In this document: piece after piece, positions 1-64,000 of the stretch
Layout of the letters: every line of letters begins with the position of its first letter
How positions within the stretch are numbered: position 1 is the stretch's first letter
Source of the DNA: Escherichia phage A4
Direction: 5' to 3' (one strand)
DNA: 64,000 nucleotides
Sequence record: ON286972
Notes under the pieces: generated by a model
The model's database searches: none
What the model saw: only the letters and a program-made list of their open reading frames with translations
Told to the model about the DNA's origin: nothing
Position numbers and translations under genes: made by a program

Positions 1-189
1 AAGAAATACTCTTCAGCAGTTCGTGCTCGTTCACAAGAAGAATATGAAACGTTCATTGAAAGTATTCATTATGAAACAATGACTCGTGTAGATGGAAGTA
101 CTTATGAAGTTCGCGTTACAGTACTGAAACCTGAAGTTAATCCTCTTGAGAATTTGAAACCAGTCTACTGCTGGGGAACCTCAAACTAA
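1..189 (+). CDS. 3' end of an upstream gene, 5'-truncated by the window edge
   Basis: Open frame from position 1 to TAA at 187-189, same strand as neighbours; contains two in-frame AGT-ACT/GTA-CTG motifs. Confidence 0.4.
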   Translation, partial: KKYSSAVRARSQEEYETFIESIHYETMTRVDGSTYEVRVTVLKPEVNPLENLKPVYCWGTSN

Positions 190-203
190 TACATAATAAA
201 AAA

Positions 204-229
204 GGTCGGGAATATTCTCGGCCTTTTTG
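204..229 (+). terminator. Rho-independent terminator
   Basis: Hairpin ggtcgggaa..ttctcggcc followed by T-run, directly after the stop at 189. Confidence 0.5.
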
Positions 230-242
230 TCTATGAGGCACT

Positions 243-1082
243 ATGAAATTAAATTTTATTATCAACTTTAATGTTAAAGAAACCGATCATTACGCATCAG
301 AAGATGACCGTGTTGCACCAGCTTCGTCTGAATACATCAGAAATGAAAATGTCCATATGCATGAAAATTATTTCGACTTTGGTAATTTTATTATCTACCG
401 TGGATTTAAGGATGTTGTATTCCGTTCCAGATATGAAGACTTTGAACATGCACTCATTGATGTACCGGATGAATTAGTATTCCAGTTCATGTTACTTGGT
501 ATTAAAGATTATGACTTTATAGTTTATAACCATTATACTAAGCGTATTATGATTGGTAATGATTCATATGATCTTACTTATTATTCCAGTACTGATGAAG
601 ATTTAGAAAATATTAAACGCCGTTCTGGTGGTATACGTAATTGTTCATCTTCAAACTCCAGTAGAATGAGTGAAAGGTTTTTTGATTTCAAAAATAGCAA
701 TAATAACGACTGTGAAGACGCGGACAATACTGAACATGTAATGTTTGAAATTGACCACAATAATGGATATAATGACTTCCTTAACGTTCTGAAGCCTTAT
801 ATCAATCATAAATTCGTCAAAGATGTAAATCTGGTGGCACGTGACTTACAGTACAGTGATCGTACTGGTGGTATGCCTGTACCAATGGATCGTGTATGTA
901 CGAACAATACAGTATTCAATGTCCCACGAGAAGATGTTGCATTTGTATTTCTGGCATTTTTGAATTCAGATGCACTATGGGACGATAATGAAAGACAATT
1001 TAGTTCAAGACATATTGAAATAATTCGTCAAAATACATTACTACTGTGGAAGAAATTTACTGAAAATACCCAGGACAAATAA
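243..1082 (+). CDS. Hypothetical protein (279 aa)
   Basis: Track ORF with ATG start; no recognisable motif. Confidence 0.6.
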   Translation: MKLNFIINFNVKETDHYASEDDRVAPASSEYIRNENVHMHENYFDFGNFIIYRGFKDVVFRSRYEDFEHALIDVPDELVFQFMLLGIKDYDFIVYNHYTKRIMIGNDSYDLTYYSSTDEDLENIKRRSGGIRNCSSSNSSRMSERFFDFKNSNNNDCEDADNTEHVMFEIDHNNGYNDFLNVLKPYINHKFVKDVNLVARDLQYSDRTGGMPVPMDRVCTNNTVFNVPREDVAFVFLAFLNSDALWDDNERQFSSRHIEIIRQNTLLLWKKFTENTQDK

Positions 1083-1090
1083 ATTCTTGG

Positions 1091-1099
1091 TGATATAAT
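1091..1099 (+). promoter_or_regulatory. Extended -10 element TGaTATAAT (candidate promoter for the downstream structured element)
   Basis: TGATATAAT about 85 nt upstream of the conserved block; no good -35. Confidence 0.35.
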
Positions 1100-1184
1100 G
1101 ATGAGTGGCAATATATCTTTGTCACTCTTTTTTTTTTAATCCTGAAAGGTTCCATATGGAAATGATTAAGAGCCTAATCCACTC

Positions 1185-1653
1185 GAAAATGTAGAGGGTA
1201 GATGAGTAGTCCTTTCAGTACGAACAGCAGATGAAACCCGTCAGATGTGGGCATATTATGAACCCCTCACGGCAATGCGGCTGTATAAAGAACTCCGATA
1301 AGCACACAGAGAGTTCCTAGATAGACATATAAGGATCGCACCTTACCAGATTTGCTAAGGGAGATTTCATTAGAAATTGCGGTCAACTATTTGTACAAGA
1401 TAGTTGCGTCCAAAATTTGGTGAAATCAAATACCAGTACTGTTCATATGGTACTCGTATTATGTGTCGGGATGTTTAAGACCGACGACCGTTGCTACAAG
1501 AACCGCGATAGAGAGAAACAGAGCAACCCGCTTTCGCCTCGTTAAGAGAATTCGTGATATGAAATATGTGAAGACCACCAGCGTCAAATTTTAATTCTTT
1601 CCCCCAGTGGGGGGATGAAATATGCTCTTCCAAACCTCGTCAATATTAATTAA
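1185..1653 (+). ncRNA. Candidate large structured non-coding RNA, copy 1 of 2
   Basis: No ORF of 60 aa or more; GC-enriched; conserved blocks shared with 61771-62334; hairpins with compensatory changes. Confidence 0.45.
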
Positions 1654-1776
1654 AACCATTTAGTACTATTAGAATTATTCAGAGCGTAGCGATGAATTAA
1701 TTCTACTGATGTTGATTGAGTGCTAACGAAATCAATATCGAGTACATTATTTGATGTTTCCTAAAAAGGAATAATA

Positions 1777-2319
1777 ATGCCTGTATTTTCAAAGAACAAA
1801 ACAACAGAGATCATTTATAAATCAAAAGAATTTGAAGTACTAGAAGAATTTGATAGAGATTCATTTGATGGATATAAAATAGTAAAAGAAAAAGGAACTA
1901 TCAATCATATTGTTGAGTACATGGGAGGTGTAGAACTAGCAAAAATCACTTGTAGACCTACAAAAAACCCAGTAATTTTTTCTGTTCGCTATGGACATTA
2001 CGGAGAAGAGCGATATAATTCTAATACAGTATCAAGGAAATTCCATGTTGTAGATGGGAAATTAGAAGGGGAATCCAGACAATATAGTGTTCTTGGACTT
2101 CCTTTGTCAGTGAAGTACTTCCATCAAGGACATGATGTTACTATTGAAATTATGGATTTTATTGGGTTCAATGGTACAGTAGATGACTTCAACTTCTATG
2201 TATTAGCAGAAGATGAAGCATTCAATATAATGATGAAGTACGGTTCTAGATTTAAATTTTTATATGAGTACAACCTGGACAGTAAACTGTTCGATAATAT
2301 CTTACAGAACTGTCTATAA
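1777..2319 (+). CDS. Hypothetical protein (180 aa)
   Basis: Track ORF, AAAGGA RBS-like sequence before ATG. Confidence 0.55.
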   Translation: MPVFSKNKTTEIIYKSKEFEVLEEFDRDSFDGYKIVKEKGTINHIVEYMGGVELAKITCRPTKNPVIFSVRYGHYGEERYNSNTVSRKFHVVDGKLEGESRQYSVLGLPLSVKYFHQGHDVTIEIMDFIGFNGTVDDFNFYVLAEDEAFNIMMKYGSRFKFLYEYNLDSKLFDNILQNCL

Positions 2320-2333
2320 TTAAAGGAAAATCA

Positions 2334-2948
2334 GTGATATATAATTTTGGTATTAATGACATTCCTGGCGACTCCATACCATCAAGTTTGGATTATCATA
2401 TATATGATAAATGGACTGGAATAATTAGGCGTTGCTATAGTCTTAAAAGAACTGATAAGAATTTATCATACATAAACACAACAGTTTGTGATGAATGGAA
2501 ATATTATTCCAATTTCAAAAAATGGTTTAAACTTCACTATATTGAGGGATATCAATTAGATAAAGATATAATTGGGGGAGATAAAGATATTTACTCACCT
2601 GAAACGTGTGCCTTTATACCTGGTTTAATTAACAGTTGTATAATTGACGGAAATAGAGGTAATAATTATATTGGTGTGTCGTATTTCAATGATGATAGGT
2701 GTTCCAAAAAATATAGACCTGCAATATGTAAATTTGGAAAACAAATACGAAACTTTGGGTTATTTCACACACCTGAAGAAGCTCATCAAGTATGGCAAAG
2801 GGAGAAAATAAAATATCTATATGAAATCATAGAAAAATACAGTTCTGTTGTCGATTTAAGAGTTATTAATGGAATAAAGCGTAGAATAGATATTTTACAA
2901 TATGATTTAGATAATGGTTTGATAACAGAAACAATAAGTAAAATTTAA
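2334..2948 (+). CDS. Putative DNA-binding protein with AP2-like C-terminal region, possibly homing-endonuclease related
   Basis: GTG start after AAAGGA; C-terminal YIGVS..FG.F.TPEEA pattern resembles AP2 domains seen in phage HNH/AP2 proteins. Confidence 0.4.
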   Translation: MIYNFGINDIPGDSIPSSLDYHIYDKWTGIIRRCYSLKRTDKNLSYINTTVCDEWKYYSNFKKWFKLHYIEGYQLDKDIIGGDKDIYSPETCAFIPGLINSCIIDGNRGNNYIGVSYFNDDRCSKKYRPAICKFGKQIRNFGLFHTPEEAHQVWQREKIKYLYEIIEKYSSVVDLRVINGIKRRIDILQYDLDNGLITETISKI

Positions 2949-2964
2949 TAATGGAGAAAGTATT

Positions 2965-3486
2965 ATGTCGAAGAAGGATGCTTCGAAAAAACATTCGGTA
3001 CACTTCAGTACTGGAAAAGATAACTGGACTACTCCAAAGGAATTCTTTGAAGATTTGGATGAAGTCTGGGGATTCACACTTGATGCAGCATGTGTTAAAG
3101 AAACTGCATTATGTGACAAGTTTTTTACACCGGAAGATGATAGTCTTTCACAGGATTGGGGAAACAATATCGTCTTTCTTAACCCACCATACAGCGACCT
3201 GAAACCTTGGCTATCTAAGGCAGTTGATGCTTATAATAATGGTGCAACAGTACTGATACTTGTTCCATCACGTACTGATACAATTGCATTTCAGGAATAT
3301 GCATCTAAGCTTTGTGACTGTATTTGTTTTATTAAAGGACGTTTAAAATTTGGCATCCCTGAAGAACCAGATAAAAAGACTGATAGTGCTCCATTCCCTA
3401 GCTGTTTAATAGTACTGGATAAGTACTTAACACCAGCTAAAATCAACTATCTTAAATCTCTCGGTCAGGTGATGAAGAATATATGA
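2965..3486 (+). CDS. Phage Dam-like DNA N6-adenine methyltransferase
   Basis: WTTP..F..LDEVWGFTLDAAC, FLNPPYS, PSRTDT and RLKF motifs typical of the phage N6A-methyltransferase family. Confidence 0.85.
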   Translation: MSKKDASKKHSVHFSTGKDNWTTPKEFFEDLDEVWGFTLDAACVKETALCDKFFTPEDDSLSQDWGNNIVFLNPPYSDLKPWLSKAVDAYNNGATVLILVPSRTDTIAFQEYASKLCDCICFIKGRLKFGIPEEPDKKTDSAPFPSCLIVLDKYLTPAKINYLKSLGQVMKNI

Positions 3487-4022
3487 AAGACACTTGTATA
3501 GTAACGTATGGACGTATAAATCCAGTGCATTTGGGACATGGGTTAATTTTTGATAAAGCCGTATCGATGAAAGAACAATACAATGCTGACTTGAAAATAT
3601 ACCTTAGTACTACACAAGATTGTATTAAGAATCCATTACCACCTGAATTGAAAATGTATTACACTGAGGGTTTCTATCCAAGAATTCAACACAACATCAG
3701 TACTGAAGATAATCTTTTTGATATTATGCAGGAATTGAATGGTAAGTACAGTGATGTTCTTTTCATATGTGGTTCAGACAGGATAGAAAACTTTCAAAAT
3801 GTACTTGACAGATACAATGGAAACTTGTATAATTTTCGTAATATAAAAGCAATCCAAGCTGGTATAGACCGAACCGTTAGCAAGTACAGTTCAACTGAAA
3901 TGCGTTCTTTTGCTAAGCGTGATGATTTTGAAAGCTTCAGTTCTTATCTACCAGGTGATGATAATGACTTGAAAATAAAACTTTTTAAAGATGTAATAAA
4001 ATACATGAGGAAAGAACCATGA
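3483..4022 (+). CDS. Nucleotidyltransferase of the NadD/NMNAT/PPAT class (possible NMN adenylyltransferase)
   Basis: N-terminal YGRINPVHLGH (HxGH motif) and C-terminal SSTEMR (ISSTxxR-like) motif. Confidence 0.55.
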   Translation: MKDTCIVTYGRINPVHLGHGLIFDKAVSMKEQYNADLKIYLSTTQDCIKNPLPPELKMYYTEGFYPRIQHNISTEDNLFDIMQELNGKYSDVLFICGSDRIENFQNVLDRYNGNLYNFRNIKAIQAGIDRTVSKYSSTEMRSFAKRDDFESFSSYLPGDDNDLKIKLFKDVIKYMRKEP

Positions 4023-4312
4023 CAGTACTCTTCAAAACTAACCCAGTACTATGGGAACAAAATGAAAGTTCAGGATATCGTAATATCCAAGTAGAATACA
4101 AAGGTAACACTATTGTATCGGTTGTTGCGAACAAAACCCTAGGTGAATGGACATGTCAAGTGGTTCCAATGGGTTATTCATATCGTCTGGATGAAGTTGA
4201 ATTTCTCGCTAATCTTTATTCACAAATGCAGTTCATTATGAACTTCCTTTGTACTGATACTGAACTTACACACGATGATGTAATCAACTTACTGGACAAT
4301 TTACATGTCTGA
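4019..4312 (+). CDS. Hypothetical protein (97 aa)
   Basis: Track ORF, ATGA start/stop overlap with upstream gene. Confidence 0.5.
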   Translation: MTVLFKTNPVLWEQNESSGYRNIQVEYKGNTIVSVVANKTLGEWTCQVVPMGYSYRLDEVEFLANLYSQMQFIMNFLCTDTELTHDDVINLLDNLHV

Positions 4313-4595
4313 AATAAATGATATCACTTCTATCATATTGGATGAGTGTATTTTAGGATCATACGAAACATTTTCAGTACTAGACGGTATAGAACTATGG
4401 CACATTAAATGCCGTGGTATCAATGGCTTCAGTACTGAATGCAAAAAACTCTTGACTTCGTACAGTACAGAAGGTAAACTGTGTACAGTGAGGTCATCAC
4501 CGAGTCTTTCATATACTGGATATATAATTTATCTTGGAAGTGATCATTTATTCTATCTCACCAAGGAGAACTATTTTGACAAATACAAACAGTAA
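4305..4595 (+). CDS. Hypothetical protein (96 aa)
   Basis: Track ORF overlapping the upstream stop. Confidence 0.5.
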   Translation: MSEINDITSIILDECILGSYETFSVLDGIELWHIKCRGINGFSTECKKLLTSYSTEGKLCTVRSSPSLSYTGYIIYLGSDHLFYLTKENYFDKYKQ

Positions 4596-5193
4596 TACTT
4601 ATTTTCGTTATCTACGCCTTGGGCTATCCCTTCGTCCAATTCGAGGTAAATGTGATTCTCTTGCTGATTTAGATTATGCATATTCCATTTATGATGATGG
4701 TGTACAGTATGTTCTGGGTGACTTCGGTGAGTTTGAAGAAACCAATGACAGTACTGGTATTATGGACGGCATTGAGAATCTAGATTGCATCGTAAACAGT
4801 TCAAGACATGATGTAATCAAAGAAATTCATAAATTTATTGAAACTAACACAGCAAAAACTACATGGTGTTTAGTAGGTACAGATCCACAAATGGCAATTG
4901 CTTTTGGTAATGAAGATGGATATGTAGCACAACTTATCATGGATTTTGCATCTAAAGAGAAATTTGAAGAATTCAAAGCAAAGATGGTTCAATCACTTCT
5001 TCAGATGGGTATCCCTGAAGATAAGATGCCAGAGATTCAAGATATTGAAGAATTTGTCTTAATTCCTTCAGATGAAAAATATGACGTATTATTCAGTACT
5101 CTGAACATTCCAGGTGTTATCGTTGAAAGCTTTGATGACGATGATGGTGAAATCTACATCGAACTGGATGATGATGACGACGACGATGAATAA
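4576..5193 (+). CDS. Acidic hypothetical protein with poly-Asp C-terminal tail
   Basis: Track ORF 4534-5193 trimmed to TTG at 4576, 6 nt after AAGGAGA; C-terminus DDDDGEIYIELDDDDDDDE. Confidence 0.45.
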   Translation: MTNTNSNTYFRYLRLGLSLRPIRGKCDSLADLDYAYSIYDDGVQYVLGDFGEFEETNDSTGIMDGIENLDCIVNSSRHDVIKEIHKFIETNTAKTTWCLVGTDPQMAIAFGNEDGYVAQLIMDFASKEKFEEFKAKMVQSLLQMGIPEDKMPEIQDIEEFVLIPSDEKYDVLFSTLNIPGVIVESFDDDDGEIYIELDDDDDDDE

Positions 5194-5198
5194 TAATT

Positions 5199-5227
5199 AT
5201 GCCCGACTTTGTTCGGGCATCTTTTTA
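5199..5227 (+). terminator. Rho-independent terminator
   Basis: Hairpin atgcccga/tcgggcat followed by CTTTTT. Confidence 0.5.
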
Positions 5228-5238
5228 AGGAAAAGTAA

Positions 5239-5511
5239 ATGGATTATCGAGTACTGAATAGAACATATAAAGCTTTATACAAAACATATATTGAAAGTAA
5301 AGTACATAATCCTATCATTTATAAAAATCCAGTTTATATTATATGGAATGAATATTTTACAATGATTCAAAATTACTTTTACGCTAACGAAATCTTTATA
5401 GATGGTGAAATGCGTAAGCTAACACGCGTTGATAGTATAGGTGGTGAAATTGTGTTATTCTATACTGATTCTATTATTGGACAACAATCTATAAATTTAG
5501 AGATATTATAA
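5239..5511 (+). CDS. Small paralog family protein (array 1, member 1)
   Basis: ~90 aa; shares N-terminal Y/F-rich helix and central hydrophobic motif with neighbours. Confidence 0.55.
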   Translation: MDYRVLNRTYKALYKTYIESKVHNPIIYKNPVYIIWNEYFTMIQNYFYANEIFIDGEMRKLTRVDSIGGEIVLFYTDSIIGQQSINLEIL

Positions 5512-5777
5512 TGAATTATAAGGATTTACATTTCACCTATAAACTAACATTTTATATGTATCGTTACGCTGATAACAACTTCATGGATAATGCATTTTAT
5601 CATCGTTTGTGGAGTGATTATATAAATTCTTTACGTGAACATTTTATAGGTACTATAATTCAATACGAAGGTAAAACAGTAAAAATATTTCAAGTTGATA
5701 GTTACAACGGGGATCTATGCTTCAAGGGTAGAGATTCTAGTGATGGATTACATGAGATTTATATCTATGAATTATAA
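5511..5777 (+). CDS. Small paralog family protein (array 1, member 2)
   Basis: MNYKDLHFTYKL... HFIGT motif; TAATG overlap with upstream gene. Confidence 0.6.
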   Translation: MNYKDLHFTYKLTFYMYRYADNNFMDNAFYHRLWSDYINSLREHFIGTIIQYEGKTVKIFQVDSYNGDLCFKGRDSSDGLHEIYIYEL

Positions 5778-6042
5778 GGATTTACAATTCACGTACAAAA
5801 TTCTTCATGAACAATATGAACGTGGTGAAGGAATATTAACTTACGATGAACGAGATTTTTTTCTTACATTGTGGTGTGAATATTTGGCAATGATTAACGA
5901 GATTTTTGTTGATAAAGAATATATGATTGACGACATGACTGTACGTATTATCAGAATTAAAAGTTATAATGGAAGTCTTGTTGGAATTTACTATAACAAT
6001 GAAAAGGCGAAAAGCGGATTTGTTGATTTGGAGTACCTATGA
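5767..6042 (+). CDS. Small paralog family protein (array 1, member 3)
   Basis: Track ORF 5695-6042 trimmed to internal ATG 5767 giving MNYKDLQFTYKIL, matching paralog N-termini. Confidence 0.55.
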   Translation: MNYKDLQFTYKILHEQYERGEGILTYDERDFFLTLWCEYLAMINEIFVDKEYMIDDMTVRIIRIKSYNGSLVGIYYNNEKAKSGFVDLEYL

Positions 6043-6302
6043 ACTATAATGATTTACAATTCACGTATCAACTTTTATATGATGATATGAATAACGAACT
6101 AGGTTTCTATTATGAAGCACATAATAAAATATGGTCAAATTATCTATCTGAGATACAACATCATTTTATAGGACTTCCAATACGTAGAAATAATAAAAAC
6201 TATCGTTGTACTGATGTAGTAAGTCATAGAGGTAGGTTGCGTTTAGAATTCTACCGCAGAGACGGGGACTTCATTGGTATAAATTTACTGGATTTTAAAT
6301 GA
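6039..6302 (+). CDS. Small paralog family protein (array 1, member 4)
   Basis: MNYNDLQFTYQLL... HFIGL motif. Confidence 0.6.
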   Translation: MNYNDLQFTYQLLYDDMNNELGFYYEAHNKIWSNYLSEIQHHFIGLPIRRNNKNYRCTDVVSHRGRLRLEFYRRDGDFIGINLLDFK

Positions 6303-6586
6303 TGAAAAACAACTTAAAGGAAATACAAGTATTTTATAGATTCTTATACTTGTCATATGTAACAGATGAGTACTATGAAAGTGTATATTATTTTTTATGG
6401 CAACATTACCGTACTATAGTAAGAGATTTATATATAGGAAAATCTATCATATCCAATGGTGAAAAATGTACCTGTACTGATGTCGTTAGTTTTAATGGTT
6501 CTTTAACACTGTGTTTCATATGCGATAATAATAGTGGGTCATTTTCATTAAACGTATATCAGTTAGAAGGAATAAATTTTGAATAA
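6299..6586 (+). CDS. Small paralog family protein (array 1, member 5)
   Basis: ...LYIGKSIISNG... motif; ATGA overlap. Confidence 0.55.
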   Translation: MMKNNLKEIQVFYRFLYLSYVTDEYYESVYYFLWQHYRTIVRDLYIGKSIISNGEKCTCTDVVSFNGSLTLCFICDNNSGSFSLNVYQLEGINFE

Positions 6587-6779
6587 GTGTCCATATTGTA
6601 ACAGTACTCAATTAGCTCGTTTCCGCTTAGATTCAGACTGGGCCACTGGTGCTGGGGATTTCTTTCCCATCAATGATGATGCGGAATACACTGAAGAACA
6701 GCACAAAGATTTTGATAAATCATGGCGACCAGACATTGAGTGCATTTATTGCCTTAATTGTGAGCGTGTACATGACTAA
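6579..6779 (+). CDS. Small zinc-ribbon protein
   Basis: CPYC ... CIYCLNC cysteine pairs; TTG start, so start uncertain. Confidence 0.4.
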   Translation: MNKCPYCNSTQLARFRLDSDWATGAGDFFPINDDAEYTEEQHKDFDKSWRPDIECIYCLNCERVHD

Positions 6780-7035
6780 AGCTGAACTAATAGTTCATAC
6801 ATATAAAATGATAGCCAGTACTGAGTTATCCTGTGGTGCAGATAATCCAGTACTGGACTATTTTATAGAATCTTTGAAAGAACATTATATTGGTAAATCA
6901 CTGATTCTTAATAATATTAATTTCACTGTAAAGGATGTAGCACCTGGAAAAAACGTACTAATAGTATGTGTTACTTCATCTGATAACCCAGTATACCCAA
7001 TAACAATAATTTTTGAGGTATTAGGTGATTTATGA
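6772..7035 (+). CDS. Small paralog family protein (array 1, member 6)
   Basis: Track ORF 6649-7035 trimmed to ATG 6772 (ATGACTAA overlap); contains HYIGKSLIL motif. Confidence 0.5.
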   Translation: MTKAELIVHTYKMIASTELSCGADNPVLDYFIESLKEHYIGKSLILNNINFTVKDVAPGKNVLIVCVTSSDNPVYPITIIFEVLGDL

Positions 7036-7322
7036 ATATCATTTTAATACAGAAAACATATGCTATATTGGTGAAAGATTATTCCATTACTTTCGATTCA
7101 CAAGAAAGTGCTCTACATAACCTATACAAAAACGTATCACAAGAATACAGAAATATGTTTTCTGACTTAGTAGTAGGAAGATATTTCAGTACTAGAAAAT
7201 ATCCAAAACTTCAAGTAGAAGATGTTTCTTTTTATTTCAATGGTCATATTACTATTCATAGTTTAGACCAAAATTCACCAACGTACTTAAACTTTTCATT
7301 CGATGAGGTAACCTTTTTATGA
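7032..7322 (+). CDS. Small paralog family protein (array 1, member 7)
   Basis: Same length class and motif spacing (LVVGRYF). Confidence 0.5.
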   Translation: MNIILIQKTYAILVKDYSITFDSQESALHNLYKNVSQEYRNMFSDLVVGRYFSTRKYPKLQVEDVSFYFNGHITIHSLDQNSPTYLNFSFDEVTFL

Positions 7323-7501
7323 GAACATTATTTTTTATCTGGAGTCTTTTTTCTCTTGCAGTACTGACAGTATGTGGGATTTGTTTCTTATCGACAATGA
7401 ATGTCTGGTACATTAATTTACTATTCCCATTCGTAGGTGTAGGTTTAGGATTTACTTTACATAGTGTATGTAAGGATTTCAATGACAAATCAAACAAATG
7501 A
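7319..7501 (+). CDS. Small membrane protein (60 aa)
   Basis: Two hydrophobic segments; ATGA overlap. Confidence 0.45.
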   Translation: MRTLFFIWSLFSLAVLTVCGICFLSTMNVWYINLLFPFVGVGLGFTLHSVCKDFNDKSNK

Positions 7502-7766
7502 AGTACTTATTGCTGAAACAATGAAGATGATTTATAGTATTACTACAGCACAGAATATGCCCTATCCCATTAAGTCTTTATTGAGGACCGTGTATCTTGT
7601 GACTGTGCAGGAATACTATAAATCCAAGCACAAAAGCATTATTAGTGTTCATCGTGATTATGAAAGGATTCGTATTTTGTACTGGAACAAGAACCGAGTA
7701 CGTTCTGAATGTGACCTTGCGGACTTCAAATTAGAGAATCTTTATTGTTATAAAGCGGGACAGTAG
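7482..7766 (+). CDS. Hypothetical protein
   Basis: Track ORF 7464-7766 trimmed to ATG 7482 (MTNQTNEV). Confidence 0.45.
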   Translation: MTNQTNEVLIAETMKMIYSITTAQNMPYPIKSLLRTVYLVTVQEYYKSKHKSIISVHRDYERIRILYWNKNRVRSECDLADFKLENLYCYKAGQ

Positions 7767-7824
7767 TATAAGTAGTGATATAATTGTTGGTATGGAATAA
7801 TAACTAACACAAGGAGCGTGTAGA

Positions 7825-8553
7825 GTGATTGACCGTATCAGATTTGCCAGCGAGTTAGCAAACCAATTAAACATTGCAAATTTCCAAATGCTAACATCCG
7901 TAATGGCAGAACATGCAACTGCATATTCAGTAAGTGGTGTCCAATGCGGACAAGAGAATTTACTAGCTGATGTATACAGTGAAGTGCAAGGTAAACAATA
8001 TTCAGTCAAAACATACAAGGATAAGTTTGTTAGTCTGTATATGAACGGCGATATTGAAGAAGAACGTAAGTTTACCGATTTTATTATTGAACGCCGTGTA
8101 TCAGGTGTGTCAAACCCGAATGCTGCAAGTGATGTAGTATTTGATGAAGTACTGAAAGATATATACGAAAATGAAGCAAAAAGTAAGAATCATTACAATG
8201 TACGTGAAACTAACACAGTGCTCTTGGGATATGATGAAGACGAATTTTTCTATTATTTCCGTATAACTGAAGTACCTTTTGATTATAAAAAACCACATAC
8301 CACATGTGCTCGTGAATTTACTGAAAAGAGTAAAAACTACAAAAAGCACGAAGGTAATCGTTGTAGCGTAAATGGTTATGATGAGAATGGTGTACACATT
8401 TATGAATGGGTGCACCCGAACTGTCAGACTTACACACGTTGCCTTAAAAAGAGATATAATTTAGAAGAACATGAGTCTTTCTACTTCAAAGTTAAGAAGC
8501 AAGATTATAACAGACCAGACGATTCTGAATTACTTGGTATGATTTACTTCTAA
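7825..8553 (+). CDS. Hypothetical protein (242 aa)
   Basis: GTG start 9 nt after AAGGAG. Confidence 0.55.
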   Translation: MIDRIRFASELANQLNIANFQMLTSVMAEHATAYSVSGVQCGQENLLADVYSEVQGKQYSVKTYKDKFVSLYMNGDIEEERKFTDFIIERRVSGVSNPNAASDVVFDEVLKDIYENEAKSKNHYNVRETNTVLLGYDEDEFFYYFRITEVPFDYKKPHTTCAREFTEKSKNYKKHEGNRCSVNGYDENGVHIYEWVHPNCQTYTRCLKKRYNLEEHESFYFKVKKQDYNRPDDSELLGMIYF

Positions 8554-8561
8554 GGTAAGTT

Positions 8562-8840
8562 ATGAATTTACAAAGAGATGTGTGGACATATGAATATCTT
8601 TTAGAACTTTATGGTGATATGTATATTAAAAATAAACCATACATAGACGATATAAGGGCTATGATAGATGATTTTTCTTCTGAGTTTATTCCACTTTATA
8701 CTAATAAAGAAGTTACACATAAATCAATGAATAAATCAGGTATCATTGATGAAATTGATTTTGATACACATGGTGTATATTTTTATATTATTTTCTCCAA
8801 TGATACTGTTGGTATATACACGTATAAAGAATTAAAATAA
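8562..8840 (+). CDS. Hypothetical protein (92 aa)
   Basis: Track ORF followed by terminator. Confidence 0.5.
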   Translation: MNLQRDVWTYEYLLELYGDMYIKNKPYIDDIRAMIDDFSSEFIPLYTNKEVTHKSMNKSGIIDEIDFDTHGVYFYIIFSNDTVGIYTYKELK

Positions 8841-8845
8841 GTACA

Positions 8846-8872
8846 GGCCAGCATGGATTGCTGGTCTTTTTT
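8846..8872 (+). terminator. Rho-independent terminator
   Basis: Hairpin ccagc-atggatt-gctgg followed by TCTTTTTT. Confidence 0.55.
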
Positions 8873-8883
8873 GTAGGTACATT

Positions 8884-9183
8884 ATGGACAAAATACAATT
8901 AGTTAGTAGTACGATAACAATGCTCGCAGATGCTGCCAGATGGAGCAGTGGTGGTTCCGTTAGTACTATGCTCAGTATACTCACGCAATACACCTATACC
9001 TGCAATGCAATGTTATATGGCAAGGAAGTTGAAATTGATGATCCCTATGGAATTCCCATATCATATGACCGAGGTGTAATAAAAAGGGTTACTATGAGAC
9101 TAACATATCATCCATATTTTGTAGTAGAACTTCCTGATGGAAAATTAAGAGAATATGTTGCTAAAAGGTTAAAACTAAAATGA
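8884..9183 (+). CDS. Hypothetical protein (99 aa)
   Basis: Track ORF. Confidence 0.5.
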   Translation: MDKIQLVSSTITMLADAARWSSGGSVSTMLSILTQYTYTCNAMLYGKEVEIDDPYGIPISYDRGVIKRVTMRLTYHPYFVVELPDGKLREYVAKRLKLK

Positions 9184-9758
9184 ATATTGTAGAATTAAGT
9201 ACTAAGCTGATTACTATGCGTAACGAGTGGTACAATTGGTATTATAACGGTACTGACATGGATTTTTCAAAATATCCATTTATGGAATCAGGATGTGATT
9301 CAAGATACCGCTGGTTGAGTAAAGATGATTCTGGTTTACATATTCGAGTTGATGATAGTGGTCAGGGAATTATAAAAGATTTACTTCAAGTTGAAGAACT
9401 CGTCCATGATGAGTGGTGTGATAATGATCCATACCTAGGAAATATAATTTATGTAACTGAAGATGATTGTATATTCGTCATTCAGCGTCATGGTGATTCT
9501 ATGTTTTATATAGCAGACAGCAGTACACCTGAAGGTGCAGCATCAGATGGTCTTATTCCTAAGATTAATATATTAGATTTTGGCTTACCTGAGCACTTCC
9601 AGATGAGTACTCTATTCGATATTCCACCGTTTGAGTTCTTTGAAGAATTTAAATTGTACTACAGTGATCTTCAGAAATTGAGTACCGAGAGTCGTATTGA
9701 AATAACTGTCAGGTACATGGACGGGGCAAAATTAACCGACACGGGGATAGAATTTTGA
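9180..9758 (+). CDS. Hypothetical protein (192 aa)
   Basis: Track ORF, ATGA overlap. Confidence 0.55.
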   Translation: MNIVELSTKLITMRNEWYNWYYNGTDMDFSKYPFMESGCDSRYRWLSKDDSGLHIRVDDSGQGIIKDLLQVEELVHDEWCDNDPYLGNIIYVTEDDCIFVIQRHGDSMFYIADSSTPEGAASDGLIPKINILDFGLPEHFQMSTLFDIPPFEFFEEFKLYYSDLQKLSTESRIEITVRYMDGAKLTDTGIEF

Positions 9759-10444
9759 TTAAAGATTTAGATAGAATTTTATATGTACTAAGGGGTGTAA
9801 TTACTTTACAACCACAGATTAACCGCATGGAGAGAGCCTTTGAATTAAAATCAAGAGAAACTCCATATTCACATATATCAAATGTAGTTGGATCATTCTG
9901 CTCTGAAGACTCTCCTTACGATATTTGTGTATGTGAAGTACAGCCCAGTAATGATCTTGGTTTTGCAATCTTCGATAAAAATCAAGTACTGGTCAGTATG
10001 TTTCAGTGTAATAATCCTTTCTGGAAAACATGCCTGTACCCTGATTGGGCTATGCTTGACCCTACGAATAGTAAGATTAAAGTATATGACTCTAAGAATG
10101 AAGAAGTTGTTATTGATTTAGATGAATCAATGACAGAGGAAGAACACTTCCAGCTTATGATGATGCGTGCAATGCCAGACTATGAAGCAATGATTAACAC
10201 CGTACAATACATTAAGGATACGATGAGATCATTGCGTACACATGAGTTTTGTCATCCAGTATCGTATGAACATTTGGATTTAGATTTCAGTACTATCAAG
10301 TTTAAAGATAGTGTTATTGAATATATCCAAGAGAACACTAAATTTGATTTTATTAGTACTATGATTAATAATCCTGATACAAATTTCAGGCATCAGTACA
10401 ATGAATCTTTGTCTGGTGGTCGAGATACCAGTTGGTGGAAATAA
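9755..10444 (+). CDS. Hypothetical protein (229 aa)
   Basis: Track ORF, overlap with upstream stop. Confidence 0.55.
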   Translation: MIKDLDRILYVLRGVITLQPQINRMERAFELKSRETPYSHISNVVGSFCSEDSPYDICVCEVQPSNDLGFAIFDKNQVLVSMFQCNNPFWKTCLYPDWAMLDPTNSKIKVYDSKNEEVVIDLDESMTEEEHFQLMMMRAMPDYEAMINTVQYIKDTMRSLRTHEFCHPVSYEHLDLDFSTIKFKDSVIEYIQENTKFDFISTMINNPDTNFRHQYNESLSGGRDTSWWK

Positions 10445-10445
10445 T

Positions 10446-10709
10446 ATGAATATCCAAGATAGATTGCAATTGTTGCACACACTTGAAGAAGCTGCTTTTG
10501 AACTTGTTAATAAAATTGCACAAGAACTCCCAAAAGGAACCAACGTTCGTGTTCGTGAAATGGATTATTTAACGGGAGAAATTGAAGAAAAAGTTCTAAC
10601 AGTGATCAAAGTAACATACTATGAATCAGAGTTATCAATTCAATGTAAGTCAGATAATGGTTACGTTTCCTACTATGGCACAGATGTAGATATAGAGGTA
10701 ATTAGATGA
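10446..10709 (+). CDS. Hypothetical protein
   Basis: Track ORF 10401-10709 trimmed to ATG 10446 just after the upstream stop. Confidence 0.45.
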   Translation: MNIQDRLQLLHTLEEAAFELVNKIAQELPKGTNVRVREMDYLTGEIEEKVLTVIKVTYYESELSIQCKSDNGYVSYYGTDVDIEVIR

Positions 10710-11851
10710 GTAATTTACGAGAAATATACAATGATTTAATGGAACTATGTGAATCTAATGATGCATTTTTCTATATAGATCACACAAGCCCTGGTGGTGG
10801 TTTATACCGTGTATTCACCTATCGTCTGGCATCTTATACCGATTTCACAAATAAAAATGCACTAGAAACTCGTGGTTCTATGTGGGAAATCGATTCCAAC
10901 GGAATTATGATTCGTTGTGCAGCACGTACAATGAAAAAGTTCTTCAATGCATATGAAAACCCGTACACAATGTTCAGTACTGATACGACATGTGATGATA
11001 TTGCAGTTGTAATGCCTAAACTTGATGGTTCTATCATCAGCACATTCCGTGATAACGATGGTGAAATCCGTTGCAAATCACACACTTCGTTATCTTCTGA
11101 CCATGCTATTAACAGTACTCGACTTTTGAACGAGAACCAAAATCTCTATCAATACATTGATGAAGCAGACCGTTTGGGCTATACTGTGAATCTGGAATAC
11201 ACAAGCCCAGAGTATCGAATTGTGTTACCATATCAGGTGGAACAGTTATTTGTTCTTAACGTTCGTCATCGTATTAGTGGTGAGTTGTTATGCGGTAAAG
11301 CACTACGTGATAAGTTTCCATGCCTTTCACAGTACAGTACTAATATGACAGGTAATGACATTCATCATACATTCCCGATTATGCCTACATTTAAAGAGTC
11401 AATCGATAAAGTACGTTCTATGATTGACATTGAAGGTTTTGTGTGTATAATGAAAGATGGTACAATGTGCAAAATCAAAACTGACTGGTATTGCTCTTTG
11501 CATTTAACAAAAGATTCCATTCTTATTGATTCCCATTTATATGAAGCTGTACTGACTGGTGCAAGTGATGACTTAAAACAATTGTTCAGTACTGATACAT
11601 ATGCAATGGATAAGATATTAAGAATGGAACAATTGGTATTTTCGTGCTATAATGCTTTACAAGATGAGGTAGAAAGCTTCGTCCATGCATACAAGCACTT
11701 AGAGCGAAAGGAATTCGCTCAAAAGGTTCAGCAAGATTTACCTAATGTATTGAACCGACAAGGCTTGGCCTTTGCGTTGTACAATGGCAAAAGTGTCGAT
11801 TATAAAGAGACTTTACTAAAGTACTACAAAGATGTACTAAAGGATTTTTAG
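10706..11851 (+). CDS. rnlA: RNA ligase 1 (T4 Rnl1-like)
   Basis: Extended similarity to recalled T4 RnlA: FFY.D..S..G...R.F.Y..AS, RG.MFE, KFFN..ENP, GYV..MKDG...KIK.DWY.SLH.TK, GASDDLK. Confidence 0.9.
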   Translation: MSNLREIYNDLMELCESNDAFFYIDHTSPGGGLYRVFTYRLASYTDFTNKNALETRGSMWEIDSNGIMIRCAARTMKKFFNAYENPYTMFSTDTTCDDIAVVMPKLDGSIISTFRDNDGEIRCKSHTSLSSDHAINSTRLLNENQNLYQYIDEADRLGYTVNLEYTSPEYRIVLPYQVEQLFVLNVRHRISGELLCGKALRDKFPCLSQYSTNMTGNDIHHTFPIMPTFKESIDKVRSMIDIEGFVCIMKDGTMCKIKTDWYCSLHLTKDSILIDSHLYEAVLTGASDDLKQLFSTDTYAMDKILRMEQLVFSCYNALQDEVESFVHAYKHLERKEFAQKVQQDLPNVLNRQGLAFALYNGKSVDYKETLLKYYKDVLKDF

Positions 11852-11880
11852 TACTAACTAGCCCAGCACAAGGAGAAGTG

Positions 11881-12135
11881 ATGGCTAAACCTAAGTATAA
11901 AAATGATGGTTCCCTTTCTCCTACTGAGTTCAGGAAAATACAACAAGAAATCGATGATTTACAGCACAAACGCTCAATGAAAGGTGTGAAGATTAGTAAG
12001 AAGCGAATCGAGAATACTTTTGGGTGTAGTAGTACTGAATATAAGAAGAAAAGGAAACCAAAGGATGTTAAGCCGAGAATACATGATGTAACTCGCTATA
12101 CATCGAAACGTGAAAATAAATTCGATCCACTATAA
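11881..12135 (+). CDS. Small basic protein (K/R-rich)
   Basis: ATG 5 nt after AAGGAG; track start GTG 11878 is adjacent. Confidence 0.5.
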   Translation: MAKPKYKNDGSLSPTEFRKIQQEIDDLQHKRSMKGVKISKKRIENTFGCSSTEYKKKRKPKDVKPRIHDVTRYTSKRENKFDPL

Positions 12136-12144
12136 GGAGTTCAT

Positions 12145-12381
12145 ATGAAAGTTGAAGTTCAGCATAGTATTGTTCAGGATATGTCAGTGGTTAAGTTTCT
12201 TTCTCTGAAAGATTACTTCAGATGTATCAAGTTCCTTGAAGAATCTCAATTACAGTGGACCCCCTTAAAGTACAGTTCATCCAATGACACTGCTAGTATT
12301 CGTTGTGATGAAGCTGTACTTGTAAAAATCTCCAAGCGATTTGGAGTTGGGAAATACAATGAAAAACAATCATTCAAGTGA
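12145..12381 (+). CDS. Hypothetical protein (78 aa)
   Basis: AAGGAG RBS, ATG start. Confidence 0.5.
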   Translation: MKVEVQHSIVQDMSVVKFLSLKDYFRCIKFLEESQLQWTPLKYSSSNDTASIRCDEAVLVKISKRFGVGKYNEKQSFK

Positions 12382-12613
12382 TTTGTTATATTATAAAGTA
12401 CTATCAGAATGTTTGACGGATATATTGTACCGTGAGAGTAATACTCTACGTGCAAAATATATTAACAAAAGAGTACGTTATAAATCATCTTATGATGGGA
12501 TGAATGTTTATGGTAAAATCACTAATGTATATGTAGATGATGATTTTACATTGAATATCATTGTCGATAATTGTATTGATATCTCAATTGATGATATTAT
12601 TGAGGTAATCTAA
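12359..12613 (+). CDS. Hypothetical protein
   Basis: Track ORF 12341-12613 trimmed to ATG 12359. Confidence 0.45.
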   Translation: MKNNHSSDLLYYKVLSECLTDILYRESNTLRAKYINKRVRYKSSYDGMNVYGKITNVYVDDDFTLNIIVDNCIDISIDDIIEVI

Positions 12614-12924
12614 TGAATAAAGCATTAAAAGAACTTAATAATTTAATGAATGCAGAAATTGAATTAACTAATACTATTTCTGAAATTGTTCATGATATGA
12701 TTACACAATACAAGAAATCACTCATTGGTAAGAAAGTTGAATGCTGGGATTACAACACTAAAACATGGTTCGAAACTATCATTAGTGATGTTAATGTTAA
12801 ATTTCATGTAGTTACTCATCACATTTCTGACGAGTGCTATGTAGAAGTAACTATAGGACACAACACGAGACATGAACGTTTTTCGTGGTACAATCTAAAG
12901 AATGTGAAATTTATTGAGGATTAA
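12613..12924 (+). CDS. Small paralog family-like protein
   Basis: Contains SLIGKKVECWDY motif shared with arrays 1 and 2. Confidence 0.5.
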   Translation: MNKALKELNNLMNAEIELTNTISEIVHDMITQYKKSLIGKKVECWDYNTKTWFETIISDVNVKFHVVTHHISDECYVEVTIGHNTRHERFSWYNLKNVKFIED

Positions 12925-13857
12925 ATGCCAACTATTACACTAACAGTTGGATTGCCAGGATGTGGTAAAACCACGTGGGCAGTGCAAGAAATTAAAAAAG
13001 CAAAGTCCAAGACTATCAACATCAATCGTGATGATATTCGAGAGTCTATGGCTGGGTCACATGATGCTTATAAATTCACTGATGCGAACGAGAAGTACGT
13101 AACTAATCAACAGTTCAGTGCAGCAAACGCAGCAGCAGCGAATGGATGGAACATTATTGTGTCCGATACGAACCTGAAACAAGGTTTTCGTGATGAATGG
13201 AAACGTTGGGCTAAAGATAATGGCTACGACTACAAAGAAAAGAACTTCTACGAAGATTTTGTACCGAATGAAGACCGTGGTGCAGATGTTCATGAATTCT
13301 TTAAGATTAAGGAATTCGTGAAGCTCTGTAAGAAACGCAACCTTCTTCGTGTGCGTTCAGTACAAGATGAAATCATTGACACTATGGCAGATACGTACTA
13401 TTATAGTAAGGCGATGCACATTGGTTACTATGGTAATGCACGTGAAGCTGCTATCATTGTTGATATCGACGGTACTCTTGCTCATAAGTGGGGACGTAAC
13501 CCGTTTGATGAAAGTACTGTCCTTCAGGATACACCAGATGAAGAAGTAATTCTGTCTGTCATTGCTGAGGCTGTTTTCCATAAGCGTAAGGTAATCGTCA
13601 TGAGTGGGCGTACTGAAGGGTGTCGTGCTGATACTGAACAGTGGCTTAAGAATTGGGGCATTCCCTACGATGTATTGTTAATGCGAGCTATCGATGATAA
13701 ACGTCCTGATGATGTTGTCAAATTCGAGTTGTATATGAATAACGTTGTTAATCATTACGATGTTAAGAAAGTATTTGATGACAGGGCCGCCGTTGTATTC
13801 ATGTGGCGTAAGCTACTAGGCTTGAAAGTATTTCAGGTGGAACCTGGACTATTTTGA
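12925..13857 (+). CDS. pseT: Polynucleotide 5'-kinase/3'-phosphatase (T4 Pnk-like)
   Basis: N-terminal P-loop GLPGCGKTTWA, NINRDD, and HAD-type phosphatase DIDGTLA with DDR..VV.MW; matches recalled T4 PseT. Confidence 0.9.
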   Translation: MPTITLTVGLPGCGKTTWAVQEIKKAKSKTININRDDIRESMAGSHDAYKFTDANEKYVTNQQFSAANAAAANGWNIIVSDTNLKQGFRDEWKRWAKDNGYDYKEKNFYEDFVPNEDRGADVHEFFKIKEFVKLCKKRNLLRVRSVQDEIIDTMADTYYYSKAMHIGYYGNAREAAIIVDIDGTLAHKWGRNPFDESTVLQDTPDEEVILSVIAEAVFHKRKVIVMSGRTEGCRADTEQWLKNWGIPYDVLLMRAIDDKRPDDVVKFELYMNNVVNHYDVKKVFDDRAAVVFMWRKLLGLKVFQVEPGLF

Positions 13858-13867
13858 TTATTACAAA

Positions 13868-13894
13868 GGGATCAGTACTGATCCCTTTTCTTTT
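13868..13894 (+). terminator. Rho-independent terminator
   Basis: Perfect hairpin gggatCAGTACTGatccc followed by TTTTCTTTT. Confidence 0.6.
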
Positions 13895-13909
13895 AATTTA
13901 GGTGATATA

Positions 13910-14170
13910 ATGGATAATAGTTATGATGTACATTTCAAACAATGCCAGTTGGTTTTACACTCCCTAATGGAAGAGTTGCGAATCAAGTACATAGGCAAAA
14001 TTGCTACATGTTTATCAACTGGAAGACGTGGGCAAATTGTAGAGATTTATTATTCTCCACTTAGTGATGAAATTAAAATAAAAGCTAAAATATTCCTAAC
14101 TGGATCTAACAATTTCTTGGGTGAACATATGGTAAAAATTATCTCTGAATTATCGATAACGGATGAATAA
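13910..14170 (+). CDS. Small paralog family protein (array 2)
   Basis: KYIGKIATC motif, ~86 aa. Confidence 0.55.
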   Translation: MDNSYDVHFKQCQLVLHSLMEELRIKYIGKIATCLSTGRRGQIVEIYYSPLSDEIKIKAKIFLTGSNNFLGEHMVKIISELSITDE

Positions 14171-14172
14171 AC

Positions 14173-14439
14173 ATGAATATTAATATAGATTTCCAATTTG
14201 TTAATTCACATATTCAAGTACTGAAAAATTTAGTAAAGCAACTATCAGAAAAATATAAAGATACATATGTTAAATGTGTTTATGATACAAGTGACTGGGA
14301 ACGCATTATTAAAATTGATTCAGTATATCTTGATACTAACAATAATATAGTTGTATCTGGCGTTGATATGTATGGGCATAGATACCAATTCACAACGCGA
14401 GCAACAATAACTACAGTGGATGGATATGAATACGAATGA
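14173..14439 (+). CDS. Small paralog family protein (array 2)
   Basis: Same size class and N-terminal helix pattern. Confidence 0.5.
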   Translation: MNINIDFQFVNSHIQVLKNLVKQLSEKYKDTYVKCVYDTSDWERIIKIDSVYLDTNNNIVVSGVDMYGHRYQFTTRATITTVDGYEYE

Positions 14440-14725
14440 ATTCCAAGCATTATTGAAAACATTATATCTTCTTAAAGAAGAATCTCTTGCAATGTATAAT
14501 GAAAAACAATACAAGTTTGAAGAACAACTCATTCATTTTCATGATGAATATCTTGCCTTTTTGAATAAAAAATACTCAAATGTTCAGTGCAAATATCGAG
14601 GTAGTGATGTTATTATTACCGAAATAGAATCAAGTACTTACGGATATCCATACCTTTGTTGCAAATATATCCCAAGTGATATAACATTTCGCTCAAGAAT
14701 ATATTCGAGGTTTATTTTTTCATGA
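14420..14725 (+). CDS. Small paralog family protein (array 2)
   Basis: Track ORF, overlaps upstream stop. Confidence 0.5.
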   Translation: MDMNTNEFQALLKTLYLLKEESLAMYNEKQYKFEEQLIHFHDEYLAFLNKKYSNVQCKYRGSDVIITEIESSTYGYPYLCCKYIPSDITFRSRIYSRFIFS

Positions 14726-15003
14726 ATAATGATTCATTGAAGTTTTTTTATTATCATTATCGTATTTTACGCAGTTTATATTTTTCAGAATCCGATGAAA
14801 GATTACTAACATCATTATCAGTACTGATGGATAATTACGAGAACGAATTGTCTAAATTGGTTTTTGGTGTCAATGTTCTAGATGATACCGATTTAACATG
14901 GACAATTATTGAAGTGGCGACCTGGAATGGTAATATTTTGTACAGGTGCGAACGAGCAGGTTTTTTATGGGATGCCACATATGACGAAATTAGAATTGTA
15001 TGA
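14722..15003 (+). CDS. Small paralog family protein (array 2)
   Basis: Track ORF, ATGA overlap. Confidence 0.5.
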   Translation: MNNDSLKFFYYHYRILRSLYFSESDERLLTSLSVLMDNYENELSKLVFGVNVLDDTDLTWTIIEVATWNGNILYRCERAGFLWDATYDEIRIV

Positions 15004-15280
15004 CAGGCAAGTGAAATTGATAAGAGATACTCGTCGTTTCTTTCATACTCAATTAGTAGATCCATGTTATGATATTTCCGATTTCCTTGAAACCTATCTC
15101 CTTGATCTAACTACACCACTGCTTAAAAAATACGTAGGCACAAAAGCTATATATCTTGGAAGAGAAGTTGAAATTACCAACATATCATATTCTTATGGGG
15201 CATACATGTATACGGCAAAATCTGATAATGGACAAAGATATTATGCAATACGATCAAGAGAACTTACGATTATTGGATAG
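14981..15280 (+). CDS. Small paralog family protein (array 2)
   Basis: Track ORF 14909-15280 trimmed to ATG 14981 (MTKLELYDRQ), contains YVGTKAIYLG. Confidence 0.45.
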   Translation: MTKLELYDRQVKLIRDTRRFFHTQLVDPCYDISDFLETYLLDLTTPLLKKYVGTKAIYLGREVEITNISYSYGAYMYTAKSDNGQRYYAIRSRELTIIG

Positions 15281-15572
15281 GCATCTTGCTATTCTTATCG
15301 ACCTTGTGATGGAAAGTGATGTAAAAATTTTTGAAAGTAGATTTCTTGAGGATTATAAAACTGAATTGCAAGAACTGTACAAAGGTAAAAAAGTATTACT
15401 TAGTACTGGTGACTATGGTAAAATTGAGTACGTGTATTATGAATGGAAAAAGGTTATATATTTTATAAAAACCAAAATAAAATACCAAAATAAAACAAGA
15501 ACCTATAAAGCATATTACGATTCAAATGAGATAGAGATTATATATGACCAACACGTTAATAACAAAAAGTGA
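15243..15572 (+). CDS. Small paralog family protein (array 2)
   Basis: Track ORF 15156-15572 trimmed to ATG 15243; contains LYKGKKVLLSTGDYG. Confidence 0.45.
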   Translation: MQYDQENLRLLDRHLAILIDLVMESDVKIFESRFLEDYKTELQELYKGKKVLLSTGDYGKIEYVYYEWKKVIYFIKTKIKYQNKTRTYKAYYDSNEIEIIYDQHVNNKK

Positions 15573-15867
15573 ATTAGATTATTTGAATTATATAAACAGA
15601 TACTTTCTGATTCTATATAATATACTTCTTGAAGAACAATGCACTAAATCAAACCATCAGTTATATAACTATATTAACTGTATAATTAGTGAAATATATG
15701 AATCATTGGAAAAGAGATTTAAGTACAGAACTATTAAGTGCGAAGATGATATTGTATATATTCATGGTGTTTTTGGTACAGGATATGGAATATTCGTTGA
15801 TTATAAAATACACCCATTTGATCCGTACATAGAAAATAGTATGTACATAGAAGAGATTGAACTATGA
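15544..15867 (+). CDS. Small paralog family protein (array 2)
   Basis: Track ORF. Confidence 0.5.
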   Translation: MTNTLITKSELDYLNYINRYFLILYNILLEEQCTKSNHQLYNYINCIISEIYESLEKRFKYRTIKCEDDIVYIHGVFGTGYGIFVDYKIHPFDPYIENSMYIEEIEL

Positions 15868-16181
15868 CACAAGAAGAATATAATAAATTAATAATGTACG
15901 AGAATCATTTTAATTATTGTCTGAAATGGTTATTGTACATTGATAACGTTGAGATGGATATGTACAGAAAAGAGGTGAATAAACGTGTTAAAGATTTCTA
16001 TTACGAATTGACTGATCTTTTTTATAATAATGTAGTATATGAAGCAAATACCAGTCGTGATTATGACCTTTATATCAAGCAAATATGGGGTACTGACTAC
16101 GGTCTGATGATTGATTGCAGTACTGGTCCTAATATAGACAGACCCAGTACTACATTGTATCTGGATGAGATTTTCATATGA
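15864..16181 (+). CDS. Small paralog family protein (array 2)
   Basis: Track ORF, ATGA overlap. Confidence 0.5.
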   Translation: MTQEEYNKLIMYENHFNYCLKWLLYIDNVEMDMYRKEVNKRVKDFYYELTDLFYNNVVYEANTSRDYDLYIKQIWGTDYGLMIDCSTGPNIDRPSTTLYLDEIFI

Positions 16182-16480
16182 ATGAACTATTACTTTGTCA
16201 TAAAACATACATTATGCTATTCAGAACGTGCCATGATATGCGAATTGAAGGTATACTAGACTACCCAACTATGATGATTAACTTCAGGGTGTTAATGGAT
16301 TCATATTCACAATCTGTCATTGATGCATTTGAAGGTAGAGAAATAAAGTTCAAAAATGCCAGGACAAATAATGAGCTATGTGATACAATTAAATCAGTGG
16401 GGATTTCGGTTCCAAATGTGTACGTAATCCCATTGATGTACGGAAGAGTAGTATCCACTAACGAAATTATTAGTATATGA
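16178..16480 (+). CDS. Small paralog family protein (array 2)
   Basis: Track ORF, ATGA overlap. Confidence 0.5.
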   Translation: MNELLLCHKTYIMLFRTCHDMRIEGILDYPTMMINFRVLMDSYSQSVIDAFEGREIKFKNARTNNELCDTIKSVGISVPNVYVIPLMYGRVVSTNEIISI

Positions 16481-16776
16481 TTAAAATATTATATGAAGCA
16501 GAAGAAACATATAAACTTCTGTGGGAAACTTTTATTTTTGACAAATACTATAATAGAACTGAATGGTTAGAGGTAAGTAAAATATATCTTCAAATTTTAA
16601 ATGATTATTTTTGTCCGTTCGTTGCTGAATGTAAAAATAATCCAATTGAAGAAATTAATATAATCGAAATAGTAGATGGGTTTGGTGCGTGGTTGATATA
16701 CCAAGACAACTATCACTTTTCTAATTATATCGAAGATATCGGTAAAATAATTGTAATTAAAGGAGTCATACTATGA
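16477..16776 (+). CDS. Small paralog family protein (array 2)
   Basis: Track ORF, ATGA overlap. Confidence 0.5.
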   Translation: MIKILYEAEETYKLLWETFIFDKYYNRTEWLEVSKIYLQILNDYFCPFVAECKNNPIEEINIIEIVDGFGAWLIYQDNYHFSNYIEDIGKIIVIKGVIL

Positions 16777-17378
16777 TTTATGCACTATACGTACTATACG
16801 TACTTGGTCTGGTTATTGGTTGGTTTTTGGCAAAATCTTACAACCGTAATGCACTGGCATACACAGTATTTGGTATTATTTTTACGCCAGTACTAGAACT
16901 AGGTTTACTCATTATTATGGGTCGCCGTGACATGACACCAGTCATTGACGATAATCGTGATAAAGCAGTACATGATGTACCCGTTTTTGAAGGATATACG
17001 CCAACTTTAACAGTTGATGACGTTTACATTGATGGTGCTGAAGAAGTTAAATCAGTTCAGGAAGAAGTTGAAGAAGTTCCAGTTAAAGAAGAACCACAAC
17101 CAAAAGCACCAACAACTAAAACAAAAGCAAAAACTTCTAAGAAAACGAAAGGTCGCAAGACTAGCACTAAAAATACCAAAAAAACCAGTACAACTCGCAA
17201 AAGCACTAAAACTGATAAGGAAGCATCTTCCAGTACTGATGATGGTACAAGCACTGTTCTACTGACAGCAGCAACAACTGCCGCAATTATCAGTACTTCA
17301 TCCTATAGCGACTCATCTTCCTCTTATGATAGTGGCTCTTGTGATAGTTCAAGCTCAAGTTCAGGAAGCTGTGATTAA
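16773..17378 (+). CDS. Membrane protein with low-complexity Lys/Thr/Ser-rich C-terminal region
   Basis: Two N-terminal hydrophobic helices, then KTKAKTSKKTKGRKTSTK and SSYSDSSSSYDSGSCDSSSSSSGSCD. Confidence 0.55.
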   Translation: MIYALYVLYVLGLVIGWFLAKSYNRNALAYTVFGIIFTPVLELGLLIIMGRRDMTPVIDDNRDKAVHDVPVFEGYTPTLTVDDVYIDGAEEVKSVQEEVEEVPVKEEPQPKAPTTKTKAKTSKKTKGRKTSTKNTKKTSTTRKSTKTDKEASSSTDDGTSTVLLTAATTAAIISTSSYSDSSSSYDSGSCDSSSSSSGSCD

Positions 17379-17722
17379 TGGTTCCGTTATCATCTGAACT
17401 AAGGTACTTCGAATCTCTCCTTGATCTTCAATCAGAATTCGTTAGTGCCTTAAAAAATAAATTAATAGGCAAAAAAGTAAAATTCACTCAAGAGTATATT
17501 GACCACATCAATAAGGCTAAGGAGGATGAAGTAGATTCTGACTGGATTTATTGTGATGATGAAGCTTCTCATATCAACGAAAATACAGTTATGTTTATTA
17601 CTTTGTTGCGAGTAAAGAATTCATCAATCTATGTTGATGTGGAATATGAAAATCCAAAAAGTTCTGAATGGTACGGATTCACTTACCGTTTAGATCGTTT
17701 AGAACTAATAGAAGAGGAATAA
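17378..17722 (+). CDS. Small paralog family-like protein
   Basis: KLIGKKVKF motif. Confidence 0.5.
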   Translation: MVPLSSELRYFESLLDLQSEFVSALKNKLIGKKVKFTQEYIDHINKAKEDEVDSDWIYCDDEASHINENTVMFITLLRVKNSSIYVDVEYENPKSSEWYGFTYRLDRLELIEEE

Positions 17723-17965
17723 ATGATTTTATTTTTTGCTTTGTATGGTGTAGGAGTACTGAGTACATTTTTGAGTACTTTTCTTATCATCAATTGGGGT
17801 TCTTTTAAAGATACCCCTACCACAATGATTAATATTAGTACCTGCTCTATGTTATCAGTACTGTGGCCTGTGTCGTTGGTGTATCTTTTCATTTCAATCT
17901 GTAAAGATTTTTACGATACACTAACAAAATTCAAGAAGAAGAAACATGACAAAGACGGAAATTGA
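17723..17965 (+). CDS. Small membrane protein (80 aa)
   Basis: Two hydrophobic segments. Confidence 0.5.
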   Translation: MILFFALYGVGVLSTFLSTFLIINWGSFKDTPTTMINISTCSMLSVLWPVSLVYLFISICKDFYDTLTKFKKKKHDKDGN

Positions 17966-18200
17966 ACAGTTAAAGATGTTACAATCGTTATCTGATGATT
18001 TTGTCCAACGTGCTAAGCACAAATATATTGGTCAAGAAATTCTTCTTAAACACTCCAGAGGTTGGCAAAAAATATGCATAAGAGATATGGGAACATATCA
18101 TGGTGATGTGCGATATTACGTAGATTGCTATGTTAATGACCAAATTGCCAATACTCAAGTTGTCACCTATGATAAAATTATATGGATTAAAGAACAATGA
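17946..18200 (+). CDS. Small paralog family-like protein
   Basis: KYIGQEILL motif. Confidence 0.5.
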   Translation: MTKTEIEQLKMLQSLSDDFVQRAKHKYIGQEILLKHSRGWQKICIRDMGTYHGDVRYYVDCYVNDQIANTQVVTYDKIIWIKEQ

Positions 18201-18940
18201 AACATTTCTTAGAAGTAACAGTTCCTGATGAAAAAGATTTGTATATAGTAGGAGACATTCACGGTAATGCAAAACTATGGGAACATACCAAGAAAGAATT
18301 TGGTATTACTCCTGAAGATTATGTATTCAGTTTAGGCGATTTAATTGACAGAGGTGAGCAAAGTGCTCACCTTTTGTTTGAGTTTTTATTCGCTGAGAAT
18401 CGATATATGATCATGGGCAATCATGAATCGATGTGTATTGATTCTGCAACTCATCGTGACTGGTATCATTGCTGGACACAGAATGGGGGCGATAAGTTCC
18501 TGGAAGAAGTTGGTGTATCAGGAGTGGAATTCTTCCGTCAGTACTTGGACCAGCTACCTATGATTATCCAAATCAATCACAGAGGACTCAAGATTGGTCT
18601 TGTACATGCAGGTGTAGATCTGAAGTACAATGACTGGAATAAGTTCATTACTGGGACAAAATCAATGTCCAGTGATACAATTGAGTCATGCCTATGGGAC
18701 AGAAAGACATTTGATTTCTGTAAAGCCAACAACGTCTTTAATGCATCACGTATTACCAACGTAGATTATGTACTTAGTGGGCATACTGCCGTGTTTGATC
18801 CCCTCATTTATGGTAACCGTATCTGGATTGACAGTCAGTTTCTTACTGGTGATTTGACTATTGCTACCCCACAAGGTGGTAAGATGCGTTATTTGCGTAA
18901 AGAAAAAGACGAATATTCATTTAGTCGATTCAAAAGGTAA
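18197..18940 (+). CDS. Ser/Thr protein phosphatase (PPP family, lambda-phosphatase-like)
   Basis: GDIHGN, GDLIDRG and GNHE metallophosphatase signature motifs. Confidence 0.8.
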   Translation: MKHFLEVTVPDEKDLYIVGDIHGNAKLWEHTKKEFGITPEDYVFSLGDLIDRGEQSAHLLFEFLFAENRYMIMGNHESMCIDSATHRDWYHCWTQNGGDKFLEEVGVSGVEFFRQYLDQLPMIIQINHRGLKIGLVHAGVDLKYNDWNKFITGTKSMSSDTIESCLWDRKTFDFCKANNVFNASRITNVDYVLSGHTAVFDPLIYGNRIWIDSQFLTGDLTIATPQGGKMRYLRKEKDEYSFSRFKR

Positions 18941-18945
18941 TTATT

Positions 18946-19224
18946 ATGCATGACATGATTGATAGTGCATTAACCGAATTTAACTTTTTTAAAAAATCAC
19001 TCGATGCAATAATCAATGATACCAACCAACAAATGAAAGACCATTTAAGTGATAAATTGGTTGGTCGTTGGGTTGAGCTACCATATATAGATGGAACTAC
19101 TGTTGGTGTGATTCATAGAATTGTAACAATTCATGAAGTGAAGGTGTATGTTGAAATTCTGGTTGACAATGAAACTAACAAATGTTTTGTACAATTAAGT
19201 ACTGAAGATTTAACTTTTTTATAA
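18946..19224 (+). CDS. Small paralog family-like protein
   Basis: KLVGRWVELPYIDG motif. Confidence 0.5.
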   Translation: MHDMIDSALTEFNFFKKSLDAIINDTNQQMKDHLSDKLVGRWVELPYIDGTTVGVIHRIVTIHEVKVYVEILVDNETNKCFVQLSTEDLTFL

Positions 19225-19233
19225 GGATATAAA

Positions 19234-19461
19234 ATGAAAGTAATTTATGTTCAGGTTGAAAAATATCAAACTGAAGATGGTCGCATTTTTGATTCAGCTA
19301 AACAAGCTGAGCATCATGAACGTATTATTTCTGGTGTTCGTCGCATTTGTCCTAAATGTAACGGAACACAACAAGTTCCCGATGAAGAATTTCGTCGCTA
19401 TTATGCATGTCCAGATTGTGATGGTAAAGGATATGTAGAAAAACAAGAGGTATGGAAGTGA
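19234..19461 (+). CDS. Small zinc-ribbon protein
   Basis: CPKCNG ... CPDCDGKG cysteine pairs. Confidence 0.5.
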   Translation: MKVIYVQVEKYQTEDGRIFDSAKQAEHHERIISGVRRICPKCNGTQQVPDEEFRRYYACPDCDGKGYVEKQEVWK

Positions 19462-19871
19462 AACTATATTGCTTAACAAACATGTACTGTCAGGGTGTTC
19501 AGGCTGGAGTTCAGGCATTTCATGCTGGTATTAAACTTGTCAAAGAGTATGAAGGTTCAGTATTCAGTACTCTAATCGATGAATGGTATAATGAGCACGA
19601 AACTATTGTAATCCTCAATGCTGGCAACCAAGATAAATTAACCACTCACTATGAGAATCTATCCAAACAGGGCAAGGTTCCATTTGCTAAATTCAATGAA
19701 CCAGGTTTGAACGATACCCTCACTAGTGTAGCAGTATTATGCACTGAAGAAATGATTGATGACATGGCACTGATGCGTACTAACGACCCAATGACTGATT
19801 TACAGCTATGTCACAAATACGGTCATATGTACGAAACACTAAAAGCTATGAGTACAATGAGGACTATTTGA
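19452..19871 (+). CDS. Hypothetical protein (139 aa)
   Basis: Track ORF. Confidence 0.5.
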   Translation: MEVKLYCLTNMYCQGVQAGVQAFHAGIKLVKEYEGSVFSTLIDEWYNEHETIVILNAGNQDKLTTHYENLSKQGKVPFAKFNEPGLNDTLTSVAVLCTEEMIDDMALMRTNDPMTDLQLCHKYGHMYETLKAMSTMRTI

Positions 19872-21067
19872 TGAATTTTCCTGAAAAGATTTTCGTCGCA
19901 AGACGTTTTGTTAGTGGGGATCAGGTTGACGGATATATTATCGACGCAACTAAAATGCACACTAAAGCATTTGAAACTAAGAAAGAACGTGTTGAGTACT
20001 GGGCAAGAACCAATAATATGCCGTCACTTACACTCGACAATGAACCGAAAAAAGGTTTCGCTATTGTTCAGAAATTGATTCACAGTGGTCGCGATACTTA
20101 TTTCGTTTGCCGTCACCCAGAAGGATTTGAGTTCAATATCACTGCAAACAATATGCTGGACTTAATCACACACAATGATATCGTTAATGGTGTATTCCAA
20201 GATGCTATGTTCTTTAATAATAATCTTGAACTCATTAATGGTAATACAAAAACATTTGCTAAGATGCAAGAGAAGCAAGAGAAAGCTGAAGAACGTAAAT
20301 GCGTTGTTGGTGAGTTGAAAGTTGGTGATGGATTCCTTTATAACAAAAAAGAGTACTACTATTGTGGTCGCGTTCATGCTCTTTGTTTGAAGAAAACTAA
20401 AGAATTCTCTTTACCTAACAAAAGTTCTTTCTATCATATGGTGTATTGTATCGCTGATGGTACATATGGTGTATGTGCAAGCCTTGACCGATACGAATTA
20501 ACACCCAGAGCACTCCATAACGTTAAAACAACAATGGAAGCTGAAATTGTTAAAGCAAATGCGTATTTCAATACGTACCGAATGCGAACTGAGAACGCAT
20601 TAGGTGAATGCAATAGACCAGTACTGATCAGTACTAAATCATTTAAAAGTACTGATATGAAAGTAAAATACACTGAAATCACTAAAGACGTTCTTGTTAA
20701 TGGTCGTTTCAATGAAAACGTATTATTCATGACTGAACAGAATGGTCAAAAATATCGTGTATTCTTTGGTATTTCAGATAACAACAGCAGAAATTCTTAT
20801 GGATATTATCGCCATGATTATTCTATAGCGTACAAGGGTGATTTTGAAAAATACTGCGGATACCCAGTAGAAGTTGATGCGAATGGTGTAATGTCAATGG
20901 ATGTTGATATCGATGAACATACATCTTTCAATACATGGCGTGGTTATAATTCACCTTTCTATCCACCAACCAAACGATACAGTAATAATACATCAGAATC
21001 TAATAAAAAACCTATGGTTCATATTAGCACTGACTGTCCTATTTTTTATGGAACCTATTATCTATAA
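19871..21067 (+). CDS. Hypothetical protein (398 aa)
   Basis: Track ORF 19808-21067 trimmed to ATG 19871 (TGATG overlap with upstream stop). Confidence 0.5.
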   Translation: MNFPEKIFVARRFVSGDQVDGYIIDATKMHTKAFETKKERVEYWARTNNMPSLTLDNEPKKGFAIVQKLIHSGRDTYFVCRHPEGFEFNITANNMLDLITHNDIVNGVFQDAMFFNNNLELINGNTKTFAKMQEKQEKAEERKCVVGELKVGDGFLYNKKEYYYCGRVHALCLKKTKEFSLPNKSSFYHMVYCIADGTYGVCASLDRYELTPRALHNVKTTMEAEIVKANAYFNTYRMRTENALGECNRPVLISTKSFKSTDMKVKYTEITKDVLVNGRFNENVLFMTEQNGQKYRVFFGISDNNSRNSYGYYRHDYSIAYKGDFEKYCGYPVEVDANGVMSMDVDIDEHTSFNTWRGYNSPFYPPTKRYSNNTSESNKKPMVHISTDCPIFYGTYYL

Positions 21068-21076
21068 GGGAATATA

Positions 21077-22495
21077 ATGAGCATTTTAGCAATTCTGGAA
21101 CAAATCAAAAAGACTTCAAGTACACTTGGTAAGAAAGCAATCCTTGAAGAAAACAAAAACAATGAAACACTCAAAAAAGTACTGAAATATACGCTAGACC
21201 CTACTATCGTAAGTGGCTATAAGAAGCTACCAGACGCTGCTGACGTGTATCAACATATGACGTTAGATGAAGCTATTGATAAGCTAGAATGCATCTATAA
21301 GCGTGGTGTGACGGGTAATACAGGGCGTGATTTCATTGCTTCAGTACTAGGTGCTGTTCCTGAAGATGACCAGGAAGTTCTCCGTAAAATGCTCACGAAG
21401 AACCTTGATTGTGGTATTCAGGAAAAGAACTGTAATGATGTATTCGGTAAAGGCTTCATTAAAGATGAACCTTATATGCGTTGTTCATTGATTGACAAGA
21501 AAACTGCTAAGAACATCAACTTCAAAGATTATGGTTATGCCGTTGCTGAAGTTAAGATGGATGGTCAGTACTTGAACCACGTTGTTATCAATGCATCATT
21601 AACATCCACTTCCCGTAATGGTAAGATTTATGACTTCCTCGGTTGTCGTGATGCTGAAATGGCTGGTCTTGCTCATCATATCCAACGTACAGATGAACGT
21701 TTCAGTAGTGGTGTAGTCTTTATGGGCGAGGGTTTAGTACTGGATACTGATGGGGAAACTATTCTTCCACGTACAACTGGTAACGGCATCATTCAGAAAG
21801 CTGGTAAGGATACTATCACCCAAAACGAAGCAATGCGTACTGTATTTGTACTATGGGATGTAGTGCCATACGATGCATATTGTGATGGTATCTGGGATGT
21901 AAAACGTAAGGAACGACGCGAGATTCTCGAAGGTGCAATCAATGCATTAGGTAGTGAATTCGTGCGTATGGTTGGATATCGTAAGGTGAAGGATCTCAAA
22001 GAAGCCTTTGCTTACAACTCTGAACTCATGAGTTCCGGTGAAGAAGGTTCAGTACTGAAATGTGAAGATGGTATCTGGAAATCTCATACTTCTCCTAAGC
22101 AGTTGAAAATGAAATTGAAAATGCAACTGGACTTGCGTATTGTTGGTTTCAATGAAGGTGAAGGTAAGCGTAAAGGTATGCTTGGTTCTTTACAACTGGA
22201 AAGTGCTTGTGGTACACTAAAAGTAAGCGTAGGAACAGGCATTAAAGAGAAAGATGCTGAATGGACATTTAAAACCATTTGGGAAAGAATGCAAGAACTC
22301 ATTGGTAAAGTTGTTACAATTGAGTGCAATGACGTAGTATATGATAAGCGTACTGGTGAACCGTCACTATTCTTACCAGTGTTTATTGAATTTAGATTTG
22401 ACAAAAACACTTGTGACGATTATACTCGTATCTTAGAAATTCGCGATAGTGCAGTTGAGGTCTTCTCAAACAGTATTATTGAATCACTTGGCTAA
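21077..22495 (+). CDS. ATP-dependent DNA ligase (T4 gp30-like)
   Basis: N-terminus KKAILEENKNNETLKK parallels recalled T4 ligase KQAILEKNKDNELLKR; motif I AEVKMDG (KxDG); similar length. Confidence 0.9.
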   Translation: MSILAILEQIKKTSSTLGKKAILEENKNNETLKKVLKYTLDPTIVSGYKKLPDAADVYQHMTLDEAIDKLECIYKRGVTGNTGRDFIASVLGAVPEDDQEVLRKMLTKNLDCGIQEKNCNDVFGKGFIKDEPYMRCSLIDKKTAKNINFKDYGYAVAEVKMDGQYLNHVVINASLTSTSRNGKIYDFLGCRDAEMAGLAHHIQRTDERFSSGVVFMGEGLVLDTDGETILPRTTGNGIIQKAGKDTITQNEAMRTVFVLWDVVPYDAYCDGIWDVKRKERREILEGAINALGSEFVRMVGYRKVKDLKEAFAYNSELMSSGEEGSVLKCEDGIWKSHTSPKQLKMKLKMQLDLRIVGFNEGEGKRKGMLGSLQLESACGTLKVSVGTGIKEKDAEWTFKTIWERMQELIGKVVTIECNDVVYDKRTGEPSLFLPVFIEFRFDKNTCDDYTRILEIRDSAVEVFSNSIIESLG

Positions 22496-22514
22496 ACATT
22501 TATTGGAGGTAATT

Positions 22515-23306
22515 ATGAAATTTGTCGTAACATCTGATGTGCACGGTGGCACTGATTACCTCCACAGTGGTGATTACAGTGACACAGTACTGATCATTGC
22601 TGGTGACTTTGATGAAGTTAAACGCAGCCGTTATCGTACTGGTATCGAATCACTGTGTAAGCAGTTCAAGAATGTAGTACTGGTTCCTGGCAACCACGAG
22701 TACTACGGTTCGAACATTTACAAAACGCATCAAGTACTGTCCGATATACAAGATGAGTTTCCTAATTTCATCTTTTTGCAAAACAAATTTGTATGGCTGG
22801 ATGGTGTTTTGCTCGTTGGGAGTACTCTGTGGACAGACTTTGACAAAGGTAATTCCATGACGAAGTTTGATGCTCGTCAGAAGATGAACGATTACAAACA
22901 CATCCGTCATGGAACAACATCCGAGCCTTGGCGTAAGAAACTGACACCAGAAGATACTGAGTTCATGCATCACAAAGATAAACAATTTATCAAAAATTCA
23001 GTTGACACAGTACGCTTAATGCAGGATAATGATTTCAAGGTCATCGTGATTACCCATCACGCACCGAGTTTTCAAAGTGTTTCACCAAAATATAAAAACG
23101 ATTCACTGAATGGTTGTTACTGTTCAGACATGGATCAGTACATTGAAGATTTGGGTGCTGATGTTTGGATTCATGGTCATGTTCATAGTAGCTTTGATTA
23201 CCACATCGGTAAGACACGTATCATTTGTAATCCAAGAGGTTACGAATCTTATAGTGGAGCTTGTGAGAATTTCGATTACAATCCTAAATTGGTATTCGAA
23301 ATCTAA
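22515..23306 (+). CDS. Calcineurin-like metallophosphoesterase
   Basis: Trimmed to ATG 22515 after GGAGG; SDVHGG, AGDFDE and GNHEYYG motifs. Confidence 0.7.
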   Translation: MKFVVTSDVHGGTDYLHSGDYSDTVLIIAGDFDEVKRSRYRTGIESLCKQFKNVVLVPGNHEYYGSNIYKTHQVLSDIQDEFPNFIFLQNKFVWLDGVLLVGSTLWTDFDKGNSMTKFDARQKMNDYKHIRHGTTSEPWRKKLTPEDTEFMHHKDKQFIKNSVDTVRLMQDNDFKVIVITHHAPSFQSVSPKYKNDSLNGCYCSDMDQYIEDLGADVWIHGHVHSSFDYHIGKTRIICNPRGYESYSGACENFDYNPKLVFEI

Positions 23307-23315
23307 GGGATTACT

Positions 23316-23711
23316 ATGATATATACATTGCATACAAAAGACAAAATGATCGTAATCAATGGAAGTGCTCGTATGTTCCAAAGATATGGTATGCGTCTGG
23401 TGACATATTGTGATAAAGTTCAATTCTATGATGATAAGAAAGGAATCAACTCAGTACTGAAAGATAGGTATCACTATAGTCGTGATATCCAGAGAGCAGA
23501 TGATTTGGATTCTTTTAGTGGTAAAGTGTACGTTGTTGTTTGTGATGATAGTAAAGGTGATGTGTTACCTTTCAGTACTTTTGCATGTAATATGTTCTTT
23601 AGAAATGAACTCCCTGATTCATTAAGAATGATTGAGGTTGATTTTGATACCATACCATGTGGAATTCGTTTAGAATTTCTTAACGCACTGGTATCAATTA
23701 GGGAGTACTGA
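23316..23711 (+). CDS. Hypothetical protein (131 aa)
   Basis: Track ORF. Confidence 0.5.
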   Translation: MIYTLHTKDKMIVINGSARMFQRYGMRLVTYCDKVQFYDDKKGINSVLKDRYHYSRDIQRADDLDSFSGKVYVVVCDDSKGDVLPFSTFACNMFFRNELPDSLRMIEVDFDTIPCGIRLEFLNALVSIREY

Positions 23712-24094
23712 TGAAAATTATTACTGTGTACACAATTGTATATAATAACGAAATCAAGTACGTGTTAAATGCAAACTTACACCACACTAGAGGTGAAACA
23801 AAGTTACAACAGAACAGTACTGAAATCTCTCACTACTGGCTGGATGATGATTCAGTTGAAGTGTATATTGATGGTCGTGCTGAATACTATGATGCAGTTT
23901 TCTTTGAAGATTTAGATAAATCGAACGAATTCTTCATTTATGTCAGTACTGACCAATATTATACGCATTCTTTGTTTGACATTACCAACACTTCTGTGTA
24001 TGATACATGTATGGTTAGGTTACTGAAGATAGACCCAACTCTGTACAACAAAGAAACAATTTACGGTTTACTAGATTTTACAAGAAAATTGTAG
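23711..24094 (+). CDS. Hypothetical protein (127 aa)
   Basis: Track ORF. Confidence 0.5.
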   Translation: MKIITVYTIVYNNEIKYVLNANLHHTRGETKLQQNSTEISHYWLDDDSVEVYIDGRAEYYDAVFFEDLDKSNEFFIYVSTDQYYTHSLFDITNTSVYDTCMVRLLKIDPTLYNKETIYGLLDFTRKL

Positions 24095-24119
24095 ACAAAT
24101 ACGAACACTGTGATATAAT
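24092..24119 (+). promoter_or_regulatory. Sigma70-like promoter with extended -10
   Basis: TAGACA, 16 nt spacer, TGaTATAAT, about 35 nt upstream of the ClpP start. Confidence 0.45.
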
Positions 24120-24154
24120 ACTCACATCAATGAAACAATAGAGGAAAATATACA

Positions 24155-24850
24155 ATGACTCAACAATTTATGTTTGGTGGTTATGCGAATGGTGAAACAA
24201 CTAACATTTCAATTCCATATGTAGTTGAAAAAGTTAATGGCAACGAACGTACTTATGATCTAGCATCTCGTATGATGCAAGACCGTATCATTTTCCTTGA
24301 TACTGATTTCAACGACCAGATGGCACATATCATCAAGCAACAATTGGTGTGGTTGGATTCTCAAGGTTCTGAACCAATTACTCTTTATATTTCCTCGCCG
24401 GGTGGTAGTGTTCATGCAGGTTTGGGTATTTCTGATATTGCTAAATCTTGTGTATCACCAATCCGCACAGTAGTGATGGGTTATGCAGCATCAATGGGTT
24501 GCTACACACAATCAGTAGTTGGTACTAAAGGTTATCGTCTTGGTGGTAAACGCTCGTACTTTATGTGTCACCAAGTAAGTTCTGGTACACAAGGTCTGAT
24601 CACTGATCAGAAAATTGCACTAAAACACTCTGATGCATTGAACACATTGCTGACGAAAGAAATCGCTGAAGCTGTAGGTGTTTCTCATGAAAAACTACTA
24701 GAAGATGCGGACCGCGATTTGTGGTTGAGTGCAGATGAAGCACTTGAGTATGGTGAACTTGGATTTATCGATGGTATTATCCTTGGTCCACGTAATGAAA
24801 AAGGTCAATACCTAGTTAAACGTCGCGGTGGTGTGGAAGAGTGGGTATAA
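24155..24850 (+). CDS. clpP: ClpP-family serine protease
   Basis: RIIFL, LYISSPGGSV, GYAASMG and HQ motifs align with E. coli ClpP catalytic regions. Confidence 0.8.
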   Translation: MTQQFMFGGYANGETTNISIPYVVEKVNGNERTYDLASRMMQDRIIFLDTDFNDQMAHIIKQQLVWLDSQGSEPITLYISSPGGSVHAGLGISDIAKSCVSPIRTVVMGYAASMGCYTQSVVGTKGYRLGGKRSYFMCHQVSSGTQGLITDQKIALKHSDALNTLLTKEIAEAVGVSHEKLLEDADRDLWLSADEALEYGELGFIDGIILGPRNEKGQYLVKRRGGVEEWV

Positions 24851-24876
24851 TTCAGTACTAAAACTTAAAATATATT

Positions 24877-24901
24877 ATGCCTCACTATGTGGGGCATTTT
24901 C
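24877..24901 (+). terminator. Probable terminator
   Basis: Hairpin atgcctcac/gtggggcat followed by TTTTCT. Confidence 0.35.
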
Positions 24902-24913
24902 TAAGGAGTTAAA

Positions 24914-25207
24914 ATGTCAAAGAAACTTGTACGAAACTCTAGCACTGAAGAAGTTGAAATTCTTGATGATTCGGAATTCATCAGTACTGCACTAGAGCAG
25001 ATCAGTACTCAAGCGTTAGCACTAAAAGACATTAAAGAATCAGAAGACCTACTGGTTGGTATGGCTGAAATTCTTGAATTGATGCAAGAAGTTCTTATGA
25101 AGAACAATATTAAACCAATTGATGCGGTGCAATATGCTGCAAATTTGCGAGCCGAACACGGTTCATTCAACGAGAAAAAAGCTGTCAGCACAGAAGATAA
25201 GGAATAA
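24914..25207 (+). CDS. Hypothetical acidic protein (97 aa)
   Basis: AAGGAG RBS, ATG. Confidence 0.5.
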   Translation: MSKKLVRNSSTEEVEILDDSEFISTALEQISTQALALKDIKESEDLLVGMAEILELMQEVLMKNNIKPIDAVQYAANLRAEHGSFNEKKAVSTEDKE

Positions 25208-25211
25208 TACA

Positions 25212-25658
25212 ATGGCTAATGAACAATACAAAGATGGTTATGATGCGTTTAAAAATAAACTAGTATTGTCACCAGAACAACTTAAAATGCAGCATCCAAT
25301 TTTCCGTCAAGGCTATCGTGCTGCACAAGCTGACGCAATGAAGAAAAACAATGTAACCTTCCCAACTACATTGTTTGATATTCCTAAACGTCCTGAAGTG
25401 TTTAAGGCTGATTGGACTGATATTATGGCAGCAACTAAACGACCACGTTTTGCAAAACTACATACCGACGAAGGTAAATGGCTGCTAATGGGTATCATGA
25501 AAGCTGTTGAAAAACGTGCACATACTATTGTCCGTTATCGTGATGTTGTTACTATGGTAGATGAAGCATTTGATATTGTACTTCAGTACGGCTACGATGA
25601 AGGTGTATTAACTGTTGAAGATTGTCAACAATATAACTATACACCGACCGAAAAGTGA
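25212..25658 (+). CDS. Hypothetical protein
   Basis: Track ORF 25119-25658 trimmed to ATG 25212 just after the upstream stop. Confidence 0.5.
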   Translation: MANEQYKDGYDAFKNKLVLSPEQLKMQHPIFRQGYRAAQADAMKKNNVTFPTTLFDIPKRPEVFKADWTDIMAATKRPRFAKLHTDEGKWLLMGIMKAVEKRAHTIVRYRDVVTMVDEAFDIVLQYGYDEGVLTVEDCQQYNYTPTEK

Positions 25659-25668
25659 TTAAATAAAT

Positions 25669-25690
25669 GGGAGTCATTGTACTCCCTTTT
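25669..25690 (+). terminator. Rho-independent terminator
   Basis: Hairpin gggagtcattgtactccc followed by TTTT. Confidence 0.55.
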
Positions 25691-25706
25691 CGCATAGGTA
25701 AATTAT

Positions 25707-26060
25707 ATGAGTAAAGTTTACATTTCTGTTGATATGGATTATTCATCTGATCCTATATGGACTTCTGAAACAGGAGACTATTGGATTAATGATGATCTTG
25801 ATGGATACAAAAAACTTTTTAGTGCAGGTTTAATGCATAGCTTGTATGTTTACCAGCAAATTTGGGAGGCATCCAATTGGAGTTCATATCTGTCACCATC
25901 GGATATGATAAATGTGGAAGCACCTGGGATGTTTATGATCCAACAAGCATCACATATATTAAGTCAAGCTTGTGCAGTACAAATAAAGAAGGAGTTTCCT
26001 GACTGGCACGTCTTTTATTGGTGCGACGCAAGTAACACTAGGAAGGAGGTAATACTTTAA
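25707..26060 (+). CDS. Hypothetical protein (117 aa)
   Basis: Track ORF. Confidence 0.5.
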   Translation: MSKVYISVDMDYSSDPIWTSETGDYWINDDLDGYKKLFSAGLMHSLYVYQQIWEASNWSSYLSPSDMINVEAPGMFMIQQASHILSQACAVQIKKEFPDWHVFYWCDASNTRKEVIL

Positions 26061-26569
26061 TGATCTTTAAAATCACTAAAGAAAGCAGTATTGAGTTCTC
26101 AAAAAATATGTTTTTAATAAATGAGTACGCAAAAAATATCAGTACTGAAGCAATAGAAATAACCAAGAAATGGTACGATAATTATTTGAATACAAGAAAA
26201 TGGTATCATAAAATTAATGATTACCAGTGGTTTCTTACTACTATAACTGAGGGAGATGGACTAGTATTAAGATATAATTGTATGAATTTTAATTACATTG
26301 GACTTGATTTCAATTCAACAATTGTTGGTATGGATATTAAAAAAATTAGAAAATTAACATCAATCAATACTAAGGAAATATATGAAGAATCGGGTAAAGT
26401 TTGGGAAGCTGTAACATTTATGATTAAGCACTCGTCATTTATGTATAGAAATTATGATATTAGTATGGATTTACAAAGTCGTAATATCCCATATACTTTA
26501 GATGAAAAACAATATCATCACATGAAAATGTGTGAAGAGATGGTTGAATCTTTAAAATTAAAGGAGTGA
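26060..26569 (+). CDS. Hypothetical protein (169 aa)
   Basis: AAGGAGG RBS. Confidence 0.5.
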   Translation: MIFKITKESSIEFSKNMFLINEYAKNISTEAIEITKKWYDNYLNTRKWYHKINDYQWFLTTITEGDGLVLRYNCMNFNYIGLDFNSTIVGMDIKKIRKLTSINTKEIYEESGKVWEAVTFMIKHSSFMYRNYDISMDLQSRNIPYTLDEKQYHHMKMCEEMVESLKLKE

Positions 26570-26570
26570 T

Positions 26571-27092
26571 ATGAACTATAATCAATTATCACAAGAAGAT
26601 ACTGATATTTGGCTAAAGAACGTAAACAATACGTTGGAACTTGTGCGACAATGTATTTCGGAAGCTGACCGTGTATCAGACGAAGCTAAAGAAAAAACAT
26701 ACAAACACTTTCACCGTAATATCTTCATGAAAATTTATGCACTTACTATGTATAATATGTACAAACCATCTGATATTTTTATTGGGTTGTATAGTGGGGC
26801 GATGTTCACATTAGGTGGGATTTTTTCAGATACTGGTCGTACATTAGAACAAAACGAAAAAGATGTTATCGTGGCAGTTGATAAGATTATGAATAAGGAA
26901 GTGGATTTCATTCTGGAAATCGTTCGTTGCTGGAATGTTTATAGCTCAAAACCATTTGACATTACACAGAAAGATATAGTAGACTATATGCGTATTTTAC
27001 GTACACATCAGATCTGTAAAGAACTATTAACCAATTTAGGGACATATGATGAAACATACAACGTGGTTGAAGATAGCCAGTGTCGTTGCTGA
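26571..27092 (+). CDS. Hypothetical protein (173 aa)
   Basis: Track ORF. Confidence 0.5.
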   Translation: MNYNQLSQEDTDIWLKNVNNTLELVRQCISEADRVSDEAKEKTYKHFHRNIFMKIYALTMYNMYKPSDIFIGLYSGAMFTLGGIFSDTGRTLEQNEKDVIVAVDKIMNKEVDFILEIVRCWNVYSSKPFDITQKDIVDYMRILRTHQICKELLTNLGTYDETYNVVEDSQCRC

Positions 27093-27528
27093 GGAAAGTA
27101 AGTGTCTTTCCCAGAAAGTAGGTTGTGTTATTGTAAAGAATAACCGAGTATTGAGTACTGGATATAACGGTACACCATCAAAGCAACCTAACTGTTGTGA
27201 TGTTAATAAACATCTCGTAAACAATGGTCAGTTTCAGGATTGGATTGATGAAGATGCAAAACACTTACATCACGAGTGGAGCAACATTCATGAGATCCAT
27301 GCGGAAATGAATGCATTACTATATAGTTCACCACAAGAACGTCAGGGTGCAACACTTTACACCACACTCCAACCGTGCTATACTTGTTCTAAGTTAATCG
27401 CTGGTAGTGGTATTTCTCGTGTAATTTACGAAAAATCGTATCCTCGCACTCCACCAGAAGCTATTAAAGTACTGGAAGATGCTGGGATTATTGTAAATTG
27501 TATCTATGATAATGGACTCAATAAATGA
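27046..27528 (+). CDS. cd: dCMP deaminase
   Basis: Zinc-binding HAEMNAL and PCYTC motifs; close parallel to recalled T4 Cd (LQIA..VS.ESKC.S.KVG.VI.KN.R..STGYNG). Confidence 0.9.
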   Translation: MMKHTTWLKIASVVAEESKCLSQKVGCVIVKNNRVLSTGYNGTPSKQPNCCDVNKHLVNNGQFQDWIDEDAKHLHHEWSNIHEIHAEMNALLYSSPQERQGATLYTTLQPCYTCSKLIAGSGISRVIYEKSYPRTPPEAIKVLEDAGIIVNCIYDNGLNK

Positions 27529-27785
27529 CAATGGTATATTTGTTTCTAGGTTGTATTGTTATATTTGTATTGTTTGCTATCTATTGTTTAGTTGATACTG
27601 ATTATTCAATGCGTGGTAATAAGAATTATCAAGTACGTTTTTCCCCGCATAATAACAAGTACTACATTGTGAATGTTAGCCACACTACTGGTCGTGAAAT
27701 GAAAGTAACTGGTAGATTTGGCTTTACAATTTACTATGATAACCAAATTGATGTTGATTATGTTGTTGAAAAGTTAAATAAATGA
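27525..27785 (+). CDS. Small membrane protein (86 aa)
   Basis: N-terminal hydrophobic helix. Confidence 0.45.
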   Translation: MTMVYLFLGCIVIFVLFAIYCLVDTDYSMRGNKNYQVRFSPHNNKYYIVNVSHTTGREMKVTGRFGFTIYYDNQIDVDYVVEKLNK

Positions 27786-27786
27786 G

Positions 27787-27812
27787 AAAAGGAGCCTATG
27801 GCTCCTTTTTTA
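27787..27812. terminator. Bidirectional terminator between convergent genes
   Basis: Hairpin ggagcc-tat-ggctcc flanked by A-run and T-run. Confidence 0.6.
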
Positions 27813-28187
27813 TTATGCTTTTTTACGTAGGATGTATTGTCCATTATGTAATTTAATTTTGTGAATCATGTACATAGTGCAAAACCCTTCAATACCTGCT
27901 TCTTCATCTTTCAATTTAATGAAGAAAGTATTATCTCTTAGGCTTTCTACAAGGCTTTCATCTGAATCTTCGAAATTCATGATATATGAATCTTTATTTC
28001 TATACACCATCTGAACATATTCATAAACCTTACCGCTTTCATCGATTAGATCATAAGTATGTGCTGAACGTTGTTTTAAAATATATAGTTTACCAAGAAT
28101 AGCTGCTCCATTAATTTTAGCACCAGTAATTTCGATACCATTAATAGAAAAAGGAAGTCTTCCGGTTAATGCAATTGGTTTACCCAT
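27813..28187 (-). CDS. Small protein paralogous to the N-terminal domain of the Ig-repeat protein
   Basis: Trimmed to the ATG with GGAG RBS; LPFSINGIEITGAKINGAAILGKLYILKQRSAHTYDLID resembles the N-terminus of 28245-30413. Confidence 0.5.
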   Translation of the reverse strand: MGKPIALTGRLPFSINGIEITGAKINGAAILGKLYILKQRSAHTYDLIDESGKVYEYVQMVYRNKDSYIMNFEDSDESLVESLRDNTFFIKLKDEEAGIEGFCTMYMIHKIKLHNGQYILRKKA

Positions 28188-28244
28188 TATTATACTTCTC
28201 CAAGTAAAGTGCATGATAATTTTCATGCACTATATTATTAAAAA

Positions 28245-30413
28245 TTAAGCACTGATTGTTACAGTTGCAGTATCAGTTTTATTGCCATTCGCAGTAGTCA
28301 CTGTAATGACTACAGTACCTTCTTCTAGAGCAGTTACTAATCCATCATCACTAATAGATACTTTAGTAGGTTCATCTGCACTATAAGTTACTGATTTGTT
28401 AGTTGCGTTAGCTGGAAGAACTTCTGGAACTAGTTGAACTGTTTTAGTACCTGATAGTGAAAGATCAGTGGCTTTAGGTGTTAAACCAACGCTGGATACT
28501 GGTACTGGAATATTAACAGTTACAGCACATTTTGCAGTTTTTGCACCATCAGTAGTTTTTACAGTGATATCAGCAGTACCGTTTGCAACAGCAGTGATTA
28601 AACCACTTGCACTAACAGTTGCGACCCCAGCAGCAGAAGTACTATAAGTTACTGCTTTGTTAGTTGCATTAGCTGGTAGTACAGTTGGTGTTAGTTGTTG
28701 AGTTGCACCAACAGATGTTAAAGTTGCTGTTGTTGGAGAAACAGAAACACTAGCTACAGGAACTGGGATTGACACAGTAATGACACCTTGACCTGTTTTA
28801 CCACTTCCATCAGCGGCAGTTGCGATAATGTTTGCAGTACCGTTAGTTAACGCAGTTACAACACCAGTACTAGCATCAACTTTCGCTACAGCAGGTGCAC
28901 TAGAAGACCATGTTACAGCTTTATTAGTTGCGTTAGCTGGAAGAACTTCAGCAGCCATTGCTTGAGTTGCGTTAACAGCAGTCAATGTTTTAGTTGCTGG
29001 AGTAACATTAATAGTTGTTACTGGAACTGGAATTGCTACAGTTACTGCACAAACTTTACTAAAGCCACCATCAGCAGTAGTAGCCGTGATATTAGCAGTG
29101 CCATTCGCTACCGCAGTGATTAAACCACTTGTACTAACGGTTGCAACACCAGCAGCAGAAGTTGCGTATGTTACTGCTTTGTTACGAGCATTAGCTGGTA
29201 GAACAGTTGCAGTTAATTGCTGTGTTGCACCAACAGAAGTTAATGAAGCGGTTGCAGGTGTTAGGTTAATACCAGTTACTGGAATCGTCACATCAATAAT
29301 TGATTGTGCGGTTTTTTCACCATCAATAGTTGTTACTGTAATAGTGGCAGTACCATTATTAACAGAAGTTACTAAACCGTCATCATCAACTTCTGCTACT
29401 GTAGGTGCAGAAGATTCATAACGAACTTCCTGATTTGATGCAGTTCTTGGTAGTACCGTTGCTGTTAATGGTTCATTTGCACCAATAGTAGTGAATGTAT
29501 ATGTTTCAGGTGTTAACGTAACACCAGTTACTGCTGTTTGAACTTTAATAGAAGAAGTATCAGTAAATGAACCATCTTCAGTTGTTGCAGTAATAGTAAC
29601 ATCACCATTGGATACACCTGTTACCAACCCAGAATCTTTATCAACTGTTGCAACGGATGGAGCAGATGAAGCCCATGTAACTTTCTTGTCTGTTGCTGAG
29701 GCCGGAGTAACTTCAGCTAACAATTGTTGAGTTGCCCCAACGTTTACAGTTGCAGTTTTAGGAGAAACGGTAACACCAGTAACACCAGTACTGACAACGA
29801 TAGAACACACATCTGTGAAATCACCATCGTGAGTTGTTACGGTTACATCAGCATTGCCATTTGCAAGTGCAGTTGCTAGACCTGTTTGAGCATCAACTTC
29901 AACGATTGTAGGAGCAGATGAAGAGTAGGTTACTGCCTTGTCTTTTGCATTAGATGGAACTACTTGGGCTGATAGTTGTTTTGTTGCACCAACTTTAAGA
30001 GATGCATCTTTGGGTGTAATTACAACACCAGTTACGGGGACATCAGCATTAACATAATCGCGTTTTACGATACGACCATTATTTAATTTAATAACACGAC
30101 CCATATAAAGCATAGTATATCCCATGCTAATACCATCATCAACATAGATCATGAATGAATTGTCTTGAACCATATTAATTGCGTCTGCTGGTTCAACAGA
30201 ATTTGGAATGTCGATACCACGAGTATCATACCAACGCATGGAAACTTTGTAATAGATATCACCATTATCATTGATGAGATCATACACGTTACCGGAACGT
30301 TGACGGTTAATATATAAAGTTTCGGTTAACACCTTACCATCGATTTTAGCGACGGAAACTTTAATACCACCAATACCAAAAGGCAATTTACCTTCACTAG
30401 ATATTGCTTTCAT
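28245..30413 (-). CDS. Virion-associated candidate with N-terminal domain plus seven Big_2 Ig-like repeats
   Basis: Seven ~85 aa repeats of VTPA..L.VGATQQL.A.VLPANATNKAVT..SSAP.VA.V...GL.TAV..G.A.IT..T.DG; late promoter upstream. Confidence 0.75.
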   Translation of the reverse strand: MKAISSEGKLPFGIGGIKVSVAKIDGKVLTETLYINRQRSGNVYDLINDNGDIYYKVSMRWYDTRGIDIPNSVEPADAINMVQDNSFMIYVDDGISMGYTMLYMGRVIKLNNGRIVKRDYVNADVPVTGVVITPKDASLKVGATKQLSAQVVPSNAKDKAVTYSSSAPTIVEVDAQTGLATALANGNADVTVTTHDGDFTDVCSIVVSTGVTGVTVSPKTATVNVGATQQLLAEVTPASATDKKVTWASSAPSVATVDKDSGLVTGVSNGDVTITATTEDGSFTDTSSIKVQTAVTGVTLTPETYTFTTIGANEPLTATVLPRTASNQEVRYESSAPTVAEVDDDGLVTSVNNGTATITVTTIDGEKTAQSIIDVTIPVTGINLTPATASLTSVGATQQLTATVLPANARNKAVTYATSAAGVATVSTSGLITAVANGTANITATTADGGFSKVCAVTVAIPVPVTTINVTPATKTLTAVNATQAMAAEVLPANATNKAVTWSSSAPAVAKVDASTGVVTALTNGTANIIATAADGSGKTGQGVITVSIPVPVASVSVSPTTATLTSVGATQQLTPTVLPANATNKAVTYSTSAAGVATVSASGLITAVANGTADITVKTTDGAKTAKCAVTVNIPVPVSSVGLTPKATDLSLSGTKTVQLVPEVLPANATNKSVTYSADEPTKVSISDDGLVTALEEGTVVITVTTANGNKTDTATVTISA
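28250..30050 (-). repeat. Tandem ~260 bp coding repeats (Big_2 domain units)
   Basis: Recurring gttactgctttgttagttgcattagctgg-like segments at ~260 bp periodicity. Confidence 0.6.
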
Positions 30414-30449
30414 ATACTTTCCTTTATAAATTGTATTGTAGTGTTATAT

Positions 30450-30457
30450 TATTTATA
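30450..30457 (-). promoter_or_regulatory. T4-type late promoter TATAAATA
   Basis: Plus-strand TATTTATA (TATAAATA on minus) about 37 nt upstream of the minus-strand start at 30413. Confidence 0.55.
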
Positions 30458-30481
30458 TTATACCAAAAGTATTTTAGGATT

Positions 30482-30504
30482 AAAAAAGGAGTCCGAAGAC
30501 TCCT
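30482..30504 (-). terminator. Rho-independent terminator (minus strand)
   Basis: Hairpin ggagtc-cgaa-gactcc with T-run on the minus strand, just downstream of the gene ending at 30517. Confidence 0.5.
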
Positions 30505-30516
30505 TAAAATATAAAG

Positions 30517-31020
30517 TTATTGGAAACGAGCATACGGTGGAAATCTGGTTTGGTCAGGCCAATCTTTCGGAGAGAAGTAAGCAGTGAATTGCATTTTATC
30601 ATTTGAATAAAGAACAAAATCATCTGGCTTTATTATAACTTTAGACAACGAATTTGGCTCCACGTTCGTTCTTCTGAAAATTATTTCACCATTATGTAAT
30701 TTTATTTTATTACTTTGATATTGAATACCAAAACCATACTTATTATTAATAGCATCAGCTTCTTTTATGCAAAATGTATTATTTGCTAAAGATTTAGCAA
30801 TTTCAGCATCGTCATCATCATACTACAATGTTGATTTATCTTTATTTCTACCTGTGATTTTTATCTTGAAATTTTCAGATATTAAATCATATGAATCGAA
30901 TGTTCTTTGTTTTATAACATACAATTCTTTAACAAATACTTGCCCTTCTATCTTTGCAGCAGTAACCTGCAATCCACCTATAACAAATGGAAATTGATCT
31001 AAGCCAGCTATTGGTTTCAT
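30517..31020 (-). pseudogene. Third N-domain paralog interrupted by a single in-frame TAG (nonsense allele or read-through gene)
   Basis: Track ORF 30823-31020 ends at TAG; the same frame continues 101 codons to TAA at 30517-30519 and stays similar to paralog 27813-28187. Confidence 0.45.
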
Positions 31021-31154
31021 AACATCTCCTTACCTTAAAAATGGGATTGTAAACTGCCTCCCAATATGATACCATAGTTCAAATGGTCAATTGGTAAATC
31101 AATGAACTTAACAAAAACACTTGATACTACAGTCATAATTGTTCAGTTTTGCAC

Positions 31155-31183
31155 TTGACATAATTGATCAATTATTGTACTAT
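31155..31183 (+). promoter_or_regulatory. Candidate sigma70-like promoter
   Basis: TTGACA, 17 nt spacer, TACTAT, about 35 nt upstream of 31219. Confidence 0.35.
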
Positions 31184-31218
31184 TATTTATGTTCCTTAAC
31201 TCAAATCCGAGGTAATCA

Positions 31219-31824
31219 ATGAAACGAATCTTGAAAGAGATTGTACAAACCGTTGTTTTAATCGCTGCATTAAACTTTCCGGCAGCGGCAGAAGTTTCAA
31301 AAAAATCATCAGTTTTTCTATTAAATGAACATGTTGTGTCAATTGATGGTGAACTAAATGATGAAACTGTACAAGAAGTGAAGAAGTTGTGGAAAGAAAC
31401 AAGATTTAAAATTTTAACAATTACATCACCTGGTGGAGATTTTGATGCAGGATTAGATTTGGGATTGTTTGTGGCTGCTAAAAAGTTAACTGTTTATGTC
31501 CCAAAGCAATGTAATTCGTCTTGTAGTCTGGTTTTTTTCTCTGCATCATCTGAACGTAGGGATATGAGTGATACCGCAGTGATGGGTTTACATAACATCT
31601 CACTAGTATCTACGAATGGTGCAGATCCAGATACGACATTCGTTTCAGTTAGACAGTTGATGGAGTTTACACATCAAGTCTCAACTAAAGTTGGGTATCT
31701 TTTTACACTGTACGCACATAACGGTATCCCCGCTGAAACACTCATTGATATCAGTACTAAACATGGTGAGGATATCGTTGTCTTACGAAGAACAGATCTA
31801 GTTAAATGGGGAATTATTCAATAA
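31219..31824 (+). CDS. Secreted ClpP/NfeD-like serine peptidase-fold protein
   Basis: N-terminal signal-like segment, then ILTITSPGGDFDAG resembling the ClpP-class SPGG motif. Confidence 0.45.
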   Translation: MKRILKEIVQTVVLIAALNFPAAAEVSKKSSVFLLNEHVVSIDGELNDETVQEVKKLWKETRFKILTITSPGGDFDAGLDLGLFVAAKKLTVYVPKQCNSSCSLVFFSASSERRDMSDTAVMGLHNISLVSTNGADPDTTFVSVRQLMEFTHQVSTKVGYLFTLYAHNGIPAETLIDISTKHGEDIVVLRRTDLVKWGIIQ

Positions 31825-31951
31825 AAGTTGTATTTTTTATGAAGCAATGATATAATCCTAATACTAATTCATGATTTTGGTTAAGGGTGGTGTACTGCCA
31901 CCCGATTTTAAGATATAATGGTTGCACATTAAACAACCAAGGAAACAAAAA

Positions 31952-32215
31952 ATGACAGAATTATCACATCTTCAAGGCTGGACAGAGTTCATCTTCTATG
32001 CTACTATAGTTACATATGGAATCATTGTTCTTTTATCAGTGATTATGGCAAATGATTTTAAGAGTGGTTTTCTTGAAGAAAATGGTGAGTTTTCTTCTAA
32101 AACTGAAAAGTACTTTTATTATTTCTTTAAAATTTCGTATACAATTTTACTCATAATTTTGGGTTTACTATTGTATTTCATGTACACAATCTTAGATGTA
32201 ATGCATCTTTTATAA
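31952..32215 (+). CDS. Small membrane protein
   Basis: Trimmed to ATG 31952 after AAGGAAA; two hydrophobic helices. Confidence 0.45.
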   Translation: MTELSHLQGWTEFIFYATIVTYGIIVLLSVIMANDFKSGFLEENGEFSSKTEKYFYYFFKISYTILLIILGLLLYFMYTILDVMHLL

Positions 32216-32226
32216 CGGAGATAACA

Positions 32227-32829
32227 ATGACTTGTATTATTGCTTACACTGATGGTAACACATCTTTTATCGCGGGTGACAAACTGGGTAGTAATGGTTT
32301 CACTAAAGCAATTCAAACTGAACCAAAAGTGTTTGAAAAAGAATTCATCAAAATCGATGAAAGTGGATTGAATCGCACCAAAGAAGTTATGGCAATGGGA
32401 TACACGTCGAGCTTCCGCATGGGACAATTGCTGACGTATAAACTTGATTTACCTGAACAGCAATCAAACCAAACATTCTCACAGTACTTAGTACTTGAGG
32501 TAATCCCACGTATTCGCACACTATTCAAAGAAGAATGGGGTGCTCGTGATACAACTCAAGATGTGGGTGGTGGTCAATTTATCATTCTTCATAATCATAC
32601 AATTTATGAAGTGCAAGAGGACTTTTCAGTACTCCAGCCTAAGACTCAAATTACGTCAGTAGGTAGTGGGACATATCATGCAATTGCAGCTATGCAAGCA
32701 TATATTGAAGTTCAAAAAGAAACAGGTGTTAAGATGGTTGATCGCACCGATTCTATCTTCAAAATTGTAAGTGATAATGTTACCAGCGTTAGTGCTGAGT
32801 ATGATTTACTAAGCTATCCTAAGCTGTAA
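32227..32829 (+). CDS. Ntn-hydrolase, HslV/proteasome-beta-like peptidase
   Basis: Thr2 after Met, IAGD and SVGSG..YA.AA motifs paralleling E. coli HslV. Confidence 0.5.
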   Translation: MTCIIAYTDGNTSFIAGDKLGSNGFTKAIQTEPKVFEKEFIKIDESGLNRTKEVMAMGYTSSFRMGQLLTYKLDLPEQQSNQTFSQYLVLEVIPRIRTLFKEEWGARDTTQDVGGGQFIILHNHTIYEVQEDFSVLQPKTQITSVGSGTYHAIAAMQAYIEVQKETGVKMVDRTDSIFKIVSDNVTSVSAEYDLLSYPKL

Positions 32830-32889
32830 TACAAAAAAGGGGATTCTTATAATCCCCTATATTAATTTAATAAGGAGAGTATTATAACT

Positions 32890-33102
32890 ATGATAACTAT
32901 CAATTACTTTTCACTATGCTTTGTTTATTTTGTTGTTGTATTTCTAGCAGTTGTAGCGTACAATAATATTAAATGTATATATAAAATTATCAAAAACAAA
33001 GAGAAATTCAATGGATGGATGATATATCACATTGTCATCTCGGTTGTGTGTATCTTATTTGTATACGATTTGAGTTCATTAGGTACAGTAGGTAAGCTAT
33101 GA
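32890..33102 (+). CDS. Small membrane protein (70 aa)
   Basis: Two hydrophobic helices; AAGGAG RBS. Confidence 0.45.
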   Translation: MITINYFSLCFVYFVVVFLAVVAYNNIKCIYKIIKNKEKFNGWMIYHIVISVVCILFVYDLSSLGTVGKL

Positions 33103-33851
33103 TTTCTGACTCTTTTATAAAAAATAAAGGTAATAAACGTGTATTGGTTATTTCCGGTGCAGGTCTATCCGTTGAAAGTGGGATGGAACCGTTTCGCATG
33201 GACGATGGCCTATGGGATCAATTTCAAATAAATGATGTATGTAACATTGCACGTCTTAGTACTAAGTATCATTTAGTACACACTTTCTATAATACATTAC
33301 GTGTTAAAATGAAAGATTGTGTTCCTAATGATATGCATTATTATATCAAATCTCTAGAAGATACATACGGTGATAACTTTTTACATATGACTTCGAATAT
33401 GGATGATCTCTATACTCGTATTGGTGGTAATGAATTAAAGTTACATGGTAATTTAAAAGAAGTTATTGAGAATTTTACAATTGGTGGTGACGATTATAGT
33501 ATTGTGGATTGTGGTTATGAACCGTACATTCCGAAAGAAGGTGTCTTTGCGAAACCAAACGTAGTGTTCATTGGTGAATATTATCGTTATGTTGATGGTG
33601 AAAAACTCCCAATATACGATGAGCGTAATTTAATATTGCAATCCTTAACAGAAGATGATACAGTTGTAGTCATTGGTAGCAGTGACACAGTACTGAAATG
33701 GTCACATCTGGTTGCTTGTTTACCATGCTTTAGTGTTAATATCAACATCAGAAAAAATGATAACGATTTCATGTTCAATGAAAAAATTATAAAACCAGCT
33801 ACAAAAGCGATTCCAGTACTGGAAACTATCATTAAGGATAGAATGAAATGA
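33099..33851 (+). CDS. Sir2-family (sirtuin-like) protein
   Basis: VLVISGAGLSVESG..PFR..DGLW and HMTSNMDDL...HG motifs match the sirtuin NAD-binding core; no Cys4 zinc module seen. Confidence 0.7.
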   Translation: MISDSFIKNKGNKRVLVISGAGLSVESGMEPFRMDDGLWDQFQINDVCNIARLSTKYHLVHTFYNTLRVKMKDCVPNDMHYYIKSLEDTYGDNFLHMTSNMDDLYTRIGGNELKLHGNLKEVIENFTIGGDDYSIVDCGYEPYIPKEGVFAKPNVVFIGEYYRYVDGEKLPIYDERNLILQSLTEDDTVVVIGSSDTVLKWSHLVACLPCFSVNINIRKNDNDFMFNEKIIKPATKAIPVLETIIKDRMK

Positions 33852-34396
33852 TTCGAGAAGTACCTCTAGGTGAGTATGGTAAACGAGCAAACTTTGTATT
33901 CTGTTACTTCTTTGCTCGAAATTGTAACCCATATAAAGGTTATGAATTAAATGATATCCCTGTTGTGAATCTGGTATTACTCCAGCTTCGTTGGGATGGT
34001 TTACTGGGTGGTTGTGGTGGAACAGTCGAAGATACCGATGCCACCTTAGAAGATGCACTATTCCGTGAAATTCAGGAAGAGATGGATTATAATATTTTCA
34101 TCGAACAACTGAAACCATTGAAAACTTACGAACTATATCCTGGAGCACATACCCATAGCTATAGTTATGAAGTTACTTACGAAGAATTGAATGCGATTCG
34201 CGACGGATACAGTACTGCTAAACATGCAAGTGCAGAAGTGGCTGGTGTTAATTTATGTCACATTTCTCGTTATTCAAAGGGACAAAACCGAGAAGCAGGA
34301 TATAATAATCTTATGACACAAAACTTCATAGGAACTGCTAAAATGGAATTAGAACATCTTGTTCAATCCGAGAATTTACTGATTAGTTACTTATAA
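33848..34396 (+). CDS. Nudix-like hydrolase
   Basis: GGTVEDTDATLEDALFREIQEEM approximates the Nudix box GX5EX7REUXEE. Confidence 0.45.
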   Translation: MIREVPLGEYGKRANFVFCYFFARNCNPYKGYELNDIPVVNLVLLQLRWDGLLGGCGGTVEDTDATLEDALFREIQEEMDYNIFIEQLKPLKTYELYPGAHTHSYSYEVTYEELNAIRDGYSTAKHASAEVAGVNLCHISRYSKGQNREAGYNNLMTQNFIGTAKMELEHLVQSENLLISYL

Positions 34397-34407
34397 GGTG
34401 AATTATA

Positions 34408-34740
34408 ATGTCTTACTCAATGTTTCTGGATGATATTCGTGATCCTGAAAAGTATTATCCAAATCAAAACATGGTTTTATGTCGTGATTATGAAAGTGCA
34501 TGTGCTTATGTAAATGAACATGGTTTACCACAATTTATTAGCTTCGATCATGACTTAGGTGATGTTGGGGAGGATGAAAAAACAGGGTATTCATTTGCAA
34601 AATTTCTAATTGATTATATGGTCGAAAACAATATCAGTACTGAATTCGATTATATCATCCATAGCAGTAATCCTGTAGGGAAGGTCAACATTGACACATA
34701 CTTACAGAATGGTTTTAGATTTTTGAGAGGGGACAATTGA
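34408..34740 (+). CDS. Hypothetical protein (110 aa)
   Basis: Track ORF. Confidence 0.5.
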   Translation: MSYSMFLDDIRDPEKYYPNQNMVLCRDYESACAYVNEHGLPQFISFDHDLGDVGEDEKTGYSFAKFLIDYMVENNISTEFDYIIHSSNPVGKVNIDTYLQNGFRFLRGDN

Positions 34741-35036
34741 CAAAACATCATATACAAAGCTTTATAATCACAAGTGTTATATTTCTTGTTGTGTTTTGGT
34801 TCTTCTATCATCAAGATCAAACCAAGCACAGAAATATATACTACCGTACTGCTGTTGTTACTGACATAGGGCAGTGTGAAGAAAATACATGTTCATTTAC
34901 TTATAAGACTGAAGATGGGTCTATTAAGTATGGAGCATCAAGTAAACCAGTTTCAGTTGGGCAAATTGTTTACAATGAATGCTGGACAGAAAAGGCTCGC
35001 GGTCACCGCTGCTACGTTGACTATGAGCCACAATAA
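34737..35036 (+). CDS. Small membrane-anchored protein
   Basis: TTG start overlapping the upstream stop; N-terminal hydrophobic helix. Confidence 0.4.
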   Translation: MTKHHIQSFIITSVIFLVVFWFFYHQDQTKHRNIYYRTAVVTDIGQCEENTCSFTYKTEDGSIKYGASSKPVSVGQIVYNECWTEKARGHRCYVDYEPQ

Positions 35037-35100
35037 GAAGTGTCTGAGTCTATAATCTACCGTAGAGCACAAGGATGTGCTCATAACTCAAGGATGTTTT

Positions 35101-36540
35101 ATGAAAAAATACACAATTGACACAAACGTACTACTATCCGATCCAAATGCAACTGTAGCATTTGATGGGGCAGCAGTGATTCTACCATTCACTGTTCTTG
35201 AAGAACTTGATTCAATCAAGAGCCGTAATGTTGACGTATCACGTGATGCACGTTTCGCAATCCGTAACATCGATGCAATTCTGAAAGATGCTACTCATGA
35301 AGAAATCAGCAGTACTGGTGTTAATATTGCCAATATCCACAAAAATATGGATGCATCCAGTAAGCTATTCGTTATGACGAATGAAGAAGCTGAAGCACTT
35401 ATTCGTATGGGCGGCAGTGAAGATAAAGTAGAAACTCTACTTAAAAGTACTGTACCAGATGACAAAATCATTCTAGTGGCTTTGGCATCACAATCAGTAC
35501 TGGTAACTCGCGACATTAACATGCGTATCAAAGCAATGAGCTACGGTGTTGAGGTACAAGATTACCGTCATGACGTTGCAATCGAAGATAGTGAGTTGAT
35601 TCATATTGGTCAGCACCACCTTGATATTGATTTCTGGAAAACATTCAGTGAAGTTAATAATGCTGAAATTAAATCCCAACAAGAAGGTCGCCGTCTATAT
35701 CACTATATTCCAACCGCATTGATTCAAGATGTTCTACCAGATAATCTATGTATTGGTGATTATCTATATGATAATGCTGATGTACTATTCGTATACGAAG
35801 GTCAATCTGCTATCGAAGAAGAAGACGGTTCACTAACACCTGAAGATATTTTGGTATTCCAGGATATTGGTCAAAGTATCGCTCTTCGTGCTAAAGTTTG
35901 GGATATTAAAGCAAAGAATATTCAACAGGCACTAGCAATTAACAGTATTCTTGACCCTGATGTACATTTGACAGTACTACTCGGTTCAGCAGGTACTGGT
36001 AAAACATTGATTACTGTTGCTACTTCACTCGAATTAGTGCTGGAAAAACGTAAATACGATCGTATAATCTTCTCCAAAACACAAGATTCTCAATTTGAAG
36101 AAATTGGTTTCTTGCCTGGTTCTGAAGCTGAGAAGGTCATCCCATTCTGTGGGGCTGCAATTGATGCACTAGAGTATCTACACAAAGACGATGCTAACCC
36201 ACAAGGTAGTATTGAAGAGATTCTCAAACGTAACGTAATGCAGTTTAAAGCATTGAACTTTATTCGTGGTCGTTCTTTTACTAATACAATTCTAATTGTT
36301 GATGAATTCCAGAACATCACCCCTGCACAGGCAAAAACTATTCTTACCCGTGCAGGTCAAAACTGTAAGGTTATCATTATGGGTAACTTAGCACAGATTG
36401 ATAGTAAGTTTATTAGTCCAGTTAATAGTGGTTTGACATATGTAACTGAAAAATTCAAAGATTGGGAAGGGTGTCGTATCATTGAATTGGAAGGTGTTGT
36501 ACGTTCTGCACTTGCAGAGTTTGCAGAAGAAAATATGTAA
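35101..36540 (+). CDS. phoH: PhoH-like ATPase with N-terminal PIN domain
   Basis: Trimmed to ATG 35101; PIN-like N-terminus (IDTNVLL), Walker A GSAGTGKT, Walker B-like ILIVDEFQN. Confidence 0.8.
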   Translation: MKKYTIDTNVLLSDPNATVAFDGAAVILPFTVLEELDSIKSRNVDVSRDARFAIRNIDAILKDATHEEISSTGVNIANIHKNMDASSKLFVMTNEEAEALIRMGGSEDKVETLLKSTVPDDKIILVALASQSVLVTRDINMRIKAMSYGVEVQDYRHDVAIEDSELIHIGQHHLDIDFWKTFSEVNNAEIKSQQEGRRLYHYIPTALIQDVLPDNLCIGDYLYDNADVLFVYEGQSAIEEEDGSLTPEDILVFQDIGQSIALRAKVWDIKAKNIQQALAINSILDPDVHLTVLLGSAGTGKTLITVATSLELVLEKRKYDRIIFSKTQDSQFEEIGFLPGSEAEKVIPFCGAAIDALEYLHKDDANPQGSIEEILKRNVMQFKALNFIRGRSFTNTILIVDEFQNITPAQAKTILTRAGQNCKVIIMGNLAQIDSKFISPVNSGLTYVTEKFKDWEGCRIIELEGVVRSALAEFAEENM

Positions 36541-36547
36541 TCTATTA

Positions 36548-36576
36548 TTGACATTAAATGTGTTCATTGCTATAAT
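36548..36576 (+). promoter_or_regulatory. Consensus sigma70 promoter
   Basis: TTGACA, 17 nt spacer, TATAAT, about 30 nt upstream of 36609. Confidence 0.65.
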
Positions 36577-36608
36577 GAACACACCATTATCGAAGAAGGA
36601 AGTAAATC

Positions 36609-36797
36609 ATGGCTAAACAACCTAAGAAAAAAGAACCAGAAGTTAAAGTTAAAAAAGTGAAAGTTATTCAATCCAAAGAACAACGCACTTATGAGCTACG
36701 TAAAGCTGAAACTTTAAGTGGGCTTCAGTCTCTACGTAAGCAAGGTGTACTAACACGTGCACAATATCGTGAACTGGTTGCACAAAAAGGTTTTTGA
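36609..36797 (+). CDS. Small lysine-rich protein (62 aa)
   Basis: Directly downstream of a consensus promoter; GAAGGAAG RBS. Confidence 0.55.
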   Translation: MAKQPKKKEPEVKVKKVKVIQSKEQRTYELRKAETLSGLQSLRKQGVLTRAQYRELVAQKGF

Positions 36798-36902
36798 TTT
36801 AACGCGTTTTTTTGGAGTTCTTAATAAATACTTTCATAAGAATAATAATACTTTTTATGAATTTAAAAAGAACTCCATGTGTTATTTCAGTAAGTTTTTC
36901 AT

Positions 36903-36928
36903 CCCTGTCAATTGGCAGGGATTTTTTA
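36903..36928 (+). terminator. Rho-independent terminator
   Basis: Hairpin ccctg-tcaattgg-caggg followed by ATTTTTTATT. Confidence 0.55.
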
Positions 36929-36941
36929 TTGGTGGTAAACT

Positions 36942-37688
36942 ATGGATCTTGAAAAACAAACCGAAGCAATCATCACCGAACTAATCAAAATTGGTTATAA
37001 ATGCCCATTTATCTATGGTTCGTGGAATACTTTTTGTTTGTATAAGTATGATGACAAATTACCAAATGATATTGATGTTATTAATATAGTACCAGAAGAG
37101 TTTGAAGAAGGTGAGTTCTCTGTAAAATTAGATTGTATTGATATACCTGTCAATATTGAATGTATGACTCTCAATCATCTTCGTGTCGAATTAATGCGTG
37201 GTGATGTTAAATACTATACCATCGGTTTTGGTACTATTGTACCGAAATGTGCAAATCATCTTTTGATGTACCTTGGTCATATCGGTTCGGTTATGATGAC
37301 ACGCCGTAACAGTGAGATTCGTAAAATTTGCAGTACTGCATCAGATAAAGCCTTTAATAAAGGAAAAAAGAAGTTGACAGTACTGGAAGATTACGATAAG
37401 ATGTTAGGACTAAAGAACATCTGGCATAGCATTCACTTCATCTATATCATTACGCATTATTACAATCTGTACAGATCTAACACTGAACATGAAATGAATA
37501 TTGCGTCGATGAAACAAGAGTTTGATGTGCTTGAAATGCTGAACATTCGCGACAACATCTATAAGATATATGATGAAACATATGGTGATTATCATGTAAA
37601 AGCACAAGCTGTTATTGATTACGCGAAACCGATTCGTAACAAACTGATGACTGAATTTAGAAAATTATACCCCAAGGAGGATGTATGA
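36942..37688 (+). CDS. Hypothetical protein (248 aa), possible minimal nucleotidyltransferase fold
   Basis: GS followed ~17 aa later by DID; weak evidence only. Confidence 0.45.
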   Translation: MDLEKQTEAIITELIKIGYKCPFIYGSWNTFCLYKYDDKLPNDIDVINIVPEEFEEGEFSVKLDCIDIPVNIECMTLNHLRVELMRGDVKYYTIGFGTIVPKCANHLLMYLGHIGSVMMTRRNSEIRKICSTASDKAFNKGKKKLTVLEDYDKMLGLKNIWHSIHFIYIITHYYNLYRSNTEHEMNIASMKQEFDVLEMLNIRDNIYKIYDETYGDYHVKAQAVIDYAKPIRNKLMTEFRKLYPKEDV

Positions 37689-37751
37689 AAGATACTTTCA
37701 GAGGTCGCATGACTTTCCATTAAGGAACTTTAACTTAATGGAGAAAATAAT

Positions 37752-38309
37752 ATGTTCTTTGACCAAACATTTACGTTGTACCATGATTCTGGAAAAGTAG
37801 AGATTGTTGATAATCTTCTACAATATATTGCTGACCACGAAGGGGTTGAACGATTTCACAGCAAAATGAAATTTGATTTATCCGAGTTCAACAAGAAGAA
37901 TCGTGAATCATTCTGGAAAAATCGTTTCTATTATGAAATGTATCCTGAAAAGTTTGTCAGTTATTATCTCTGTACTGAAAAAGGTTTACTTGTATCGCCT
38001 GATTTACTTATGGGTGAATACATGGTTCTCTATAATGAGTACTGGGAACATAAACGTAAGGCCCGTGACACCGAATGGCGACACAAACGCTCTTACATGT
38101 ACAAGCATAACCATTTTCGCTACAAACGTCCTAAGACCCAACAAGAGCGTCGTATGGCGTGTGCAGTACTGAAGGATGATGGTGAACCTGATATTCGTGG
38201 AAAACGCAAGATGCGTTCACTACCGACATATTGGGACGATTTTAGAACAAGACACAGTACTGGCTGGAAATACAGTACTAAACGTAAACATCAATACAAA
38301 GGGAGCTAA
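37752..38309 (+). CDS. Hypothetical basic protein (185 aa)
   Basis: GGAG RBS; K/R/H-rich C-terminal half. Confidence 0.5.
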   Translation: MFFDQTFTLYHDSGKVEIVDNLLQYIADHEGVERFHSKMKFDLSEFNKKNRESFWKNRFYYEMYPEKFVSYYLCTEKGLLVSPDLLMGEYMVLYNEYWEHKRKARDTEWRHKRSYMYKHNHFRYKRPKTQQERRMACAVLKDDGEPDIRGKRKMRSLPTYWDDFRTRHSTGWKYSTKRKHQYKGS

Positions 38310-38324
38310 TGCTCCCTATTTTTA
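38301..38324 (+). terminator. Rho-independent terminator overlapping the stop codon
   Basis: Hairpin gggagcTAAtgctccc followed by TATTTTTA. Confidence 0.55.
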
Positions 38325-38336
38325 TATAGGTATATT

Positions 38337-38666
38337 ATGAACAAAATTGACGTTGAAGTTGTTATTGGCTATATTGAAATTGAACAGTGTGGTATTGATA
38401 CATTTATTGACACTCTTAATAAGTACCGTGCAGAGTACAAGGGGCACATTAGTCTTTCACCAGACGGTGGTTACGGCGGGTTCGATGGATACAATGTAAT
38501 TTGGACACGAGAAGAAACGGATGAAGAATACAATATCCGTTTGCAGTTAGAATCACAACGTCGCGAAGAAATTGAACGTCAAGAAATGAAACATTTAATG
38601 AACAAGAAATCATTAAGTGCTGAAGAGAAATCTAAACTTCTAAAATATATCAAGGATTACATGTAA
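38337..38666 (+). CDS. Hypothetical protein (109 aa)
   Basis: Track ORF. Confidence 0.5.
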   Translation: MNKIDVEVVIGYIEIEQCGIDTFIDTLNKYRAEYKGHISLSPDGGYGGFDGYNVIWTREETDEEYNIRLQLESQRREEIERQEMKHLMNKKSLSAEEKSKLLKYIKDYM

Positions 38667-39316
38667 TGAAAAATGTAACTCAAGAAAAGATTCTGTATCA
38701 CGCTAAACATAACGGTTCTTTCAATATTATTAGTCGAGAATACGTTGGTCATATGGCTAAGTTGATTGATAATTTATTGGAATTTGATTTCCTGAAATGG
38801 GAAACTAATAATCTTTGGTATGAATACGCTGGACAGCAATGGGAAAGTGATTATGATAATGCAACACATTCATATACTATCACCAAAGCAGGTGAAGTTC
38901 GTTTAGCCATTATGCGTTGTGCATATGCTTACAAAAATCACAAAGGTGAAGAAAAACATACTCGCAGAAATGAAGAGCTATTGCTTCTCATGGAATCAGC
39001 GAAAGTTACAATGTATGATTTGTTCAACCATCCGCGTTGGTATGAAAATCTAACCAAAGCAGAGTACAAAGCGTTGCGTTACATTGATGAACAGACCAAA
39101 ACGCCAATTTTAGTAGATGATGTAAGTGACGGTGAACTAAGCCTCAAATGTGTATTTGACAATTCCAGTACTGAGAGCATTGCTGACATTTCAGTACAAA
39201 TGGCACTTAAAGCTATGGAACTATTCAAGACGCAATACCAAGGTACAAATGCCGATGAAATTGAACGTGAGTTCATTACACGCGTACAGATTGCATTAGC
39301 TAAGACCAAAACTTAA
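38666..39316 (+). CDS. Hypothetical protein (216 aa)
   Basis: Track ORF. Confidence 0.5.
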   Translation: MKNVTQEKILYHAKHNGSFNIISREYVGHMAKLIDNLLEFDFLKWETNNLWYEYAGQQWESDYDNATHSYTITKAGEVRLAIMRCAYAYKNHKGEEKHTRRNEELLLLMESAKVTMYDLFNHPRWYENLTKAEYKALRYIDEQTKTPILVDDVSDGELSLKCVFDNSSTESIADISVQMALKAMELFKTQYQGTNADEIEREFITRVQIALAKTKT

Positions 39317-39334
39317 AAACATTGGAAAATAATC

Positions 39335-39520
39335 ATGAAAAGACTTGCATATGTATTAGTATTAATGTTAATATCATCTTGTTCACTAATGGACTTTAAA
39401 TACAGTACACAATACTATTCAGTGTTTGAAGAAGCACCAGATAACTGTTTACTAGAAAGTAATCAGATGTATGTCATTAATGGTGAAACAAAATTACAAT
39501 ACATTTGCAAAGAGGATTAA
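39335..39520 (+). CDS. Small lipoprotein
   Basis: Signal peptide with lipobox-like LISSC. Confidence 0.5.
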   Translation: MKRLAYVLVLMLISSCSLMDFKYSTQYYSVFEEAPDNCLLESNQMYVINGETKLQYICKED

Positions 39521-39523
39521 TTC

Positions 39524-39757
39524 ATGAAAAAGATTATCATTTCTTGTTTAGTTGCTGGGGCAACCTTACTCGTAGGCTGTGCACCTAAAGTTAACGAGAT
39601 GGATGCAGAAATGATCCGTAAGGACTTAACTAAACTGAATCATAATGGCACACTCTATGCCTGTCATGAGATGCGTCACGGACAGGATCTAAATCTTATG
39701 TGTCGCAAAATTGTTAACCGCAAACGCTTAACAACAGTTCCAAAGGATGCTCAATGA
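39524..39757 (+). CDS. Small lipoprotein
   Basis: Signal peptide with lipobox-like LLVGC. Confidence 0.5.
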   Translation: MKKIIISCLVAGATLLVGCAPKVNEMDAEMIRKDLTKLNHNGTLYACHEMRHGQDLNLMCRKIVNRKRLTTVPKDAQ

Positions 39758-39779
39758 AAGACGTAATGGGATATAAACT

Positions 39780-40139
39780 ATGAGTGATTATGTTGCATTC
39801 CTACATCGTTTTGGTAAAGCTGAAGAAAAGCACATCATTCGTCTACCAGCTTATGGTGAGAAAGACTGGTACAAAAGTACTATCAGCGTAGGTGCATTCC
39901 GTGACCGTGAAGCTGAATTCTTTCTCGGTAAGCAACATGAACGAGCAGTACTTTGCTCCCTTTGGCGTTTAGACGAATGGGATGAAGAGAATGCAAGAAC
40001 TGCGGTATCAATGCTTAAAATTGTTGGCATTGCAAACTATCAGCACCCATATGATCTATTACCTACGTTTACCCATGCTTCATTGTTTGACTTTTATAAA
40101 GCAATCGGGTATGATTATAAAAAGAAACGTTATATCTGA
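39780..40139 (+). CDS. Hypothetical protein (119 aa)
   Basis: Track ORF. Confidence 0.5.
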   Translation: MSDYVAFLHRFGKAEEKHIIRLPAYGEKDWYKSTISVGAFRDREAEFFLGKQHERAVLCSLWRLDEWDEENARTAVSMLKIVGIANYQHPYDLLPTFTHASLFDFYKAIGYDYKKKRYI

Positions 40140-40149
40140 GGATCAATCC

Positions 40150-40953
40150 ATGTCGAATCCAATCTGTAAGCATTGTTCAAAAACTAAATTCTACCATGAA
40201 CCACATACATTGAAATGTCCTAAACCTTCTCGTTCTCTTCTCGTCACTTATGAAGATGTTAATGTATATGATGAAGTAGTTTCTGAACCAAACGTTTTAG
40301 TTATTCCAGAAATCAATCAAACCGTAAGTACATTACTAGATTGGAAAGAACAGATTACCAATGTAGATGATTTTGTTATTCCGTTACATGACAAACAATG
40401 GGTTTTTGATACGATTTATAAAAATGCCGATGTTGATTGTGAAGAAGAAGCAGATGACCTAAAATGTGCATTAAACAATTGTGATGGAACTGTCGTTTTA
40501 GGTAAACCGGATACTGCAAATGATGGAACTTATCTAATGTTTGGTATGAAAACCAATATCGGTGAACTTGAAGATGATTATTGCCTTCTTGATAATATTA
40601 CATTAATAGAATGGAGTAAGCTTTCTAATTTAGAATTGATTGAAATTGGCACTTTTGAAAGTCATATGGATATTGATGAAAGTAAGAATAAAGGTATTAA
40701 TGCCTTTATGTCTGAAGTTATTGGGCGTTCATTGTATAGTCCCGATTCCGTTGATATCAAAACGACTGCTGATTGTAAAGCATTCCTAAAGCAAGAATAT
40801 GATGTTGAAAAAGCAAAACGCATTAAAAAAGAAAAATGGGGTCAAATCGAATACCGCTTATTTGAATCAGATGAAGGTAGACATTACACCTTAGTATCGT
40901 ATAACGATAAACTAATTTCTCATTACGCTTTTGCATATAACGAAGACTACTAA
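40150..40953 (+). CDS. Hypothetical protein with N-terminal Cys/His cluster
   Basis: Track ORF 39982-40953 trimmed to ATG 40150; CKHCSKTKFYHEPHTLKC. Confidence 0.45.
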   Translation: MSNPICKHCSKTKFYHEPHTLKCPKPSRSLLVTYEDVNVYDEVVSEPNVLVIPEINQTVSTLLDWKEQITNVDDFVIPLHDKQWVFDTIYKNADVDCEEEADDLKCALNNCDGTVVLGKPDTANDGTYLMFGMKTNIGELEDDYCLLDNITLIEWSKLSNLELIEIGTFESHMDIDESKNKGINAFMSEVIGRSLYSPDSVDIKTTADCKAFLKQEYDVEKAKRIKKEKWGQIEYRLFESDEGRHYTLVSYNDKLISHYAFAYNEDY

Positions 40954-40959
40954 TAGTTC

Positions 40960-40986
40960 AGTACTGTCCATGTGGCAGTACTTTTT
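40960..40986 (+). terminator. Rho-independent terminator built from the CAGTACTG palindrome
   Basis: agtactg-tccatgtgg-cagtact followed by TTTTT. Confidence 0.5.
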
Positions 40987-40997
40987 ATGGAGACTAT

Positions 40998-41615
40998 ATG
41001 ACTACATCACAAAAGTACTGGTGGATTTTGGGACACCCTGAATTTATCAATAAAGACTACGTTGATGCTCGCATTGATGTTGAGCCACACGATGTATGTC
41101 CCATCACAAATCGAATTGAAGATTATCCGGCCCTGAATACAAAAACACAGTACTGGATCGAAATGCTAACTCCGTTTTTCGATGAAGACGAAGGGAAGTT
41201 CGTTCGTGGACATGAGTACGAGTTGGATTGTGGTGGTGATACATATGAAGAAGCAATTGATAATTTATACACCAAGATCCTAGAAAAGTACGGTGATTAC
41301 ACACAAGAAGAAGCGGAAGCTAAGTATGATGCTGTACATCAGCGTGTAGTGACGAAAAGTGCTTTTCCTTCATCAATGTTCCAACCAGAAGAACTTCGTA
41401 ACACATGGGAGAACTCAAAATTATCTGAAATTGAACGTGATTATATTCCAGGTGATATTGAAAACATTAAAGGTACAATAAAAGCCTTGAAAGAATTCCT
41501 CAAAACTTGTACAATAGAAGAACAAGAAGAGGCAAACAAACATTTACAATCCGAGGAATGTAAACTATGGGTGCTTGAGGAATCACTTAGAAAAGGCATA
41601 GACTACAACATATGA
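40998..41615 (+). CDS. Hypothetical acidic protein (205 aa)
   Basis: Track ORF. Confidence 0.5.
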   Translation: MTTSQKYWWILGHPEFINKDYVDARIDVEPHDVCPITNRIEDYPALNTKTQYWIEMLTPFFDEDEGKFVRGHEYELDCGGDTYEEAIDNLYTKILEKYGDYTQEEAEAKYDAVHQRVVTKSAFPSSMFQPEELRNTWENSKLSEIERDYIPGDIENIKGTIKALKEFLKTCTIEEQEEANKHLQSEECKLWVLEESLRKGIDYNI

Positions 41616-41980
41616 ACCCGAAATTGCTTAAACTGGTAGAAGAACTCCGTGAGATGCCGCCGATTGAACAAGTTGGCAATTACAAACGGTATAGAGTAAT
41701 TGCTCGTGCACTGGATAAGAAAGGTCGAGTACTGGCTACTCGTACCAACTCTTACACACAGACTCACCCTAAGCAGAAAGGCTTTGCAATTCGTGCGGGT
41801 CGCCCTCAAGGGGAATTTTTACACGCTGAAATTTCGTGTCTTCTTGCTGCTCGTGCTGAAGTACATACTCTTCTTATCGCTCGTGTAAGTAAAGATGGAA
41901 TTCCAGTTCCAGCAAAACCTTGTGAGATTTGTACATTAGCAATTCAGGAGTACGGGGTAAAAGAGATTATCCATACATGA
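41612..41980 (+). CDS. Small CDA-fold zinc deaminase-like protein
   Basis: HAE and PCEIC zinc-ligand motifs in a 122 aa protein, distinct from cd. Confidence 0.55.
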   Translation: MNPKLLKLVEELREMPPIEQVGNYKRYRVIARALDKKGRVLATRTNSYTQTHPKQKGFAIRAGRPQGEFLHAEISCLLAARAEVHTLLIARVSKDGIPVPAKPCEICTLAIQEYGVKEIIHT

Positions 41981-42198
41981 AAATTGAACGATATCAGCAC
42001 CATACTGTACTGTTTGGTGAATCAATAATGTACTATTATATTTTTGAGCCAAAACATTCGTTACAAATAACTATATACGAAAATGGTAAATTTAAAGATA
42101 CCAATTTCCCATTACATGAATTGGCATTATATTCCAGTACTGATCACTTTAAGCATTTAGTATTTGTATATTGTATTCCAAATGAAAACGAGGAATAA
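41977..42198 (+). CDS. Hypothetical protein
   Basis: Track ORF 41929-42198 trimmed to ATG 41977 (ATGA overlap). Confidence 0.4.
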   Translation: MKIERYQHHTVLFGESIMYYYIFEPKHSLQITIYENGKFKDTNFPLHELALYSSTDHFKHLVFVYCIPNENEE

Positions 42199-42200
42199 CT

Positions 42201-42611
42201 ATGTTAGAAGATGAGTTTCTAAAATTAAGTAGAAAGATATTTGATATACTAGGTGATGAAACAGATTTCAATCTAAGCGATAAAGATATCCCATTGGAAG
42301 ATGGTGGTTTCTTTTTCGCATTTGGATCTACGTATAATCTGGATATTTCAAAGCCTATCAGTGATGATAGTGATTATACTGCAACAACATATTTTGATTT
42401 CCAGCTTAATGGACACAAAGAGCGTTTACTAACGTACAGACGTAAAGGTAGTTTCAATAGAACCGAGATTACATTAATGGATTTTGAGAAACGCATCGAA
42501 CTCGCGAAGAAACATCCATTCATCAGTACTCATGCGTTTAATAGGCTAATCGATCTATTAGACAGTTATCCAGAGACAATACGAGGGTCATTACGTTTAA
42601 ATGCAGATTGA
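42201..42611 (+). CDS. Hypothetical protein (136 aa)
   Basis: Track ORF. Confidence 0.5.
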   Translation: MLEDEFLKLSRKIFDILGDETDFNLSDKDIPLEDGGFFFAFGSTYNLDISKPISDDSDYTATTYFDFQLNGHKERLLTYRRKGSFNRTEITLMDFEKRIELAKKHPFISTHAFNRLIDLLDSYPETIRGSLRLNAD

Positions 42612-42786
42612 AATTTTTAAAAAAGAATATGATGGTGAAAGTATCTGTGATATCCAACGTGATGTACATGAAGCGTTTAATTCCAGATTCAATCCATTAG
42701 TTGCTCAAATTCCACAAGATGAGTATGGATTCCAGGAAGGTACATTTACTGTAACTATTACATGGAGTCCAGATGAGACTAATTAA
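42601..42786 (+). CDS. Hypothetical protein (61 aa)
   Basis: Track ORF. Confidence 0.4.
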   Translation: MQIEIFKKEYDGESICDIQRDVHEAFNSRFNPLVAQIPQDEYGFQEGTFTVTITWSPDETN

Positions 42787-42865
42787 ACTATTCATTGGTT
42801 GCAGTGCAATTGCAATTTATATGTTATGCTAATCTGGTCAGTTGTTATTTTGTCTATTCTATAAA

Positions 42866-42890
42866 GCACCCAAGTGGTGCTTTTTGTGTT
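42866..42890 (+). terminator. Rho-independent terminator
   Basis: Hairpin gcacc-caagt-ggtgc followed by TTTTTGTGTTT. Confidence 0.55.
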
Positions 42891-43019
42891 TGTACAGTAC
42901 TTAATCAATTGCACTTTTCCTTGATTTAGGTCAAGAGAAAAAGGCCAATATGAGGCTATAATGCTCTTTGTTGAAGTTAAATAAATTCACCCAAACGAAT
43001 AACATACAAGGAATGTGAA

Positions 43020-44825
43020 ATGCAAATAGATAAATTATATACGGACGTAACTAACTTCCTCAACCAGAGTAACGCTGATTTAACAAACGAAAATGCAAAT
43101 AAAGACGCTAAATGTGTTAATACACATCGTGATTTATTGGCAGGTATTCTTTCTAAACATTATTCCCAAGATGTGATTCCTGATGAATTGATGAAGTGGC
43201 ATAATGAAGGTTACGGTCATATTCATGATTTAGACTATTACATTAGCCCATTAACAAACTGTTGTTTAGTTAATTATCCTGATATGCTTGCTAATGGCTT
43301 CATGATTGGTTGTGCCAAGATTGAAGAACCAAAAAGCTTTGGGGTAGCTTGTACAGTACTAACACAGATTGTTCAGGCTGTTGCAAGCTCACAGTACGGT
43401 GGTCAGTCGTTGGCTCACATTGACACTGGCCTTGCACCATATGTACAAAAGTCATGGAATAAACTTCTAGAAAAACAAAAGAAATACAATCTTAGTACTG
43501 AATTCATTGAAGATGAGTTGCGTAAGGAAGTTTATGACGGTTGTCAAACAATTCTATATCAAACAAACTCAATGATCAGTACTAATGGTCAGGCTGCGTT
43601 CATTTCTTTAAGTTTAGGATTAGGTACATCTAAATTTGAAAAACTAATCACTGAACAATATTTGAAAGTACATGAAAATGGACTAGGTAAAGATAAGATT
43701 ACTCCAGTATTCCCTAAAGTAATATTCTTTCTTCAGGATGGAATTAATATGAACAGTACTGATTGTAATTATGACTTAAAACAATTAGCTATGCGTTGTG
43801 CAGCTAAACGCATCTATCCTGATTTTGTATCAGTACCTTTGAATCAAAAAGTTACTGGAAGCACAACTATTCCTGTTACTCCGATGGGATGCAGAAGTTT
43901 CTTAGGGAAATGGGAAAATACACAAGGAGAAGAAAAATACAATGGTAGATTCAACCTTGGCGTTGTGTCTATCAACTTACCACTAATTGCTCTTGAGAGT
44001 GAGTCTGATGGTGATTTCTTTGATAAGATTGACGAGCACATGAATATTGCTTACAGAGCACAGATGAACCGTGTAGAACGTTTAAAAGGTACAAAGGCAA
44101 AACAAAACCCTATACTTTTCGCTGAAGGTGCGATTGCACGTCTTGATCCTGAAGACACTATTGACCATTTATTTTATAATGGTTATGCTAGTATCAGTAT
44201 TGGTTATGTTGGGTTATCTGAGTGTTCAGAGATCCTCACTGGTTCAATTAGTAAAGAGTTCTGTATGAGTATTTTGAACTACATGAAAGCAAAATGTGAT
44301 GAATTCAAAAAAGAGAGTAACATTGCATTTAGTCTTTACGGTACACCAGCAGAATCACTATGTTATAAATTTGCACGTTGTATTGAGGCAAAACATCCTT
44401 CAGTACTGAAACGTGACTTTATCACTAACTCATTCCATCAACCAGTATGGGTTGAAAGTACACCTTTTGCTAAATGGGATTATGAGGAAAACTTTGCTTA
44501 TCTAAGCAATGGTGGTAATATTAGCTATGTCGAAACACCAAATCTAGCTAATAATATACAAGCACTAGAAACATTAATAAATTTTGCTTATACTAAAATT
44601 CCATATTTTGGTATTAATCAGAAGGTCGATAAGTGTTTTGAATGTGATTTTGAGGGTGAATTTAGTGTAGATAAAAATGGTTTCCATTGTCCGGTATGTG
44701 ACAACCGCAATGAACGCACAATGTCGGTTATTCGCAGAGTATCAGGATATCTTAGTGCACCAAATAGTCGCCCGTTCAATAAAGGTAAACAAGCTGAAGT
44801 TATTCAACGTATACAACACATGTAA
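43020..44825 (+). CDS. nrdD: Anaerobic ribonucleoside-triphosphate reductase
   Basis: 601 aa; C-terminal Cys cluster CPVCDNRNERT and glycyl-radical motif RRVSGYL; uninterrupted. Confidence 0.9.
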   Translation: MQIDKLYTDVTNFLNQSNADLTNENANKDAKCVNTHRDLLAGILSKHYSQDVIPDELMKWHNEGYGHIHDLDYYISPLTNCCLVNYPDMLANGFMIGCAKIEEPKSFGVACTVLTQIVQAVASSQYGGQSLAHIDTGLAPYVQKSWNKLLEKQKKYNLSTEFIEDELRKEVYDGCQTILYQTNSMISTNGQAAFISLSLGLGTSKFEKLITEQYLKVHENGLGKDKITPVFPKVIFFLQDGINMNSTDCNYDLKQLAMRCAAKRIYPDFVSVPLNQKVTGSTTIPVTPMGCRSFLGKWENTQGEEKYNGRFNLGVVSINLPLIALESESDGDFFDKIDEHMNIAYRAQMNRVERLKGTKAKQNPILFAEGAIARLDPEDTIDHLFYNGYASISIGYVGLSECSEILTGSISKEFCMSILNYMKAKCDEFKKESNIAFSLYGTPAESLCYKFARCIEAKHPSVLKRDFITNSFHQPVWVESTPFAKWDYEENFAYLSNGGNISYVETPNLANNIQALETLINFAYTKIPYFGINQKVDKCFECDFEGEFSVDKNGFHCPVCDNRNERTMSVIRRVSGYLSAPNSRPFNKGKQAEVIQRIQHM

Positions 44826-44834
44826 GGAGATATT

Positions 44835-45197
44835 ATGTCAATTCAAGGTAAACAAGTCATGTCTGGTGAGCACCGTGGAACTATCATGCTAATAGAAAAT
44901 GATATTGCACGTATTATTGTATCAAAGACCTTTTCTGAAGATGATGAAGTACTTTTGAGTACTTTTGATGGTGAGGTACTGCGTGATGTGGAAATTCAAC
45001 ACGCACCGAATATTGAAGGTGGGCAGCACTTGAATGTAAATGTTCTATCTAAAGAACAACTCATTGATGCACAAAATAATCCAGAAAAGTATCCGCAACT
45101 TACAATTCGTGTTAGTGGTTATGCAGTTCGTTTCAATTCACTAACAAAAGAACAACAAGATGATGTAATCAATCGTACTTTTACTAAAGGTCTATGA
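44835..45197 (+). CDS. grcA: Autonomous glycyl-radical cofactor (GrcA/YfiD-like)
   Basis: [11 protein letters not shown] and [35 protein letters not shown] are near-identical to recalled E. coli GrcA/PFL C-terminus. Confidence 0.85.
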
Positions 45198-45529
45198 TGG
45201 ACTTAAAACCAATTGTAGTTAACAAATATAAAGAACCATATGATGTGTATATTGGTCGTGGGTCTAAATGGGGAAATCCATTTACCCACATTAATGACAA
45301 ACAAACAAAGGCAGAGTTTATAGTTCCGACACGAGAAGAGTCGATTGAGAAGTTCAGAGAGTATCTTATCCAAAGAATTGAAAATGGTGAGGTTACTATC
45401 GAAGAACTACTTGAATTGGCTGGGAAGCGTCTTGGGTGCTTTTGTAAGCCAAAATCATGTCATGGTGATGTTCTTGTAGAAATAGTGAGTGCAATATTAG
45501 ATGAATTACCAGACGATAATCAAGGATGA
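45194..45529 (+). CDS. DUF4326-like protein
   Basis: [15 protein letters not shown] and [13 protein letters not shown] motifs recalled as typical of that family. Confidence 0.55.
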
Positions 45530-45980
45530 TTTAGTTAATGGGGAGGGAGTTAGATGCTCCCTTTTTGTTTCAGGGTGTAGCCACGGATGTGAAGAATGCT
45601 TCAACGAAAAAGCATGGGATTATCGCAGTGGTTCAGAATTCAGTACTGAAACAGTTGAAATCATCCTGAATGAACTTAACAAGCCATATGTACAAGGATT
45701 ATCCCTTTTAGGTGGTGATCCATTGATGCCAAAGAATATCAGTACTGTTATTGAGTTATGTAAAGTAGTAAAAGAAAAATATCCAAATAAAGATATTTGG
45801 TGCTGGAGTGGTTATACTTTAGAGGAAATAATAAATAATCATGCCTCCGCAATACTAGAGTACATTGATGTATTAGTTGATGGTAAATTTATTCTTGAAG
45901 AAAAGAATTTAGAATTACCATTTAGAGGCTCTAATAATCAACGTATTCTTCGTAAAGGAGTAGATTATGCGTTATCTTGA
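45501..45980 (+). CDS. nrdG: Anaerobic ribonucleotide reductase activating protein (radical SAM)
   Basis: [24 protein letters not shown] (CxxxCxxC) and GGDPL; parallels recalled T4 NrdG N-terminus. Confidence 0.85.
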   Translation: MNYQTIIKDDLVNGEGVRCSLFVSGCSHGCEECFNEKAWDYRSGSEFSTETVEIILNELNKPYVQGLSLLGGDPLMPKNISTVIELCKVVKEKYPNKDIWCWSGYTLEEIINNHASAILEYIDVLVDGKFILEEKNLELPFRGSNNQRILRKGVDYALS

Positions 45981-46125
45981 TATTATTTCTGAAAAGATAC
46001 AGAAACGTGGAAATGAGTGGGTTGTTACTGACCACACAGGGAAGAAAGTTCTCGGTCGTCACCCAACCAGAAAAGAAGCACTTAAACAATTAAGAGCAGT
46101 TGAATTTTCTAAACACGGCGGTTAA
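45967..46125 (+). CDS. Small hypothetical protein (52 aa), below the ORF-track cutoff
   Basis: ATG 6 nt after AAGGAG; MRYLDIISEKIQKRGNEWVVTDHTGKKVLGRHPTRKEALKQLRAVEFSKHGG. Confidence 0.4.
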   Translation: MRYLDIISEKIQKRGNEWVVTDHTGKKVLGRHPTRKEALKQLRAVEFSKHGG

Positions 46126-46133
46126 TATGAAGA

Positions 46134-46157
46134 AGCACCCTTTGGGTGCTTTTTTTA
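46134..46157 (+). terminator. Rho-independent terminator
   Basis: Hairpin agcaccc-ttt-gggtgct followed by TTTTTTT. Confidence 0.6.
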
Positions 46158-46164
46158 TACTATT

Positions 46165-46172
46165 ATAAATAC
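46165..46172 (+). promoter_or_regulatory. T4-type late promoter TATAAATA
   Basis: Exact TATAAATA about 30 nt upstream of the 894 aa gene. Confidence 0.55.
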
Positions 46173-46202
46173 ACTATGGATATCTAGATAAAAGGGATAT
46201 AT

Positions 46203-48887
46203 ATGGCAAAGAAAATATATGGTGGCATTGATGTTACACATAATGTAACAGTCAAAGGTAAGAGAAGTGTTCAGAGCATCAATGATAACGTATTTGATGA
46301 AAATGGCAATCTCACAATAGATGCATATACACAAGATGATATGCTGGAAATGGTTGGTATGTTACCCATTTCTCGTTATGGTACACAAAACTATCTACCT
46401 GCTGGTGTCAATGGTACAACAGTTGGTTCTTCAGAAAATACTAAATCCAGAAATACAAAATTATTTTTGGAAGATGATAACACTTTAGTAATGCTACGTC
46501 CTGGTACAAATGGGAGTACACAAGGGGTTTATTATAGTTATATGACCCAGGCGGTTGGTACAACAAATACAAGTCGTATGGTTAATACTACTCGTGCATA
46601 TAAACCAAATTATTTTGGTGATTATTATGCATACCATTTATATTCATGTAGTGATGATATTACATGTGGTATGGCAAGTAATGGTTCAATTAATAAACTT
46701 TTTGTATCCGTTAATAATGGCACAATGAACGATGCAATGCATACCGGAATTTTAATTGATGACTATGCTTCAGTTAGGCCAATTGGTGAAGTACAATTTG
46801 TTATTCGTGCAGAAGATGGTGCATTATACTTTTTCAGTTTAGATACACCAAGCAATACTCTTAAAATATCAGTGGTTAAAGTTACTTTTAGTCCAAGTAA
46901 TAACCCAGGTGGTGGTACTTATAGTGTTACTAGAATTACTGGTTGGGCCACAAGAACTTTTTATAATGCAATGGTATATGATGACAATATTGTTCCAACT
47001 ATGAAAATAAATTCAACAAATACCAATGATAATCCATACGTTTTAATTCCAAGTGGTATTATTGGGTTTGGTATTTATATGACAGACCCAGATTTATATG
47101 TTGCACAGAAATCAGGTACAACTACATTTAAATTTAGATTATGTGGCGATATGTGGATGACTAACGGCAGATATGATATACGACCACAACACAGTTTTAG
47201 TATGACTTTTGATATTGCTACTAAGCAATGTGCATTGGATAATATGACAACTACTACACCAGTTGCTGTTTATGATAATGGTACAAGCATGAATGAATCT
47301 GGTCCATGTTTAACAACTGACCCGTTTTATCTTCACGCAGGTGGACGTAACATTTTCAGTAATTATTGCTATGTTCCATCAACTGGGGATGCGTTTTGCT
47401 CATTTTCACCAAACCTTGCAGAAGCATTGAATATATCATATGCAAAATACCCACCCAAATCATTATTTGATTTAATGGATGTTAGAAGTGTATCGGCAAC
47501 TGATTTTATTAATGGTGTCGTATCACCAAGATTTGGTTCAGCAGTTGGTTCATTCCAAGTGGGTGTGGAGTTATTACCAAATAACAGTACTAAGCAATAT
47601 TCAAGACGTTCAGGTGATGGTCGTTTTTATCCATCCTATGCTGTACATAAAGCTACCCCGAACTTTACATTTAAGTCTCTAGACTATGGTAATGTTCTTG
47701 GCTATGAACCAACACCAGACCGAGCGTTTATAACTACACCAGAATCTAGAATTTTTATAAGTTCAATTTCTGGTTCAACGGTAACGACTAATGGTGGTGT
47801 TTTGGTGGCTGATAATAGAACATCAACGCCAATTAGTTTTGATTATAAAGGTAATGTACTGAATAATGGTACAATCAGTATGTCACAAGATATAATGAAT
47901 TCCATTAGAAATTCCGAATTTGCTAAAGTTGCTAGTTCATGGAATATATCACCAGCATCAATAAAAACATTATCTGTATTTGTTCCACAACAAACTGATA
48001 TTCCTGTTTTTGGTGTTCTTGCAGCATCTACTACAGCCCGTGGTCTATATATTCGAGTTGTTGAATTGAATGTCAATACAAGAACTGGTGATATTACAAC
48101 ATGGTCGTTCAAACGTTTAGTACATGAAAGTGTTCAAGCTGGGGATTACAAAACAGATACCGCATATCATCTTGATAGTGGAAGTATTGGTATTACTATA
48201 TATGATGCGGGTTCTTTCTACTTCATTGGTGGTGGTATTCCTGGTTTCTTTAATACAGTTGGTAATACAAACTCTCCATTTTTCCGTGCTACAGTGGATA
48301 AAGCGACAGCCCAATTTAATAATTTCCATATAGCTGGTGCACGTCCGATCTATGCATTAGATGGTCAACCATTCGCTTTACCTAACATTGGGTTTGGTAT
48401 TCTTCAAAGTATAGATAATAATAACAAAACAATTTTTAGAACATATGGTACAACATTAGCGGATTATAATGCATGGACTGATAAAGGAAATCCATTTATA
48501 TGTCTTGTTTCCCAAGATGTTGCTCAAGGTTTTATTATATACTTCACCGAAGAGACACCAGTACTGATATCCGGTAAACACTATACATTACCAATATCAA
48601 ATATAGATTTAACAACTGTGAAAGCAAATCCTGCCAATACTACATTTTATGTGTATATTAAATTAGTACAGGGTATTGCAAACTATCATATATCAACAAC
48701 TGAATTAGCTGAAACTCATTCAATATTCTGGATTGGTACAGTGAAAACTGATAATTTACAAATAACCGAAATTAATATAGAAAAACGTTCTCGTTTAGAC
48801 CTGTTTGGTTCATCATTCAACGCTGCCGGAAGTTCCTTCCCAGTAAGTTCTGGGTTCCCTTCAAGTTCTGGTAATGTGAATTGGTAA
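46203..48887 (+). CDS. Large late (structural, fibre-like candidate) protein, paralog A
   Basis: 894 aa behind a late promoter; N- and C-terminal regions similar to 49499-52240. Confidence 0.6.
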   Translation: MAKKIYGGIDVTHNVTVKGKRSVQSINDNVFDENGNLTIDAYTQDDMLEMVGMLPISRYGTQNYLPAGVNGTTVGSSENTKSRNTKLFLEDDNTLVMLRPGTNGSTQGVYYSYMTQAVGTTNTSRMVNTTRAYKPNYFGDYYAYHLYSCSDDITCGMASNGSINKLFVSVNNGTMNDAMHTGILIDDYASVRPIGEVQFVIRAEDGALYFFSLDTPSNTLKISVVKVTFSPSNNPGGGTYSVTRITGWATRTFYNAMVYDDNIVPTMKINSTNTNDNPYVLIPSGIIGFGIYMTDPDLYVAQKSGTTTFKFRLCGDMWMTNGRYDIRPQHSFSMTFDIATKQCALDNMTTTTPVAVYDNGTSMNESGPCLTTDPFYLHAGGRNIFSNYCYVPSTGDAFCSFSPNLAEALNISYAKYPPKSLFDLMDVRSVSATDFINGVVSPRFGSAVGSFQVGVELLPNNSTKQYSRRSGDGRFYPSYAVHKATPNFTFKSLDYGNVLGYEPTPDRAFITTPESRIFISSISGSTVTTNGGVLVADNRTSTPISFDYKGNVLNNGTISMSQDIMNSIRNSEFAKVASSWNISPASIKTLSVFVPQQTDIPVFGVLAASTTARGLYIRVVELNVNTRTGDITTWSFKRLVHESVQAGDYKTDTAYHLDSGSIGITIYDAGSFYFIGGGIPGFFNTVGNTNSPFFRATVDKATAQFNNFHIAGARPIYALDGQPFALPNIGFGILQSIDNNNKTIFRTYGTTLADYNAWTDKGNPFICLVSQDVAQGFIIYFTEETPVLISGKHYTLPISNIDLTTVKANPANTTFYVYIKLVQGIANYHISTTELAETHSIFWIGTVKTDNLQITEINIEKRSRLDLFGSSFNAAGSSFPVSSGFPSSSGNVNW

Positions 48888-48897
48888 TGGAGATAAT

Positions 48898-49488
48898 ATG
48901 GCTTATAAATTTAGATCTGATGTGGAAGCGTATGCTTCCGTTAAATCACAAGGAAAAAATACTGGGACCACGATAACTGATCGTTCTGGTAATGTGTATC
49001 AAGCTGATGCTAATGGGAATGTTGATGTACCACTCATGAGTACAGATGATGTGAATTACATTACCAGTTCCTTTCCGTTATCACAATTTGGTTCACTTTA
49101 CAGTACTGAACCATTGGGTATTTCTGCTGCTGGTTTCAATTTAACTTTCAGTAAAGAATTACCATTGTTCATGGCGGGAGCGGTTTATACCCTCCCTGCT
49201 AAAACAATAACGGACCCAGGAGTTACTGGAACTAATATTGAAACACATTATGTATATGTTATATTAGATGTTGGGGTAGCTGACTACCTCATTTCTAAAA
49301 CTCAACGCCCTGAAAGTAGTGTTAATATGTACATAGGACAACTGACAGTTTTCCCAGATGGCATTACAGGGGTCAGTATAAATAAAGTGTCAAGATTTGA
49401 CGACTTCAGAGTAAGTGCTACAAAAATTGGTTCAGCTATCCCTATCAGTTCTGGTACACCAGATGTGAATAGTGGGACAGAATGGTAA
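48898..49488 (+). CDS. Short protein carrying the C-terminal module of the large late paralogs
   Basis: 196 aa; C-terminus aligns with the last ~100 aa of both flanking large proteins and ends in W. Confidence 0.55.
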   Translation: MAYKFRSDVEAYASVKSQGKNTGTTITDRSGNVYQADANGNVDVPLMSTDDVNYITSSFPLSQFGSLYSTEPLGISAAGFNLTFSKELPLFMAGAVYTLPAKTITDPGVTGTNIETHYVYVILDVGVADYLISKTQRPESSVNMYIGQLTVFPDGITGVSINKVSRFDDFRVSATKIGSAIPISSGTPDVNSGTEW

Positions 49489-49498
49489 AGGAATATAT

Positions 49499-52240
49499 AT
49501 GGCTTCGAGACGAATTATAGGAAACGCAGAAATACTAGGGAATTTGAAAATTAATGGAAAGTATGCATTACGTTCCTTTAATGGATTCCCTGCTGATTCT
49601 GCTGGTAATATCACTTACCAATATTATGACAAAGCGGAAGTGGATCAAATGTTTGATATGCTTCCTGTTTCAAGGGTAGGTGATCAAGATTACCTACCGA
49701 TGAGTATTAACGGTACATTTGAAGGTGCTTCTTCCTTTTCATTTGCAAAAATAATGCAACCTTGTATCATTGAAAATGATGGTACTGGTGTAATTTTACG
49801 TGCAGGTACAAATGGAAGTTCTTATGGTTTCTATTATGCTTATATAAAAAATATAAGAGATATAGAAACATTAACTCAAGATAATATAATTACAACCAAC
49901 ACGATGTATAGACCTTCTGTGCTACCAAGTACTGATTACATTTATGAATTTTATGGGTCAAATGCATATGAATTACTATTTTGGGAATCAACTGATAGAG
50001 CATCATACTACCTTACATTAACAAATGAAACATTAAATGAATCAGCACACAAACATTGCAGAATTCCAAAAACAGCAATAACAAATAAACCAATCTATGC
50101 ACACATCGTAAATGATTCAGTTTATATATGGTGTATGGATTCAAGTGTATTGAGTAGTGTTCGCGGGTGTGCATTTATCATATACACAGTACCTTTAACT
50201 GCATTTAATACTGGTTCAGTTTCGACAGTAACACAGATTAGTGGTTATTCAGGAAGAACTATAAGAAATGTAACATACACTGCATCTAATAATATTCGTG
50301 TTTATGATAGTTATTCAGCGTTGGGTTCAGGTGGTGATGCACTAATAGCATATGATAATGGTGTTTCCAGAATAGATTATTGGGAAAATAACGCATTTAA
50401 TACCCAAGCAGTTCTTAGTCCAGATGGTACAAAAATAAGAGTAGCGATATATCCAGGGTTTCGTGTCTTAACCGCAACAAAAACATCTGGTGTATATGCA
50501 CTTGGTATCAGCTTTACATATGATATCAGTACTAAAACAATGACACTTGACGGTTCTGAACGTGGTCCAATCAGAGTATCAGCTAATGCATCAACTGGTA
50601 GTATAACAGTGAGTAACCCGTTTTCAATCAATATGGAAAACTTTACAGGGTTTTATGATGGTGCACTTGGTAACTATGGTTCAATCTGTCAAACTTCTGA
50701 TGGTTTTGTTTTCACTACCAAAGCAAGATGGTCATCCATGCCGACCTATGCAGTACAAACATACAAAGTTTCTGGTACACCTTATGATAGTTGGGTTGCT
50801 AAAACACGTACTGGTAGTAATTTAAAACGCGTAGAAGTAATGCCCGTTTATGGTTCACCTGTAGGTGAAAACTTAATAGGTGTTCGTTTCGTTGATAAAC
50901 GTAAGATACTTGTTGCATGTTCTGGTACTGCTGATGGAATTTCTTATGGTTATGATAGTACAGTTTTTACTGAAATAGGTGAGAATCCAACTTATAGTTA
51001 TAAAAACTTGGAACAAAATACCACAATGAATGGTTTTGCACCATCAGGTAATAGACACTATTTAAGTACTGATTACAAATATGCAGGTATGGTAACATTG
51101 GTTGATGCCAATGGAAATGTCAGCACTTATGGATCTTCTTTAATAGAAGGTATCGATAAACCAGCTTATGGAAAATTCGACCCTGTTACAATGGACTTTA
51201 ACAGTGATAGATATGAAATTTCAGGAACTACATTATCAGGTATAGGTTATAATGCCGTTGCTAAAGCTGGATTGACTGGAATAACTGAACATAAAACTGT
51301 TTTTTATTATGTACCTGATACTACATATTCTAAATCTATTGCAGTCACTTCTGCACTAAACGGTACTACCAACGTGTGTTATATTATTTTTTCCGAAATA
51401 TCATGTAGTGCACTGGGTACAAGTGGTACTATAATTTTACGTGGTATTAGTGTTGATACAGCAAGATATACATCAATCACGAATACATTCCAAATTTCAC
51501 CAAATGAAATGATCAAACGTTGGGCTGGTATGACTGTTGCTAAGTTTAGTGGTTTTAACTACTTAGGTGTGAACATTTTATATGGCATTGATACCCCAGG
51601 TTGGACTCGTTATCCTAACATGATTGCTAAAGTGAAAAATGGTATTATTTCAAGTCAACGATATATGGAAACAACTTATATTTCAAACGCACAATTTGAT
51701 ATAGGTACAATTCCAGGGATTGGGTTTGGATATTACCAAATGAACAAAAACGATTATCAAACTAAATCAGTTTTTGCTGTATGTGGTACTACTGAAGCAG
51801 ATATGGATAAACTAATATCTGGTAATGAAACGATATCACAGTACTTAGTTGTTGCTTCACAGGATGTGGCACAAGGGTTCAACGTGTACTTTTCACAAGA
51901 AGTACCAGTTTTCTTGGGTGGAAAGTTTGCAAAGATACCACCGACTATGATAGACTTATCTACCATAAGTACTACACCAGATAATTCAACATTCTACATA
52001 TATGCGGTTATGGATAGAGGTACATCTACAGCTTCGTATCAGATATCACTATATCAATTATCAGAAACTATGACATCAACCTACATTGGTAAGATAGTAA
52101 CTGATGCTAATGGTATTGCATCAATCGAGTCTGAAAAAGTGTCCAGATTCTTGCTATACCGCCCAAGTACCTACAATCGTGGTTCTGCTATCCCAGCTAG
52201 TTCTGGGTTACCATCACAATCTGGTACTCGTTGGAGTTAA
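49499..52240 (+). CDS. Large late (structural, fibre-like candidate) protein, paralog B
   Basis: Track ORF 49472-52240 trimmed to ATG 49499; shares MLP.SR.G.Q.YLP, LRAGTNGS and DVAQGF..YF motifs with paralog A. Confidence 0.6.
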   Translation: MASRRIIGNAEILGNLKINGKYALRSFNGFPADSAGNITYQYYDKAEVDQMFDMLPVSRVGDQDYLPMSINGTFEGASSFSFAKIMQPCIIENDGTGVILRAGTNGSSYGFYYAYIKNIRDIETLTQDNIITTNTMYRPSVLPSTDYIYEFYGSNAYELLFWESTDRASYYLTLTNETLNESAHKHCRIPKTAITNKPIYAHIVNDSVYIWCMDSSVLSSVRGCAFIIYTVPLTAFNTGSVSTVTQISGYSGRTIRNVTYTASNNIRVYDSYSALGSGGDALIAYDNGVSRIDYWENNAFNTQAVLSPDGTKIRVAIYPGFRVLTATKTSGVYALGISFTYDISTKTMTLDGSERGPIRVSANASTGSITVSNPFSINMENFTGFYDGALGNYGSICQTSDGFVFTTKARWSSMPTYAVQTYKVSGTPYDSWVAKTRTGSNLKRVEVMPVYGSPVGENLIGVRFVDKRKILVACSGTADGISYGYDSTVFTEIGENPTYSYKNLEQNTTMNGFAPSGNRHYLSTDYKYAGMVTLVDANGNVSTYGSSLIEGIDKPAYGKFDPVTMDFNSDRYEISGTTLSGIGYNAVAKAGLTGITEHKTVFYYVPDTTYSKSIAVTSALNGTTNVCYIIFSEISCSALGTSGTIILRGISVDTARYTSITNTFQISPNEMIKRWAGMTVAKFSGFNYLGVNILYGIDTPGWTRYPNMIAKVKNGIISSQRYMETTYISNAQFDIGTIPGIGFGYYQMNKNDYQTKSVFAVCGTTEADMDKLISGNETISQYLVVASQDVAQGFNVYFSQEVPVFLGGKFAKIPPTMIDLSTISTTPDNSTFYIYAVMDRGTSTASYQISLYQLSETMTSTYIGKIVTDANGIASIESEKVSRFLLYRPSTYNRGSAIPASSGLPSQSGTRWS

Positions 52241-52247
52241 AAAATTA

Positions 52248-52276
52248 AGCCTGTCTATTGACAGGCTTTTCTTTTA
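52248..52276 (+). terminator. Rho-independent terminator
   Basis: Hairpin agcctgtc-tatt-gacaggct followed by TTTCTTTTAT. Confidence 0.6.
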
Positions 52277-52286
52277 TCCGTATAAT
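52258..52286 (+). promoter_or_regulatory. Consensus sigma70 promoter overlapping the terminator hairpin
   Basis: TTGACA (inside the hairpin), 17 nt spacer, TATAAT, about 20 nt upstream of 52309. Confidence 0.6.
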
Positions 52287-52308
52287 GCTAAAAAACTAGG
52301 AGGAAACT

Positions 52309-52869
52309 ATGGTACAATCACGTTTTAGACCACCGCTGTCACCAGCACAGTTACAACGTTTAAAAGAAAAAGAGCAGCACTTTCAGAATACCCTAGTAGT
52401 TCGTTTGCTATGCAAAAGTGTAACTCTTAAAGATTTTGTGAAAACCGATAATGATCGTAAATCACTTATCGAACTTAAGTACAAGTTAAGTAAGCATAAA
52501 CTATATGGATTACTGGCAGAATACACCCAAAATCCATTCAGTGATCGTTGGTCTATGGTTCAAAAAAAACTGTGGGGTGGTGATGAAGAATTCATACTAC
52601 GCGATTTAAAAAATGCAATCATGTTTAAGGTTGAGTATACACCAGCAGGGATTGAACACAGAACCGAAGAAACTATCATTCAATCAAGAGATTTGTCATG
52701 TGTTGTTTCTTCAAACTTCGGTGTTCATTATGATATGCTTGATGATGATGAGTTAATGATTCTGTTCCATGTCATTATTGGTGCTGAAGATATTAAAGAA
52801 AAGTTATCACAAATTGAAGAAGAACAGCGTAAATTCAAAATCCAAAAGAGAATAACTGATTTATATTAA
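52309..52869 (+). CDS. Early paralog triplet, member 1
   Basis: ~170-186 aa; shares TD.DR...I..K..LS.H N-terminal motif with the next two genes. Confidence 0.55.
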   Translation: MVQSRFRPPLSPAQLQRLKEKEQHFQNTLVVRLLCKSVTLKDFVKTDNDRKSLIELKYKLSKHKLYGLLAEYTQNPFSDRWSMVQKKLWGGDEEFILRDLKNAIMFKVEYTPAGIEHRTEETIIQSRDLSCVVSSNFGVHYDMLDDDELMILFHVIIGAEDIKEKLSQIEEEQRKFKIQKRITDLY

Positions 52870-52878
52870 GAGGTTACT

Positions 52879-53379
52879 ATGTTTTTCAAAAAGAAAAATA
52901 ATGATCACAAAAGAGAAAATGTAGAGTGGTGTACATTAATTCTTCCAGTACTGATGAAAAGCTATTCTTTAAAAGAAATTATCCGTACTGATGAAGATCG
53001 TAGAACTATACTTAAAATTAAAGAAATGTTAAGTTCTCATTCTCTAATGAAACTAATCACAGACCTAGTTAAAGAACCATACGGTGAACGTTGGTTATAT
53101 GAACCAGTATTCATATATGGTAATCATATCAACCGTGTAAAATTGTTTGATACCGAAACTAAGGTTGATTTTAATGCAGTAACATATTCATCTAAAGATT
53201 ATGATGAAAAACATACATTTGTTTATATTAACGGAGATGCGAATATTCTACCTAAACATGAACAAATGTTTTTGTTTCATTTACTCGTTGCACTTCGTGA
53301 GCTTGAAACAAAGTACAAGAAGTTAGAATACGAGCAGCATAAACTTAATGAATTTAATAAATTAAAAGGATTATACTAA
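52879..53379 (+). CDS. Early paralog triplet, member 2
   Basis: LKEIIRTDEDRRTILKIKEMLSSH. Confidence 0.55.
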   Translation: MFFKKKNNDHKRENVEWCTLILPVLMKSYSLKEIIRTDEDRRTILKIKEMLSSHSLMKLITDLVKEPYGERWLYEPVFIYGNHINRVKLFDTETKVDFNAVTYSSKDYDEKHTFVYINGDANILPKHEQMFLFHLLVALRELETKYKKLEYEQHKLNEFNKLKGLY

Positions 53380-53882
53380 TGTTCTTCGGTAAACATAAAG
53401 TAAAAGATGATGGTATTCTTCAGTACTTAGTTGCGTTGATTTTAAACAAAAGTACTTTATTAGTACCTAATATTAAATCAGACAAAGATCGCAGAGAAAT
53501 TATTCAAAACAAATATCTTCTTTCAAAATGTGATCCTGTTATCTATGCATTTTGTAAGTACTGTTCAAAAAACTTGTTCAGTATTCATGTAGATTTTGAA
53601 AGACACGAGAGTAGAACAGATTCTAGGATCAACGTGTATATAATTAATGATTTAAATCGAGGGAATCGAGGGTTCATGTTCTGGATGGACGGACGTGATA
53701 TACGTGTGCGTATTAAAATGTCGGTTGGGTGGAAGGATTTTTCAACTTCTGTATCTGATTATCTTGTACTTCACGCACTATATAACAGTATTACTAACGT
53801 GAAAGATATCGACAAGAAAATTCAGGAACAAAAAGAACTGGATGATGCAAAGAACGAATACTTACAATATTACAGGAGTTAA
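53379..53882 (+). CDS. Early paralog triplet, member 3
   Basis: IKSDKDRREIIQNKYLLSK; ATGA-type overlap. Confidence 0.55.
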   Translation: MFFGKHKVKDDGILQYLVALILNKSTLLVPNIKSDKDRREIIQNKYLLSKCDPVIYAFCKYCSKNLFSIHVDFERHESRTDSRINVYIINDLNRGNRGFMFWMDGRDIRVRIKMSVGWKDFSTSVSDYLVLHALYNSITNVKDIDKKIQEQKELDDAKNEYLQYYRS

Positions 53883-53885
53883 TAT

Positions 53886-54287
53886 ATGGATCTTGATGAT
53901 GTGTATAGCACCATAAGACAGATGGATTCGTATAAAAAAGTATATAGTGGTTACAAGAGTGATAAACAATTTTATGGAATCGGGGAGTATGATGTAATAT
54001 CATTCGAATACGATGATACTGGTGAAAGTTCCATTAATATTGTTTGCCCTCGTGACCGTGAAAATAACTTCATGTACGTTGAAATCAATAATGATGGTTT
54101 ACACTTTACTAAAATATTAAATGGTGGCAAACAATCTATTTCTCTGGATTTATCCGAAGAAGAAAAGTTCTTTCAAGAAGATACTATAATCAATCTTGGT
54201 TTTAGTTTATCAGAATACAAAGTTCTTCATAAAGATTTCATGAAGTACTATAATGGGTTTCTTAAGGAGCTAACATTACATCTATGA
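53886..54287 (+). CDS. Hypothetical protein (133 aa)
   Basis: Track ORF. Confidence 0.5.
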   Translation: MDLDDVYSTIRQMDSYKKVYSGYKSDKQFYGIGEYDVISFEYDDTGESSINIVCPRDRENNFMYVEINNDGLHFTKILNGGKQSISLDLSEEEKFFQEDTIINLGFSLSEYKVLHKDFMKYYNGFLKELTLHL

Positions 54288-55525
54288 ATAATAACAAATT
54301 TCTTGAACAAACAATTGTGAAGCACTTAGCAGGTTCACAAGCGTATGGAACCAGTACACCTGAAAGTGATACGGATTATCGTGGTATTTTTCTTGCTAAC
54401 AAAGAATTCATCCTTACGCCTTTTTATAATGTAAAGGAAGTTTCTGATTCAAGAGAAGAAGATACTAAATTCTATGAACTAAACCAGTACTTAAGACTAT
54501 ACACAGAGGCTAACCCAAATATCCTTGAATCACTATGGGTCGATCCTGAACACATCGTAGAAAGTACTGAGATCTATGATTATCTACGCACTTTCAATCA
54601 ACAATTGCTTAGCTCAAAGATTGCACACTCTTATACTGGTTATGCCTATAATCAGGTTAAGCGTATGTCTAATCACCACGGGTGGATGGATAAAGAGCGT
54701 ATTGCTGAAAAACGTCTAAATGAAATCTTAGAAGATTTTCCAGTAGATGAAACTTTAGCATGGATGTATGAAAACTTCCCACACTATTTGGTAGAACGTT
54801 TAGATACTTCTAAACTACATCCATTTAATGCTAAGAAAATAGATTTTGAAAAATACATGCGTGATACTTCATTGCAGTTAGTTTCAACTAATCCGTTGAA
54901 ACAGTATCATTTTGTACGTTTAGTACATAATTACAGTACTGATAAAGTACTAGACCGTGATTTCAACTTATTGGATTATAACAATGGGTACGAATTAATT
55001 CATTACGGTGAAAATATCTTTGGTGTTATTATCAATCCTAATGAAAGTACAGTTAACGCGGATGGTTCTTTACGTTATTTCAACAAAGAACGCAGTACTG
55101 AAGAATTGAAAGTACGACCTGAACTCATTGTTAAATTCAATGAAAAAGAATACAGTGAGAACAGTGAGAACCGTAAAAGTTATCACAAATGGAAAGAGAA
55201 TCGTAATGCTAAACGTGCAATTCTTGAATCCAAACACGGCTACGATTGCAAACATGCTATGCATACGATCAGACTTTTGAATACAGCCGAAGAAGCATTA
55301 CAAAGCGGTATTATTCTGGTGAAACGTCCTGATGCTGATATGCTAATGGATATTCGCAACGGTAAGTGGAAATATGAAGAAGTCATGGAGTACTTTAACG
55401 ATAAGGTAAAATATATTCGTGAAGTACTTTATCCTAAGTCAGTACTCCCGAAGAAACCAGATATTGCATTAGCTGCGAAAGTACTGTTAGATATTCGCGA
55501 AATGCAGTGGTACGGTAAGAAATAG
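54284..55525 (+). CDS. Pol-beta-superfamily nucleotidyltransferase-domain protein
   Basis: N-terminal LAGSQAYGTSTPESDTDYRGIF (GS...D.D nucleotidyltransferase signature). Confidence 0.5.
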   Translation: MNNNKFLEQTIVKHLAGSQAYGTSTPESDTDYRGIFLANKEFILTPFYNVKEVSDSREEDTKFYELNQYLRLYTEANPNILESLWVDPEHIVESTEIYDYLRTFNQQLLSSKIAHSYTGYAYNQVKRMSNHHGWMDKERIAEKRLNEILEDFPVDETLAWMYENFPHYLVERLDTSKLHPFNAKKIDFEKYMRDTSLQLVSTNPLKQYHFVRLVHNYSTDKVLDRDFNLLDYNNGYELIHYGENIFGVIINPNESTVNADGSLRYFNKERSTEELKVRPELIVKFNEKEYSENSENRKSYHKWKENRNAKRAILESKHGYDCKHAMHTIRLLNTAEEALQSGIILVKRPDADMLMDIRNGKWKYEEVMEYFNDKVKYIREVLYPKSVLPKKPDIALAAKVLLDIREMQWYGKK

Positions 55526-55609
55526 TATTATTGAATATTGGTCTAAATGGGTCTAAAAAATCCACTTAGACCAATAAATACCCAATAATAACTAATTTAA
55601 GGATGGATT

Positions 55610-56239
55610 ATGGCTATTTCCTTTTACACCACAATGGAAGTTACTGGTGTTGTTAAATTCTCGAAAGCTGAATTTAAAAAACCAATATTAACATTTGATA
55701 CATCGTCTTTTAATATTATCAGAACACACGAAATTTCTGGTGCAGATAATCATTTAAGTAATTCAGTGATTACAACACTAGGAACAGATAGCAACCAATC
55801 GTTACAGATTGCTGCGTGGGCTGGGATGACAGAGACTAATAACGGTGTTAAAATACAAGCACGCACAACAAATGACACAAACAGTACTGAATGGGTTACA
55901 TTATATGATAGCTCCAACAGTACTGTGACAGTATTACCACAAGCTGATAGTTACGATATAGATACCAGTACTGGTAATAAAGTTTTTAATTTAACTCTAA
56001 ACAAACCAAACACTACAATTAATATCCTTCCTAATGCTAAAACTCAAGTATATGATTGCACTGTTATCATAGAACAAGGCACAGGTTCAAATCTTGTAAG
56101 CTGGAGTTCTAATGTGAAATGGTCATTCAATCGTCAAGTTCTTCTTTCATATGAACAATCCCAAAAAGATATAATTTCCCTAGAAACCTATGATGGTGGT
56201 ATTACATGGTACGGTGCTCTTATTCGAGCAGGGGTATAA
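55610..56239 (+). CDS. Hypothetical protein (209 aa), Ser/Thr/Asn-rich
   Basis: AAGGATGG RBS. Confidence 0.5.
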   Translation: MAISFYTTMEVTGVVKFSKAEFKKPILTFDTSSFNIIRTHEISGADNHLSNSVITTLGTDSNQSLQIAAWAGMTETNNGVKIQARTTNDTNSTEWVTLYDSSNSTVTVLPQADSYDIDTSTGNKVFNLTLNKPNTTINILPNAKTQVYDCTVIIEQGTGSNLVSWSSNVKWSFNRQVLLSYEQSQKDIISLETYDGGITWYGALIRAGV

Positions 56240-56240
56240 A

Positions 56241-59024
56241 ATGACAAAATATAACATAGATAACGTTATACAATTACTTTATGGTCATCATAGATTTTTA
56301 GAAAGAAATACAGGTGATACAGTAGATCCAACAAAACAGCATTACGTAATAAACGATCAAGGTGTATTAGCAAATAACCGTCATTTTATTAATTTCAGTG
56401 CAATGGAAGGTCAACCAAATGGTGACGGGACAACTGAGGGTCAAAGTCTTTTGATCATTGGTTATATCTATGCTTATCTTGCAACTAATGATGAAATGTT
56501 TTTGGATAAAGCTAAGTATTATTGGGACGCATATCACAAATATTTTTATGCTAATAGACAGTTTCCAGATCCACCACGTCCATTACAATGTAACTGGATT
56601 GTGAATGCTAAAGAACCAATACTCGCCAACTGGCCTTTGTCAGATGATGATTGGCCTACTCACGGTGGATTCAAAGGCGTAGAATTTAATTTCATAGATG
56701 GTCAATGTCGTATTCCACATGATGAGCCGTATTATGGACAATTCCTTGATAAAGTTACTTTTGCATTCAAAGGTGCACTTGCATGGAATCAGATTAACGC
56801 GTCAGTACAGGCAATATTACCAGATGGTAGTACTGACTGGGATAACCCTGGTGAACAATATGATGTTGATTGGGTAATTGATTACTTAGGACGTAAAGTA
56901 GATTATAATGGGGATATTATCAGTACTGGACACTATGAGTCAGAAAAAGGAACAGTACAGGTAAAAGACAGAACATTAAATGGTGTTTATAAATTAAACT
57001 TCGCTAATAGACAACCTGTTGAATTTGGTGGTACGTACATCGCACGTAATCAGATGCAACACAACCGTCCATTACATGTTCCTATTACTCTTGACTTTGC
57101 TGATAACGCATCTGATGCTGAATTATGGTTCAGTGATGCTTCTTACTTGTTATATAAAATAACAAAGGAAAGAAAACATTATCTTGGATGGAAATGTTCT
57201 TTACTTACTTGTTATGCATATGGTGACATTGATGCATTTGATAAATTCTTCAGACAAAGTACTAAAGTATCTTCGCCATTTACTGATGGTATTTCATATG
57301 ATTATTTTTATCCAAGTGATGCGATTGCTACATATTCCCGCAACGTTGATGGTTATATCAGAATACGTCAGGAACAAAGTGCACAAAGTACTCTTGAACA
57401 GCAAGCAATATGGTTCAGACTAAATTCTGATTCGAAATTGGTTGTTGATTATGGTGGAATATGTGATGATGGTTCTCCATTAACATTTAAGCCAGTACTT
57501 GACTTATCAAAAACAAAAAGTGATAATGATGCTATAAGATACCGTTGTGGTTTACCACTGAGTACCAGTACTGAAATTAAACACTCTGAAACTCCATTAA
57601 GTGTTTTTGTCCGTGAGAAGAAAGATGATGGTAGCTCTTATATTATGGCTGACAGCCGTTCAGTTGTTGATTATGGGGGAGCCGTATATAAAATGGAATA
57701 TAGTACTGATATTCTTGGTTCCAGAGTTGATACTATATGCGATATCAGTACTGGTGAAGACGGTGGTATAGTTGTAGGATTTTGGTTATTAGATTCAGAA
57801 AAAGCACCTATTAATTCTTTTACATATCGTTCATATGAAGATGATTTTAATATCAGAATCGAAGATGATAATGGATGGCGTTGGTGGTGGATGATTCCTG
57901 CAACACATGGTGAATGGACCACAATAGAATTGAAACCAGAGGATTTACATCTTTCTGGATATCAGCCAAATCACAGCGATGATCCTGACCCAGAAGCCCC
58001 AGTATATAGTGAATTGGAAGATTTCACTCTATTACCCGATACAACACCAATCAATGGAACTGCTAAAATCCAATGGTATTGTATAAATGATATTCCACCA
58101 CTATATACATCCGAAAATGGCGATGACTATACAATGACATTCTCTATTACTGTTTCTGGAACAGCAGCATATTCGGCGTATTTGGGGGATTGTGTAATTA
58201 AAGATTATGAATTAAATTCGTTACGTTACACTCCTGGTACTATTCCATTTTCAAATATTACTGATCCATATGCAAATCAGTACGGTGGGTGGCGTGGACT
58301 ACCATATCCTGGATACCAATACCCAGTAATTTACTGCTTTAAAGACGAACCAGTAGACCATACAAGAATGGGTAATATGTTGGATTTTATGAAAGATTCA
58401 CAAGAATGGTTTACAAACCAATTCGGTACAGTTGGTCCTTGTGCACAGGCATATGTATGGAACCGCTGGGACAACCTCAAATATGGTGAACCTGATACGT
58501 TTACAATGTTACACTGGGGTGATGAAGCATGGAGTGGATATGAACCACGTGCATTCTTTGGTGCGGCTCGTTGCTGGCAAGAATTAGCAGAGCGTGGTGA
58601 AGAACCACCAGTTGAATTGGTTGAGTTCTGTGAGAACTGGATTAACTTTTTAATTCAATTCCAGGATGAAAATGAAGGTCGTTCACCAACAATCTTTAAT
58701 AAAGATGGAACAGTTGAAGGCCCAGCATGGGATTTCACAGGACATATGTGTGGATTGTGGTTGGCAGGTGGTAGTGCATGTGGCTTAGCTGGGTGCAAGA
58801 TTGAACGCTTACCAGAAATGGTTGACAGATTGGTTGATGAATTGCAAAATAACTATGTAATAACAAAACCAGGTTCACCGATGAACGGCTCATGGAGTCC
58901 AGCAGTTCGAGAAGATTCAGACAATGGGATGTTCTTTGGATTTTGGGCTGGTGAAATCATGCGTGGTCTTGGTTTGTACTCAATGTACAGACTGAACTCA
59001 CACAATCGTTATAGTGAATTATAA
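56241..59024 (+). CDS. Large hypothetical protein (927 aa)
   Basis: Track ORF 56190-59024 trimmed to ATG 56241 immediately after the upstream stop. Confidence 0.55.
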   Translation: MTKYNIDNVIQLLYGHHRFLERNTGDTVDPTKQHYVINDQGVLANNRHFINFSAMEGQPNGDGTTEGQSLLIIGYIYAYLATNDEMFLDKAKYYWDAYHKYFYANRQFPDPPRPLQCNWIVNAKEPILANWPLSDDDWPTHGGFKGVEFNFIDGQCRIPHDEPYYGQFLDKVTFAFKGALAWNQINASVQAILPDGSTDWDNPGEQYDVDWVIDYLGRKVDYNGDIISTGHYESEKGTVQVKDRTLNGVYKLNFANRQPVEFGGTYIARNQMQHNRPLHVPITLDFADNASDAELWFSDASYLLYKITKERKHYLGWKCSLLTCYAYGDIDAFDKFFRQSTKVSSPFTDGISYDYFYPSDAIATYSRNVDGYIRIRQEQSAQSTLEQQAIWFRLNSDSKLVVDYGGICDDGSPLTFKPVLDLSKTKSDNDAIRYRCGLPLSTSTEIKHSETPLSVFVREKKDDGSSYIMADSRSVVDYGGAVYKMEYSTDILGSRVDTICDISTGEDGGIVVGFWLLDSEKAPINSFTYRSYEDDFNIRIEDDNGWRWWWMIPATHGEWTTIELKPEDLHLSGYQPNHSDDPDPEAPVYSELEDFTLLPDTTPINGTAKIQWYCINDIPPLYTSENGDDYTMTFSITVSGTAAYSAYLGDCVIKDYELNSLRYTPGTIPFSNITDPYANQYGGWRGLPYPGYQYPVIYCFKDEPVDHTRMGNMLDFMKDSQEWFTNQFGTVGPCAQAYVWNRWDNLKYGEPDTFTMLHWGDEAWSGYEPRAFFGAARCWQELAERGEEPPVELVEFCENWINFLIQFQDENEGRSPTIFNKDGTVEGPAWDFTGHMCGLWLAGGSACGLAGCKIERLPEMVDRLVDELQNNYVITKPGSPMNGSWSPAVREDSDNGMFFGFWAGEIMRGLGLYSMYRLNSHNRYSEL

Positions 59025-59055
59025 GTTGACAACCAACAAACAGTGATATAAACTA

Positions 59056-59087
59056 AGAGAACTTCATGAGAGGTTCTCTTTTTTTTA
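59056..59087 (+). terminator. Rho-independent terminator
   Basis: Hairpin agagaac..gttctct followed by TTTTTTTT. Confidence 0.55.
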
Positions 59088-59099
59088 TAAGGTGAAAAA

Positions 59100-59525
59100 A
59101 TGCTAAACGAACAAATCAAAGACGCACTACGTGTACTGAATCGCGAAGTTAGCCGTATCCATAAAAGTACTGATCGTTATAAAGTAATGCATGAAATTAA
59201 ACTAGAATTAGAAGCTATCAATAAGGGTGAATGGTTCCTTGAACCAGAATACCGTACACGTGAACCATCTGACGTTGAAAAAGCAATTGCAAAATTCATT
59301 TCTGGTCGTTATAGTGATGTATCAGAGAAAGATGTACTGATGAATTTACATTTAACCTCCTTAGAAATTGAAGAAAAATTCAAATTTGATTCACTGGACT
59401 GGGTAGAAATGATCATGGAACTTGAAGATGAATTTAAGGTTGAGATCGAAGATAAGTATGAATCAGGTGATACCAGAATCGTACATCTCGTAGCACATGT
59501 ACAAACAATGATCGATAAACGATAA
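59100..59525 (+). CDS. Hypothetical acidic protein (141 aa)
   Basis: Track ORF. Confidence 0.5.
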   Translation: MLNEQIKDALRVLNREVSRIHKSTDRYKVMHEIKLELEAINKGEWFLEPEYRTREPSDVEKAIAKFISGRYSDVSEKDVLMNLHLTSLEIEEKFKFDSLDWVEMIMELEDEFKVEIEDKYESGDTRIVHLVAHVQTMIDKR

Positions 59526-59570
59526 TTTTCAGCACTCTAAATAATATCATCATCTATAGGAGATATTATT

Positions 59571-59945
59571 ATGAGTGTACTAGATATTATTGTTTCAAAA
59601 GTACTGATACCGTTCTGGAAACCAATTGCGTTTGTTCTCCTGATGGCATCATGTACTTTTGGAGGCTGGAAGGCTAATACTTTTTATACTGGGTATAAAG
59701 AAAGTATTGAATTAAAAATAGAGAAGAAAGTAGATGCGGCTTTAAGTAAAATTGAAAGCCAAAATACCAAAAACTATGTAGAAACTAAACAGATAATGCA
59801 AAATAATGCAAAGGTAATAGAAACTAAAGTACCAGTTATTATTGAGCGTGAAGTGTATAGAAATGTATGTTTAGATGAAGAAGGGGTAAAACTTTTGAAT
59901 GATCTAAAACAAAATTCACTTGCAGCTAGAGAGAAATTTAAATGA
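59571..59945 (+). CDS. Candidate i-spanin (type II membrane protein)
   Basis: N-terminal transmembrane helix then predicted coiled-coil periplasmic region; followed by overlapping lipoprotein gene. Confidence 0.4.
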   Translation: MSVLDIIVSKVLIPFWKPIAFVLLMASCTFGGWKANTFYTGYKESIELKIEKKVDAALSKIESQNTKNYVETKQIMQNNAKVIETKVPVIIEREVYRNVCLDEEGVKLLNDLKQNSLAAREKFK

Positions 59946-60256
59946 AATACATATTAACATTCTTGATTACTTTTATGTTTATCACTGGGTGTTCTAATAA
60001 GGTTCCAGTTCAAGCGTCACCAATAATCACCCAGGAAATATTATTAGAACGATGCGAAGAAGATACACCAATTCCTAAAAAAATTGTTGTTGACTCACAT
60101 GGTAATAGAGGATATGCTGGTGATGAAATTCTTAACGTTCTGACGCGTTGGGATTCCATGTACAATGATTGTGCACTGAGATATGATGCACTAATTGATA
60201 CAATTCGCAAACTCCAAGACCAAAATATTCGTGTTAACATAAAAGTTAAGGAATAG
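59942..60256 (+). CDS. Candidate o-spanin (outer-membrane lipoprotein)
   Basis: Signal peptide with lipobox ITGC; ATGA overlap with the upstream membrane protein gene. Confidence 0.4.
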   Translation: MKYILTFLITFMFITGCSNKVPVQASPIITQEILLERCEEDTPIPKKIVVDSHGNRGYAGDEILNVLTRWDSMYNDCALRYDALIDTIRKLQDQNIRVNIKVKE

Positions 60257-60257
60257 T

Positions 60258-60869
60258 ATGTCTAAATATCATGTTTATTATGTAACCAAATTGAGTTTAC
60301 TAGATGAACTCAATCATACTAGTACCAAAATGAAACGTTATACTTATAATGGTATTACTTTCAGATACTTTCCACAAAAAGTACTAACATTCGTTAAGAA
60401 TTGTAAGTGCATTGCTTGTGGCATCGAGGCTACAGAAGTTCGAATCGAACGTTCCAACTGTAGTGATCCGGTATATGGTAAACCGCATTTAAATGTGTAT
60501 GCAGTATGTGGTCTTTATGAAGTTATGATGACTGTAGATCATAATCATCTTGCATCTAAAGGTGGTGCTGATTTGGAGTCAAACTTTAATACAATGTGTG
60601 CGAGATGTAATCAGTTGCGTTCAAATAAAACTGAAACGGTTGATGAATTCCTTGAGAAAGTCAAAAACCGAAATCTACTTGAAGAACATATGAATCGTTA
60701 TTTCAATAAGATTGAGAAGGAAAGTAAACGTCCTACACCAGAAATGCTCGAAGAACGTAGATTGCGTCAAGAGCTATGGGATAACGATCATCTGTGGCAT
60801 GTTCGTGAGTACGGGCGACACATGAAAGCATTAAAAAAGGCACAAAAGCTGTTGGATAAACATGAGTAA
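60258..60869 (+). CDS. HNH endonuclease
   Basis: CKCIACG ... VDHNHLASKGG ... NTMCARCN: HNH motif with flanking zinc-binding Cys pairs. Confidence 0.75.
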   Translation: MSKYHVYYVTKLSLLDELNHTSTKMKRYTYNGITFRYFPQKVLTFVKNCKCIACGIEATEVRIERSNCSDPVYGKPHLNVYAVCGLYEVMMTVDHNHLASKGGADLESNFNTMCARCNQLRSNKTETVDEFLEKVKNRNLLEEHMNRYFNKIEKESKRPTPEMLEERRLRQELWDNDHLWHVREYGRHMKALKKAQKLLDKHE

Positions 60870-60882
60870 TATGTTATAATAG

Positions 60883-60908
60883 GGACTTGAGAAATCAAGT
60901 CCTTTTTT
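60883..60908 (+). terminator. Rho-independent terminator
   Basis: Hairpin ggacttga-gaaa-tcaagtcc followed by TTTTTT. Confidence 0.6.
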
Positions 60909-60922
60909 AATGGAGAAAATAA

Positions 60923-61279
60923 ATGAAATCAAAAATCTTTTTACCACAGTTAATGTGGCATCTTGCAGAGTTAGATGAAGATGATGTGTATACAGACTAT
61001 GGTGCATGGGATGACAGTACTGAAACCGTTGGTCCAGATGTGCAGTACAAAATCATTTGCAATGAAAGTAAAGGGCATAGACGATTTACTGAAGAATTTG
61101 ATCTTGTTTTTCTTGACATAAACGAGAACAAGTATTATCATTGTACGTATGAACGAGGTTTAACAGAATATCGACCACAACGACCATTCGAGTATGAAAC
61201 GGATGGTGTTAAGTGCAATGAAGTTTCTGTTACCAGAGAAGAAATTATCACTTATAGAACTTTGTGGAAATATGTGTAA
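60923..61279 (+). CDS. Hypothetical protein (118 aa)
   Basis: GGAG RBS. Confidence 0.5.
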   Translation: MKSKIFLPQLMWHLAELDEDDVYTDYGAWDDSTETVGPDVQYKIICNESKGHRRFTEEFDLVFLDINENKYYHCTYERGLTEYRPQRPFEYETDGVKCNEVSVTREEIITYRTLWKYV

Positions 61280-61677
61280 TGCTTAAAGATTTAGATTTTT
61301 CAAACTTAGAAATTGTTAGTGCTGTGAAAAATATCTCTGACATGGGAGACGAAAAGACAGTACTGTTAACTATTACATTTGTCAAAGAAGAAGATAGTTA
61401 TTTACATCTTACAGGTATTGAAGAACTAATTCATAAAACTAATCTACAAGATAATAGGAAGTATATTAAGCTTCAGGCTTCCTATACGAAAAAAACGTCA
61501 AATTTTGTAGACCTAAATAGTGTAGTCAAGGTGGTATTCAATCACCCTGAACAAAAGTACAGAAATGTGTCACGCAATGAGACAGATGCCAGTACTCTAC
61601 AGCTTCTTCAGGATATTGAGTTCATTGAAACAGTATTTGAACGAAGCAGCAAAGAATTGAAAAAAGTTTATATGTAA
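61279..61677 (+). CDS. Hypothetical protein
   Basis: Track ORF 61264-61677 trimmed to ATG 61279 (TAATG overlap). Confidence 0.45.
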   Translation: MLKDLDFSNLEIVSAVKNISDMGDEKTVLLTITFVKEEDSYLHLTGIEELIHKTNLQDNRKYIKLQASYTKKTSNFVDLNSVVKVVFNHPEQKYRNVSRNETDASTLQLLQDIEFIETVFERSSKELKKVYM

Positions 61678-61698
61678 TTGGGACAATACTTTATATTG

Positions 61699-61707
61699 TG
61701 CTATAAT
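61699..61707 (+). promoter_or_regulatory. Extended -10 element TGcTATAAT (candidate promoter for structured element copy 2)
   Basis: TGCTATAAT about 65 nt upstream of the conserved block; weak -35. Confidence 0.35.
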
Positions 61708-61770
61708 TATATTGTAATGGAAAATGTCAGTGGACGTTTTAACAACGGACAAGAAGAACCTACTTCTCTT

Positions 61771-62334
61771 GAAAATGTAAAGGATAGATGAGCCTTCCCA
61801 CTGAGGCGATGAGCAAAAGAAACCCGTTAGTACCATCCAAGTGCATTCATACAAACGCGAAATAAGACACGGATCACACGGCGACACGGCTCAATAAAGA
61901 ACTCCGATAAGCATACAGAGAGTTCCTCGATAGATGTATAAGGATCGCACCTTACCAGATTTGCTAAGGGAGTTTTACTTAAAACAAGCGGTCAATTTTT
62001 CTACGGGAAAGTTGCACCCAAAATTTGAGTAAAACGAGTACTGAATTGATCGAATAGTTCCAGTACTTTAGTGCAGGGGATGAAAATACCTGCGACCGTT
62101 GCATATGACTGCGATAGAGAGAAACAGAGCAACCCGCTTTCGTTCTCCAAAAATTGGACACCCTTGATCCGTCCAAAATATGGAGAAATTCGCAATTCGA
62201 TAAATTCCGATGCCATCAGCGTCAAAATCAAGAACCTTAATTGGTTCTTTTTTAATATCATTCCCCTGCGGGGGGATGAAAATGTCCTCAACAAATCCCG
62301 TCAATCTTTAAAAGTACAATACAATATTAATTAA
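61771..62334 (+). ncRNA. Candidate large structured non-coding RNA, copy 2 of 2
   Basis: Shares ordered conserved blocks with 1185-1653; embedded track ORFs are not conserved in copy 1. Confidence 0.45.
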
Positions 62335-62397
62335 TATGAATGAGTGAGTTATCGTAGATAACGAAACGAATTCTTGAGTTACGAGAGAACGAAGTGA

Positions 62398-62814
62398 ATG
62401 AGTAACGCAACGAATATTAAAAATTCATCTGATTTAACCAAAGAATTGTTTAAAAAGTTTTTTGAGTATCAAATCAATGAAGAGCATGGAATTAAACAGA
62501 ATTACATAAGTACAATAAAAACCAATAATATCCGAACTGAAATCTATGATAGTGTAATCGAATTTATTAATGCATTGAGTACTGAAAGACCTATAGTAGT
62601 TTTGTTTTTTAAACGAGATTATCCAGTACAAGTCAACAGGAATGTTCATTTCATTACAGAAAATGATTTAAGTACTTACACAACGAGTTCTCTTAGGAAT
62701 TGTATACTGATAGTATGTGATGACTCCGAGTATTATAGTAAAGTTGTATGGGATAGAAGACGTAATTCAGTAATAAGAGATATGAATCCCGAATTTACAT
62801 TTCTGATCAAATAA
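62398..62814 (+). CDS. Hypothetical protein (138 aa)
   Basis: Track ORF. Confidence 0.5.
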   Translation: MSNATNIKNSSDLTKELFKKFFEYQINEEHGIKQNYISTIKTNNIRTEIYDSVIEFINALSTERPIVVLFFKRDYPVQVNRNVHFITENDLSTYTTSSLRNCILIVCDDSEYYSKVVWDRRRNSVIRDMNPEFTFLIK

Positions 62815-62825
62815 ATAGACATAGA

Positions 62826-63287
62826 ATGACTCCCTGGAGAGATTTTATGGAAAATATTAACGACTTGCGACATGTTATGGACTTCATTGGCTGTACTGAA
62901 GAAGACAGTGCTTATGATGAAGTACTATTGACATTTATTGAAAACAGCATTATACTACCAGCAATTGCACATAGCTGGCATTTACAAAGTAAACACTACA
63001 CAAAACATCTACAATTAGATGAGTTGTATAAAGAGTTACCAGAATATGTCGATGCGTTCATTGAAGGCATTATGAACACTCGTGGTGCTTTACAAATTGG
63101 TACTGGACACAGTTATAAGTTCACACCAATTGAACAGTGTATTCCGATTCTTGAAGAATACTGTGAACAATGTAAGTACGTTCATGCTATGCTTGAAGAA
63201 GCTGAAGACTATGGCAGTACTAATACCCTTGAAGATATAATGAGTTTCATTGAGGGTACTTTATATAAACTTAAGTATCTTGAATAA
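62826..63287 (+). CDS. Hypothetical acidic protein (153 aa)
   Basis: Track ORF. Confidence 0.5.
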   Translation: MTPWRDFMENINDLRHVMDFIGCTEEDSAYDEVLLTFIENSIILPAIAHSWHLQSKHYTKHLQLDELYKELPEYVDAFIEGIMNTRGALQIGTGHSYKFTPIEQCIPILEEYCEQCKYVHAMLEEAEDYGSTNTLEDIMSFIEGTLYKLKYLE

Positions 63288-63296
63288 TATAAACAT

Positions 63297-63326
63297 GGAG
63301 AGTCATTTTGACTCTCCTTTTCTTTT
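63297..63326 (+). terminator. Rho-independent terminator
   Basis: Hairpin ggagagtc-atttt-gactctcc followed by TTTTCTTTT. Confidence 0.6.
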
Positions 63327-63341
63327 ACTATAAAAAAGAGG

Positions 63342-63701
63342 TTGACTATGAGTGATTATCGCATAACAGCAGGTCTTATTGCACGTTTAGTAGATCCAGT
63401 ACCACGAGAAGATTGGGAATCTATCACTGACCGTCTGTTTCAAGCAGATGTAAACCTTCATATTTCTTATGATGGTATGCTAGTATATAGTACTGATAAA
63501 GATGTTACAATGTACGAGTTTGATATTCTCATTGGAGAACCAAGTGACAGTACAGAATTCAGTACTAAATGTGAACGAGAAGGTCTTTGCATTGATACTT
63601 CTTCTATTAAGCCTTATGTATCTTTATGGTATGATGGTGCTGATAGTCCAATGTCAACTACTGAAATCGGTGATTTCCTGAATGCAAATCAAAAAAATTA
63701 A
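63342..63701 (+). CDS. Hypothetical protein (119 aa)
   Basis: GAGG RBS. Confidence 0.5.
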   Translation: MTMSDYRITAGLIARLVDPVPREDWESITDRLFQADVNLHISYDGMLVYSTDKDVTMYEFDILIGEPSDSTEFSTKCEREGLCIDTSSIKPYVSLWYDGADSPMSTTEIGDFLNANQKN

Positions 63702-63750
63702 ATTCCATCAGCATTGCTCAATTCATGAATGTGATGACTGTGGTATGTGT

Positions 63751-64000
63751 ATGAGTGATATTTTTACAGTTTCCTGTAAAGGATTCAAATTCACACATGG
63801 TGAACCTGCGTATTGTTATGGTACAGAAGAAGGTGATATTGAAGTAGTACTGAAAGAGTTGTTCCAGTACTTGCAAAGTGCAGGGCATGATGTTACAATG
63901 CCCACATATTATGAAGATGAATATGACACTCATGTGGAAGAAAACATTTACTATAATCAATTCGTTTATGGTAATGGTTTTATCACATACCTTCACGAGA
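63751..64000 (+). CDS. 5' part of a gene running off the window end
   Basis: ATG 63751 (MSDIFTVSCKGFKF...) open to the window edge; absent from the track because it has no stop. Confidence 0.35.
   Translation, partial: MSDIFTVSCKGFKFTHGEPAYCYGTEEGDIEVVLKELFQYLQSAGHDVTMPTYYEDEYDTHVEENIYYNQFVYGNGFITYLHE

Follow-up and report, generated by a model that had tools for sequence, protein, structure and literature searches.

The closest described counterparts of the pattern reported here are the DNA uptake sequences (DUS) of Neisseria and the USS of Pasteurellaceae, short words that are vastly over-represented genome-wide. They are placed in coding DNA in every frame, at some protein cost, their positions turn over while their density is kept, and inverted pairs are reused as terminators. 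In both cases a protein reads the word as a label of 'self'. Chi (GCTGGTGG, enriched in some phage genomes) is likewise an over-represented word whose density differs sharply between genomes and by which a protein machine distinguishes different DNAs. In E. coli, an enzyme system particular to the lineage, Dcm/Vsr very-short-patch repair, lifts the short symmetric word CCWGG above expectation across the genome, although this effect is modest and the T-containing neighbours (CTAG) are strongly depleted. The palindrome AGTACT itself is the site of type II restriction–modification systems (ScaI/Eco255I) and is symmetric, as the target of a dimeric DNA enzyme should be; 6–8-bp palindromes are the typical footprint of such an enzyme or of a dimeric binder. 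Finally, AGTACT stands at the centre of the 12-bp SlmA-binding site (SBS) of E. coli, GTGAGTACTCAC (PMC3020112), which has the same two-fold symmetry and an enterobacterial setting.

Escherichia phage A4 (ON286972), a 121Q/RaK2-like jumbo phage, carries AGTACT at high density. In the window, i.e., the whole stretch of 64,000 bases that was analysed (18% of the ~350-kb genome), there are exactly 178 dispersed copies (1..64000, without strand assignment), one per 360 bp on average with a median gap of 268; the series opens with positions 97, 120, 588, 1435, 1662, 1836, 2114, and 3007 and closes with 63846 and 63866. From the base composition (A 34.1%, T 31.0%, G 19.3%, C 15.6%) 21.5 copies are expected, which corresponds to an 8.3-fold excess. 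Both figures bear out the original prediction, which had put the sites at roughly 150 or more, one per 300–400 bp, against about 20 expected. The expectation is 17.8 under an order-1 Markov model, 33.9 under order 2, and 68 under order 3. The maximal-order (order-4) model gives 143, a value inflated solely by the 5-mers AGTAC and GTACT, which themselves belong to the excess. AGTACT ranks first by score among all 4096 hexamers, and among the palindromic ones it is the most over-represented, the runner-up reaching 2.45-fold. The extended form CAGTACTG is found 58 times, against 0.6–0.8 expected.

The excess also survives codon-aware controls. When synonymous codons are shuffled within genes (crude calls, made greedily from the longest ORFs), 60.2 ± 5.7 copies are obtained, and the observed count is 3.0-fold higher (z 21); with codons pooled across all genes the values are 52.8 and 3.4-fold. 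The original prediction was to be abandoned if codon-aware shuffling brought the enrichment below about 2-fold, and the ordinary synonymous shuffle leaves it at 3-fold. Even the strictest shuffle, in which every codon keeps its first two bases, the first base of the following codon is fixed as well, and most of AGTACT is thus frozen, gives 115 and 93 copies, and an excess of 1.55- and 1.9-fold remains (z 11–14). The synonymous-shuffle excess in 121Q, RaK2, and GAP32 is 2.4–3.0-fold. The excess in the window is therefore confirmed; no published account of it was found in the literature.

The word occurs in all three codon phases, as predicted, with 85 sites read as AGT-ACT, 23 and 51 in the other two phases, and a further 19 outside the gene calls. 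Ser-Thr is encoded by AGT-ACT in 85 of 141 cases (19 expected), so that this pair is dominant at 60%, but the earlier wording 'almost always' was too strong. Val-Leu is encoded by GTA-CTN in 73 of 149 cases (30 expected); 39 of the 149 are GTA-CTG, in line with the claim that this pair is frequent, even though CTG makes up just 10% of Leu codons. In the third arrangement, xAG-TAC-Txx, 22 of 48 possible places are occupied, against 3.9 expected. About half of the places that the protein sequence permits thus carry AGTACT (85/141, 51/149, 22/48). In the non-coding DNA of six phages, 27 copies stand against 4.5 expected, a 6-fold excess. The proteins themselves are affected: the Ser-Thr dipeptide has an observed-to-expected ratio (O/E) of 1.3–1.75 in six AGTACT-rich phages versus 0.77–1.04 in five controls, Val-Leu dipeptides are also enriched, and the order of residues is skewed, with 141 Ser-Thr versus 67 Thr-Ser. 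Selection for AGTACT has reshaped phage protein sequences.

The bases next to the word follow a rule of their own. At position −1 of the window copies C is found in 102 of 178 cases and G is the rarest base, and beyond ±1 no information was detected. The fuller word is HAGTACTD, with CAGTACTG as its best form. The flanks are two-fold symmetric irrespective of codon phase: in phase 0, C at −1 occurs 50 times versus 11 expected and G at +1 48 times versus 24, and in phase 2 the corresponding values are 26 versus 9 and 31 versus 7.

Comparison with related phages revealed both constraint and turnover. At ~79% identity, 62 of 92 aligned sites are intact in WPEC3 and 66 of 102 in 121Q, whereas flanking hexamers of the same phase predict 30 and 32 (z 8, p ~1e-11), so AGTACT is conserved twice as often as the hexamers beside it. 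Gains match losses (30 vs 31 and 36 vs 37), and lost sites differ at 1–5 positions with no single recurrent change. The word is under purifying selection, while individual sites turn over. Together with the use of three phases, the non-coding sites, the symmetric flanks, and the dipeptide bias, this conservation makes it well supported that selection acts on the nucleic acid and not on the protein, as had been proposed.

Among tail-sheath relatives, the excess is limited to the enterobacterial RaK2-like clade. The per-locus O/E is 5.3–9 in WPEC3, 121Q, RaK2, GAP32, BF, Munch, and four uncultured genomes, versus 0–2.35 in about 50 more distant relatives. Counts in PA5oct (3), XacN1 (0), Atu_ph07 (1), T4 (4), and E. 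coli (3) are all below expectation. One 50-kb sample of E. coli K-12 holds 3 copies, compared with ~139 per 50 kb in the window, so the density in the phage (2.8 per kb) is ~45 times that in the E. coli sample (0.06 per kb). A shared enrichment in the host, which would have turned the prediction into one of host bias, is thus not seen. The excess is a lineage trait and not a host bias.

The same trait recurs in a second, unrelated lineage. Temperate sipho-like contigs (L148, L149/L150, L155) are enriched 9–15-fold, and prophages in Leclercia sp. 29361 and Escherichia sp. ESNIH1 6–8.5-fold. Here the genes lie on both strands, AGTACT is equally dense, and the flank rule is identical (at −1, C 0.47–0.56 and G 0.07–0.10). 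The only genes seen to be common to both lineages are those of a tail protein, a lysozyme, and a widespread homing-endonuclease relative. Every AGTACT-rich phage identified has a host in the Enterobacteriaceae. Since word and flank rule recur in an unrelated enterobacterial lineage, the reader need not be specific to A4, and a shared molecular agent is probable; the recurrence points to one common reader, which could be encoded by a mobile phage gene or supplied by the host.

The reading we favour, with a confidence that stops just short of even, is that natural selection maintains the high density of HAGTACTD, best as CAGTACTG, because it functions as a recognition word on duplex DNA. The putative reader would be a two-fold-symmetric, i.e., dimeric, protein that binds or modifies AGTACT and may be phage-borne or belong to the host. 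Given the large difference in density between the phage and the E. coli sample, AGTACT could mark phage DNA as 'self' for a genome-wide process, possibly protection, an epigenetic mark, or the loading of a factor for replication, transcription, or packaging. AGTACT has several features of an identity word: it is over-represented, lies in all frames and in non-coding DNA, is reused in terminators, and is rare in the host sample. A comparable 'self tag' in phages is not known to us. The described systems differ from it in several respects. DUS and USS are non-palindromic words of 9–12 nt that belong to competent bacteria and whose reader is known (ComP in the case of DUS), whereas AGTACT is a 6–8-bp palindrome in phages for which the role of a label is a proposal. 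Chi is asymmetric, orientation-dependent, replication-skewed, and the host's own word; in the window GCTGGTGG is found 0 times and its complement once.

A bolder extension, which we regard as possible but rather unlikely, is that AGTACT is a portable 'self-DNA' tag adopted independently by two unrelated phage lineages and served by a single reader, either a mobile phage gene product or an enterobacterial host protein. Genomes loaded with 3–5 sites per kb would then gain, for instance, nuclease protection or preferential factor loading, and the tag would be a phage counterpart of DNA uptake sequences or Chi. If AGTACT is a tag for self-recognition or protection, it would give phages that have neither modified bases nor a phage nucleus a new way to tell their own DNA from that of the host. 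On the practical side, AGTACT density cleanly marks lineage membership in metagenomes, flags recently acquired genes, and matters for the cloning, recoding, and engineering of therapeutic jumbo phages.

That a reader exists is also suggested by the treatment of other palindromes. Restriction sites are normally avoided by phages, and 26 of the 64 palindromic hexamers are absent from the window, a clear response of the phage to restriction pressure. Nearly all G+C-containing hexameric palindromes have been purged from the genomes of these phages, yet each genome holds about a thousand copies of AGTACT. With palindromes otherwise purged, so many ScaI/Eco255I-type sites must pay for themselves or be protected, and the retention of a restriction-type palindrome, for which even protein sequences are bent, implies a strong benefit and a reader. 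A Pfam scan of 104 window ORFs returned Dam-type methyltransferase and HNH domains only, with no ScaI-type nuclease (no RE_ScaI), HTH, or TetR protein; neither a ScaI-family nuclease nor a cognate methyltransferase was recognised in this 18% of the genome. The sole DNA-modifying enzyme recognised is a Dam-type N6-adenine DNA methyltransferase (PF05869, Pfam E 3.6e-32, NPPY motif) at 2965..3486 on the + strand, which is 92% identical to 121Q gp417 and whose gene carries 4 AGTACT in 522 bp. It is a putative reader for want of any other, and the examined parts of the second lineage yielded no homologue. An HNH/AP2-like protein was also considered as reader and found unsupported, and neither Pfam and PHROG scans nor the comparison of the two lineages yielded a candidate. 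RaK2 DNA was reported to show only Dam-, Dcm-, and CpG-type resistance, as data not shown (PMC3622015).

Among the alternatives, an RNA-level signal survives best, although we consider it improbable. The selected unit would be AGUACU in transcripts, either as the site of an RNA-binding protein or nuclease, or as self-complementary copies whose pairing into 6–8-bp stems structures or stabilises long polycistronic mRNAs and builds terminators. Nearly all genes of the window lie on one strand, so every AGTACT is transcribed, and as the palindrome is identical on both strands, the sequence does not separate a role in RNA from one in DNA. Several copies do form structures. Directly 3' of the polynucleotide kinase gene, an intrinsic-terminator-like hairpin on the + strand (13865..13888) has AGTACT at its apex, with AAAGGGATCAGTACTGATCCCTTT followed by a T run. 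This perfect 24-nt palindrome folds (−13.5 kcal/mol, z −4.0) into a 10-bp stem with GUAC as its loop and with a U run; the terminator originally placed at 13868–13885 is hence real. At 40960..40983 (+, intergenic), an AGTACTG ... CAGTACT pair forms a 9-bp stem that is followed by TTTTT, a terminator-like arrangement that folds at −11.2 kcal/mol. At 6815..6856 (+, inside the ORF 6649–7035), two CCAGTACTG(G) copies 32 nt apart pair with each other as inverted repeat I2 in a strong hairpin (−25.4 kcal/mol, z −5.2). The word had also been placed in 'both structured elements' of the window; as the window is without any Rfam family or tRNA, this can be equated only tentatively with the hairpin at 6815–6856. 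Site density is about halved in the first and last tenths of genes (9 and 10 sites vs ~17 per decile), and the depletion at gene ends would fit an avoidance of structure at start sites. Still, very few of the 178 sites lie near enough to another copy for a stable hairpin to form, and the spacing is Poisson-like. A reader of single-stranded RNA needs neither a palindrome nor symmetric flanks, yet C at −1 and G at +1 are equally favoured, and the word is just as dense in the temperate lineage with genes on both strands. Intrinsic terminators were rejected as an explanation: a G+C-rich hairpin with a U run at a gene end is found only at 13865–13888 and 40960–40983, and since the other 170-odd sites are intragenic, terminators make secondary use of AGTACT but leave its excess unexplained.

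Less probable again is a neutral drive, in which biased mutation, repair, or gene conversion would create AGTACT without benefit, after the Dcm/Vsr model. The balance of gains and losses resembles an equilibrium, and inheritance by whole lineages is what an enzyme-borne bias would produce. Unlike with CCWGG, however, no depletion of the neighbours is seen. AGTATT (44 vs 42.7 expected, 1.03) and AATACT (35 vs 38.1, 0.92), the transition neighbours, are close to expectation, which leaves a VSP-like conversion drive unsupported; GTAC-containing neighbours are themselves ~2-fold enriched, and the other one-base neighbours range from 0.2- to 2.4-fold with no consistent loss. The absence of one recurrent change among lost sites speaks against it too, and loss at half the local background rate is the behaviour of a word under purification more than of one that is quickly created.

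It is very unlikely that thousands of phage sites recruit or titrate SlmA, the nucleoid-occlusion protein of the host, and thereby change how the cell divides. The blocking of FtsZ is a known phage strategy. The restriction of the AGTACT-rich phages found to Enterobacteriaceae would suit such a role, as would the identity of AGTACT with the six central bases of the SBS (PMC3020112). The SlmA site GTRAGY-RCTYAC, however, needs G1, T2, A4, and G5, with a purine at 3 and a pyrimidine at 6 (PMC3020112), and the outer G1, T2, and purine at 3 are absent or disfavoured around the phage sites: −1 is mostly C, with G rarest there, and G at −3 is depleted. The full 12-bp site has zero matches in the window, 121Q, RaK2, GAP32, BF, and Munch, and GTRAGYRCTYAC is absent from every phage region examined. 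Variants that SlmA tolerates are not comparably enriched (AGCGCT 0 copies, AGTGCT 1.2-fold, AGCACT 1.9-fold), and T4, which has the same host, is AGTACT-depleted. A phage homologue of SlmA as reader was not supported, as phage records held none except host contamination. A preference of the translation machinery for AGU-ACU and GUA-CUG, perhaps through phage Ser and Thr tRNAs such as those encoded by RaK2 (PMC3622015), is hardly credible: AGT (32%) and ACT (43%) are indeed the codons most used for Ser and Thr, but the excess in all phases and in non-coding DNA already contradicts it, as do the symmetric flank rule across phases, the avoidance of the reverse pair ACT-AGT (1 vs 9 expected), and the skewed amino-acid order.

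The arrangement of the sites along the window is close to random. Gaps between AGTACT copies have a coefficient of variation of 0.96 and do not depart from an exponential distribution (KS test, p 0.85), the dispersion index per kb is 1.02 at ~2.8 sites per kb, and the number per 4 kb ranges from 4 to 19. Nothing in where the sites lie gives a clue to the process they would serve, and this counts against the recognition-word reading. Gaps below 40 nt are in slight excess in the position list (25 vs ~19 expected), and a tight cluster of three copies, at 20620, 20630, and 20648, lies at 20620..20653 (no strand) within the gene 19808–21067.

The palindromic hexamer AGTACT occurs 178 times in the window, one site per 360 bp, whereas only 21.5 copies are expected from base composition; exact counting thus bears out the excess put forward in the original prediction. 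Markov models of order 1, 2 and 3 predict 17.8, 34 and 68 copies, respectively, and the maximal-order model predicts 143, a high value because the sub-words AGTAC and GTACT belong to the signal. AGTACT has the top score among all 4096 hexamers, the top 8-mers are without exception extended forms of it, and the runner-up palindromic hexamer is only 2.45-fold enriched. Its best flanked form, CAGTACTG (the comparison form with other flanks being GAGTACTC), is found 58 times with less than one copy expected. A second motif, CTGGTG/CACCAG, was rejected as a 12-bp palindrome, since the full palindrome is absent and its words amount to ordinary strings of codons, common in E. coli too.

Synonymous codons were permuted in 104 non-overlapping ORFs called in the window. 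Shuffling within genes gave 60 ± 5.7 copies, corresponding to a 3.0-fold excess (z 21), and shuffling of codons pooled over all genes gave a mean of 53 (3.4-fold). A deliberately over-strict version, which holds codon positions 1 and 2 and the base after the codon constant and is unable to swap AGY/TCN or CTN/TTR codons, gave 115 and 93 copies, that is, a 1.55- and 1.9-fold excess (z 11-14). Because the ordinary shuffle leaves 3.0-fold, the enrichment outlasts codon-aware shuffling and stays above the mark of about 2-fold below which it was to count as refuted. The same shuffle leaves an excess of 2.4-3.0-fold in the jumbo phages 121Q, RaK2 and GAP32; the counts for PA5oct and T4 lie under the shuffled mean.

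As had been claimed, the word is present in every codon phase (85, 23 and 51 sites). Of 141 Ser-Thr pairs, 85 are encoded as AGT-ACT (19 expected), which makes this spelling dominant, though not the "almost always" originally proposed; the mirror codon pair ACT-AGT occurs once, with 9 expected. Of 149 Val-Leu pairs, 73 are written GTA-CTN (30 expected), and xAG-TAC-Txx is present at 22 of the 48 positions open to it (3.9 expected). Therefore, the word occupies about half of the places permitted by the proteins. The proteins themselves are skewed, with 141 Ser-Thr versus 67 Thr-Ser and 149 Val-Leu versus 99 Leu-Val dipeptides in the window, and each of the six enriched phages examined has a Ser-Thr excess (observed/expected, O/E, 1.3-1.75) that is lacking from all five controls. 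Across six phages, strictly non-coding DNA holds 27 copies against 4.5 expected. The excess resides on the nucleic acid: its occurrence in all phases and in non-coding DNA, the skewed dipeptides and its persistence through shuffling uphold selection at this level, as first suggested.

The bases next to the hexamer share its symmetry. C precedes it 50 times in codon phase 0, where position -1 is a third codon position (11 expected), and 26 times in phase 2, where it is a second codon position (9 expected), and C(-1) and G(+1) are favoured alike in both phases. When the flanks are symmetrised, information is found at ±1 only, with C favoured and G strongly disfavoured (flank rule HAGTACTD). In alignments of the window with WPEC3 and 121Q (about 79% identical), 62 of 92 and 66 of 102 aligned sites are intact, respectively, whereas the rate for same-phase hexamers up to 30 nt away would give 30 and 32 (z 8; binomial p ~1e-11). 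Sites present only in the window or only in the relative are balanced (30 versus 31 for WPEC3, 36 versus 37 for 121Q). Thus, single sites come and go but the density is kept. Sites are scattered in Poisson fashion (CV 0.96, dispersion 1.02), which rules out regular spacing or helical phasing. Along genes the sites are evenly spread, save for an approximately 2-fold lower density in the opening and closing tenths.

By megablast, an 8-kb segment of the window (20000-28000) matched the 121Q/PBECO4/WPEC3 group, E. coli jumbo myoviruses of about 350 kb (Asteriusvirus, RaK2-like phages), at about 78-87% identity. AGTACT occurs 149 times per 50 kb in 121Q and 114 times in both RaK2 and GAP32, and 51 and 56 times per 25 kb in Serratia phage BF and Salmonella phage Munch, respectively. 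Among the controls, 50 kb of PA5oct, XacN1, T4 and E. coli K-12 contain 3, 0, 4 and 3 copies, and 25 kb of Atu_ph07 a single one. The E. coli value is below expectation (11.6 by composition; 5-6 by Markov orders 2-3) and T4 is likewise depleted (17 expected), so that host compositional bias is rejected and the excess is a feature of the phages. In an IMG/VR scan anchored on the tail sheath, in which loci of at least 8 kb were counted, all eight loci whose sheath is at least 66% identical to that of GAP32 had an O/E of 5.3-7.5 with AGTACT as the top palindrome; about 50 more distant sheath relatives had 0-2.35. In this phage family, then, the trait is confined to a single clade, whose known hosts are all Enterobacterales. 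No comparable hyper-enriched palindrome was found in PA5oct, XacN1, Atu_ph07, T4 or the approximately 50 uncultured sheath relatives.

A second IMG/VR scan, for three AGTACT copies within short gaps, also returned tandem-repeat artefacts. It revealed dispersed enrichment in one family of uncultured contigs: L148 (54 versus 4.7 expected), L155 (33 versus 3.2) and L149 and L150, two parts of one contig (20 versus 1.9 and 68 versus 4.4, the latter about 15-fold). These contigs encode a phrog_15 terminase, portal, tape measure, J-like fibre and large serine integrase, and the lineage is therefore temperate and sipho-like. Megablast against cultured phages and complete E. coli genomes gave no nucleotide matches. 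By terminase, relatives were found in prophages of Leclercia sp. 29361 (NZ_CP049786.1, ~1,797-1,810 kb; 88% identity; 38 copies versus 6.1 expected) and Escherichia sp. ESNIH1 (PQKR01000003.1, 28-50 kb; 41% identity; 58 versus 6.8, across all 22 kb). Together, these elements carry AGTACT at 6-15 times expectation, and every one obeys the C(-1)/G(+1) flank rule of the jumbo phages. The nearest cultured relative, E. coli phage DCP80 (PQ671644.1), has a terminase as distant as that of ESNIH1 and is not enriched; its record looks chimeric, with a sipho-like structural module joined to T4-like genes and rIIA present twice. The only genes seen in common between the two rich lineages, which are otherwise unrelated, encode a tail protein, a lysozyme and a homing-endonuclease relative. 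The tail protein (56190-59024, phrog_2871) is 50% identical in the ESNIH1 prophage and L148; it is a mobile module, with counterparts at 50-57% identity in phages of about 145 kb that infect E. coli, Salmonella and Cronobacter.

The palindrome with symmetric flanks, the enrichment independent of coding, the conserved density and the identical fine specificity in two unrelated lineages are best explained by a single reader of duplex DNA. Such a reader would recognise AGTACT with two-fold symmetry and would be a protein that binds the site or an enzyme that modifies it, either encoded by a mobile phage-borne gene or supplied by the enterobacterial host. Given the approximately 45-fold contrast in density between phage and host sample, the word could act as a self tag.

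Several candidate readers were considered. The sole DNA-modifying enzyme recognised in the window is a PF05869 Dam-type adenine methyltransferase (2965-3486). As a shared reader it is not supported, no homologue having been found in the second-lineage pieces examined; homologues at least 60% identical came from 51 phage records only, too few to gauge its breadth. GATC is under-represented despite this gene: the window has 118 copies versus 204 expected, and 121Q and WPEC3 reach 0.4-0.5 of the expected count. The HNH/AP2-like homing-endonuclease relative (2334-2948), 615 bp without any AGTACT, is inserted between the counterparts of 121Q gp416 and gp417. Its relatives in both rich lineages make it attractive, but it is missing at this locus in 121Q and WPEC3, and its family is spread over more than 1000 phage records covering many hosts. 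A small conserved second-lineage protein of 76 aa, acidic and without known domain, has no relative in the RaK2-like sequences examined.

Among the rival explanations, a role at the RNA level is unlikely. The word is identical on the two strands, and copies that lie close together form strong hairpins and terminator-like stems by pairing; however, most sites lack a near partner, and a single-strand signal has no need of symmetry. A neutral drive creating AGTACT is distinctly improbable: very-short-patch-like conversion would deplete the one-base neighbours of the word, whose counts in the window are intact, so that there is no sign of such a drive, and existing sites are lost slowly. Exploitation of host SlmA is suggested by the SlmA site GTGAGTACTCAC, whose central hexamer is the same as the phage word (PMC3020112), yet this is very hard to sustain, as the full SlmA-binding site occurs in none of the phage regions examined, the required flanking bases are wrong, and no SlmA homologue was found in phage records. 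Codon-pair bias has next to no plausibility, with the excess present in all phases and in non-coding DNA. Preferred gyrase sites were dismissed, since their published motif spans about 130 bp, is degenerate and has no AGTACT core.

The specificity of ScaI/Eco255I-type enzymes is AGTACT. In the window, 26 of 64 palindromic hexamers are absent, including nearly all with at least four G/C (e.g., GGTACC, CGTACG, CAGCTG, CTGCAG, GGATCC), as are 24-31 in 121Q, RaK2, GAP32, BF and Munch, and the SpeI word ACTAGT is likewise avoided. Restriction sites are purged very strongly in these phages. Therefore, either the AGTACT sites are protected or their benefit exceeds the risk from ScaI/Eco255I-type enzymes. 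The excess is alike in kind to the DNA uptake sequences of Neisseria and Pasteurellaceae (DUS/USS) and to Chi; unlike these, it concerns a restriction-type palindrome, in phages, without a known reader. A full-text literature search, with most subscription journals outside its coverage, found no report of it; the texts of papers on RaK2, CBB and Sharanji and of jumbo-phage overviews do not mention it, and literature matches for CAGTACTG were primer sequences only.

The + strand of the window carries about 100 genes, including those for DNA ligase, prohead protease, NrdD/NrdG, a PhoH-like protein, an RNA-repair set, tail proteins and the Dam-type methyltransferase; no tRNA genes or Rfam families were found in its 64 kb. 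The RNA-repair set (10706-13857 and 54284-55525) comprises a T4 Rnl1-like RNA ligase, a polynucleotide kinase-phosphatase and a nucleotidyltransferase, and presumably counters host anticodon nucleases. Pfam matches to RlaP and cREC_REC domains lie somewhere within 27046-63996. In the WPEC3 record (PV611058.1), C and G form long homopolymers, with 222 counts of CCCCCC in 47 kb; these probably represent gap filler or an artefact of assembly. Two neighbouring paralogues of about 900 aa each (46203-48887 and 49472-52240; both phrog_3573, function unknown) have a below-average density of 6-7 sites per 4 kb. On the minority (-) strand, 28245-30413 encodes a 722-aa protein of Ig-like (Big_2) repeats, whose 121Q counterpart is far shorter (378 bp); just three AGTACT in 2.2 kb would fit recent acquisition or expansion. 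Finally, directly past the prohead protease gene, an intergenic AGTACT lies a few bases 3' of a perfect TATAAT (24840-24860, GGGTATAATTCAGTACT), and the two may mark a promoter whose transcription start is close to the word.

What the first reader, a model, noticed from the sequence alone, without database searches (positions are those of the whole stretch)
1185..1653. Two divergent copies of a ~0.5 kb GC-enriched structured non-coding element
Regions 1185-1653 and 61771-62334 contain no conserved ORF yet share an ordered series of blocks. The longest is an ~80 nt block, aaagaactccgataagcaNacagagagttcctNgatag...tataaggatcgcaccttaccagatttgctaagggag (about 1283-1363 and 61893-61972). An identical 32-mer, gcgatagagagaaacagagcaacccgctttcg, sits at 1505-1536 and 62111-62142, and both copies end in aatattaattaa. 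Between blocks the sequence differs but hairpin potential is kept with compensatory changes: GTCGG..CCGAC (1465-1485) versus GCAGG..CCTGC (62073-62093); CCCCagtGGGG versus CCCCtgcGGGG; AACTAT..ATAGTT versus AATTTTTC..GGAAAGTT. Both are far more GC-rich than the surrounding genome. This is the pattern expected of a structured RNA, and I could not match it to tRNA, tmRNA, RNase P or group I/II intron cores.
Basis: seen in the sequence. Interest (0 to 1): 0.85.

Follow-up and report, generated by a model that had tools for sequence, protein, structure and literature searches.

The report
New large pseudoknotted RNA of jumbo phages
The two look-alike stretches are two copies of a previously undescribed gene family for a large, intricately folded non-coding RNA, kept in four or five diverged copies by 121Q/Rak2-like jumbo phages of enterobacteria; what the RNA does is unknown.

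Summary
Window 1140-1663 and 61724-62324 (+ strand) are paralogues, about 66-78% identical, with no third copy in the window. The window is a relative of Escherichia phage 121Q. The element occurs 4-5 times per genome in 61-71 phage records (Asteriusvirus, Eneladusvirus, Mimasvirus and others) and in many metagenome contigs, giving 98 distinct near-full-length copies.

It is non-coding. Substitutions show no codon phase and most short indels are 1-2 nt.

It is strongly structured. On 54 distinct copies, 87% of cells in about 100 proposed pairs are paired, against 38-46% when partners are slid. Seventy pairs change on both sides. Four pseudoknot or tertiary helices are 98% paired. G-U cells outnumber A-C cells, which points to the + strand as RNA.

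Every copy has its own TGRRAC-N16-TGnTATAAT promoter and a conserved structured 3' module. One paralogue class is a free-standing unit between opposite-strand genes, ending at a terminator.

Rfam 15 gives no match to RNase P, tmRNA, introns, GOLLD, ROOL or HEARO, and I found no description in the literature.

My best reading is a new class of large "ornate" RNA gene that probably acts in trans. Its function is unresolved. A role at replication origins and a role as a cis-acting leader remain rivals.

The parts
1072..1099 (+). Promoter of copy A: AGGACA, 16 nt, TG-A-TATAAT (extended -10)
   Evidence: Promoter scan. The same TGRRAC-N15-17-TGnTATAAT arrangement lies upstream of 86 of 101 distinct copies, and all 101 have a TATAAT-like -10.
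1103..1137 (+). 5' hairpin GAGTGGCAA..TTGTCACTC plus T10, between the promoter and helix H1. It is terminator-like. It may stop read-through from the upstream gene or serve as a 5' stem-loop.
   Evidence: Equivalent hairpins occur in class A and class E copies of other phages. The role is inferred.
1140..1653 (+). Core of RNA copy A (about 514 nt)
   Evidence: nhmmer match to the family profile, E=2.5e-124. First row of alignment A3. Pair counts.
1142..1221 (+). Domain 1. H1 is 1142-1149/1211-1218. It encloses the variable hairpin H2 (1150-1161) and H3 (1174-1201, conserved loop GAAAAUGUA). H1x is 1206-1208/1219-1221 and flanks the 3' strand of H1 (H-type pseudoknot).
   Evidence: H1 93.7% paired, 7 of 8 pairs change on both sides. 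H3 90%. H1x 100% paired with UA/AU/CG at its middle pair. Copy B has TCAGTGG/CCACTGA and GCC/GGC at the same places.
1224..1344 (+). Domain 2. H4 is 1224-1228/1280-1284, H5 is 1238-1241/1269-1272 (capped directly by UUCG or UACG in reduced copies), H6 is 1249-1265, H7 is 1290-1316, H8 is 1331-1344. Tertiary pairing PK3 is 1275-1277 with 1326-1328.
   Evidence: H4 and H5 are 100% paired. H7 is 95% paired and all 6 of its pairs change on both sides. PK3 is 100% paired (AUG/CAU, ACA/UGU, AUA/UAU). H6 (66%) and H8 (79%) are weaker.
1363..1485 (+). Domain 3. H9 is 1363-1369/1421-1427 and has a variable tip carrying the UUGUACAA..GUUGCGUCCAAAAUUUG sub-domain. H10 is 1430-1459. H11 is 1465-1485.
   Evidence: H10 94.5% paired with 8 of 9 pairs changing on both sides. 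The H9 base is 89% paired. In some classes the tip is replaced by a plain hairpin.
1490..1563 (+). Pseudoknotted centre. H12 (1490-1494/1523-1527) crosses H13 (1511-1515/1531-1535). H14 is 1504-1508/1552-1556. H13b is 1538-1540/1546-1548. PK2 joins the H10 loop 1442-1448 to 1557-1563.
   Evidence: H12, H13 and H14 are 100% paired in 54 of 54 sequences with 3-4 pair types each. PK2 is 94.6% paired and all 7 of its pairs change on both sides (UUCAUAU/AUAUGAA; AUCGAAU/AUUCGAU in copy B).
1595..1653 (+). H16 hairpin (1595-1605/1609-1619, UUCUUUCCCCC..GGGGGGAUGAA) and the conserved tail ..CAAAYCYCGUCA(A/G)UAU
   Evidence: The inner 6 pairs of H16 are 88-100% paired, with many U-G pairs. The tail is nearly invariant. 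The AUG-led reading frame here is not conserved (frames shift between copies, seen directly in alignment A3).
1654..1776 (+). AU-rich linker and 3' module of copy A (hairpins around GCGTAGC and TTGATT..AACGAA..AATCAA), reaching the SD/ATG of the next gene at 1777
   Evidence: Compared by eye with the family's 3' module. Divergent in this paralogue, so the boundary is approximate.
61680..61707 (+). Promoter of copy B: GGGACA, 16 nt, TG-C-TATAAT
   Evidence: Family-wide promoter.
61724..62317 (+). Core of RNA copy B (about 594 nt). It has the same helices as copy A: H1 61727-61733/61798-61804, H4 61810-61814/61889-61893, H7 61899-61925, H9 61972-62035, PK2 62049-62055/62195-62201, H12 62098-62102/62129-62133, H13 62117-62141, H14 62110-62114/62190-62194, H16 62256-62280. 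It also has three insertions.
   Evidence: nhmmer E=2.1e-110. Coordinates mapped through A3. Longer than A because of the long form of H6 (61831-61877), the insertion closed by H13b (62144-62186) and the hairpin at 62230-62249.
62230..62258 (+). Optional terminator-like hairpin AAGAACC..GGTTCTT plus a T run, inside copy B upstream of H16
   Evidence: Present in classes B, D and E and absent from A and C. Whether it terminates transcription or is a peripheral helix is unknown.
62318..62397 (+). Linker and 3' module of copy B (GAGTTATC-GTA-GATAAC hairpin, ACGAATTCTTGAG, hairpin with AACGAAGUGA loop), ending at the next gene's ATG (62398)
   Evidence: Same motif vocabulary as the family's 3' module and as 121Q copy D.

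Best explanation
Each region is an autonomous gene for a large non-coding RNA: a core of about 0.5 kb and about 0.6-0.7 kb with its 3' module. The RNA belongs to a family confined, as far as seen, to 121Q/Rak2-like jumbo phages.

Shown:
- The sequence is not coding.
- It is kept as five ancient, non-homogenised paralogue classes in Eneladusvirus, Mimasvirus and related genomes, and four copies in 121Q. The copies are spread around the genome.
- Every copy is preceded by its own promoter, with a TGRRAC box 16 nt upstream of an extended -10.
- The + strand can fold into about 16 helices plus at least four pseudoknot or tertiary helices, supported by abundant compensatory changes.
- Invariant nucleotides sit mostly in junctions and loops.
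- A peripheral sub-domain is found at either of two insertion points.
- One class is a free-standing unit between genes on the opposite strand and ends at a terminator.

Inferred:
- The bacterial RNA polymerase, perhaps helped by a phage sigma factor or activator, starts about 10-50 nt upstream of H1.
- The RNA folds into a compact, globular architecture and acts as RNA in trans, as a ribozyme, as the RNA core of a ribonucleoprotein, or as a self-assembling particle, alongside the DNA-metabolism ('middle') genes that use the same promoter type.
- The paralogues are not redundant.

The biochemical activity is unknown.
For: Reality and spread: (4-5 places per genome in 61-71 phage records). Searches give 158 profile hits, 98 distinct near-full-length copies and 50 clusters at 90% identity.

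Non-coding. Mismatches fall evenly over the three phases (for example 16/18/19 and 63/52/58) and most short indels are 1-2 nt. The spot is an unannotated gap in the curated 121Q and CBB records.

Structure: one search gives 87.1% of 4636 cells paired against 38-46% when partners are slid, 70 of 100 pairs with changes on both sides against 29-35, a covariation score of 0.386 against <=0.094, and 0 of 500 shuffles as high. One search gives 98.1% paired for the pseudoknot helices against 26-45% slid.

Strand: 372 G-U cells against 126 A-C cells.

Promoter.

Free-standing unit: 121Q copy D at 326648-327162 lies between minus-strand genes 594 and 595/596. A bidirectional terminator follows class D copies.

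Orthologous paralogue classes.

Transplanted sub-domain.

Structured 3' module.

No known family.

The -35 'TGAAACG' promoter class was tied to DNA-synthesis genes in phage CBB (PMC5259590).
Against: - There is no transcript evidence. I found no RNA-seq for this phage clade.
- Thermodynamic stability is unremarkable: MFE z = -1.71 on the + strand and -0.77 on the - strand.
- Most copies have no terminator before the next gene, so they could equally be long leaders.
- Several classes contain a terminator-like hairpin upstream of the conserved H16 and tail, which a simple 'one stable RNA' picture does not explain.
- Dispersed, syntenic, non-homogenised paralogues fit a position-dependent (cis) role at least as well as a trans role.
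- No partner protein or substrate is identified.
- The sequences are related, so part of the shuffle-based significance reflects phylogeny. The slid-partner control is the fairer one.
Confidence: 0.6

Rival explanations
1. The units are replication origins, or their primer RNAs. A middle-type promoter makes a structured pre-primer RNA that forms a persistent RNA-DNA hybrid in the AU-rich stretch after the core. Phage RNase H processes the hybrid to prime leading-strand synthesis. The comparison is with T4 oriF/oriG (middle promoter plus unwinding element) and ColE1 RNA II (a folded pre-primer of about 550 nt with a G run).
For: - There are four or five copies spread round the genome. In 121Q they sit at 90.3, 192.8, 247.5 and 326.6 kb.
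- All copies are in one orientation, including copy D inside a minus-strand cluster.
- The paralogues are syntenic and not homogenised, as expected of position-dependent elements.
- The promoter belongs to the class linked to DNA-synthesis genes in CBB (PMC5259590).
- There is an invariant GGGGGG run and an AU-rich linker after the core.
- 121Q encodes RNase H and an RNase H-like exonuclease.
Against: - Known R-loop origins do not need a 500-nt RNA with four pseudoknots and invariant junctions.
- Cumulative GC skew runs smoothly through both copies, with no inflection. This is weak evidence, because transcription dominates skew.
- More than 90% of genes are on this strand anyway, so shared orientation is weak evidence.
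- No iterons or initiator-binding repeats were noticed.
- The 3' module is itself a conserved RNA structure rather than a simple unwinding element.
Confidence: 0.12
2. The element is a cis-acting leader. The nascent RNA modifies the transcribing polymerase, giving processive antitermination as with HK022 put or the EAR element, or it acts as a giant sensor governing the internal terminator-like hairpin and so expression of downstream genes.
For: - It lies immediately downstream of a promoter in every copy.
- Most copies run without a terminator into co-directional genes.
- Classes B, D and E have a terminator-like hairpin inside the element.
- The 3' module abuts, and in class E overlaps, the SD/ATG of the next gene.
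- These genomes hold many intrinsic terminators: 74 in CBB (PMC5259590).
Against: - Class D copies are followed by a terminator and convergent genes, so they have nothing to regulate, yet they keep the whole core and the 3' module.
- Classes A and C lack the internal hairpin.
- Known antiterminator RNAs are 70-120 nt, not 500-650 nt (own knowledge).
- The downstream genes differ between classes and share no function.
Confidence: 0.08
3. The element is a diverged member of a known large RNA family: RNase P RNA, tmRNA, a group I or II intron, GOLLD/ROOL, or an IscB/TnpB guide (HEARO/omega RNA).
For: - The size and pseudoknot content are in the range of these RNAs.
- Short resemblances recalled from memory, such as ACAGAGCAACCCGC versus RNase P conserved regions and GAUGAG..CGAA versus the hammerhead core.
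- HNH endonuclease genes lie near three copies.
Against: - Rfam 15 gives no match at gathering score or at E<=10 for copies A and B, nor at E<=1 for three other classes.
- ARAGORN finds no tmRNA.
- The element does not interrupt a gene.
- The hammerhead-like positions are variable in the family: the GAA and A6 equivalents vary.
- The neighbouring HNH proteins are about 203 aa and match only HNH and homing-endonuclease families. They are absent from the Yersinia and CBB loci.
Confidence: 0.03
4. The conservation acts on DNA rather than RNA. The element would be a dispersed repeat kept as a homing-endonuclease target, a recombination site, or the remains of a mobile element.
For: - HNH genes lie within 0.5-0.9 kb of window copies A and B and of 121Q copy C. 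One of them is present in the window but absent at that spot in 121Q.
- An identical 32-mer and a near-identical 80-nt block between copies A, B and D suggest some gene conversion.
Against: - Compensatory changes that keep base pairing, a bias to G-U over A-C on one strand, UUCG/UACG capping of a shortened helix, and long-range pseudoknot pairings are signatures of a single-stranded RNA, not of duplex DNA sites.
- There are no terminal repeats or target-site duplications.
- The copies are syntenic across genera.
- The HNH neighbours are not universal.
Confidence: 0.03
5. The region encodes small proteins, as several GenBank records annotate (3-5 'hypothetical proteins' over the element).
For: Short ORFs exist: 42-52 aa in copy A and 87 aa (GTG start) in copy B. 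Some records carry automatic annotations over the element.
Against: - Substitutions show no codon phase and frame-breaking 1-2 nt indels occur between close orthologues.
- The median longest stop-free stretch is 54 aa on the + strand and 68 aa on the - strand.
- The AUG after the G run opens different frames and different peptides in different copies.
- The curated records leave the gap empty.
Confidence: 0.01

Closest known systems
GOLLD, ROOL and OLE: large 'ornate' bacterial and phage RNAs (Rfam; PMC5737381; cryo-EM in bioRxiv 10.1101/2024.12.08.627333)
   Same: These are non-coding RNAs of about 500-800 nt with many helices and pseudoknots and with conserved junction nucleotides. They are often phage-borne, they are autonomous genes, and their biochemical function was unknown at discovery.
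   Different: There is no sequence or structure match. The host range differs: this family is in jumbo phages of Enterobacterales and Xanthomonas, not in Firmicutes or lake metagenomes. It is not next to tRNA genes. It is kept as 4-5 diverged paralogues per genome. Self-assembly has not been tested.
Pseudomonas jumbo phage PA5oct 'putative lncRNA' ncRNA002 (451 nt) and ncRNA004 (619 nt), defined by RNA-seq (PMC7318152)
   Same: They come from a distantly related jumbo-phage lineage. They are ORF-free transcribed regions of similar length, there are four per genome, and they are on the + strand.
   Different: They are not detectably homologous. The family profile gives only E=0.15 over a CCCC..GGGG-type hairpin in ncRNA004, and none of the family's invariant motifs is visible. 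No structure has been reported for them.
ColE1 RNA II and the T4 oriF/oriG origin transcripts (own knowledge)
   Same: A dedicated promoter makes a non-coding RNA of several hundred nucleotides. In T4 it is a middle-mode promoter and there are several dispersed origins. RNA II is folded and uses a G run.
   Different: Those RNAs lack a conserved multi-pseudoknot core. No origin activity has been shown here, and there is no skew inflection at the copies.
HK022 put and the EAR processive-antitermination RNAs (own knowledge)
   Same: A structured RNA encoded directly downstream of a phage promoter.
   Different: They are 70-120 nt against 500-650 nt here. They always precede the operon they act on, whereas class D here precedes only a terminator and convergent genes.
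Candidate structured RNAs from the IMG/VR-wide screen (10,006 csRNAs; PMC10690425)
   Same: That screen used comparative genomics on the same viral collection. Fragments of this element may be among its unnamed candidates.
   Different: Those candidates are 29-151 nt long. No RNA of about 500 nt, no paralogue family and no jumbo-phage association is described in the text I searched. I did not check the supplementary lists.

Membership tests
RNase P RNA (Rfam RF00010/RF00011 and relatives) | Match to the covariance model, with the P4 pseudoknot and conserved regions CR-I to CR-V | tested here: not met
   No hit at gathering score or at E<=10 on copies A and B, nor at E<=1 on three other classes.
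tmRNA | tRNA-like domain formed by the 5' and 3' ends, a tag reading frame, four pseudoknots | tested here: not met
   ARAGORN finds none in the window. No Rfam hit. The short frame after the G run is not conserved.
Group I / group II introns | Match to the intron covariance models, and insertion within a host gene with flanking exons | tested here: not met
   No Rfam hit. The element is intergenic with its own promoter.
GOLLD / ROOL / OLE / raiA large RNAs | Match to the family covariance model | tested here: not met
   No hit even at E<=10 or at E<=1 in other classes.
GOLLD / ROOL | Homo-oligomeric RNA-only assembly | not testable with these tools
   This needs native gels or cryo-EM of the transcript.
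HEARO / omega RNA of IscB-TnpB nucleases | RNA directly adjacent to, or overlapping, a gene for an IscB (RuvC+HNH, about 400-500 aa) or TnpB nuclease, plus a match to the model | tested here: not met
   No Rfam hit. The neighbouring HNH proteins are 203-204 aa and match only HNH and homing-endonuclease families. They lie 0.5-0.9 kb away, and no HNH gene is annotated in the Yersinia and CBB loci.
Processive antitermination RNA (put / EAR type) | Located just downstream of a promoter | tested here: met
   A promoter lies 4-54 nt upstream of H1 in the copies examined.
Processive antitermination RNA (put / EAR type) | Always followed by the co-directional operon, with terminators, on which it acts | tested here: not met
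   Class D copies are followed by a terminator and convergent genes.
R-loop / primer-RNA replication origin (T4 oriF/oriG, ColE1 RNA II type) | Initiation of DNA synthesis at the locus, with a persistent RNA-DNA hybrid processed by RNase H | not testable with these tools
   Only circumstantial features are available: dispersed copies, the promoter class, a G run and an AU-rich linker. There is no GC-skew inflection at the copies.
PA5oct lncRNAs (PMC7318152) | Sequence homology to ncRNA002 or ncRNA004 | tested here: not met
   nhmmer with the 54-sequence profile, filters off: best E=0.15 over 40 nt.
Structured non-coding RNA (generic) | Base pairing maintained by compensatory changes beyond controls, and absence of a coding signal | tested here: met
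   (87% and 98% paired against 26-46% slid; 70 and 17 pairs with changes on both sides). One search shows no codon phase.
Structured non-coding RNA (generic) | A transcript of the predicted strand and ends exists | not testable with these tools
   No RNA-seq for this clade was found in the library. Only promoters are inferred.

The most novel reading that the evidence does not exclude
This is a new class of large catalytic or self-assembling RNA, comparable in complexity to RNase P or group I introns, or to the GOLLD/ROOL particles. Jumbo phages that infect E. coli and its relatives encode it as five ancient, non-redundant paralogues. It would perform a reaction or build a structure needed during the DNA-metabolism phase of infection.
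Probability: 0.3. Interest if true: 0.9.

Novelty: categorically new. Interest (0 to 1): 0.82.

Why it matters
Large RNAs with many pseudoknots and invariant junctions are rare. Most that have been understood turned out to be ribozymes, guide RNAs or unusual assemblies. This family is as complex as those. It is absent from Rfam 15 and from the literature I could search, and it sits in culturable phages of E. coli K-12 (121Q, PBECO4, phAPEC6, Sharanji), so it can be tested directly by genetics, antisense knock-down, probing and cryo-EM.

The five paralogue classes have been retained since before the phage genera split. That argues the RNA is important and that the copies are not interchangeable, which is unusual for a phage RNA gene.

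The finding also corrects annotation. Many GenBank records spurious 'hypothetical proteins' across these loci. It also gives a covariance-ready alignment for a new family.

If the origin hypothesis proved right instead, it would define how 350-kb phage genomes start replication.

Tried and rejected
1. Rfam at the gathering threshold on the whole window, and at E<=10 on both copies and E<=1 on three other paralogue classes: only chance-level hits (snoRNAs, miRNAs, CRISPR repeats over the CCCC..GGGG hairpin).
2. ARAGORN: no tRNA or tmRNA.
3. Hammerhead-like reading of GAUGAG..CGAA with H1x as stem II: rejected because the equivalents of A6, A13 and A14 vary in the family.
4. RNase P-like reading of ACAGAGCAACCCGC: this stretch is the loop of H13 and pairs with GUUGC (H12). 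It does not form a P4-like helix.
5. 11-nt tetraloop receptor (CCUAAG/UAUGG) and k-turn (C/D box) readings of CUAAGGGAG and GAUGAG/CUGA: the partner strands are not opposite each other.
6. Small peptide from GGGGGGAUGAAA...: the frames differ between copies.
7. Homology to the PA5oct lncRNAs: none.
8. An unbiased scan of all column pairs for further covariation: dominated by paralogue-class correlations. Only contiguous antiparallel runs were kept (PK2, PK3, H1x, H13b).
9. Possible pairing of the H6 loop GUUUGUAC with GUACAAAC in the 3' module: no consistent co-occurrence.
10. MFE z-scores are uninformative: -1.71 and -0.77.
11. H15 (GAC/GUC versus GAUGC/GCGUC registers) could not be settled and is left out of the model.
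12. H2, H6, H9b/H9c and the outer part of H16 are poorly supported on the MAFFT alignment (51-70% paired). They need a structure-aware alignment.
Full report
**What is there.** Each one's only significant match elsewhere in the 64-kb window is the other: a 271-nt HSP at 78.6% identity, E=2e-54, plus collinear flanking HSPs, and no third copy. The 32-mer, the 80-nt block and the hairpins are at the stated coordinates. GC is 42.0% and 40.8% against 34.9% for the window, in the top 2% and 5% of same-size windows. That is enriched but not 'far more' GC-rich. The shared 'aatattaattaa' ending is not homologous between the copies and is not conserved in relatives.

**Where it comes from.** The window is about 89% identical to Escherichia phage 121Q (Asteriusvirus) over copy A.
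- The element is found at 4-5 places per genome in 61-71 phage records from the 121Q/PBECO4, Serratia BF/Yersinia fHe-Yen9-04/Erwinia, GAP32/CBB, Salmonella 7t3/Munch, Xanthomonas XbC2/XaC1 and Klebsiella groups.
- In 121Q the four copies lie at 90.3, 192.8, 247.5 and 326.6 kb. They sit in gaps of about 0.6-0.8 kb that the curators left unannotated; at the 247.5-kb copy a 156-nt minus-strand ORF, gene 516, is annotated inside the gap. Many automatically annotated records place 3-5 'hypothetical proteins' there.
- Pattern scans of IMG/VR, of metagenomes and of GTDB genomes, followed by a profile search, gave 158 hits and 98 distinct near-full-length copies, forming 50 clusters at 90% identity.
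- The three confirmed hits in 'bacterial' assemblies are on contigs of 185 kb, 299 kb and 2.8 kb. They are most simply jumbo-phage contigs.

**Not coding.**
- Between close orthologues and between paralogues, mismatches fall evenly on the three phases (16/18/19, 44/43/52, 63/52/58).
- Most short indels are 1-2 nt.
- The median longest stop-free stretch is 54 aa on the + strand and 68 aa on the - strand.
- The AUG that follows the invariant G run opens different frames and peptides in different copies.

**Structure.** I derived a model by eye from a 24-sequence alignment and an RNAalifold run. I then counted it on a stored MAFFT alignment of 54 distinct copies (A3).
- Of 4636 cells in 100 pairs, 87.1% form standard pairs, against 38-46% when the 3' partners are slid by 1-3 columns.
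- Seventy pairs have changes on both sides, against 29-35 for the slid controls.
- The covariation score is 0.386 against <=0.094, and none of 500 shuffles reaches the observed values.
- H4, H5, H12, H13 and H14 are paired in 54 of 54 sequences, with up to four pair types. H7 is 95% paired and all six of its pairs change on both sides.
- A search of all column pairs added four contiguous antiparallel pairings. Together with H12 they are 98.1% paired, against 26-45% slid.
  - PK2 joins the H10 loop to the strand after H14. It has 7 bp: UUCAUAU/AUAUGAA in copy A, AUCGAAU/AUUCGAU in copy B, and UUCAUGU/ACAUGAA and AUUGUAU/AUACAAU elsewhere.
  - PK3 is AUG/CAU, ACA/UGU or AUA/UAU.
  - H1x is a 3-bp helix flanking the 3' strand of H1.
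  - H13b closes an optional insertion.
- H12 (GUUGC/GCAAC; GUUGU/ACAAC; GUCAU/AUGAC) crosses H13 (GAGAG/CUUUC; GGAAG/CUUCC; GCGAG/CUUGC; ACUGG/CCAGU), which forms a pseudoknot.
- In reduced copies H5 is capped directly by UUCG or UACG.
- The two window copies alone differ by compensatory changes in H1, H1x, H4, PK3, H9, PK2, H11, H13b and H14.
- G-U cells (372) outnumber A-C cells (126) in the model, so the folded strand is the + strand, the same as almost all genes.
- MFE z-scores are unremarkable at -1.71 and -0.77. The case rests on covariation.
- H2, H6, the H9 tip and the outer part of H16 are weakly supported on this alignment. H15 is unresolved.

**Gene anatomy.**
- All 101 distinct upstream regions examined have a TATAAT-like -10. 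Eighty-six have a TGAAAC, TGGGAC or TGGAAC box 15-17 nt upstream (16 nt in 63 of them), and 79 of those have the extended -10 TG.
- In the window the promoters are at 1072-1099 and 61680-61707.
- This is the 'divergent RpoD-like' promoter, with -35 TGAAACG, that the CBB paper found mainly upstream of DNA-synthesis genes (PMC5259590).
- Some classes, including copy A (1103-1137), have a hairpin plus a U run between the -10 and H1.
- After the core comes an AU-rich linker and then a conserved 3' module. The module has a long irregular hairpin closed by GAAUU/AAUUC (GAAUG/CAUUC in class E) with an AACGAAGUGA-type loop. This is followed by UUCUUUGAC, a 5-bp hairpin paired in 19 of 19 sequences with three covarying pairs (CAUUC/GAAUG, CAUAC/GUAUG, CUAAC/GUUAG), and GGCAAAU.
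- In most classes the next gene's SD/ATG follows. In class D the unit ends at a bidirectional terminator facing a convergent gene.
- In 121Q, copy D is a + strand island between minus-strand genes 594 and 595/596. So the element is a gene in its own right, not merely a leader.

**Paralogues.** Clustering puts one copy from each of Serratia BF, Yersinia Yen9-04, CBB, GAP32 and several metagenomic genomes into each of five groups. Orthologues across genera are closer than paralogues within a genome, and the overall median identity is 65%. The duplications therefore predate the genera, and all copies have been kept without homogenisation. Differences between classes lie mostly in peripheral elements. 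A sub-domain of about 35 nt (UUGUACAAUAUAGAUCCGUCCAAAAUUUG-like) sits either on the tip of H9 or in the insertion closed by H13b, and window copy B carries both. Swapping a peripheral element between two insertion points is what is seen in globular RNAs such as RNase P and group I introns (own knowledge).

**What it is not.**
- Rfam 15 (4227 families) gives nothing at gathering score on the window, nothing meaningful at E<=10 on either copy, and nothing at E<=1 on three other classes.
- ARAGORN finds no tRNA or tmRNA.
- The resemblances I recalled to RNase P, hammerhead, k-turn and tetraloop-receptor motifs fail on inspection of the alignment.
- The RNA-seq-defined lncRNAs of the distantly related jumbo phage PA5oct are not detectably homologous (PMC7318152).
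- Flanking proteins give no consistent partner: unknown-function families, Dam methylase, HNH endonucleases, a DUF7325 protein and a Dps-like protein.
- Literature searches on jumbo phages, Rak2-like phages and large phage RNAs found no description. The IMG/VR-wide screen reports only candidates of 29-151 nt (PMC10690425).

**How it most likely works.** Established here are a conserved promoter, a conserved non-coding unit, a + strand fold with at least four pseudoknots, invariant junctions, a structured 3' module, a free-standing class, and five ancient paralogue classes. From these I infer that the RNA is made from its own promoter together with the middle or DNA-metabolism genes. I also infer that it folds into a compact tertiary structure and acts as RNA, most likely in trans, as a ribozyme, an RNP core or an assembly (confidence 0.6 for this package). 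The activity itself is unknown.

The main rivals are position-dependent roles.
- Replication origin or primer RNA (0.12). For it: dispersed, co-oriented, syntenic copies, the promoter class, a G run and an AU-rich linker. Against it: the elaborate fold and the smooth GC skew.
- Cis-acting leader or antiterminator (0.08). For it: its position behind the promoter and the internal terminator-like hairpin. Against it: class D and its size.
- A diverged known family (0.03), a DNA-level repeat or homing target (0.03), and small proteins (0.01) are unlikely.

**Verdict.** The family is not in Rfam 15 or in the searched literature and matches no known RNA class, so I rate it categorically new. The caveat is that its function, and therefore its 'kind', is still open, and no transcript has yet been seen.

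Noticed in passing
window 2334-2948 and 60258-60869; 121Q genes 170 (91320-92108) and 513 (246019-246630): HNH endonuclease genes lie 0.5-0.9 kb from RNA copies A, B and C in this phage group. The one after copy A appears to be absent at that spot in 121Q: the record there lists only gene 416 and then the methyltransferase, and tblastn finds no match in the 121Q regions held. tblastn with the two window proteins finds no further copies in the window or in the roughly 205 kb of 121Q that I fetched. They may be homing endonucleases that use the conserved RNA gene as their target. They are not seen beside the copies fetched from Yersinia fHe-Yen9-04 or CBB.
   Followed up: partly
window 1385-1420; 61990-62028 and 62150-62183: A sub-domain of about 35 nt (UUGUACAA..GAUCCGUCCAAAAUUUG-like) occurs either at the tip of H9 or in an insertion after H13, depending on the paralogue class. 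Window copy B has both versions.
   Followed up: partly
window 1103-1137: A terminator-like hairpin plus T10 lies between copy A's -10 box (1094-1099) and helix H1, so the predicted start site falls at or inside its 5' arm. The same layout is conserved in class A copies of other genera. Its role is unexplained. It could insulate the unit from upstream read-through, stabilise the 5' end, or attenuate transcription.
   Followed up: no
upstream of every copy, for example window 1072-1099 and 61680-61707: The promoters share a TGAAAC, TGGGAC or TGGAAC box exactly 16 nt (sometimes 15 or 17) before an extended -10, rather than TTGACA. This suggests recognition by a phage sigma factor or activator. 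In 121Q, copy C lies immediately after an RNA polymerase sigma factor gene (167).
   Followed up: partly
GenBank records listed (for example OR699282.2, PQ390715.1, PP886230.1): Several deposited genomes annotate 3-5 'hypothetical proteins' across the element. The lack of any coding signal suggests these are spurious calls.
   Followed up: partly
L103 (Silvania hatchlandensis NZ_JAMGZK010000045.1, 185 kb), L106 (Enterobacteriaceae RIT714 WJYB01000004.1, 299 kb), L105 (Clostridium MAG contig): Full-length copies of the RNA gene occur on contigs filed under bacterial genome assemblies. These are probably unrecognised jumbo-phage contigs.
   Followed up: partly
L102 1364-1421 (PA5oct ncRNA004, record 246116-246734): The 3' end of the PA5oct lncRNA has a UUUCCUUCCC-AAAC-GGGGAGGAAA hairpin that resembles H16 of this family (E=0.15 only). 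This could be chance or a very distant relationship.
   Followed up: partly
window 62826-63287: The second gene after copy B encodes a DUF5856 / 'starvation-inducible (Dps-like) DNA-binding protein' homologue. The gene before copy B (61264-61677) is a DUF7325 protein, and its 121Q counterpart is annotated as a structural protein.
   Followed up: no
window copies A and B and 121Q copy D: 1283-1363, 61893-61972, L007 about 1860-1940: The H7 hairpin and the following ~80-nt block are almost identical in three Asteriusvirus paralogues (A, B, D) but not in copy C. This hints at local gene conversion between otherwise diverged copies.
   Followed up: no

What the first reader, a model, noticed from the sequence alone, without database searches (positions are those of the whole stretch)
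5239..7322. Tandem array of about seven ~90 aa paralogs
Consecutive, mostly ATGA/TAATG-overlapping genes encode ~85-95 aa proteins with a shared layout: an N-terminal aromatic-rich helix (MNYKDLQFTYKL..) and a central h-Y/F-I-G-K/T-x-h motif followed by predicted beta-rich sequence. A small zinc-ribbon gene is embedded in the array. Such expansion suggests rapid diversification, as seen for host-takeover or anti-defence proteins.
Basis: seen in the sequence. Interest (0 to 1): 0.55.

Follow-up and report, generated by a model that had tools for sequence, protein, structure and literature searches.

The report
Small-protein paralog array, jumbo coliphage
Seven back-to-back genes in a giant E. 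coli phage encode diverged copies of one small protein of unknown function, found only in this phage lineage; the copies are swapped, gained and lost between related phages, as is usual for phage accessory genes.

Summary
Window 5239-7322 carries seven paralogous genes (87-96 aa) and one conserved C4 zinc-ribbon gene. All overlap by 1-11 nt in one translationally coupled operon.

- **Paralogy:** g1-g5 are clear paralogs (shuffle z 7-19; BLASTP E down to 2e-12). g6 and g7 join only at profile level (E about 1e-3).
- **Source:** the window is an Asteriusvirus-like (121Q/PBECO4/RaK2-type) jumbo coliphage.
- **Distribution:** about 15-20 sequence clusters among billions of proteins, all from this lineage. 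There is no Pfam, PDB or defence-library match.
- **Fold:** AlphaFold (pLDDT 90) gives a two-helix hairpin plus a small SH3-like beta-meander, with no close solved homologue.
- **Turnover:** the zinc ribbon stays 71-98% identical across relatives, while paralogs drop to 31-44%. Copy number on either side of it changes (5/2, 3/1-2, 1/5).
- **Selection:** dN/dS stays below 1.
- **Extension:** profile and structure evidence link the family to a second hypervariable array at 13.9-19.2 kb.

Function is untested. The most likely role is non-virion accessory proteins that bind host or defence factors. This is a new, uncharacterised member of a known kind, the plastic paralog arrays of large phages. 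Interest is moderate to low.

The parts
5199..5220 (+). Terminator-like GC-rich hairpin plus T-run, 18 nt upstream of g1. It marks the upstream edge of the operon.
   Evidence: 8-bp stem, 5 GC pairs, CTTTTT tail; sequence shown.
5239..5511 (+). g1, paralog 1 (90 aa). It is the only array gene with a clear Shine-Dalgarno sequence (AAGGA).
   Evidence: PHROG 32291 at E 2.5e-12.
5511..5777 (+). g2, paralog 2 (88 aa). This is the protein that was modelled.
   Evidence: AlphaFold2 pLDDT 90.3.
5767..6042 (+). g3, paralog 3 (91 aa). It starts at an ATG inside the TTG ORF 5695-6042.
   Evidence: the 91-aa product was called on public contigs.
6039..6302 (+). g4, paralog 4 (87 aa).
   Evidence: PHROG 21004 at E 1e-12.
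6299..6586 (+). g5, paralog 5 (95 aa), 96% identical to 121Q gene 426.
6579..6779 (+). Conserved C4 zinc-ribbon gene (66 aa, acidic, pI 4.5). It has a TTG start with its own AAGGA Shine-Dalgarno sequence. It is not a paralog and serves as the fixed anchor of the locus.
6772..7035 (+). g6, remote paralog (87 aa).
   Evidence: z 4.8-7.6; leave-out profile E 6e-4 to 3e-3; PHROG 33961.
7032..7322 (+). g7, remote paralog (96 aa).
   Evidence: z 5.8 against g5; leave-out profile E 1e-3 to 2e-3; PHROG 28826.
7319..7501 (+). Gene for a 60-aa protein with two hydrophobic segments, overlapping g7 by ATGA. It has a paralog at 17723-17965 inside the second array.
   Evidence: z 7.1 between the two.
7482..7766 (+). 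Last gene of the overlapping run (94 aa, basic). Possibly a very remote family member.
   Evidence: hhalign probability 68% over 83 columns; 20-nt overlap with the previous gene.
8562..8840 (+). 92-aa gene, possibly a remote member.
   Evidence: hhalign probability 56%; extended profile E 6e-3 on the identical contig, and family hits at the corresponding positions in L018.
5506..6082 (+). Three copies of a 49-nt direct repeat at the 5' ends of g2, g3 and g4 (5506-5554, 5762-5810, 6034-6082; 69-82% identity). It encodes the conserved MNYxDLxFTY helix start. The copies differ at synonymous sites.
13910..19224 (+). Second hypervariable array of 84-125-aa genes, interrupted by membrane-protein and phosphatase genes. 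Members 14420-14725 and 14722-15003 join the family profile. Member 17946-18200 shares the helix, 'KYIG' junction and SH3-like beta-meander architecture.

Best explanation
The locus is a lineage-specific multigene family of an Asteriusvirus-type jumbo coliphage.

Shown:
- An ancestral gene of about 90 aa was duplicated repeatedly in tandem on both sides of a conserved zinc-ribbon gene.
- All copies are kept as intact, overlapping, translationally coupled cistrons of one plus-strand operon, behind a terminator-like hairpin.
- All copies keep one scaffold: a two-helix hairpin packed on a four-stranded SH3-like beta-meander. The hydrophobic core and an N-terminal MNxxxIQxTYKxL motif are conserved, and nearly everything else varies.
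- Copies are gained, lost and replaced by diverged alleles between related phages, while staying under (relaxed) purifying selection.
- The proteins are acidic to neutral.

Inferred mechanism:
- They are soluble, non-virion accessory proteins, made together in the non-structural (probably early or middle) programme.
- Each acts by protein-protein binding, with the constant scaffold displaying variable surfaces that engage different host or host-defence factors.
- The repertoire is therefore reshuffled as hosts change. The conserved N-terminal helix and the co-encoded zinc-ribbon protein may provide a shared partner or activity.
For: Paralogy.

Operon anatomy (overlaps, a single Shine-Dalgarno sequence at g1, an upstream hairpin).

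Fold: AlphaFold2 pLDDT 90.3, pTM 0.75, H3-18, H24-45 and four strands. Conserved positions fall on a hydrophobic i/i+3/i+4 pattern in the helices and at G47, V62, G67, L69, L71 and V83.

Lineage restriction: 22 clusters among 5.8e9. There were 18 representatives among 1.84e9, of which 3 are spurious repeat proteins. All named sources are Asteriusvirus phages or E. coli assemblies with contigs of about 350 kb.

Turnover: identity table; g1, g2 and g3 are all closest to slot 1 (gene 422) of 121Q; copies before/after the zinc ribbon are 5/2 (window, 121Q, SP27), 3/1-2 (JNE01), at least 1/1 (RaK2) and 1/5 plus 2 (metagenome L018).

Selection: dN/dS is 0.27-0.62 for g6 and g7, against 0-0.22 for neighbours and 0 for the zinc ribbon.

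Protein-level constraint: synonymous differences inside the conserved 5' motif argue for constraint on the protein rather than recent gene conversion.

Not typical nucleic-acid binders: pI 4.6-6.9.

Not virion proteins: the phAPEC6 orthologues gp384-389 do not appear anywhere in the text or tables of the paper reporting 62 MS-detected virion proteins (PMC7247149).

Context: the array lies among short ORFs of unknown function next to Dam, a cytidylyltransferase, RnlA, PseT and a Ser/Thr phosphatase. In the related phage CBB a region of mostly short hypothetical ORFs with RpoD-like promoters is suspected to hold the early host-takeover genes; I did not establish that it is syntenic with this locus (PMC5259590).

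General precedent: paralogues make up about 10% of RaK2 gene products (PMC3622015). Variable ORFans of T4-type hyperplastic regions include proven host-protein inhibitors such as 55.2 (PMC4396842).
Against: There is no functional evidence at all. No expression data exist for this locus and no target is known. There is no similarity to any characterised anti-defence or takeover protein.

dN/dS below 1, with dS elevated in parallel, gives no signature of an arms race.

Tight translational coupling and a near-constant count of seven in several Asteriusviruses would also fit subunits of one complex.

No convincing sigma-70 promoter lies directly upstream of g1, so timing is inferred only.

SH3-like, KOW and Tudor folds often bind nucleic acids.
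Confidence: 0.4

Rival explanations
1. The paralogs are subunits of one hetero-oligomeric phage complex, for example a ring of SH3/Sm-like protomers. They would be made in fixed stoichiometry by translational coupling, possibly together with the zinc-ribbon and membrane proteins.
For: All cistrons overlap, and only g1 and the zinc ribbon have a Shine-Dalgarno sequence. Seven members occur in the window, 121Q and SP27; TH47 and ph0011 have six profile hits plus a g6-like gene (31-32% identical) in the seventh slot. The fold is an N-terminal helix plus a small beta-barrel-like domain. Members are under purifying selection.
Confidence: 0.15
2. They are nucleic-acid-binding regulators (KOW/Tudor/Sm-like small barrels) that modulate transcription, translation or RNA stability during infection.
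Against: pI is 4.6-6.9 with net charge 0 to -6. No conserved basic patch is visible in the alignment. The matches cover only 40-50 residues and are generic for the fold.
Confidence: 0.12
3. They are packaged internal proteins in the manner of the T4 IP loci. A conserved N-terminal helix would act as a capsid-targeting signal on polymorphic cargo injected to counter host restriction.
For: The N-terminal 13 residues are the most conserved segment and the rest is polymorphic. phAPEC6 has a capsid inner body (PMC7247149 abstract).
Against: The N-terminal helix is predicted with high confidence as an integral half of the helical hairpin. The orthologues gp384-389 do not appear in the phAPEC6 virion MS paper. 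The genes lie in a non-structural operon far from head genes. I saw no conserved L/I-x-E-type processing site after the motif; this rests on inspecting the alignment and my own knowledge of the T4 signal.
Confidence: 0.06
4. They are functionally dispensable, slowly decaying duplicates with no specific role.
For: Extreme divergence (16-32% identity to g2 in the seven-sequence alignment); relaxed dN/dS relative to neighbours; variable copy number.
Against: Every copy in every genome examined is an intact ORF with preserved overlap architecture. dN/dS is clearly below 1. The core and N-terminal motif are conserved at protein level despite synonymous change. The AlphaFold model is confident.
Confidence: 0.08

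Closest known systems
PHROG families 32291, 21004 (g1-g5), 33961 (g6), 28826 (g7) and 22354 (zinc ribbon)
   Same: Direct sequence membership, with E from 1e-12 to 1e-56. These are the same hypothetical proteins of 121Q, PBECO4 and slurp01.
   Different: All are annotated 'unknown function'. PHROGs splits what is shown here to be one family into four groups and does not link them to the second array.
Hyperplastic (plastic) regions of T4-type phages and their ORFan genes, e.g. T4 55.2 (PMC4122927, PMC2839356, PMC4396842)
   Same: Clusters of short, phylogenetically variable, non-structural genes lie between conserved core genes and are shuffled between close relatives. At least some of them encode inhibitors of host proteins.
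   Different: Those regions are mostly collections of unrelated ORFans flanked by promoter/stem-loop cassettes. Here the genes are paralogs of one another, overlap without intergenic cassettes, and surround a conserved anchor gene. No homology.
Paralogue families of RaK2-like and other jumbo phages (PMC3622015; PMC5259590)
   Same: Same phage group. The literature already notes that about 10% of RaK2 products, and 22 CBB ORFs, are paralogues.
   Different: As far as I could find, this particular family, its fold, its zinc-ribbon anchor and its link to a second array have not been described.
Small SH3-like / KOW / Tudor beta-barrel domains (e.g. DUF1653, YajC C-terminal domain, KOW-like domain of T4 MotB)
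   Same: The C-terminal 40-45 residues form a small antiparallel meander that superposes on such domains.
Anti-CRISPR (acr-aca) loci (comparison from my own knowledge, not tested)
   Same: The architecture is similar: a variable set of small genes sits next to one conserved small anchor gene in a single operon.
   Different: The anchor here is an acidic zinc ribbon, not an HTH repressor. The variable genes are paralogs rather than unrelated. No homology and no functional evidence.
T4 internal-protein (IP) loci (comparison from my own knowledge)
   Same: Polymorphic small proteins share a conserved N-terminal segment.
   Different: The N-terminus is predicted to be structural, the proteins are not reported in virions, and the genomic context differs.

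Membership tests
Any Pfam-A family | Score above the family's gathering threshold | tested here: not met
   g1-g4 and g6 have no hit at E up to 1. g5, g7 and the zinc ribbon have only sub-threshold noise (E 0.09 or worse). Second-array members are likewise negative.
PHROGs 32291/21004/33961/28826 (unknown function) | Significant HMM match over most of the protein | tested here: met
   E 1e-12 to 8e-56 with near full-length coverage. g5 is the exception, with only weak matches (E 4e-5 and 9e-5).
One paralogous family (g1-g7) | Pairwise or profile similarity significantly above shuffled or decoy controls | tested here: met
   z 7-19 for g1-g5. g6 and g7 score E 6e-4 to 3e-3 against a profile that excludes them. 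No minus-strand decoy was recruited among 991 ORFs.
One paralogous family (g1-g7) | Shared predicted fold | tested here: inconclusive
   Only g2 was modelled. Foldseek recovers the slurp01 96-aa and 121Q 78-aa members at TM 0.65-0.88. g6 was not modelled.
Superfamily including the second array (13.9-19.2 kb) | Profile-level sequence link | tested here: met
   14420-14725 scores E 4e-5 with the g1-g5 profile. 14420-14725, 14722-15003, the JNE01 orthologue of 17946-18200 and a RaK2 member are recruited iteratively. Most other second-array genes reach hhalign probabilities of only 2-60%.
Superfamily including the second array (13.9-19.2 kb) | Shared architecture (N-terminal helix, aromatic-I-G junction, SH3-like meander) | tested here: met
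   The model of 17946-18200 has pLDDT 85. Its second-best BFVD hit is the 78-aa 121Q protein A0A097EY12, which I take to be the g5 orthologue (gene 426, 78 aa as annotated): E 3e-3, TM 0.59/0.63. This member has one long helix instead of a hairpin.
SH3-like / KOW / Tudor small barrels | Strong structural superposition of the beta-domain | tested here: inconclusive
T4-type internal proteins | Presence in the virion | tested here: not met
   The phAPEC6 orthologues gp384-389 have no occurrence in the paper reporting 62 MS-detected virion proteins. Small proteins can be missed by MS.
T4-type internal proteins | Cleavable N-terminal capsid-targeting sequence | not testable with these tools
   The N-terminus is predicted as an integral helix. 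Processing needs proteomics.
Lar restriction-alleviation protein (for the zinc ribbon) | Pfam PF14354 match above threshold | tested here: not met
   E 0.19, 12.4 bits against a cut-off of 28.6.
Known defence-system proteins (PADLOC) | HMM match | tested here: not met
   No meaningful hit for any gene from 5239 to 7766.
Known anti-defence proteins | Homology to a characterised inhibitor | not tested

The most novel reading that the evidence does not exclude
The two arrays together form a large, phage-lineage-specific superfamily of perhaps 20 or more genes in this window, built on a previously undescribed helix-plus-SH3-like scaffold. The superfamily would work as a modular, recombining repertoire of inhibitors: the conserved N-terminal helix (and possibly the zinc-ribbon protein) supplies a common function, and the variable barrel surface gives target specificity against different host defence or housekeeping proteins. 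This would be a phage counterpart of the multigene host-range families of large eukaryotic DNA viruses.
Probability: 0.2. Interest if true: 0.6.

Novelty: new member of a known kind. Interest (0 to 1): 0.35.

Why it matters
Jumbo phages devote much of their genome to short ORFs of unknown function, and paralog families are repeatedly noted but almost never dissected. This locus offers a compact, well-delimited test case:

- one confidently predicted scaffold;
- a conserved zinc-ribbon anchor;
- natural variation in copy number and alleles among otherwise near-identical coliphages that grow on E. coli K-12 and O157.

If the paralogs prove to be target-specific inhibitors, they would add a new protein scaffold to the anti-host toolkit. 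They would also explain part of the 'dark matter' of RaK2-like phages. If they prove to be one complex, or dispensable, the locus is ordinary genome plasticity.

Tried and rejected
1. Chance similarity: rejected by shuffle z-scores, BLASTP E-values and leave-out profiles.
2. Zinc ribbon or flanking ORFs 4019-4312, 4305-4595 and 8884-9183 as members: no support (z 3.1 or less; hhalign probability 1% or less).
3. Known domains: Pfam, PADLOC and a PDB sequence-profile search were all negative.
5. Wider distribution: an exhaustive profile search of 1.84e9 representatives found only lineage members. Three long proteins (P0026, P0029, P0031) were inspected and are repeat-driven artefacts.
6. Within-window iteration alone did not expand the family. 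Adding ORFs from ten related loci did.
7. Positive selection: Nei-Gojobori dN/dS was below 1 in every comparable pair. For g1-g4 no orthologue close enough exists in the data.
8. Recent gene conversion as the cause of the conserved 5' ends: unlikely, because the copies differ at synonymous sites.
9. A promoter/stem-loop cassette of the T4 kind directly upstream of g1: only the hairpin is present, with no room for a promoter before the start codon.
10. Literature: no transcriptome or functional study of this locus was found.
11. A single-sequence homologue search for the second-array gene 17946-18200 returned almost nothing because of the word index. An alignment query gave just enough sequences for modelling.
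Full report
**What the window is.** The region has about 33% G+C and almost all genes lie on the plus strand. Megablast and blastn against 50,697 phage records place it among Asteriusvirus jumbo coliphages (121Q, PBECO4, SP27, phAPEC6), with Klebsiella phage RaK2 as a more distant relative. No record is close: the best hits are about 80-82% identical over 74-80% of window 3400-9400. Only window 6273-7322 (g5 to g7) has a megablast match, at about 95%. Window 5239-6272 (g1 to g4) has none. An identical array occurs on metagenome and Logan contigs.

**Check of the observation.**
- Eight genes lie at 5239-7322: seven of 87-96 aa and one of 66 aa.
- Two of them (g3, g6) start at an internal ATG of a longer TTG/GTG ORF. 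Public gene calls on the identical contig give the same product lengths.
- Successive genes overlap by 1, 11, 4, 4, 8, 8 and 4 nt. The run continues by ATGA into a 60-aa hydrophobic protein and then, with a 20-nt overlap, into a 94-aa gene ending at 7766.
- Only g1 (AAGGA) and the zinc-ribbon gene (AAGGA before a TTG start) have clear Shine-Dalgarno sequences.
- A terminator-like hairpin (5199-5220) sits 18 nt upstream of g1.

**Paralogy is statistically solid for g1-g5.** Smith-Waterman z is 7.0-18.9 against 300 shuffles for all ten pairs, and BLASTP E ranges from 4e-3 down to 2e-12. g6 and g7 are remote. Their z is 4.8-7.6 and 3.2-5.8 to some members only. A profile built without them still ranks them at E 6e-4 to 3e-3 among 565 six-frame ORFs of the window. 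The zinc-ribbon protein is unrelated to the paralogs (z 3.1 or less).

- The N-terminal MNYxDLQFTYK helix is the best-conserved segment. Y10 is invariant in the 25-sequence alignment and present in 91% of 35 members.
- The aromatic-I-G-K junction is only moderately conserved. The G is present in 54% of members and is absent from g1 and g3.

**Fold.** AlphaFold2 on g2, with a 25-sequence alignment, gives pLDDT 90.3 and pTM 0.75. It predicts helices 3-18 and 24-45 (a hairpin), followed by strands 49-52, 55-65, 68-74 and 80-84.
- Conserved positions are mostly hydrophobic core positions of the two helices, plus G47, V62, G67, L69, L71 and V83.
- Polar N2, Q7 and T9 are also conserved.
- Foldseek against BFVD returns only family members with high TM, then generic partial SH3-like matches of 40-50 residues.
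- Profile searches of Pfam, PDB sequences and PADLOC are negative. PHROGs places the genes in four families of unknown function.
- The proteins are acidic to neutral, with pI 4.6-6.9.

**Distribution.**
- A profile search of 5.8e9 clustered proteins found 22 clusters.
- An exhaustive HMMER scan of 1.84e9 representatives found 18. Three of those are long repeat proteins whose scores are summed noise.
- All informative sources are Asteriusvirus genomes, E. coli assemblies carrying contigs of about 350 kb, or metagenome contigs with the same synteny.

**Evolution of the locus.**
- tblastn against six relatives shows a strongly mosaic pattern. The zinc ribbon is 98, 98, 94, 97, 85 and 71% identical in 121Q, SP27, TH47, ph0011, JNE01 and RaK2.
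- g1-g4 reach only 31-44% to anything. g5-g7 are 92-96% identical to 121Q and SP27 (g5 also 95% to TH47). g6 and g7 fall to 31-57% against TH47 and ph0011, and g5 to 58% against ph0011.
- g1, g2 and g3 are all most similar to the slot-1 gene (422) of 121Q, whereas 121Q slots 2 and 3 hold other subfamilies. Duplications and replacements are therefore lineage-specific.
- Family members before/after the zinc ribbon number 5/2 in the window, 121Q and SP27, 3/1-2 in JNE01, at least 1/1 in RaK2, and 1/5 (plus two further downstream) in the metagenomic relative L018.
- Between 121Q, slurp01 and JP4, which are nearly identical elsewhere in the locus, g6 and g7 are divergence hot spots: dS is 0.09-0.49 and dN 0.04-0.15, against dN of about 0 in g5, the zinc ribbon, the membrane protein and the 242-aa gene.
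- dN/dS is 0.3-0.6. Window against 121Q gives 0.27 and 0.34 for g6 and g7, and 0 for the zinc ribbon (10 synonymous, 0 non-synonymous).
- This is allele exchange with relaxed purifying selection, not demonstrable positive selection.
- A 49-nt direct repeat marks the 5' ends of g2, g3 and g4 (69-82% identity). Its synonymous differences point to constraint on the protein motif.

**Beyond the coordinates.** A second run of 84-125-aa genes lies at 13910-19224, behind another terminator-like hairpin (13865-13888). It carries the same 'KYIGK / LIGKKV' junction motif. Most of its members have no recognisable orthologue (BLASTP E below 1e-8) in 121Q, ph0011, JNE01 or RaK2, so it is even more variable.
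- The g1-g5 profile hits 14420-14725 at E 4e-5.
- An iterative profile over 991 six-frame ORFs of the window and ten related loci converges on 43 members with no minus-strand decoy. These include 14420-14725, 14722-15003, the JNE01 orthologue of 17946-18200 and a RaK2 second-array gene.
- hhalign probabilities for other groups are only 56-83% at best.
- AlphaFold2 of 17946-18200 (pLDDT 85) gives one long helix, the KYIG junction and a five-strand meander.
- Its second-best hit in BFVD is the 78-aa 121Q protein that corresponds to g5 (TM 0.59/0.63). Many other small RaK2 and PBECO4 proteins follow.
- The two arrays therefore belong to one loose superfamily. How many of the roughly 20 small genes are true members remains open.
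- Each array also contains a paralogous gene for a small protein with two hydrophobic segments (7319-7501 and 17723-17965, z 7.1).

**Interpretation.**
- Shown: a lineage-restricted multigene family on a confident helix-hairpin plus SH3-like scaffold; one translationally coupled operon; a conserved zinc-ribbon anchor; rapid birth, death and allele exchange; purifying selection; acidic charge.
- From the literature: the phAPEC6 orthologues (gp384-389) do not appear in the paper reporting 62 MS-detected virion proteins (PMC7247149). About 10% of RaK2 products are paralogues (PMC3622015). In the related phage CBB a region of mostly short hypothetical ORFs is suspected to hold the early host-takeover genes, though I did not establish that it is syntenic with this locus (PMC5259590). 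Variable genes of T4-type phages cluster in hyperplastic regions, and at least one such ORFan inhibits a host enzyme (PMC4122927, PMC4396842).
- Inferred: the paralogs are soluble, non-virion accessory proteins that act by protein-protein binding, with variable surfaces aimed at different host or defence factors. I put this at about 0.4.
- Rivals: subunits of a single complex (0.15), nucleic-acid-binding regulators (0.12), dispensable decaying duplicates (0.08) and T4-IP-like packaged proteins (0.06). The remainder is 'something else'.

**Novelty and verdict.** Its evolutionary reading is supported with qualification, and its functional reading is untested. The general phenomenon is known. This particular family, its predicted fold, the zinc-ribbon anchor and the link between the two arrays appear undescribed. 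I file it as a new member of a known kind, of moderate to low interest (0.35). It could rise to about 0.6 if the binder-repertoire model were shown experimentally.

Noticed in passing
window 13910-19224: A second, even more variable tandem array of 84-125-aa genes. Most members have no orthologue at BLASTP E below 1e-8 in 121Q, ph0011, JNE01 or RaK2. It shares the helix, 'KYIGK' junction and beta-domain layout, and is linked to the first array by profile and structure.
   Followed up: partly
window 7319-7501 and 17723-17965: Two paralogous small proteins (60 and 80 aa, z 7.1), each with two hydrophobic segments and a shared C-terminal 'S[VI]CKDF' motif. One sits in each array. No PHROG or Pfam match was found.
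   Followed up: partly
window 6579-6779: The zinc-ribbon gene uses a conserved TTG start with its own Shine-Dalgarno sequence in PBECO4-type phages and ATG in JNE01, RaK2 and L017. The fifth cysteine (C55) is not conserved, so the zinc site is C4, C7, C58 and C61. It has a weak sub-threshold resemblance to Lar (E 0.19). One gene in the syntenic K64-1 stretch is annotated 'transcription factor IIS-like'; I did not check whether that gene is the zinc-ribbon homologue.
   Followed up: partly
window 5199-5220, 8845-8867, 13865-13888: Three terminator-like hairpins on the plus strand lie just before g1, before gene 8884 and before the second array. They seem to partition the region into transcription units. 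No strong sigma-70-like promoter follows them.
   Followed up: no
window 10706-11851 and 12925-13857: RnlA-type RNA ligase and PseT polynucleotide kinase/phosphatase lie between the two arrays. This is the T4 tRNA-repair pair that counters the PrrC anticodon nuclease. A Ser/Thr phosphatase (18197-18940), a DnaJ-like zinc-finger protein (19234-19461) and a DNA ligase (21077-22495) follow.
   Followed up: no
window 4534-5193: The protein just upstream of the array ends in an extremely acidic tail (DDDDGEIYIELDDDDDDDE). It belongs to PHROG 15575, of unknown function.
   Followed up: no
window 16773-17378: A 201-aa protein with N-terminal hydrophobic segments and a long Ser/Thr/Lys-rich low-complexity tail is embedded in the second array.
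   Followed up: no
window 3483-10709 compared with 121Q (L001): Synonymous divergence between the window and 121Q varies more than 20-fold from gene to gene (dS 0.08 to 2.1). This indicates fine-scale mosaic recombination across the whole region, not only in the arrays.
   Followed up: partly
window 28000-32000: G+C rises to 39%, and GC and AT skew drop towards zero or reverse, unlike the rest of the window. This suggests a block of minus-strand genes or foreign DNA. No tRNA genes were found anywhere in the window.
   Followed up: no
L004 (phage ph0011) 5954-7438: ph0011 carries an extra 1.5-kb gene inserted between the homologues of window genes 7482-7766 and 7825-8553. The gene is absent from the window and from 121Q.
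   Followed up: no
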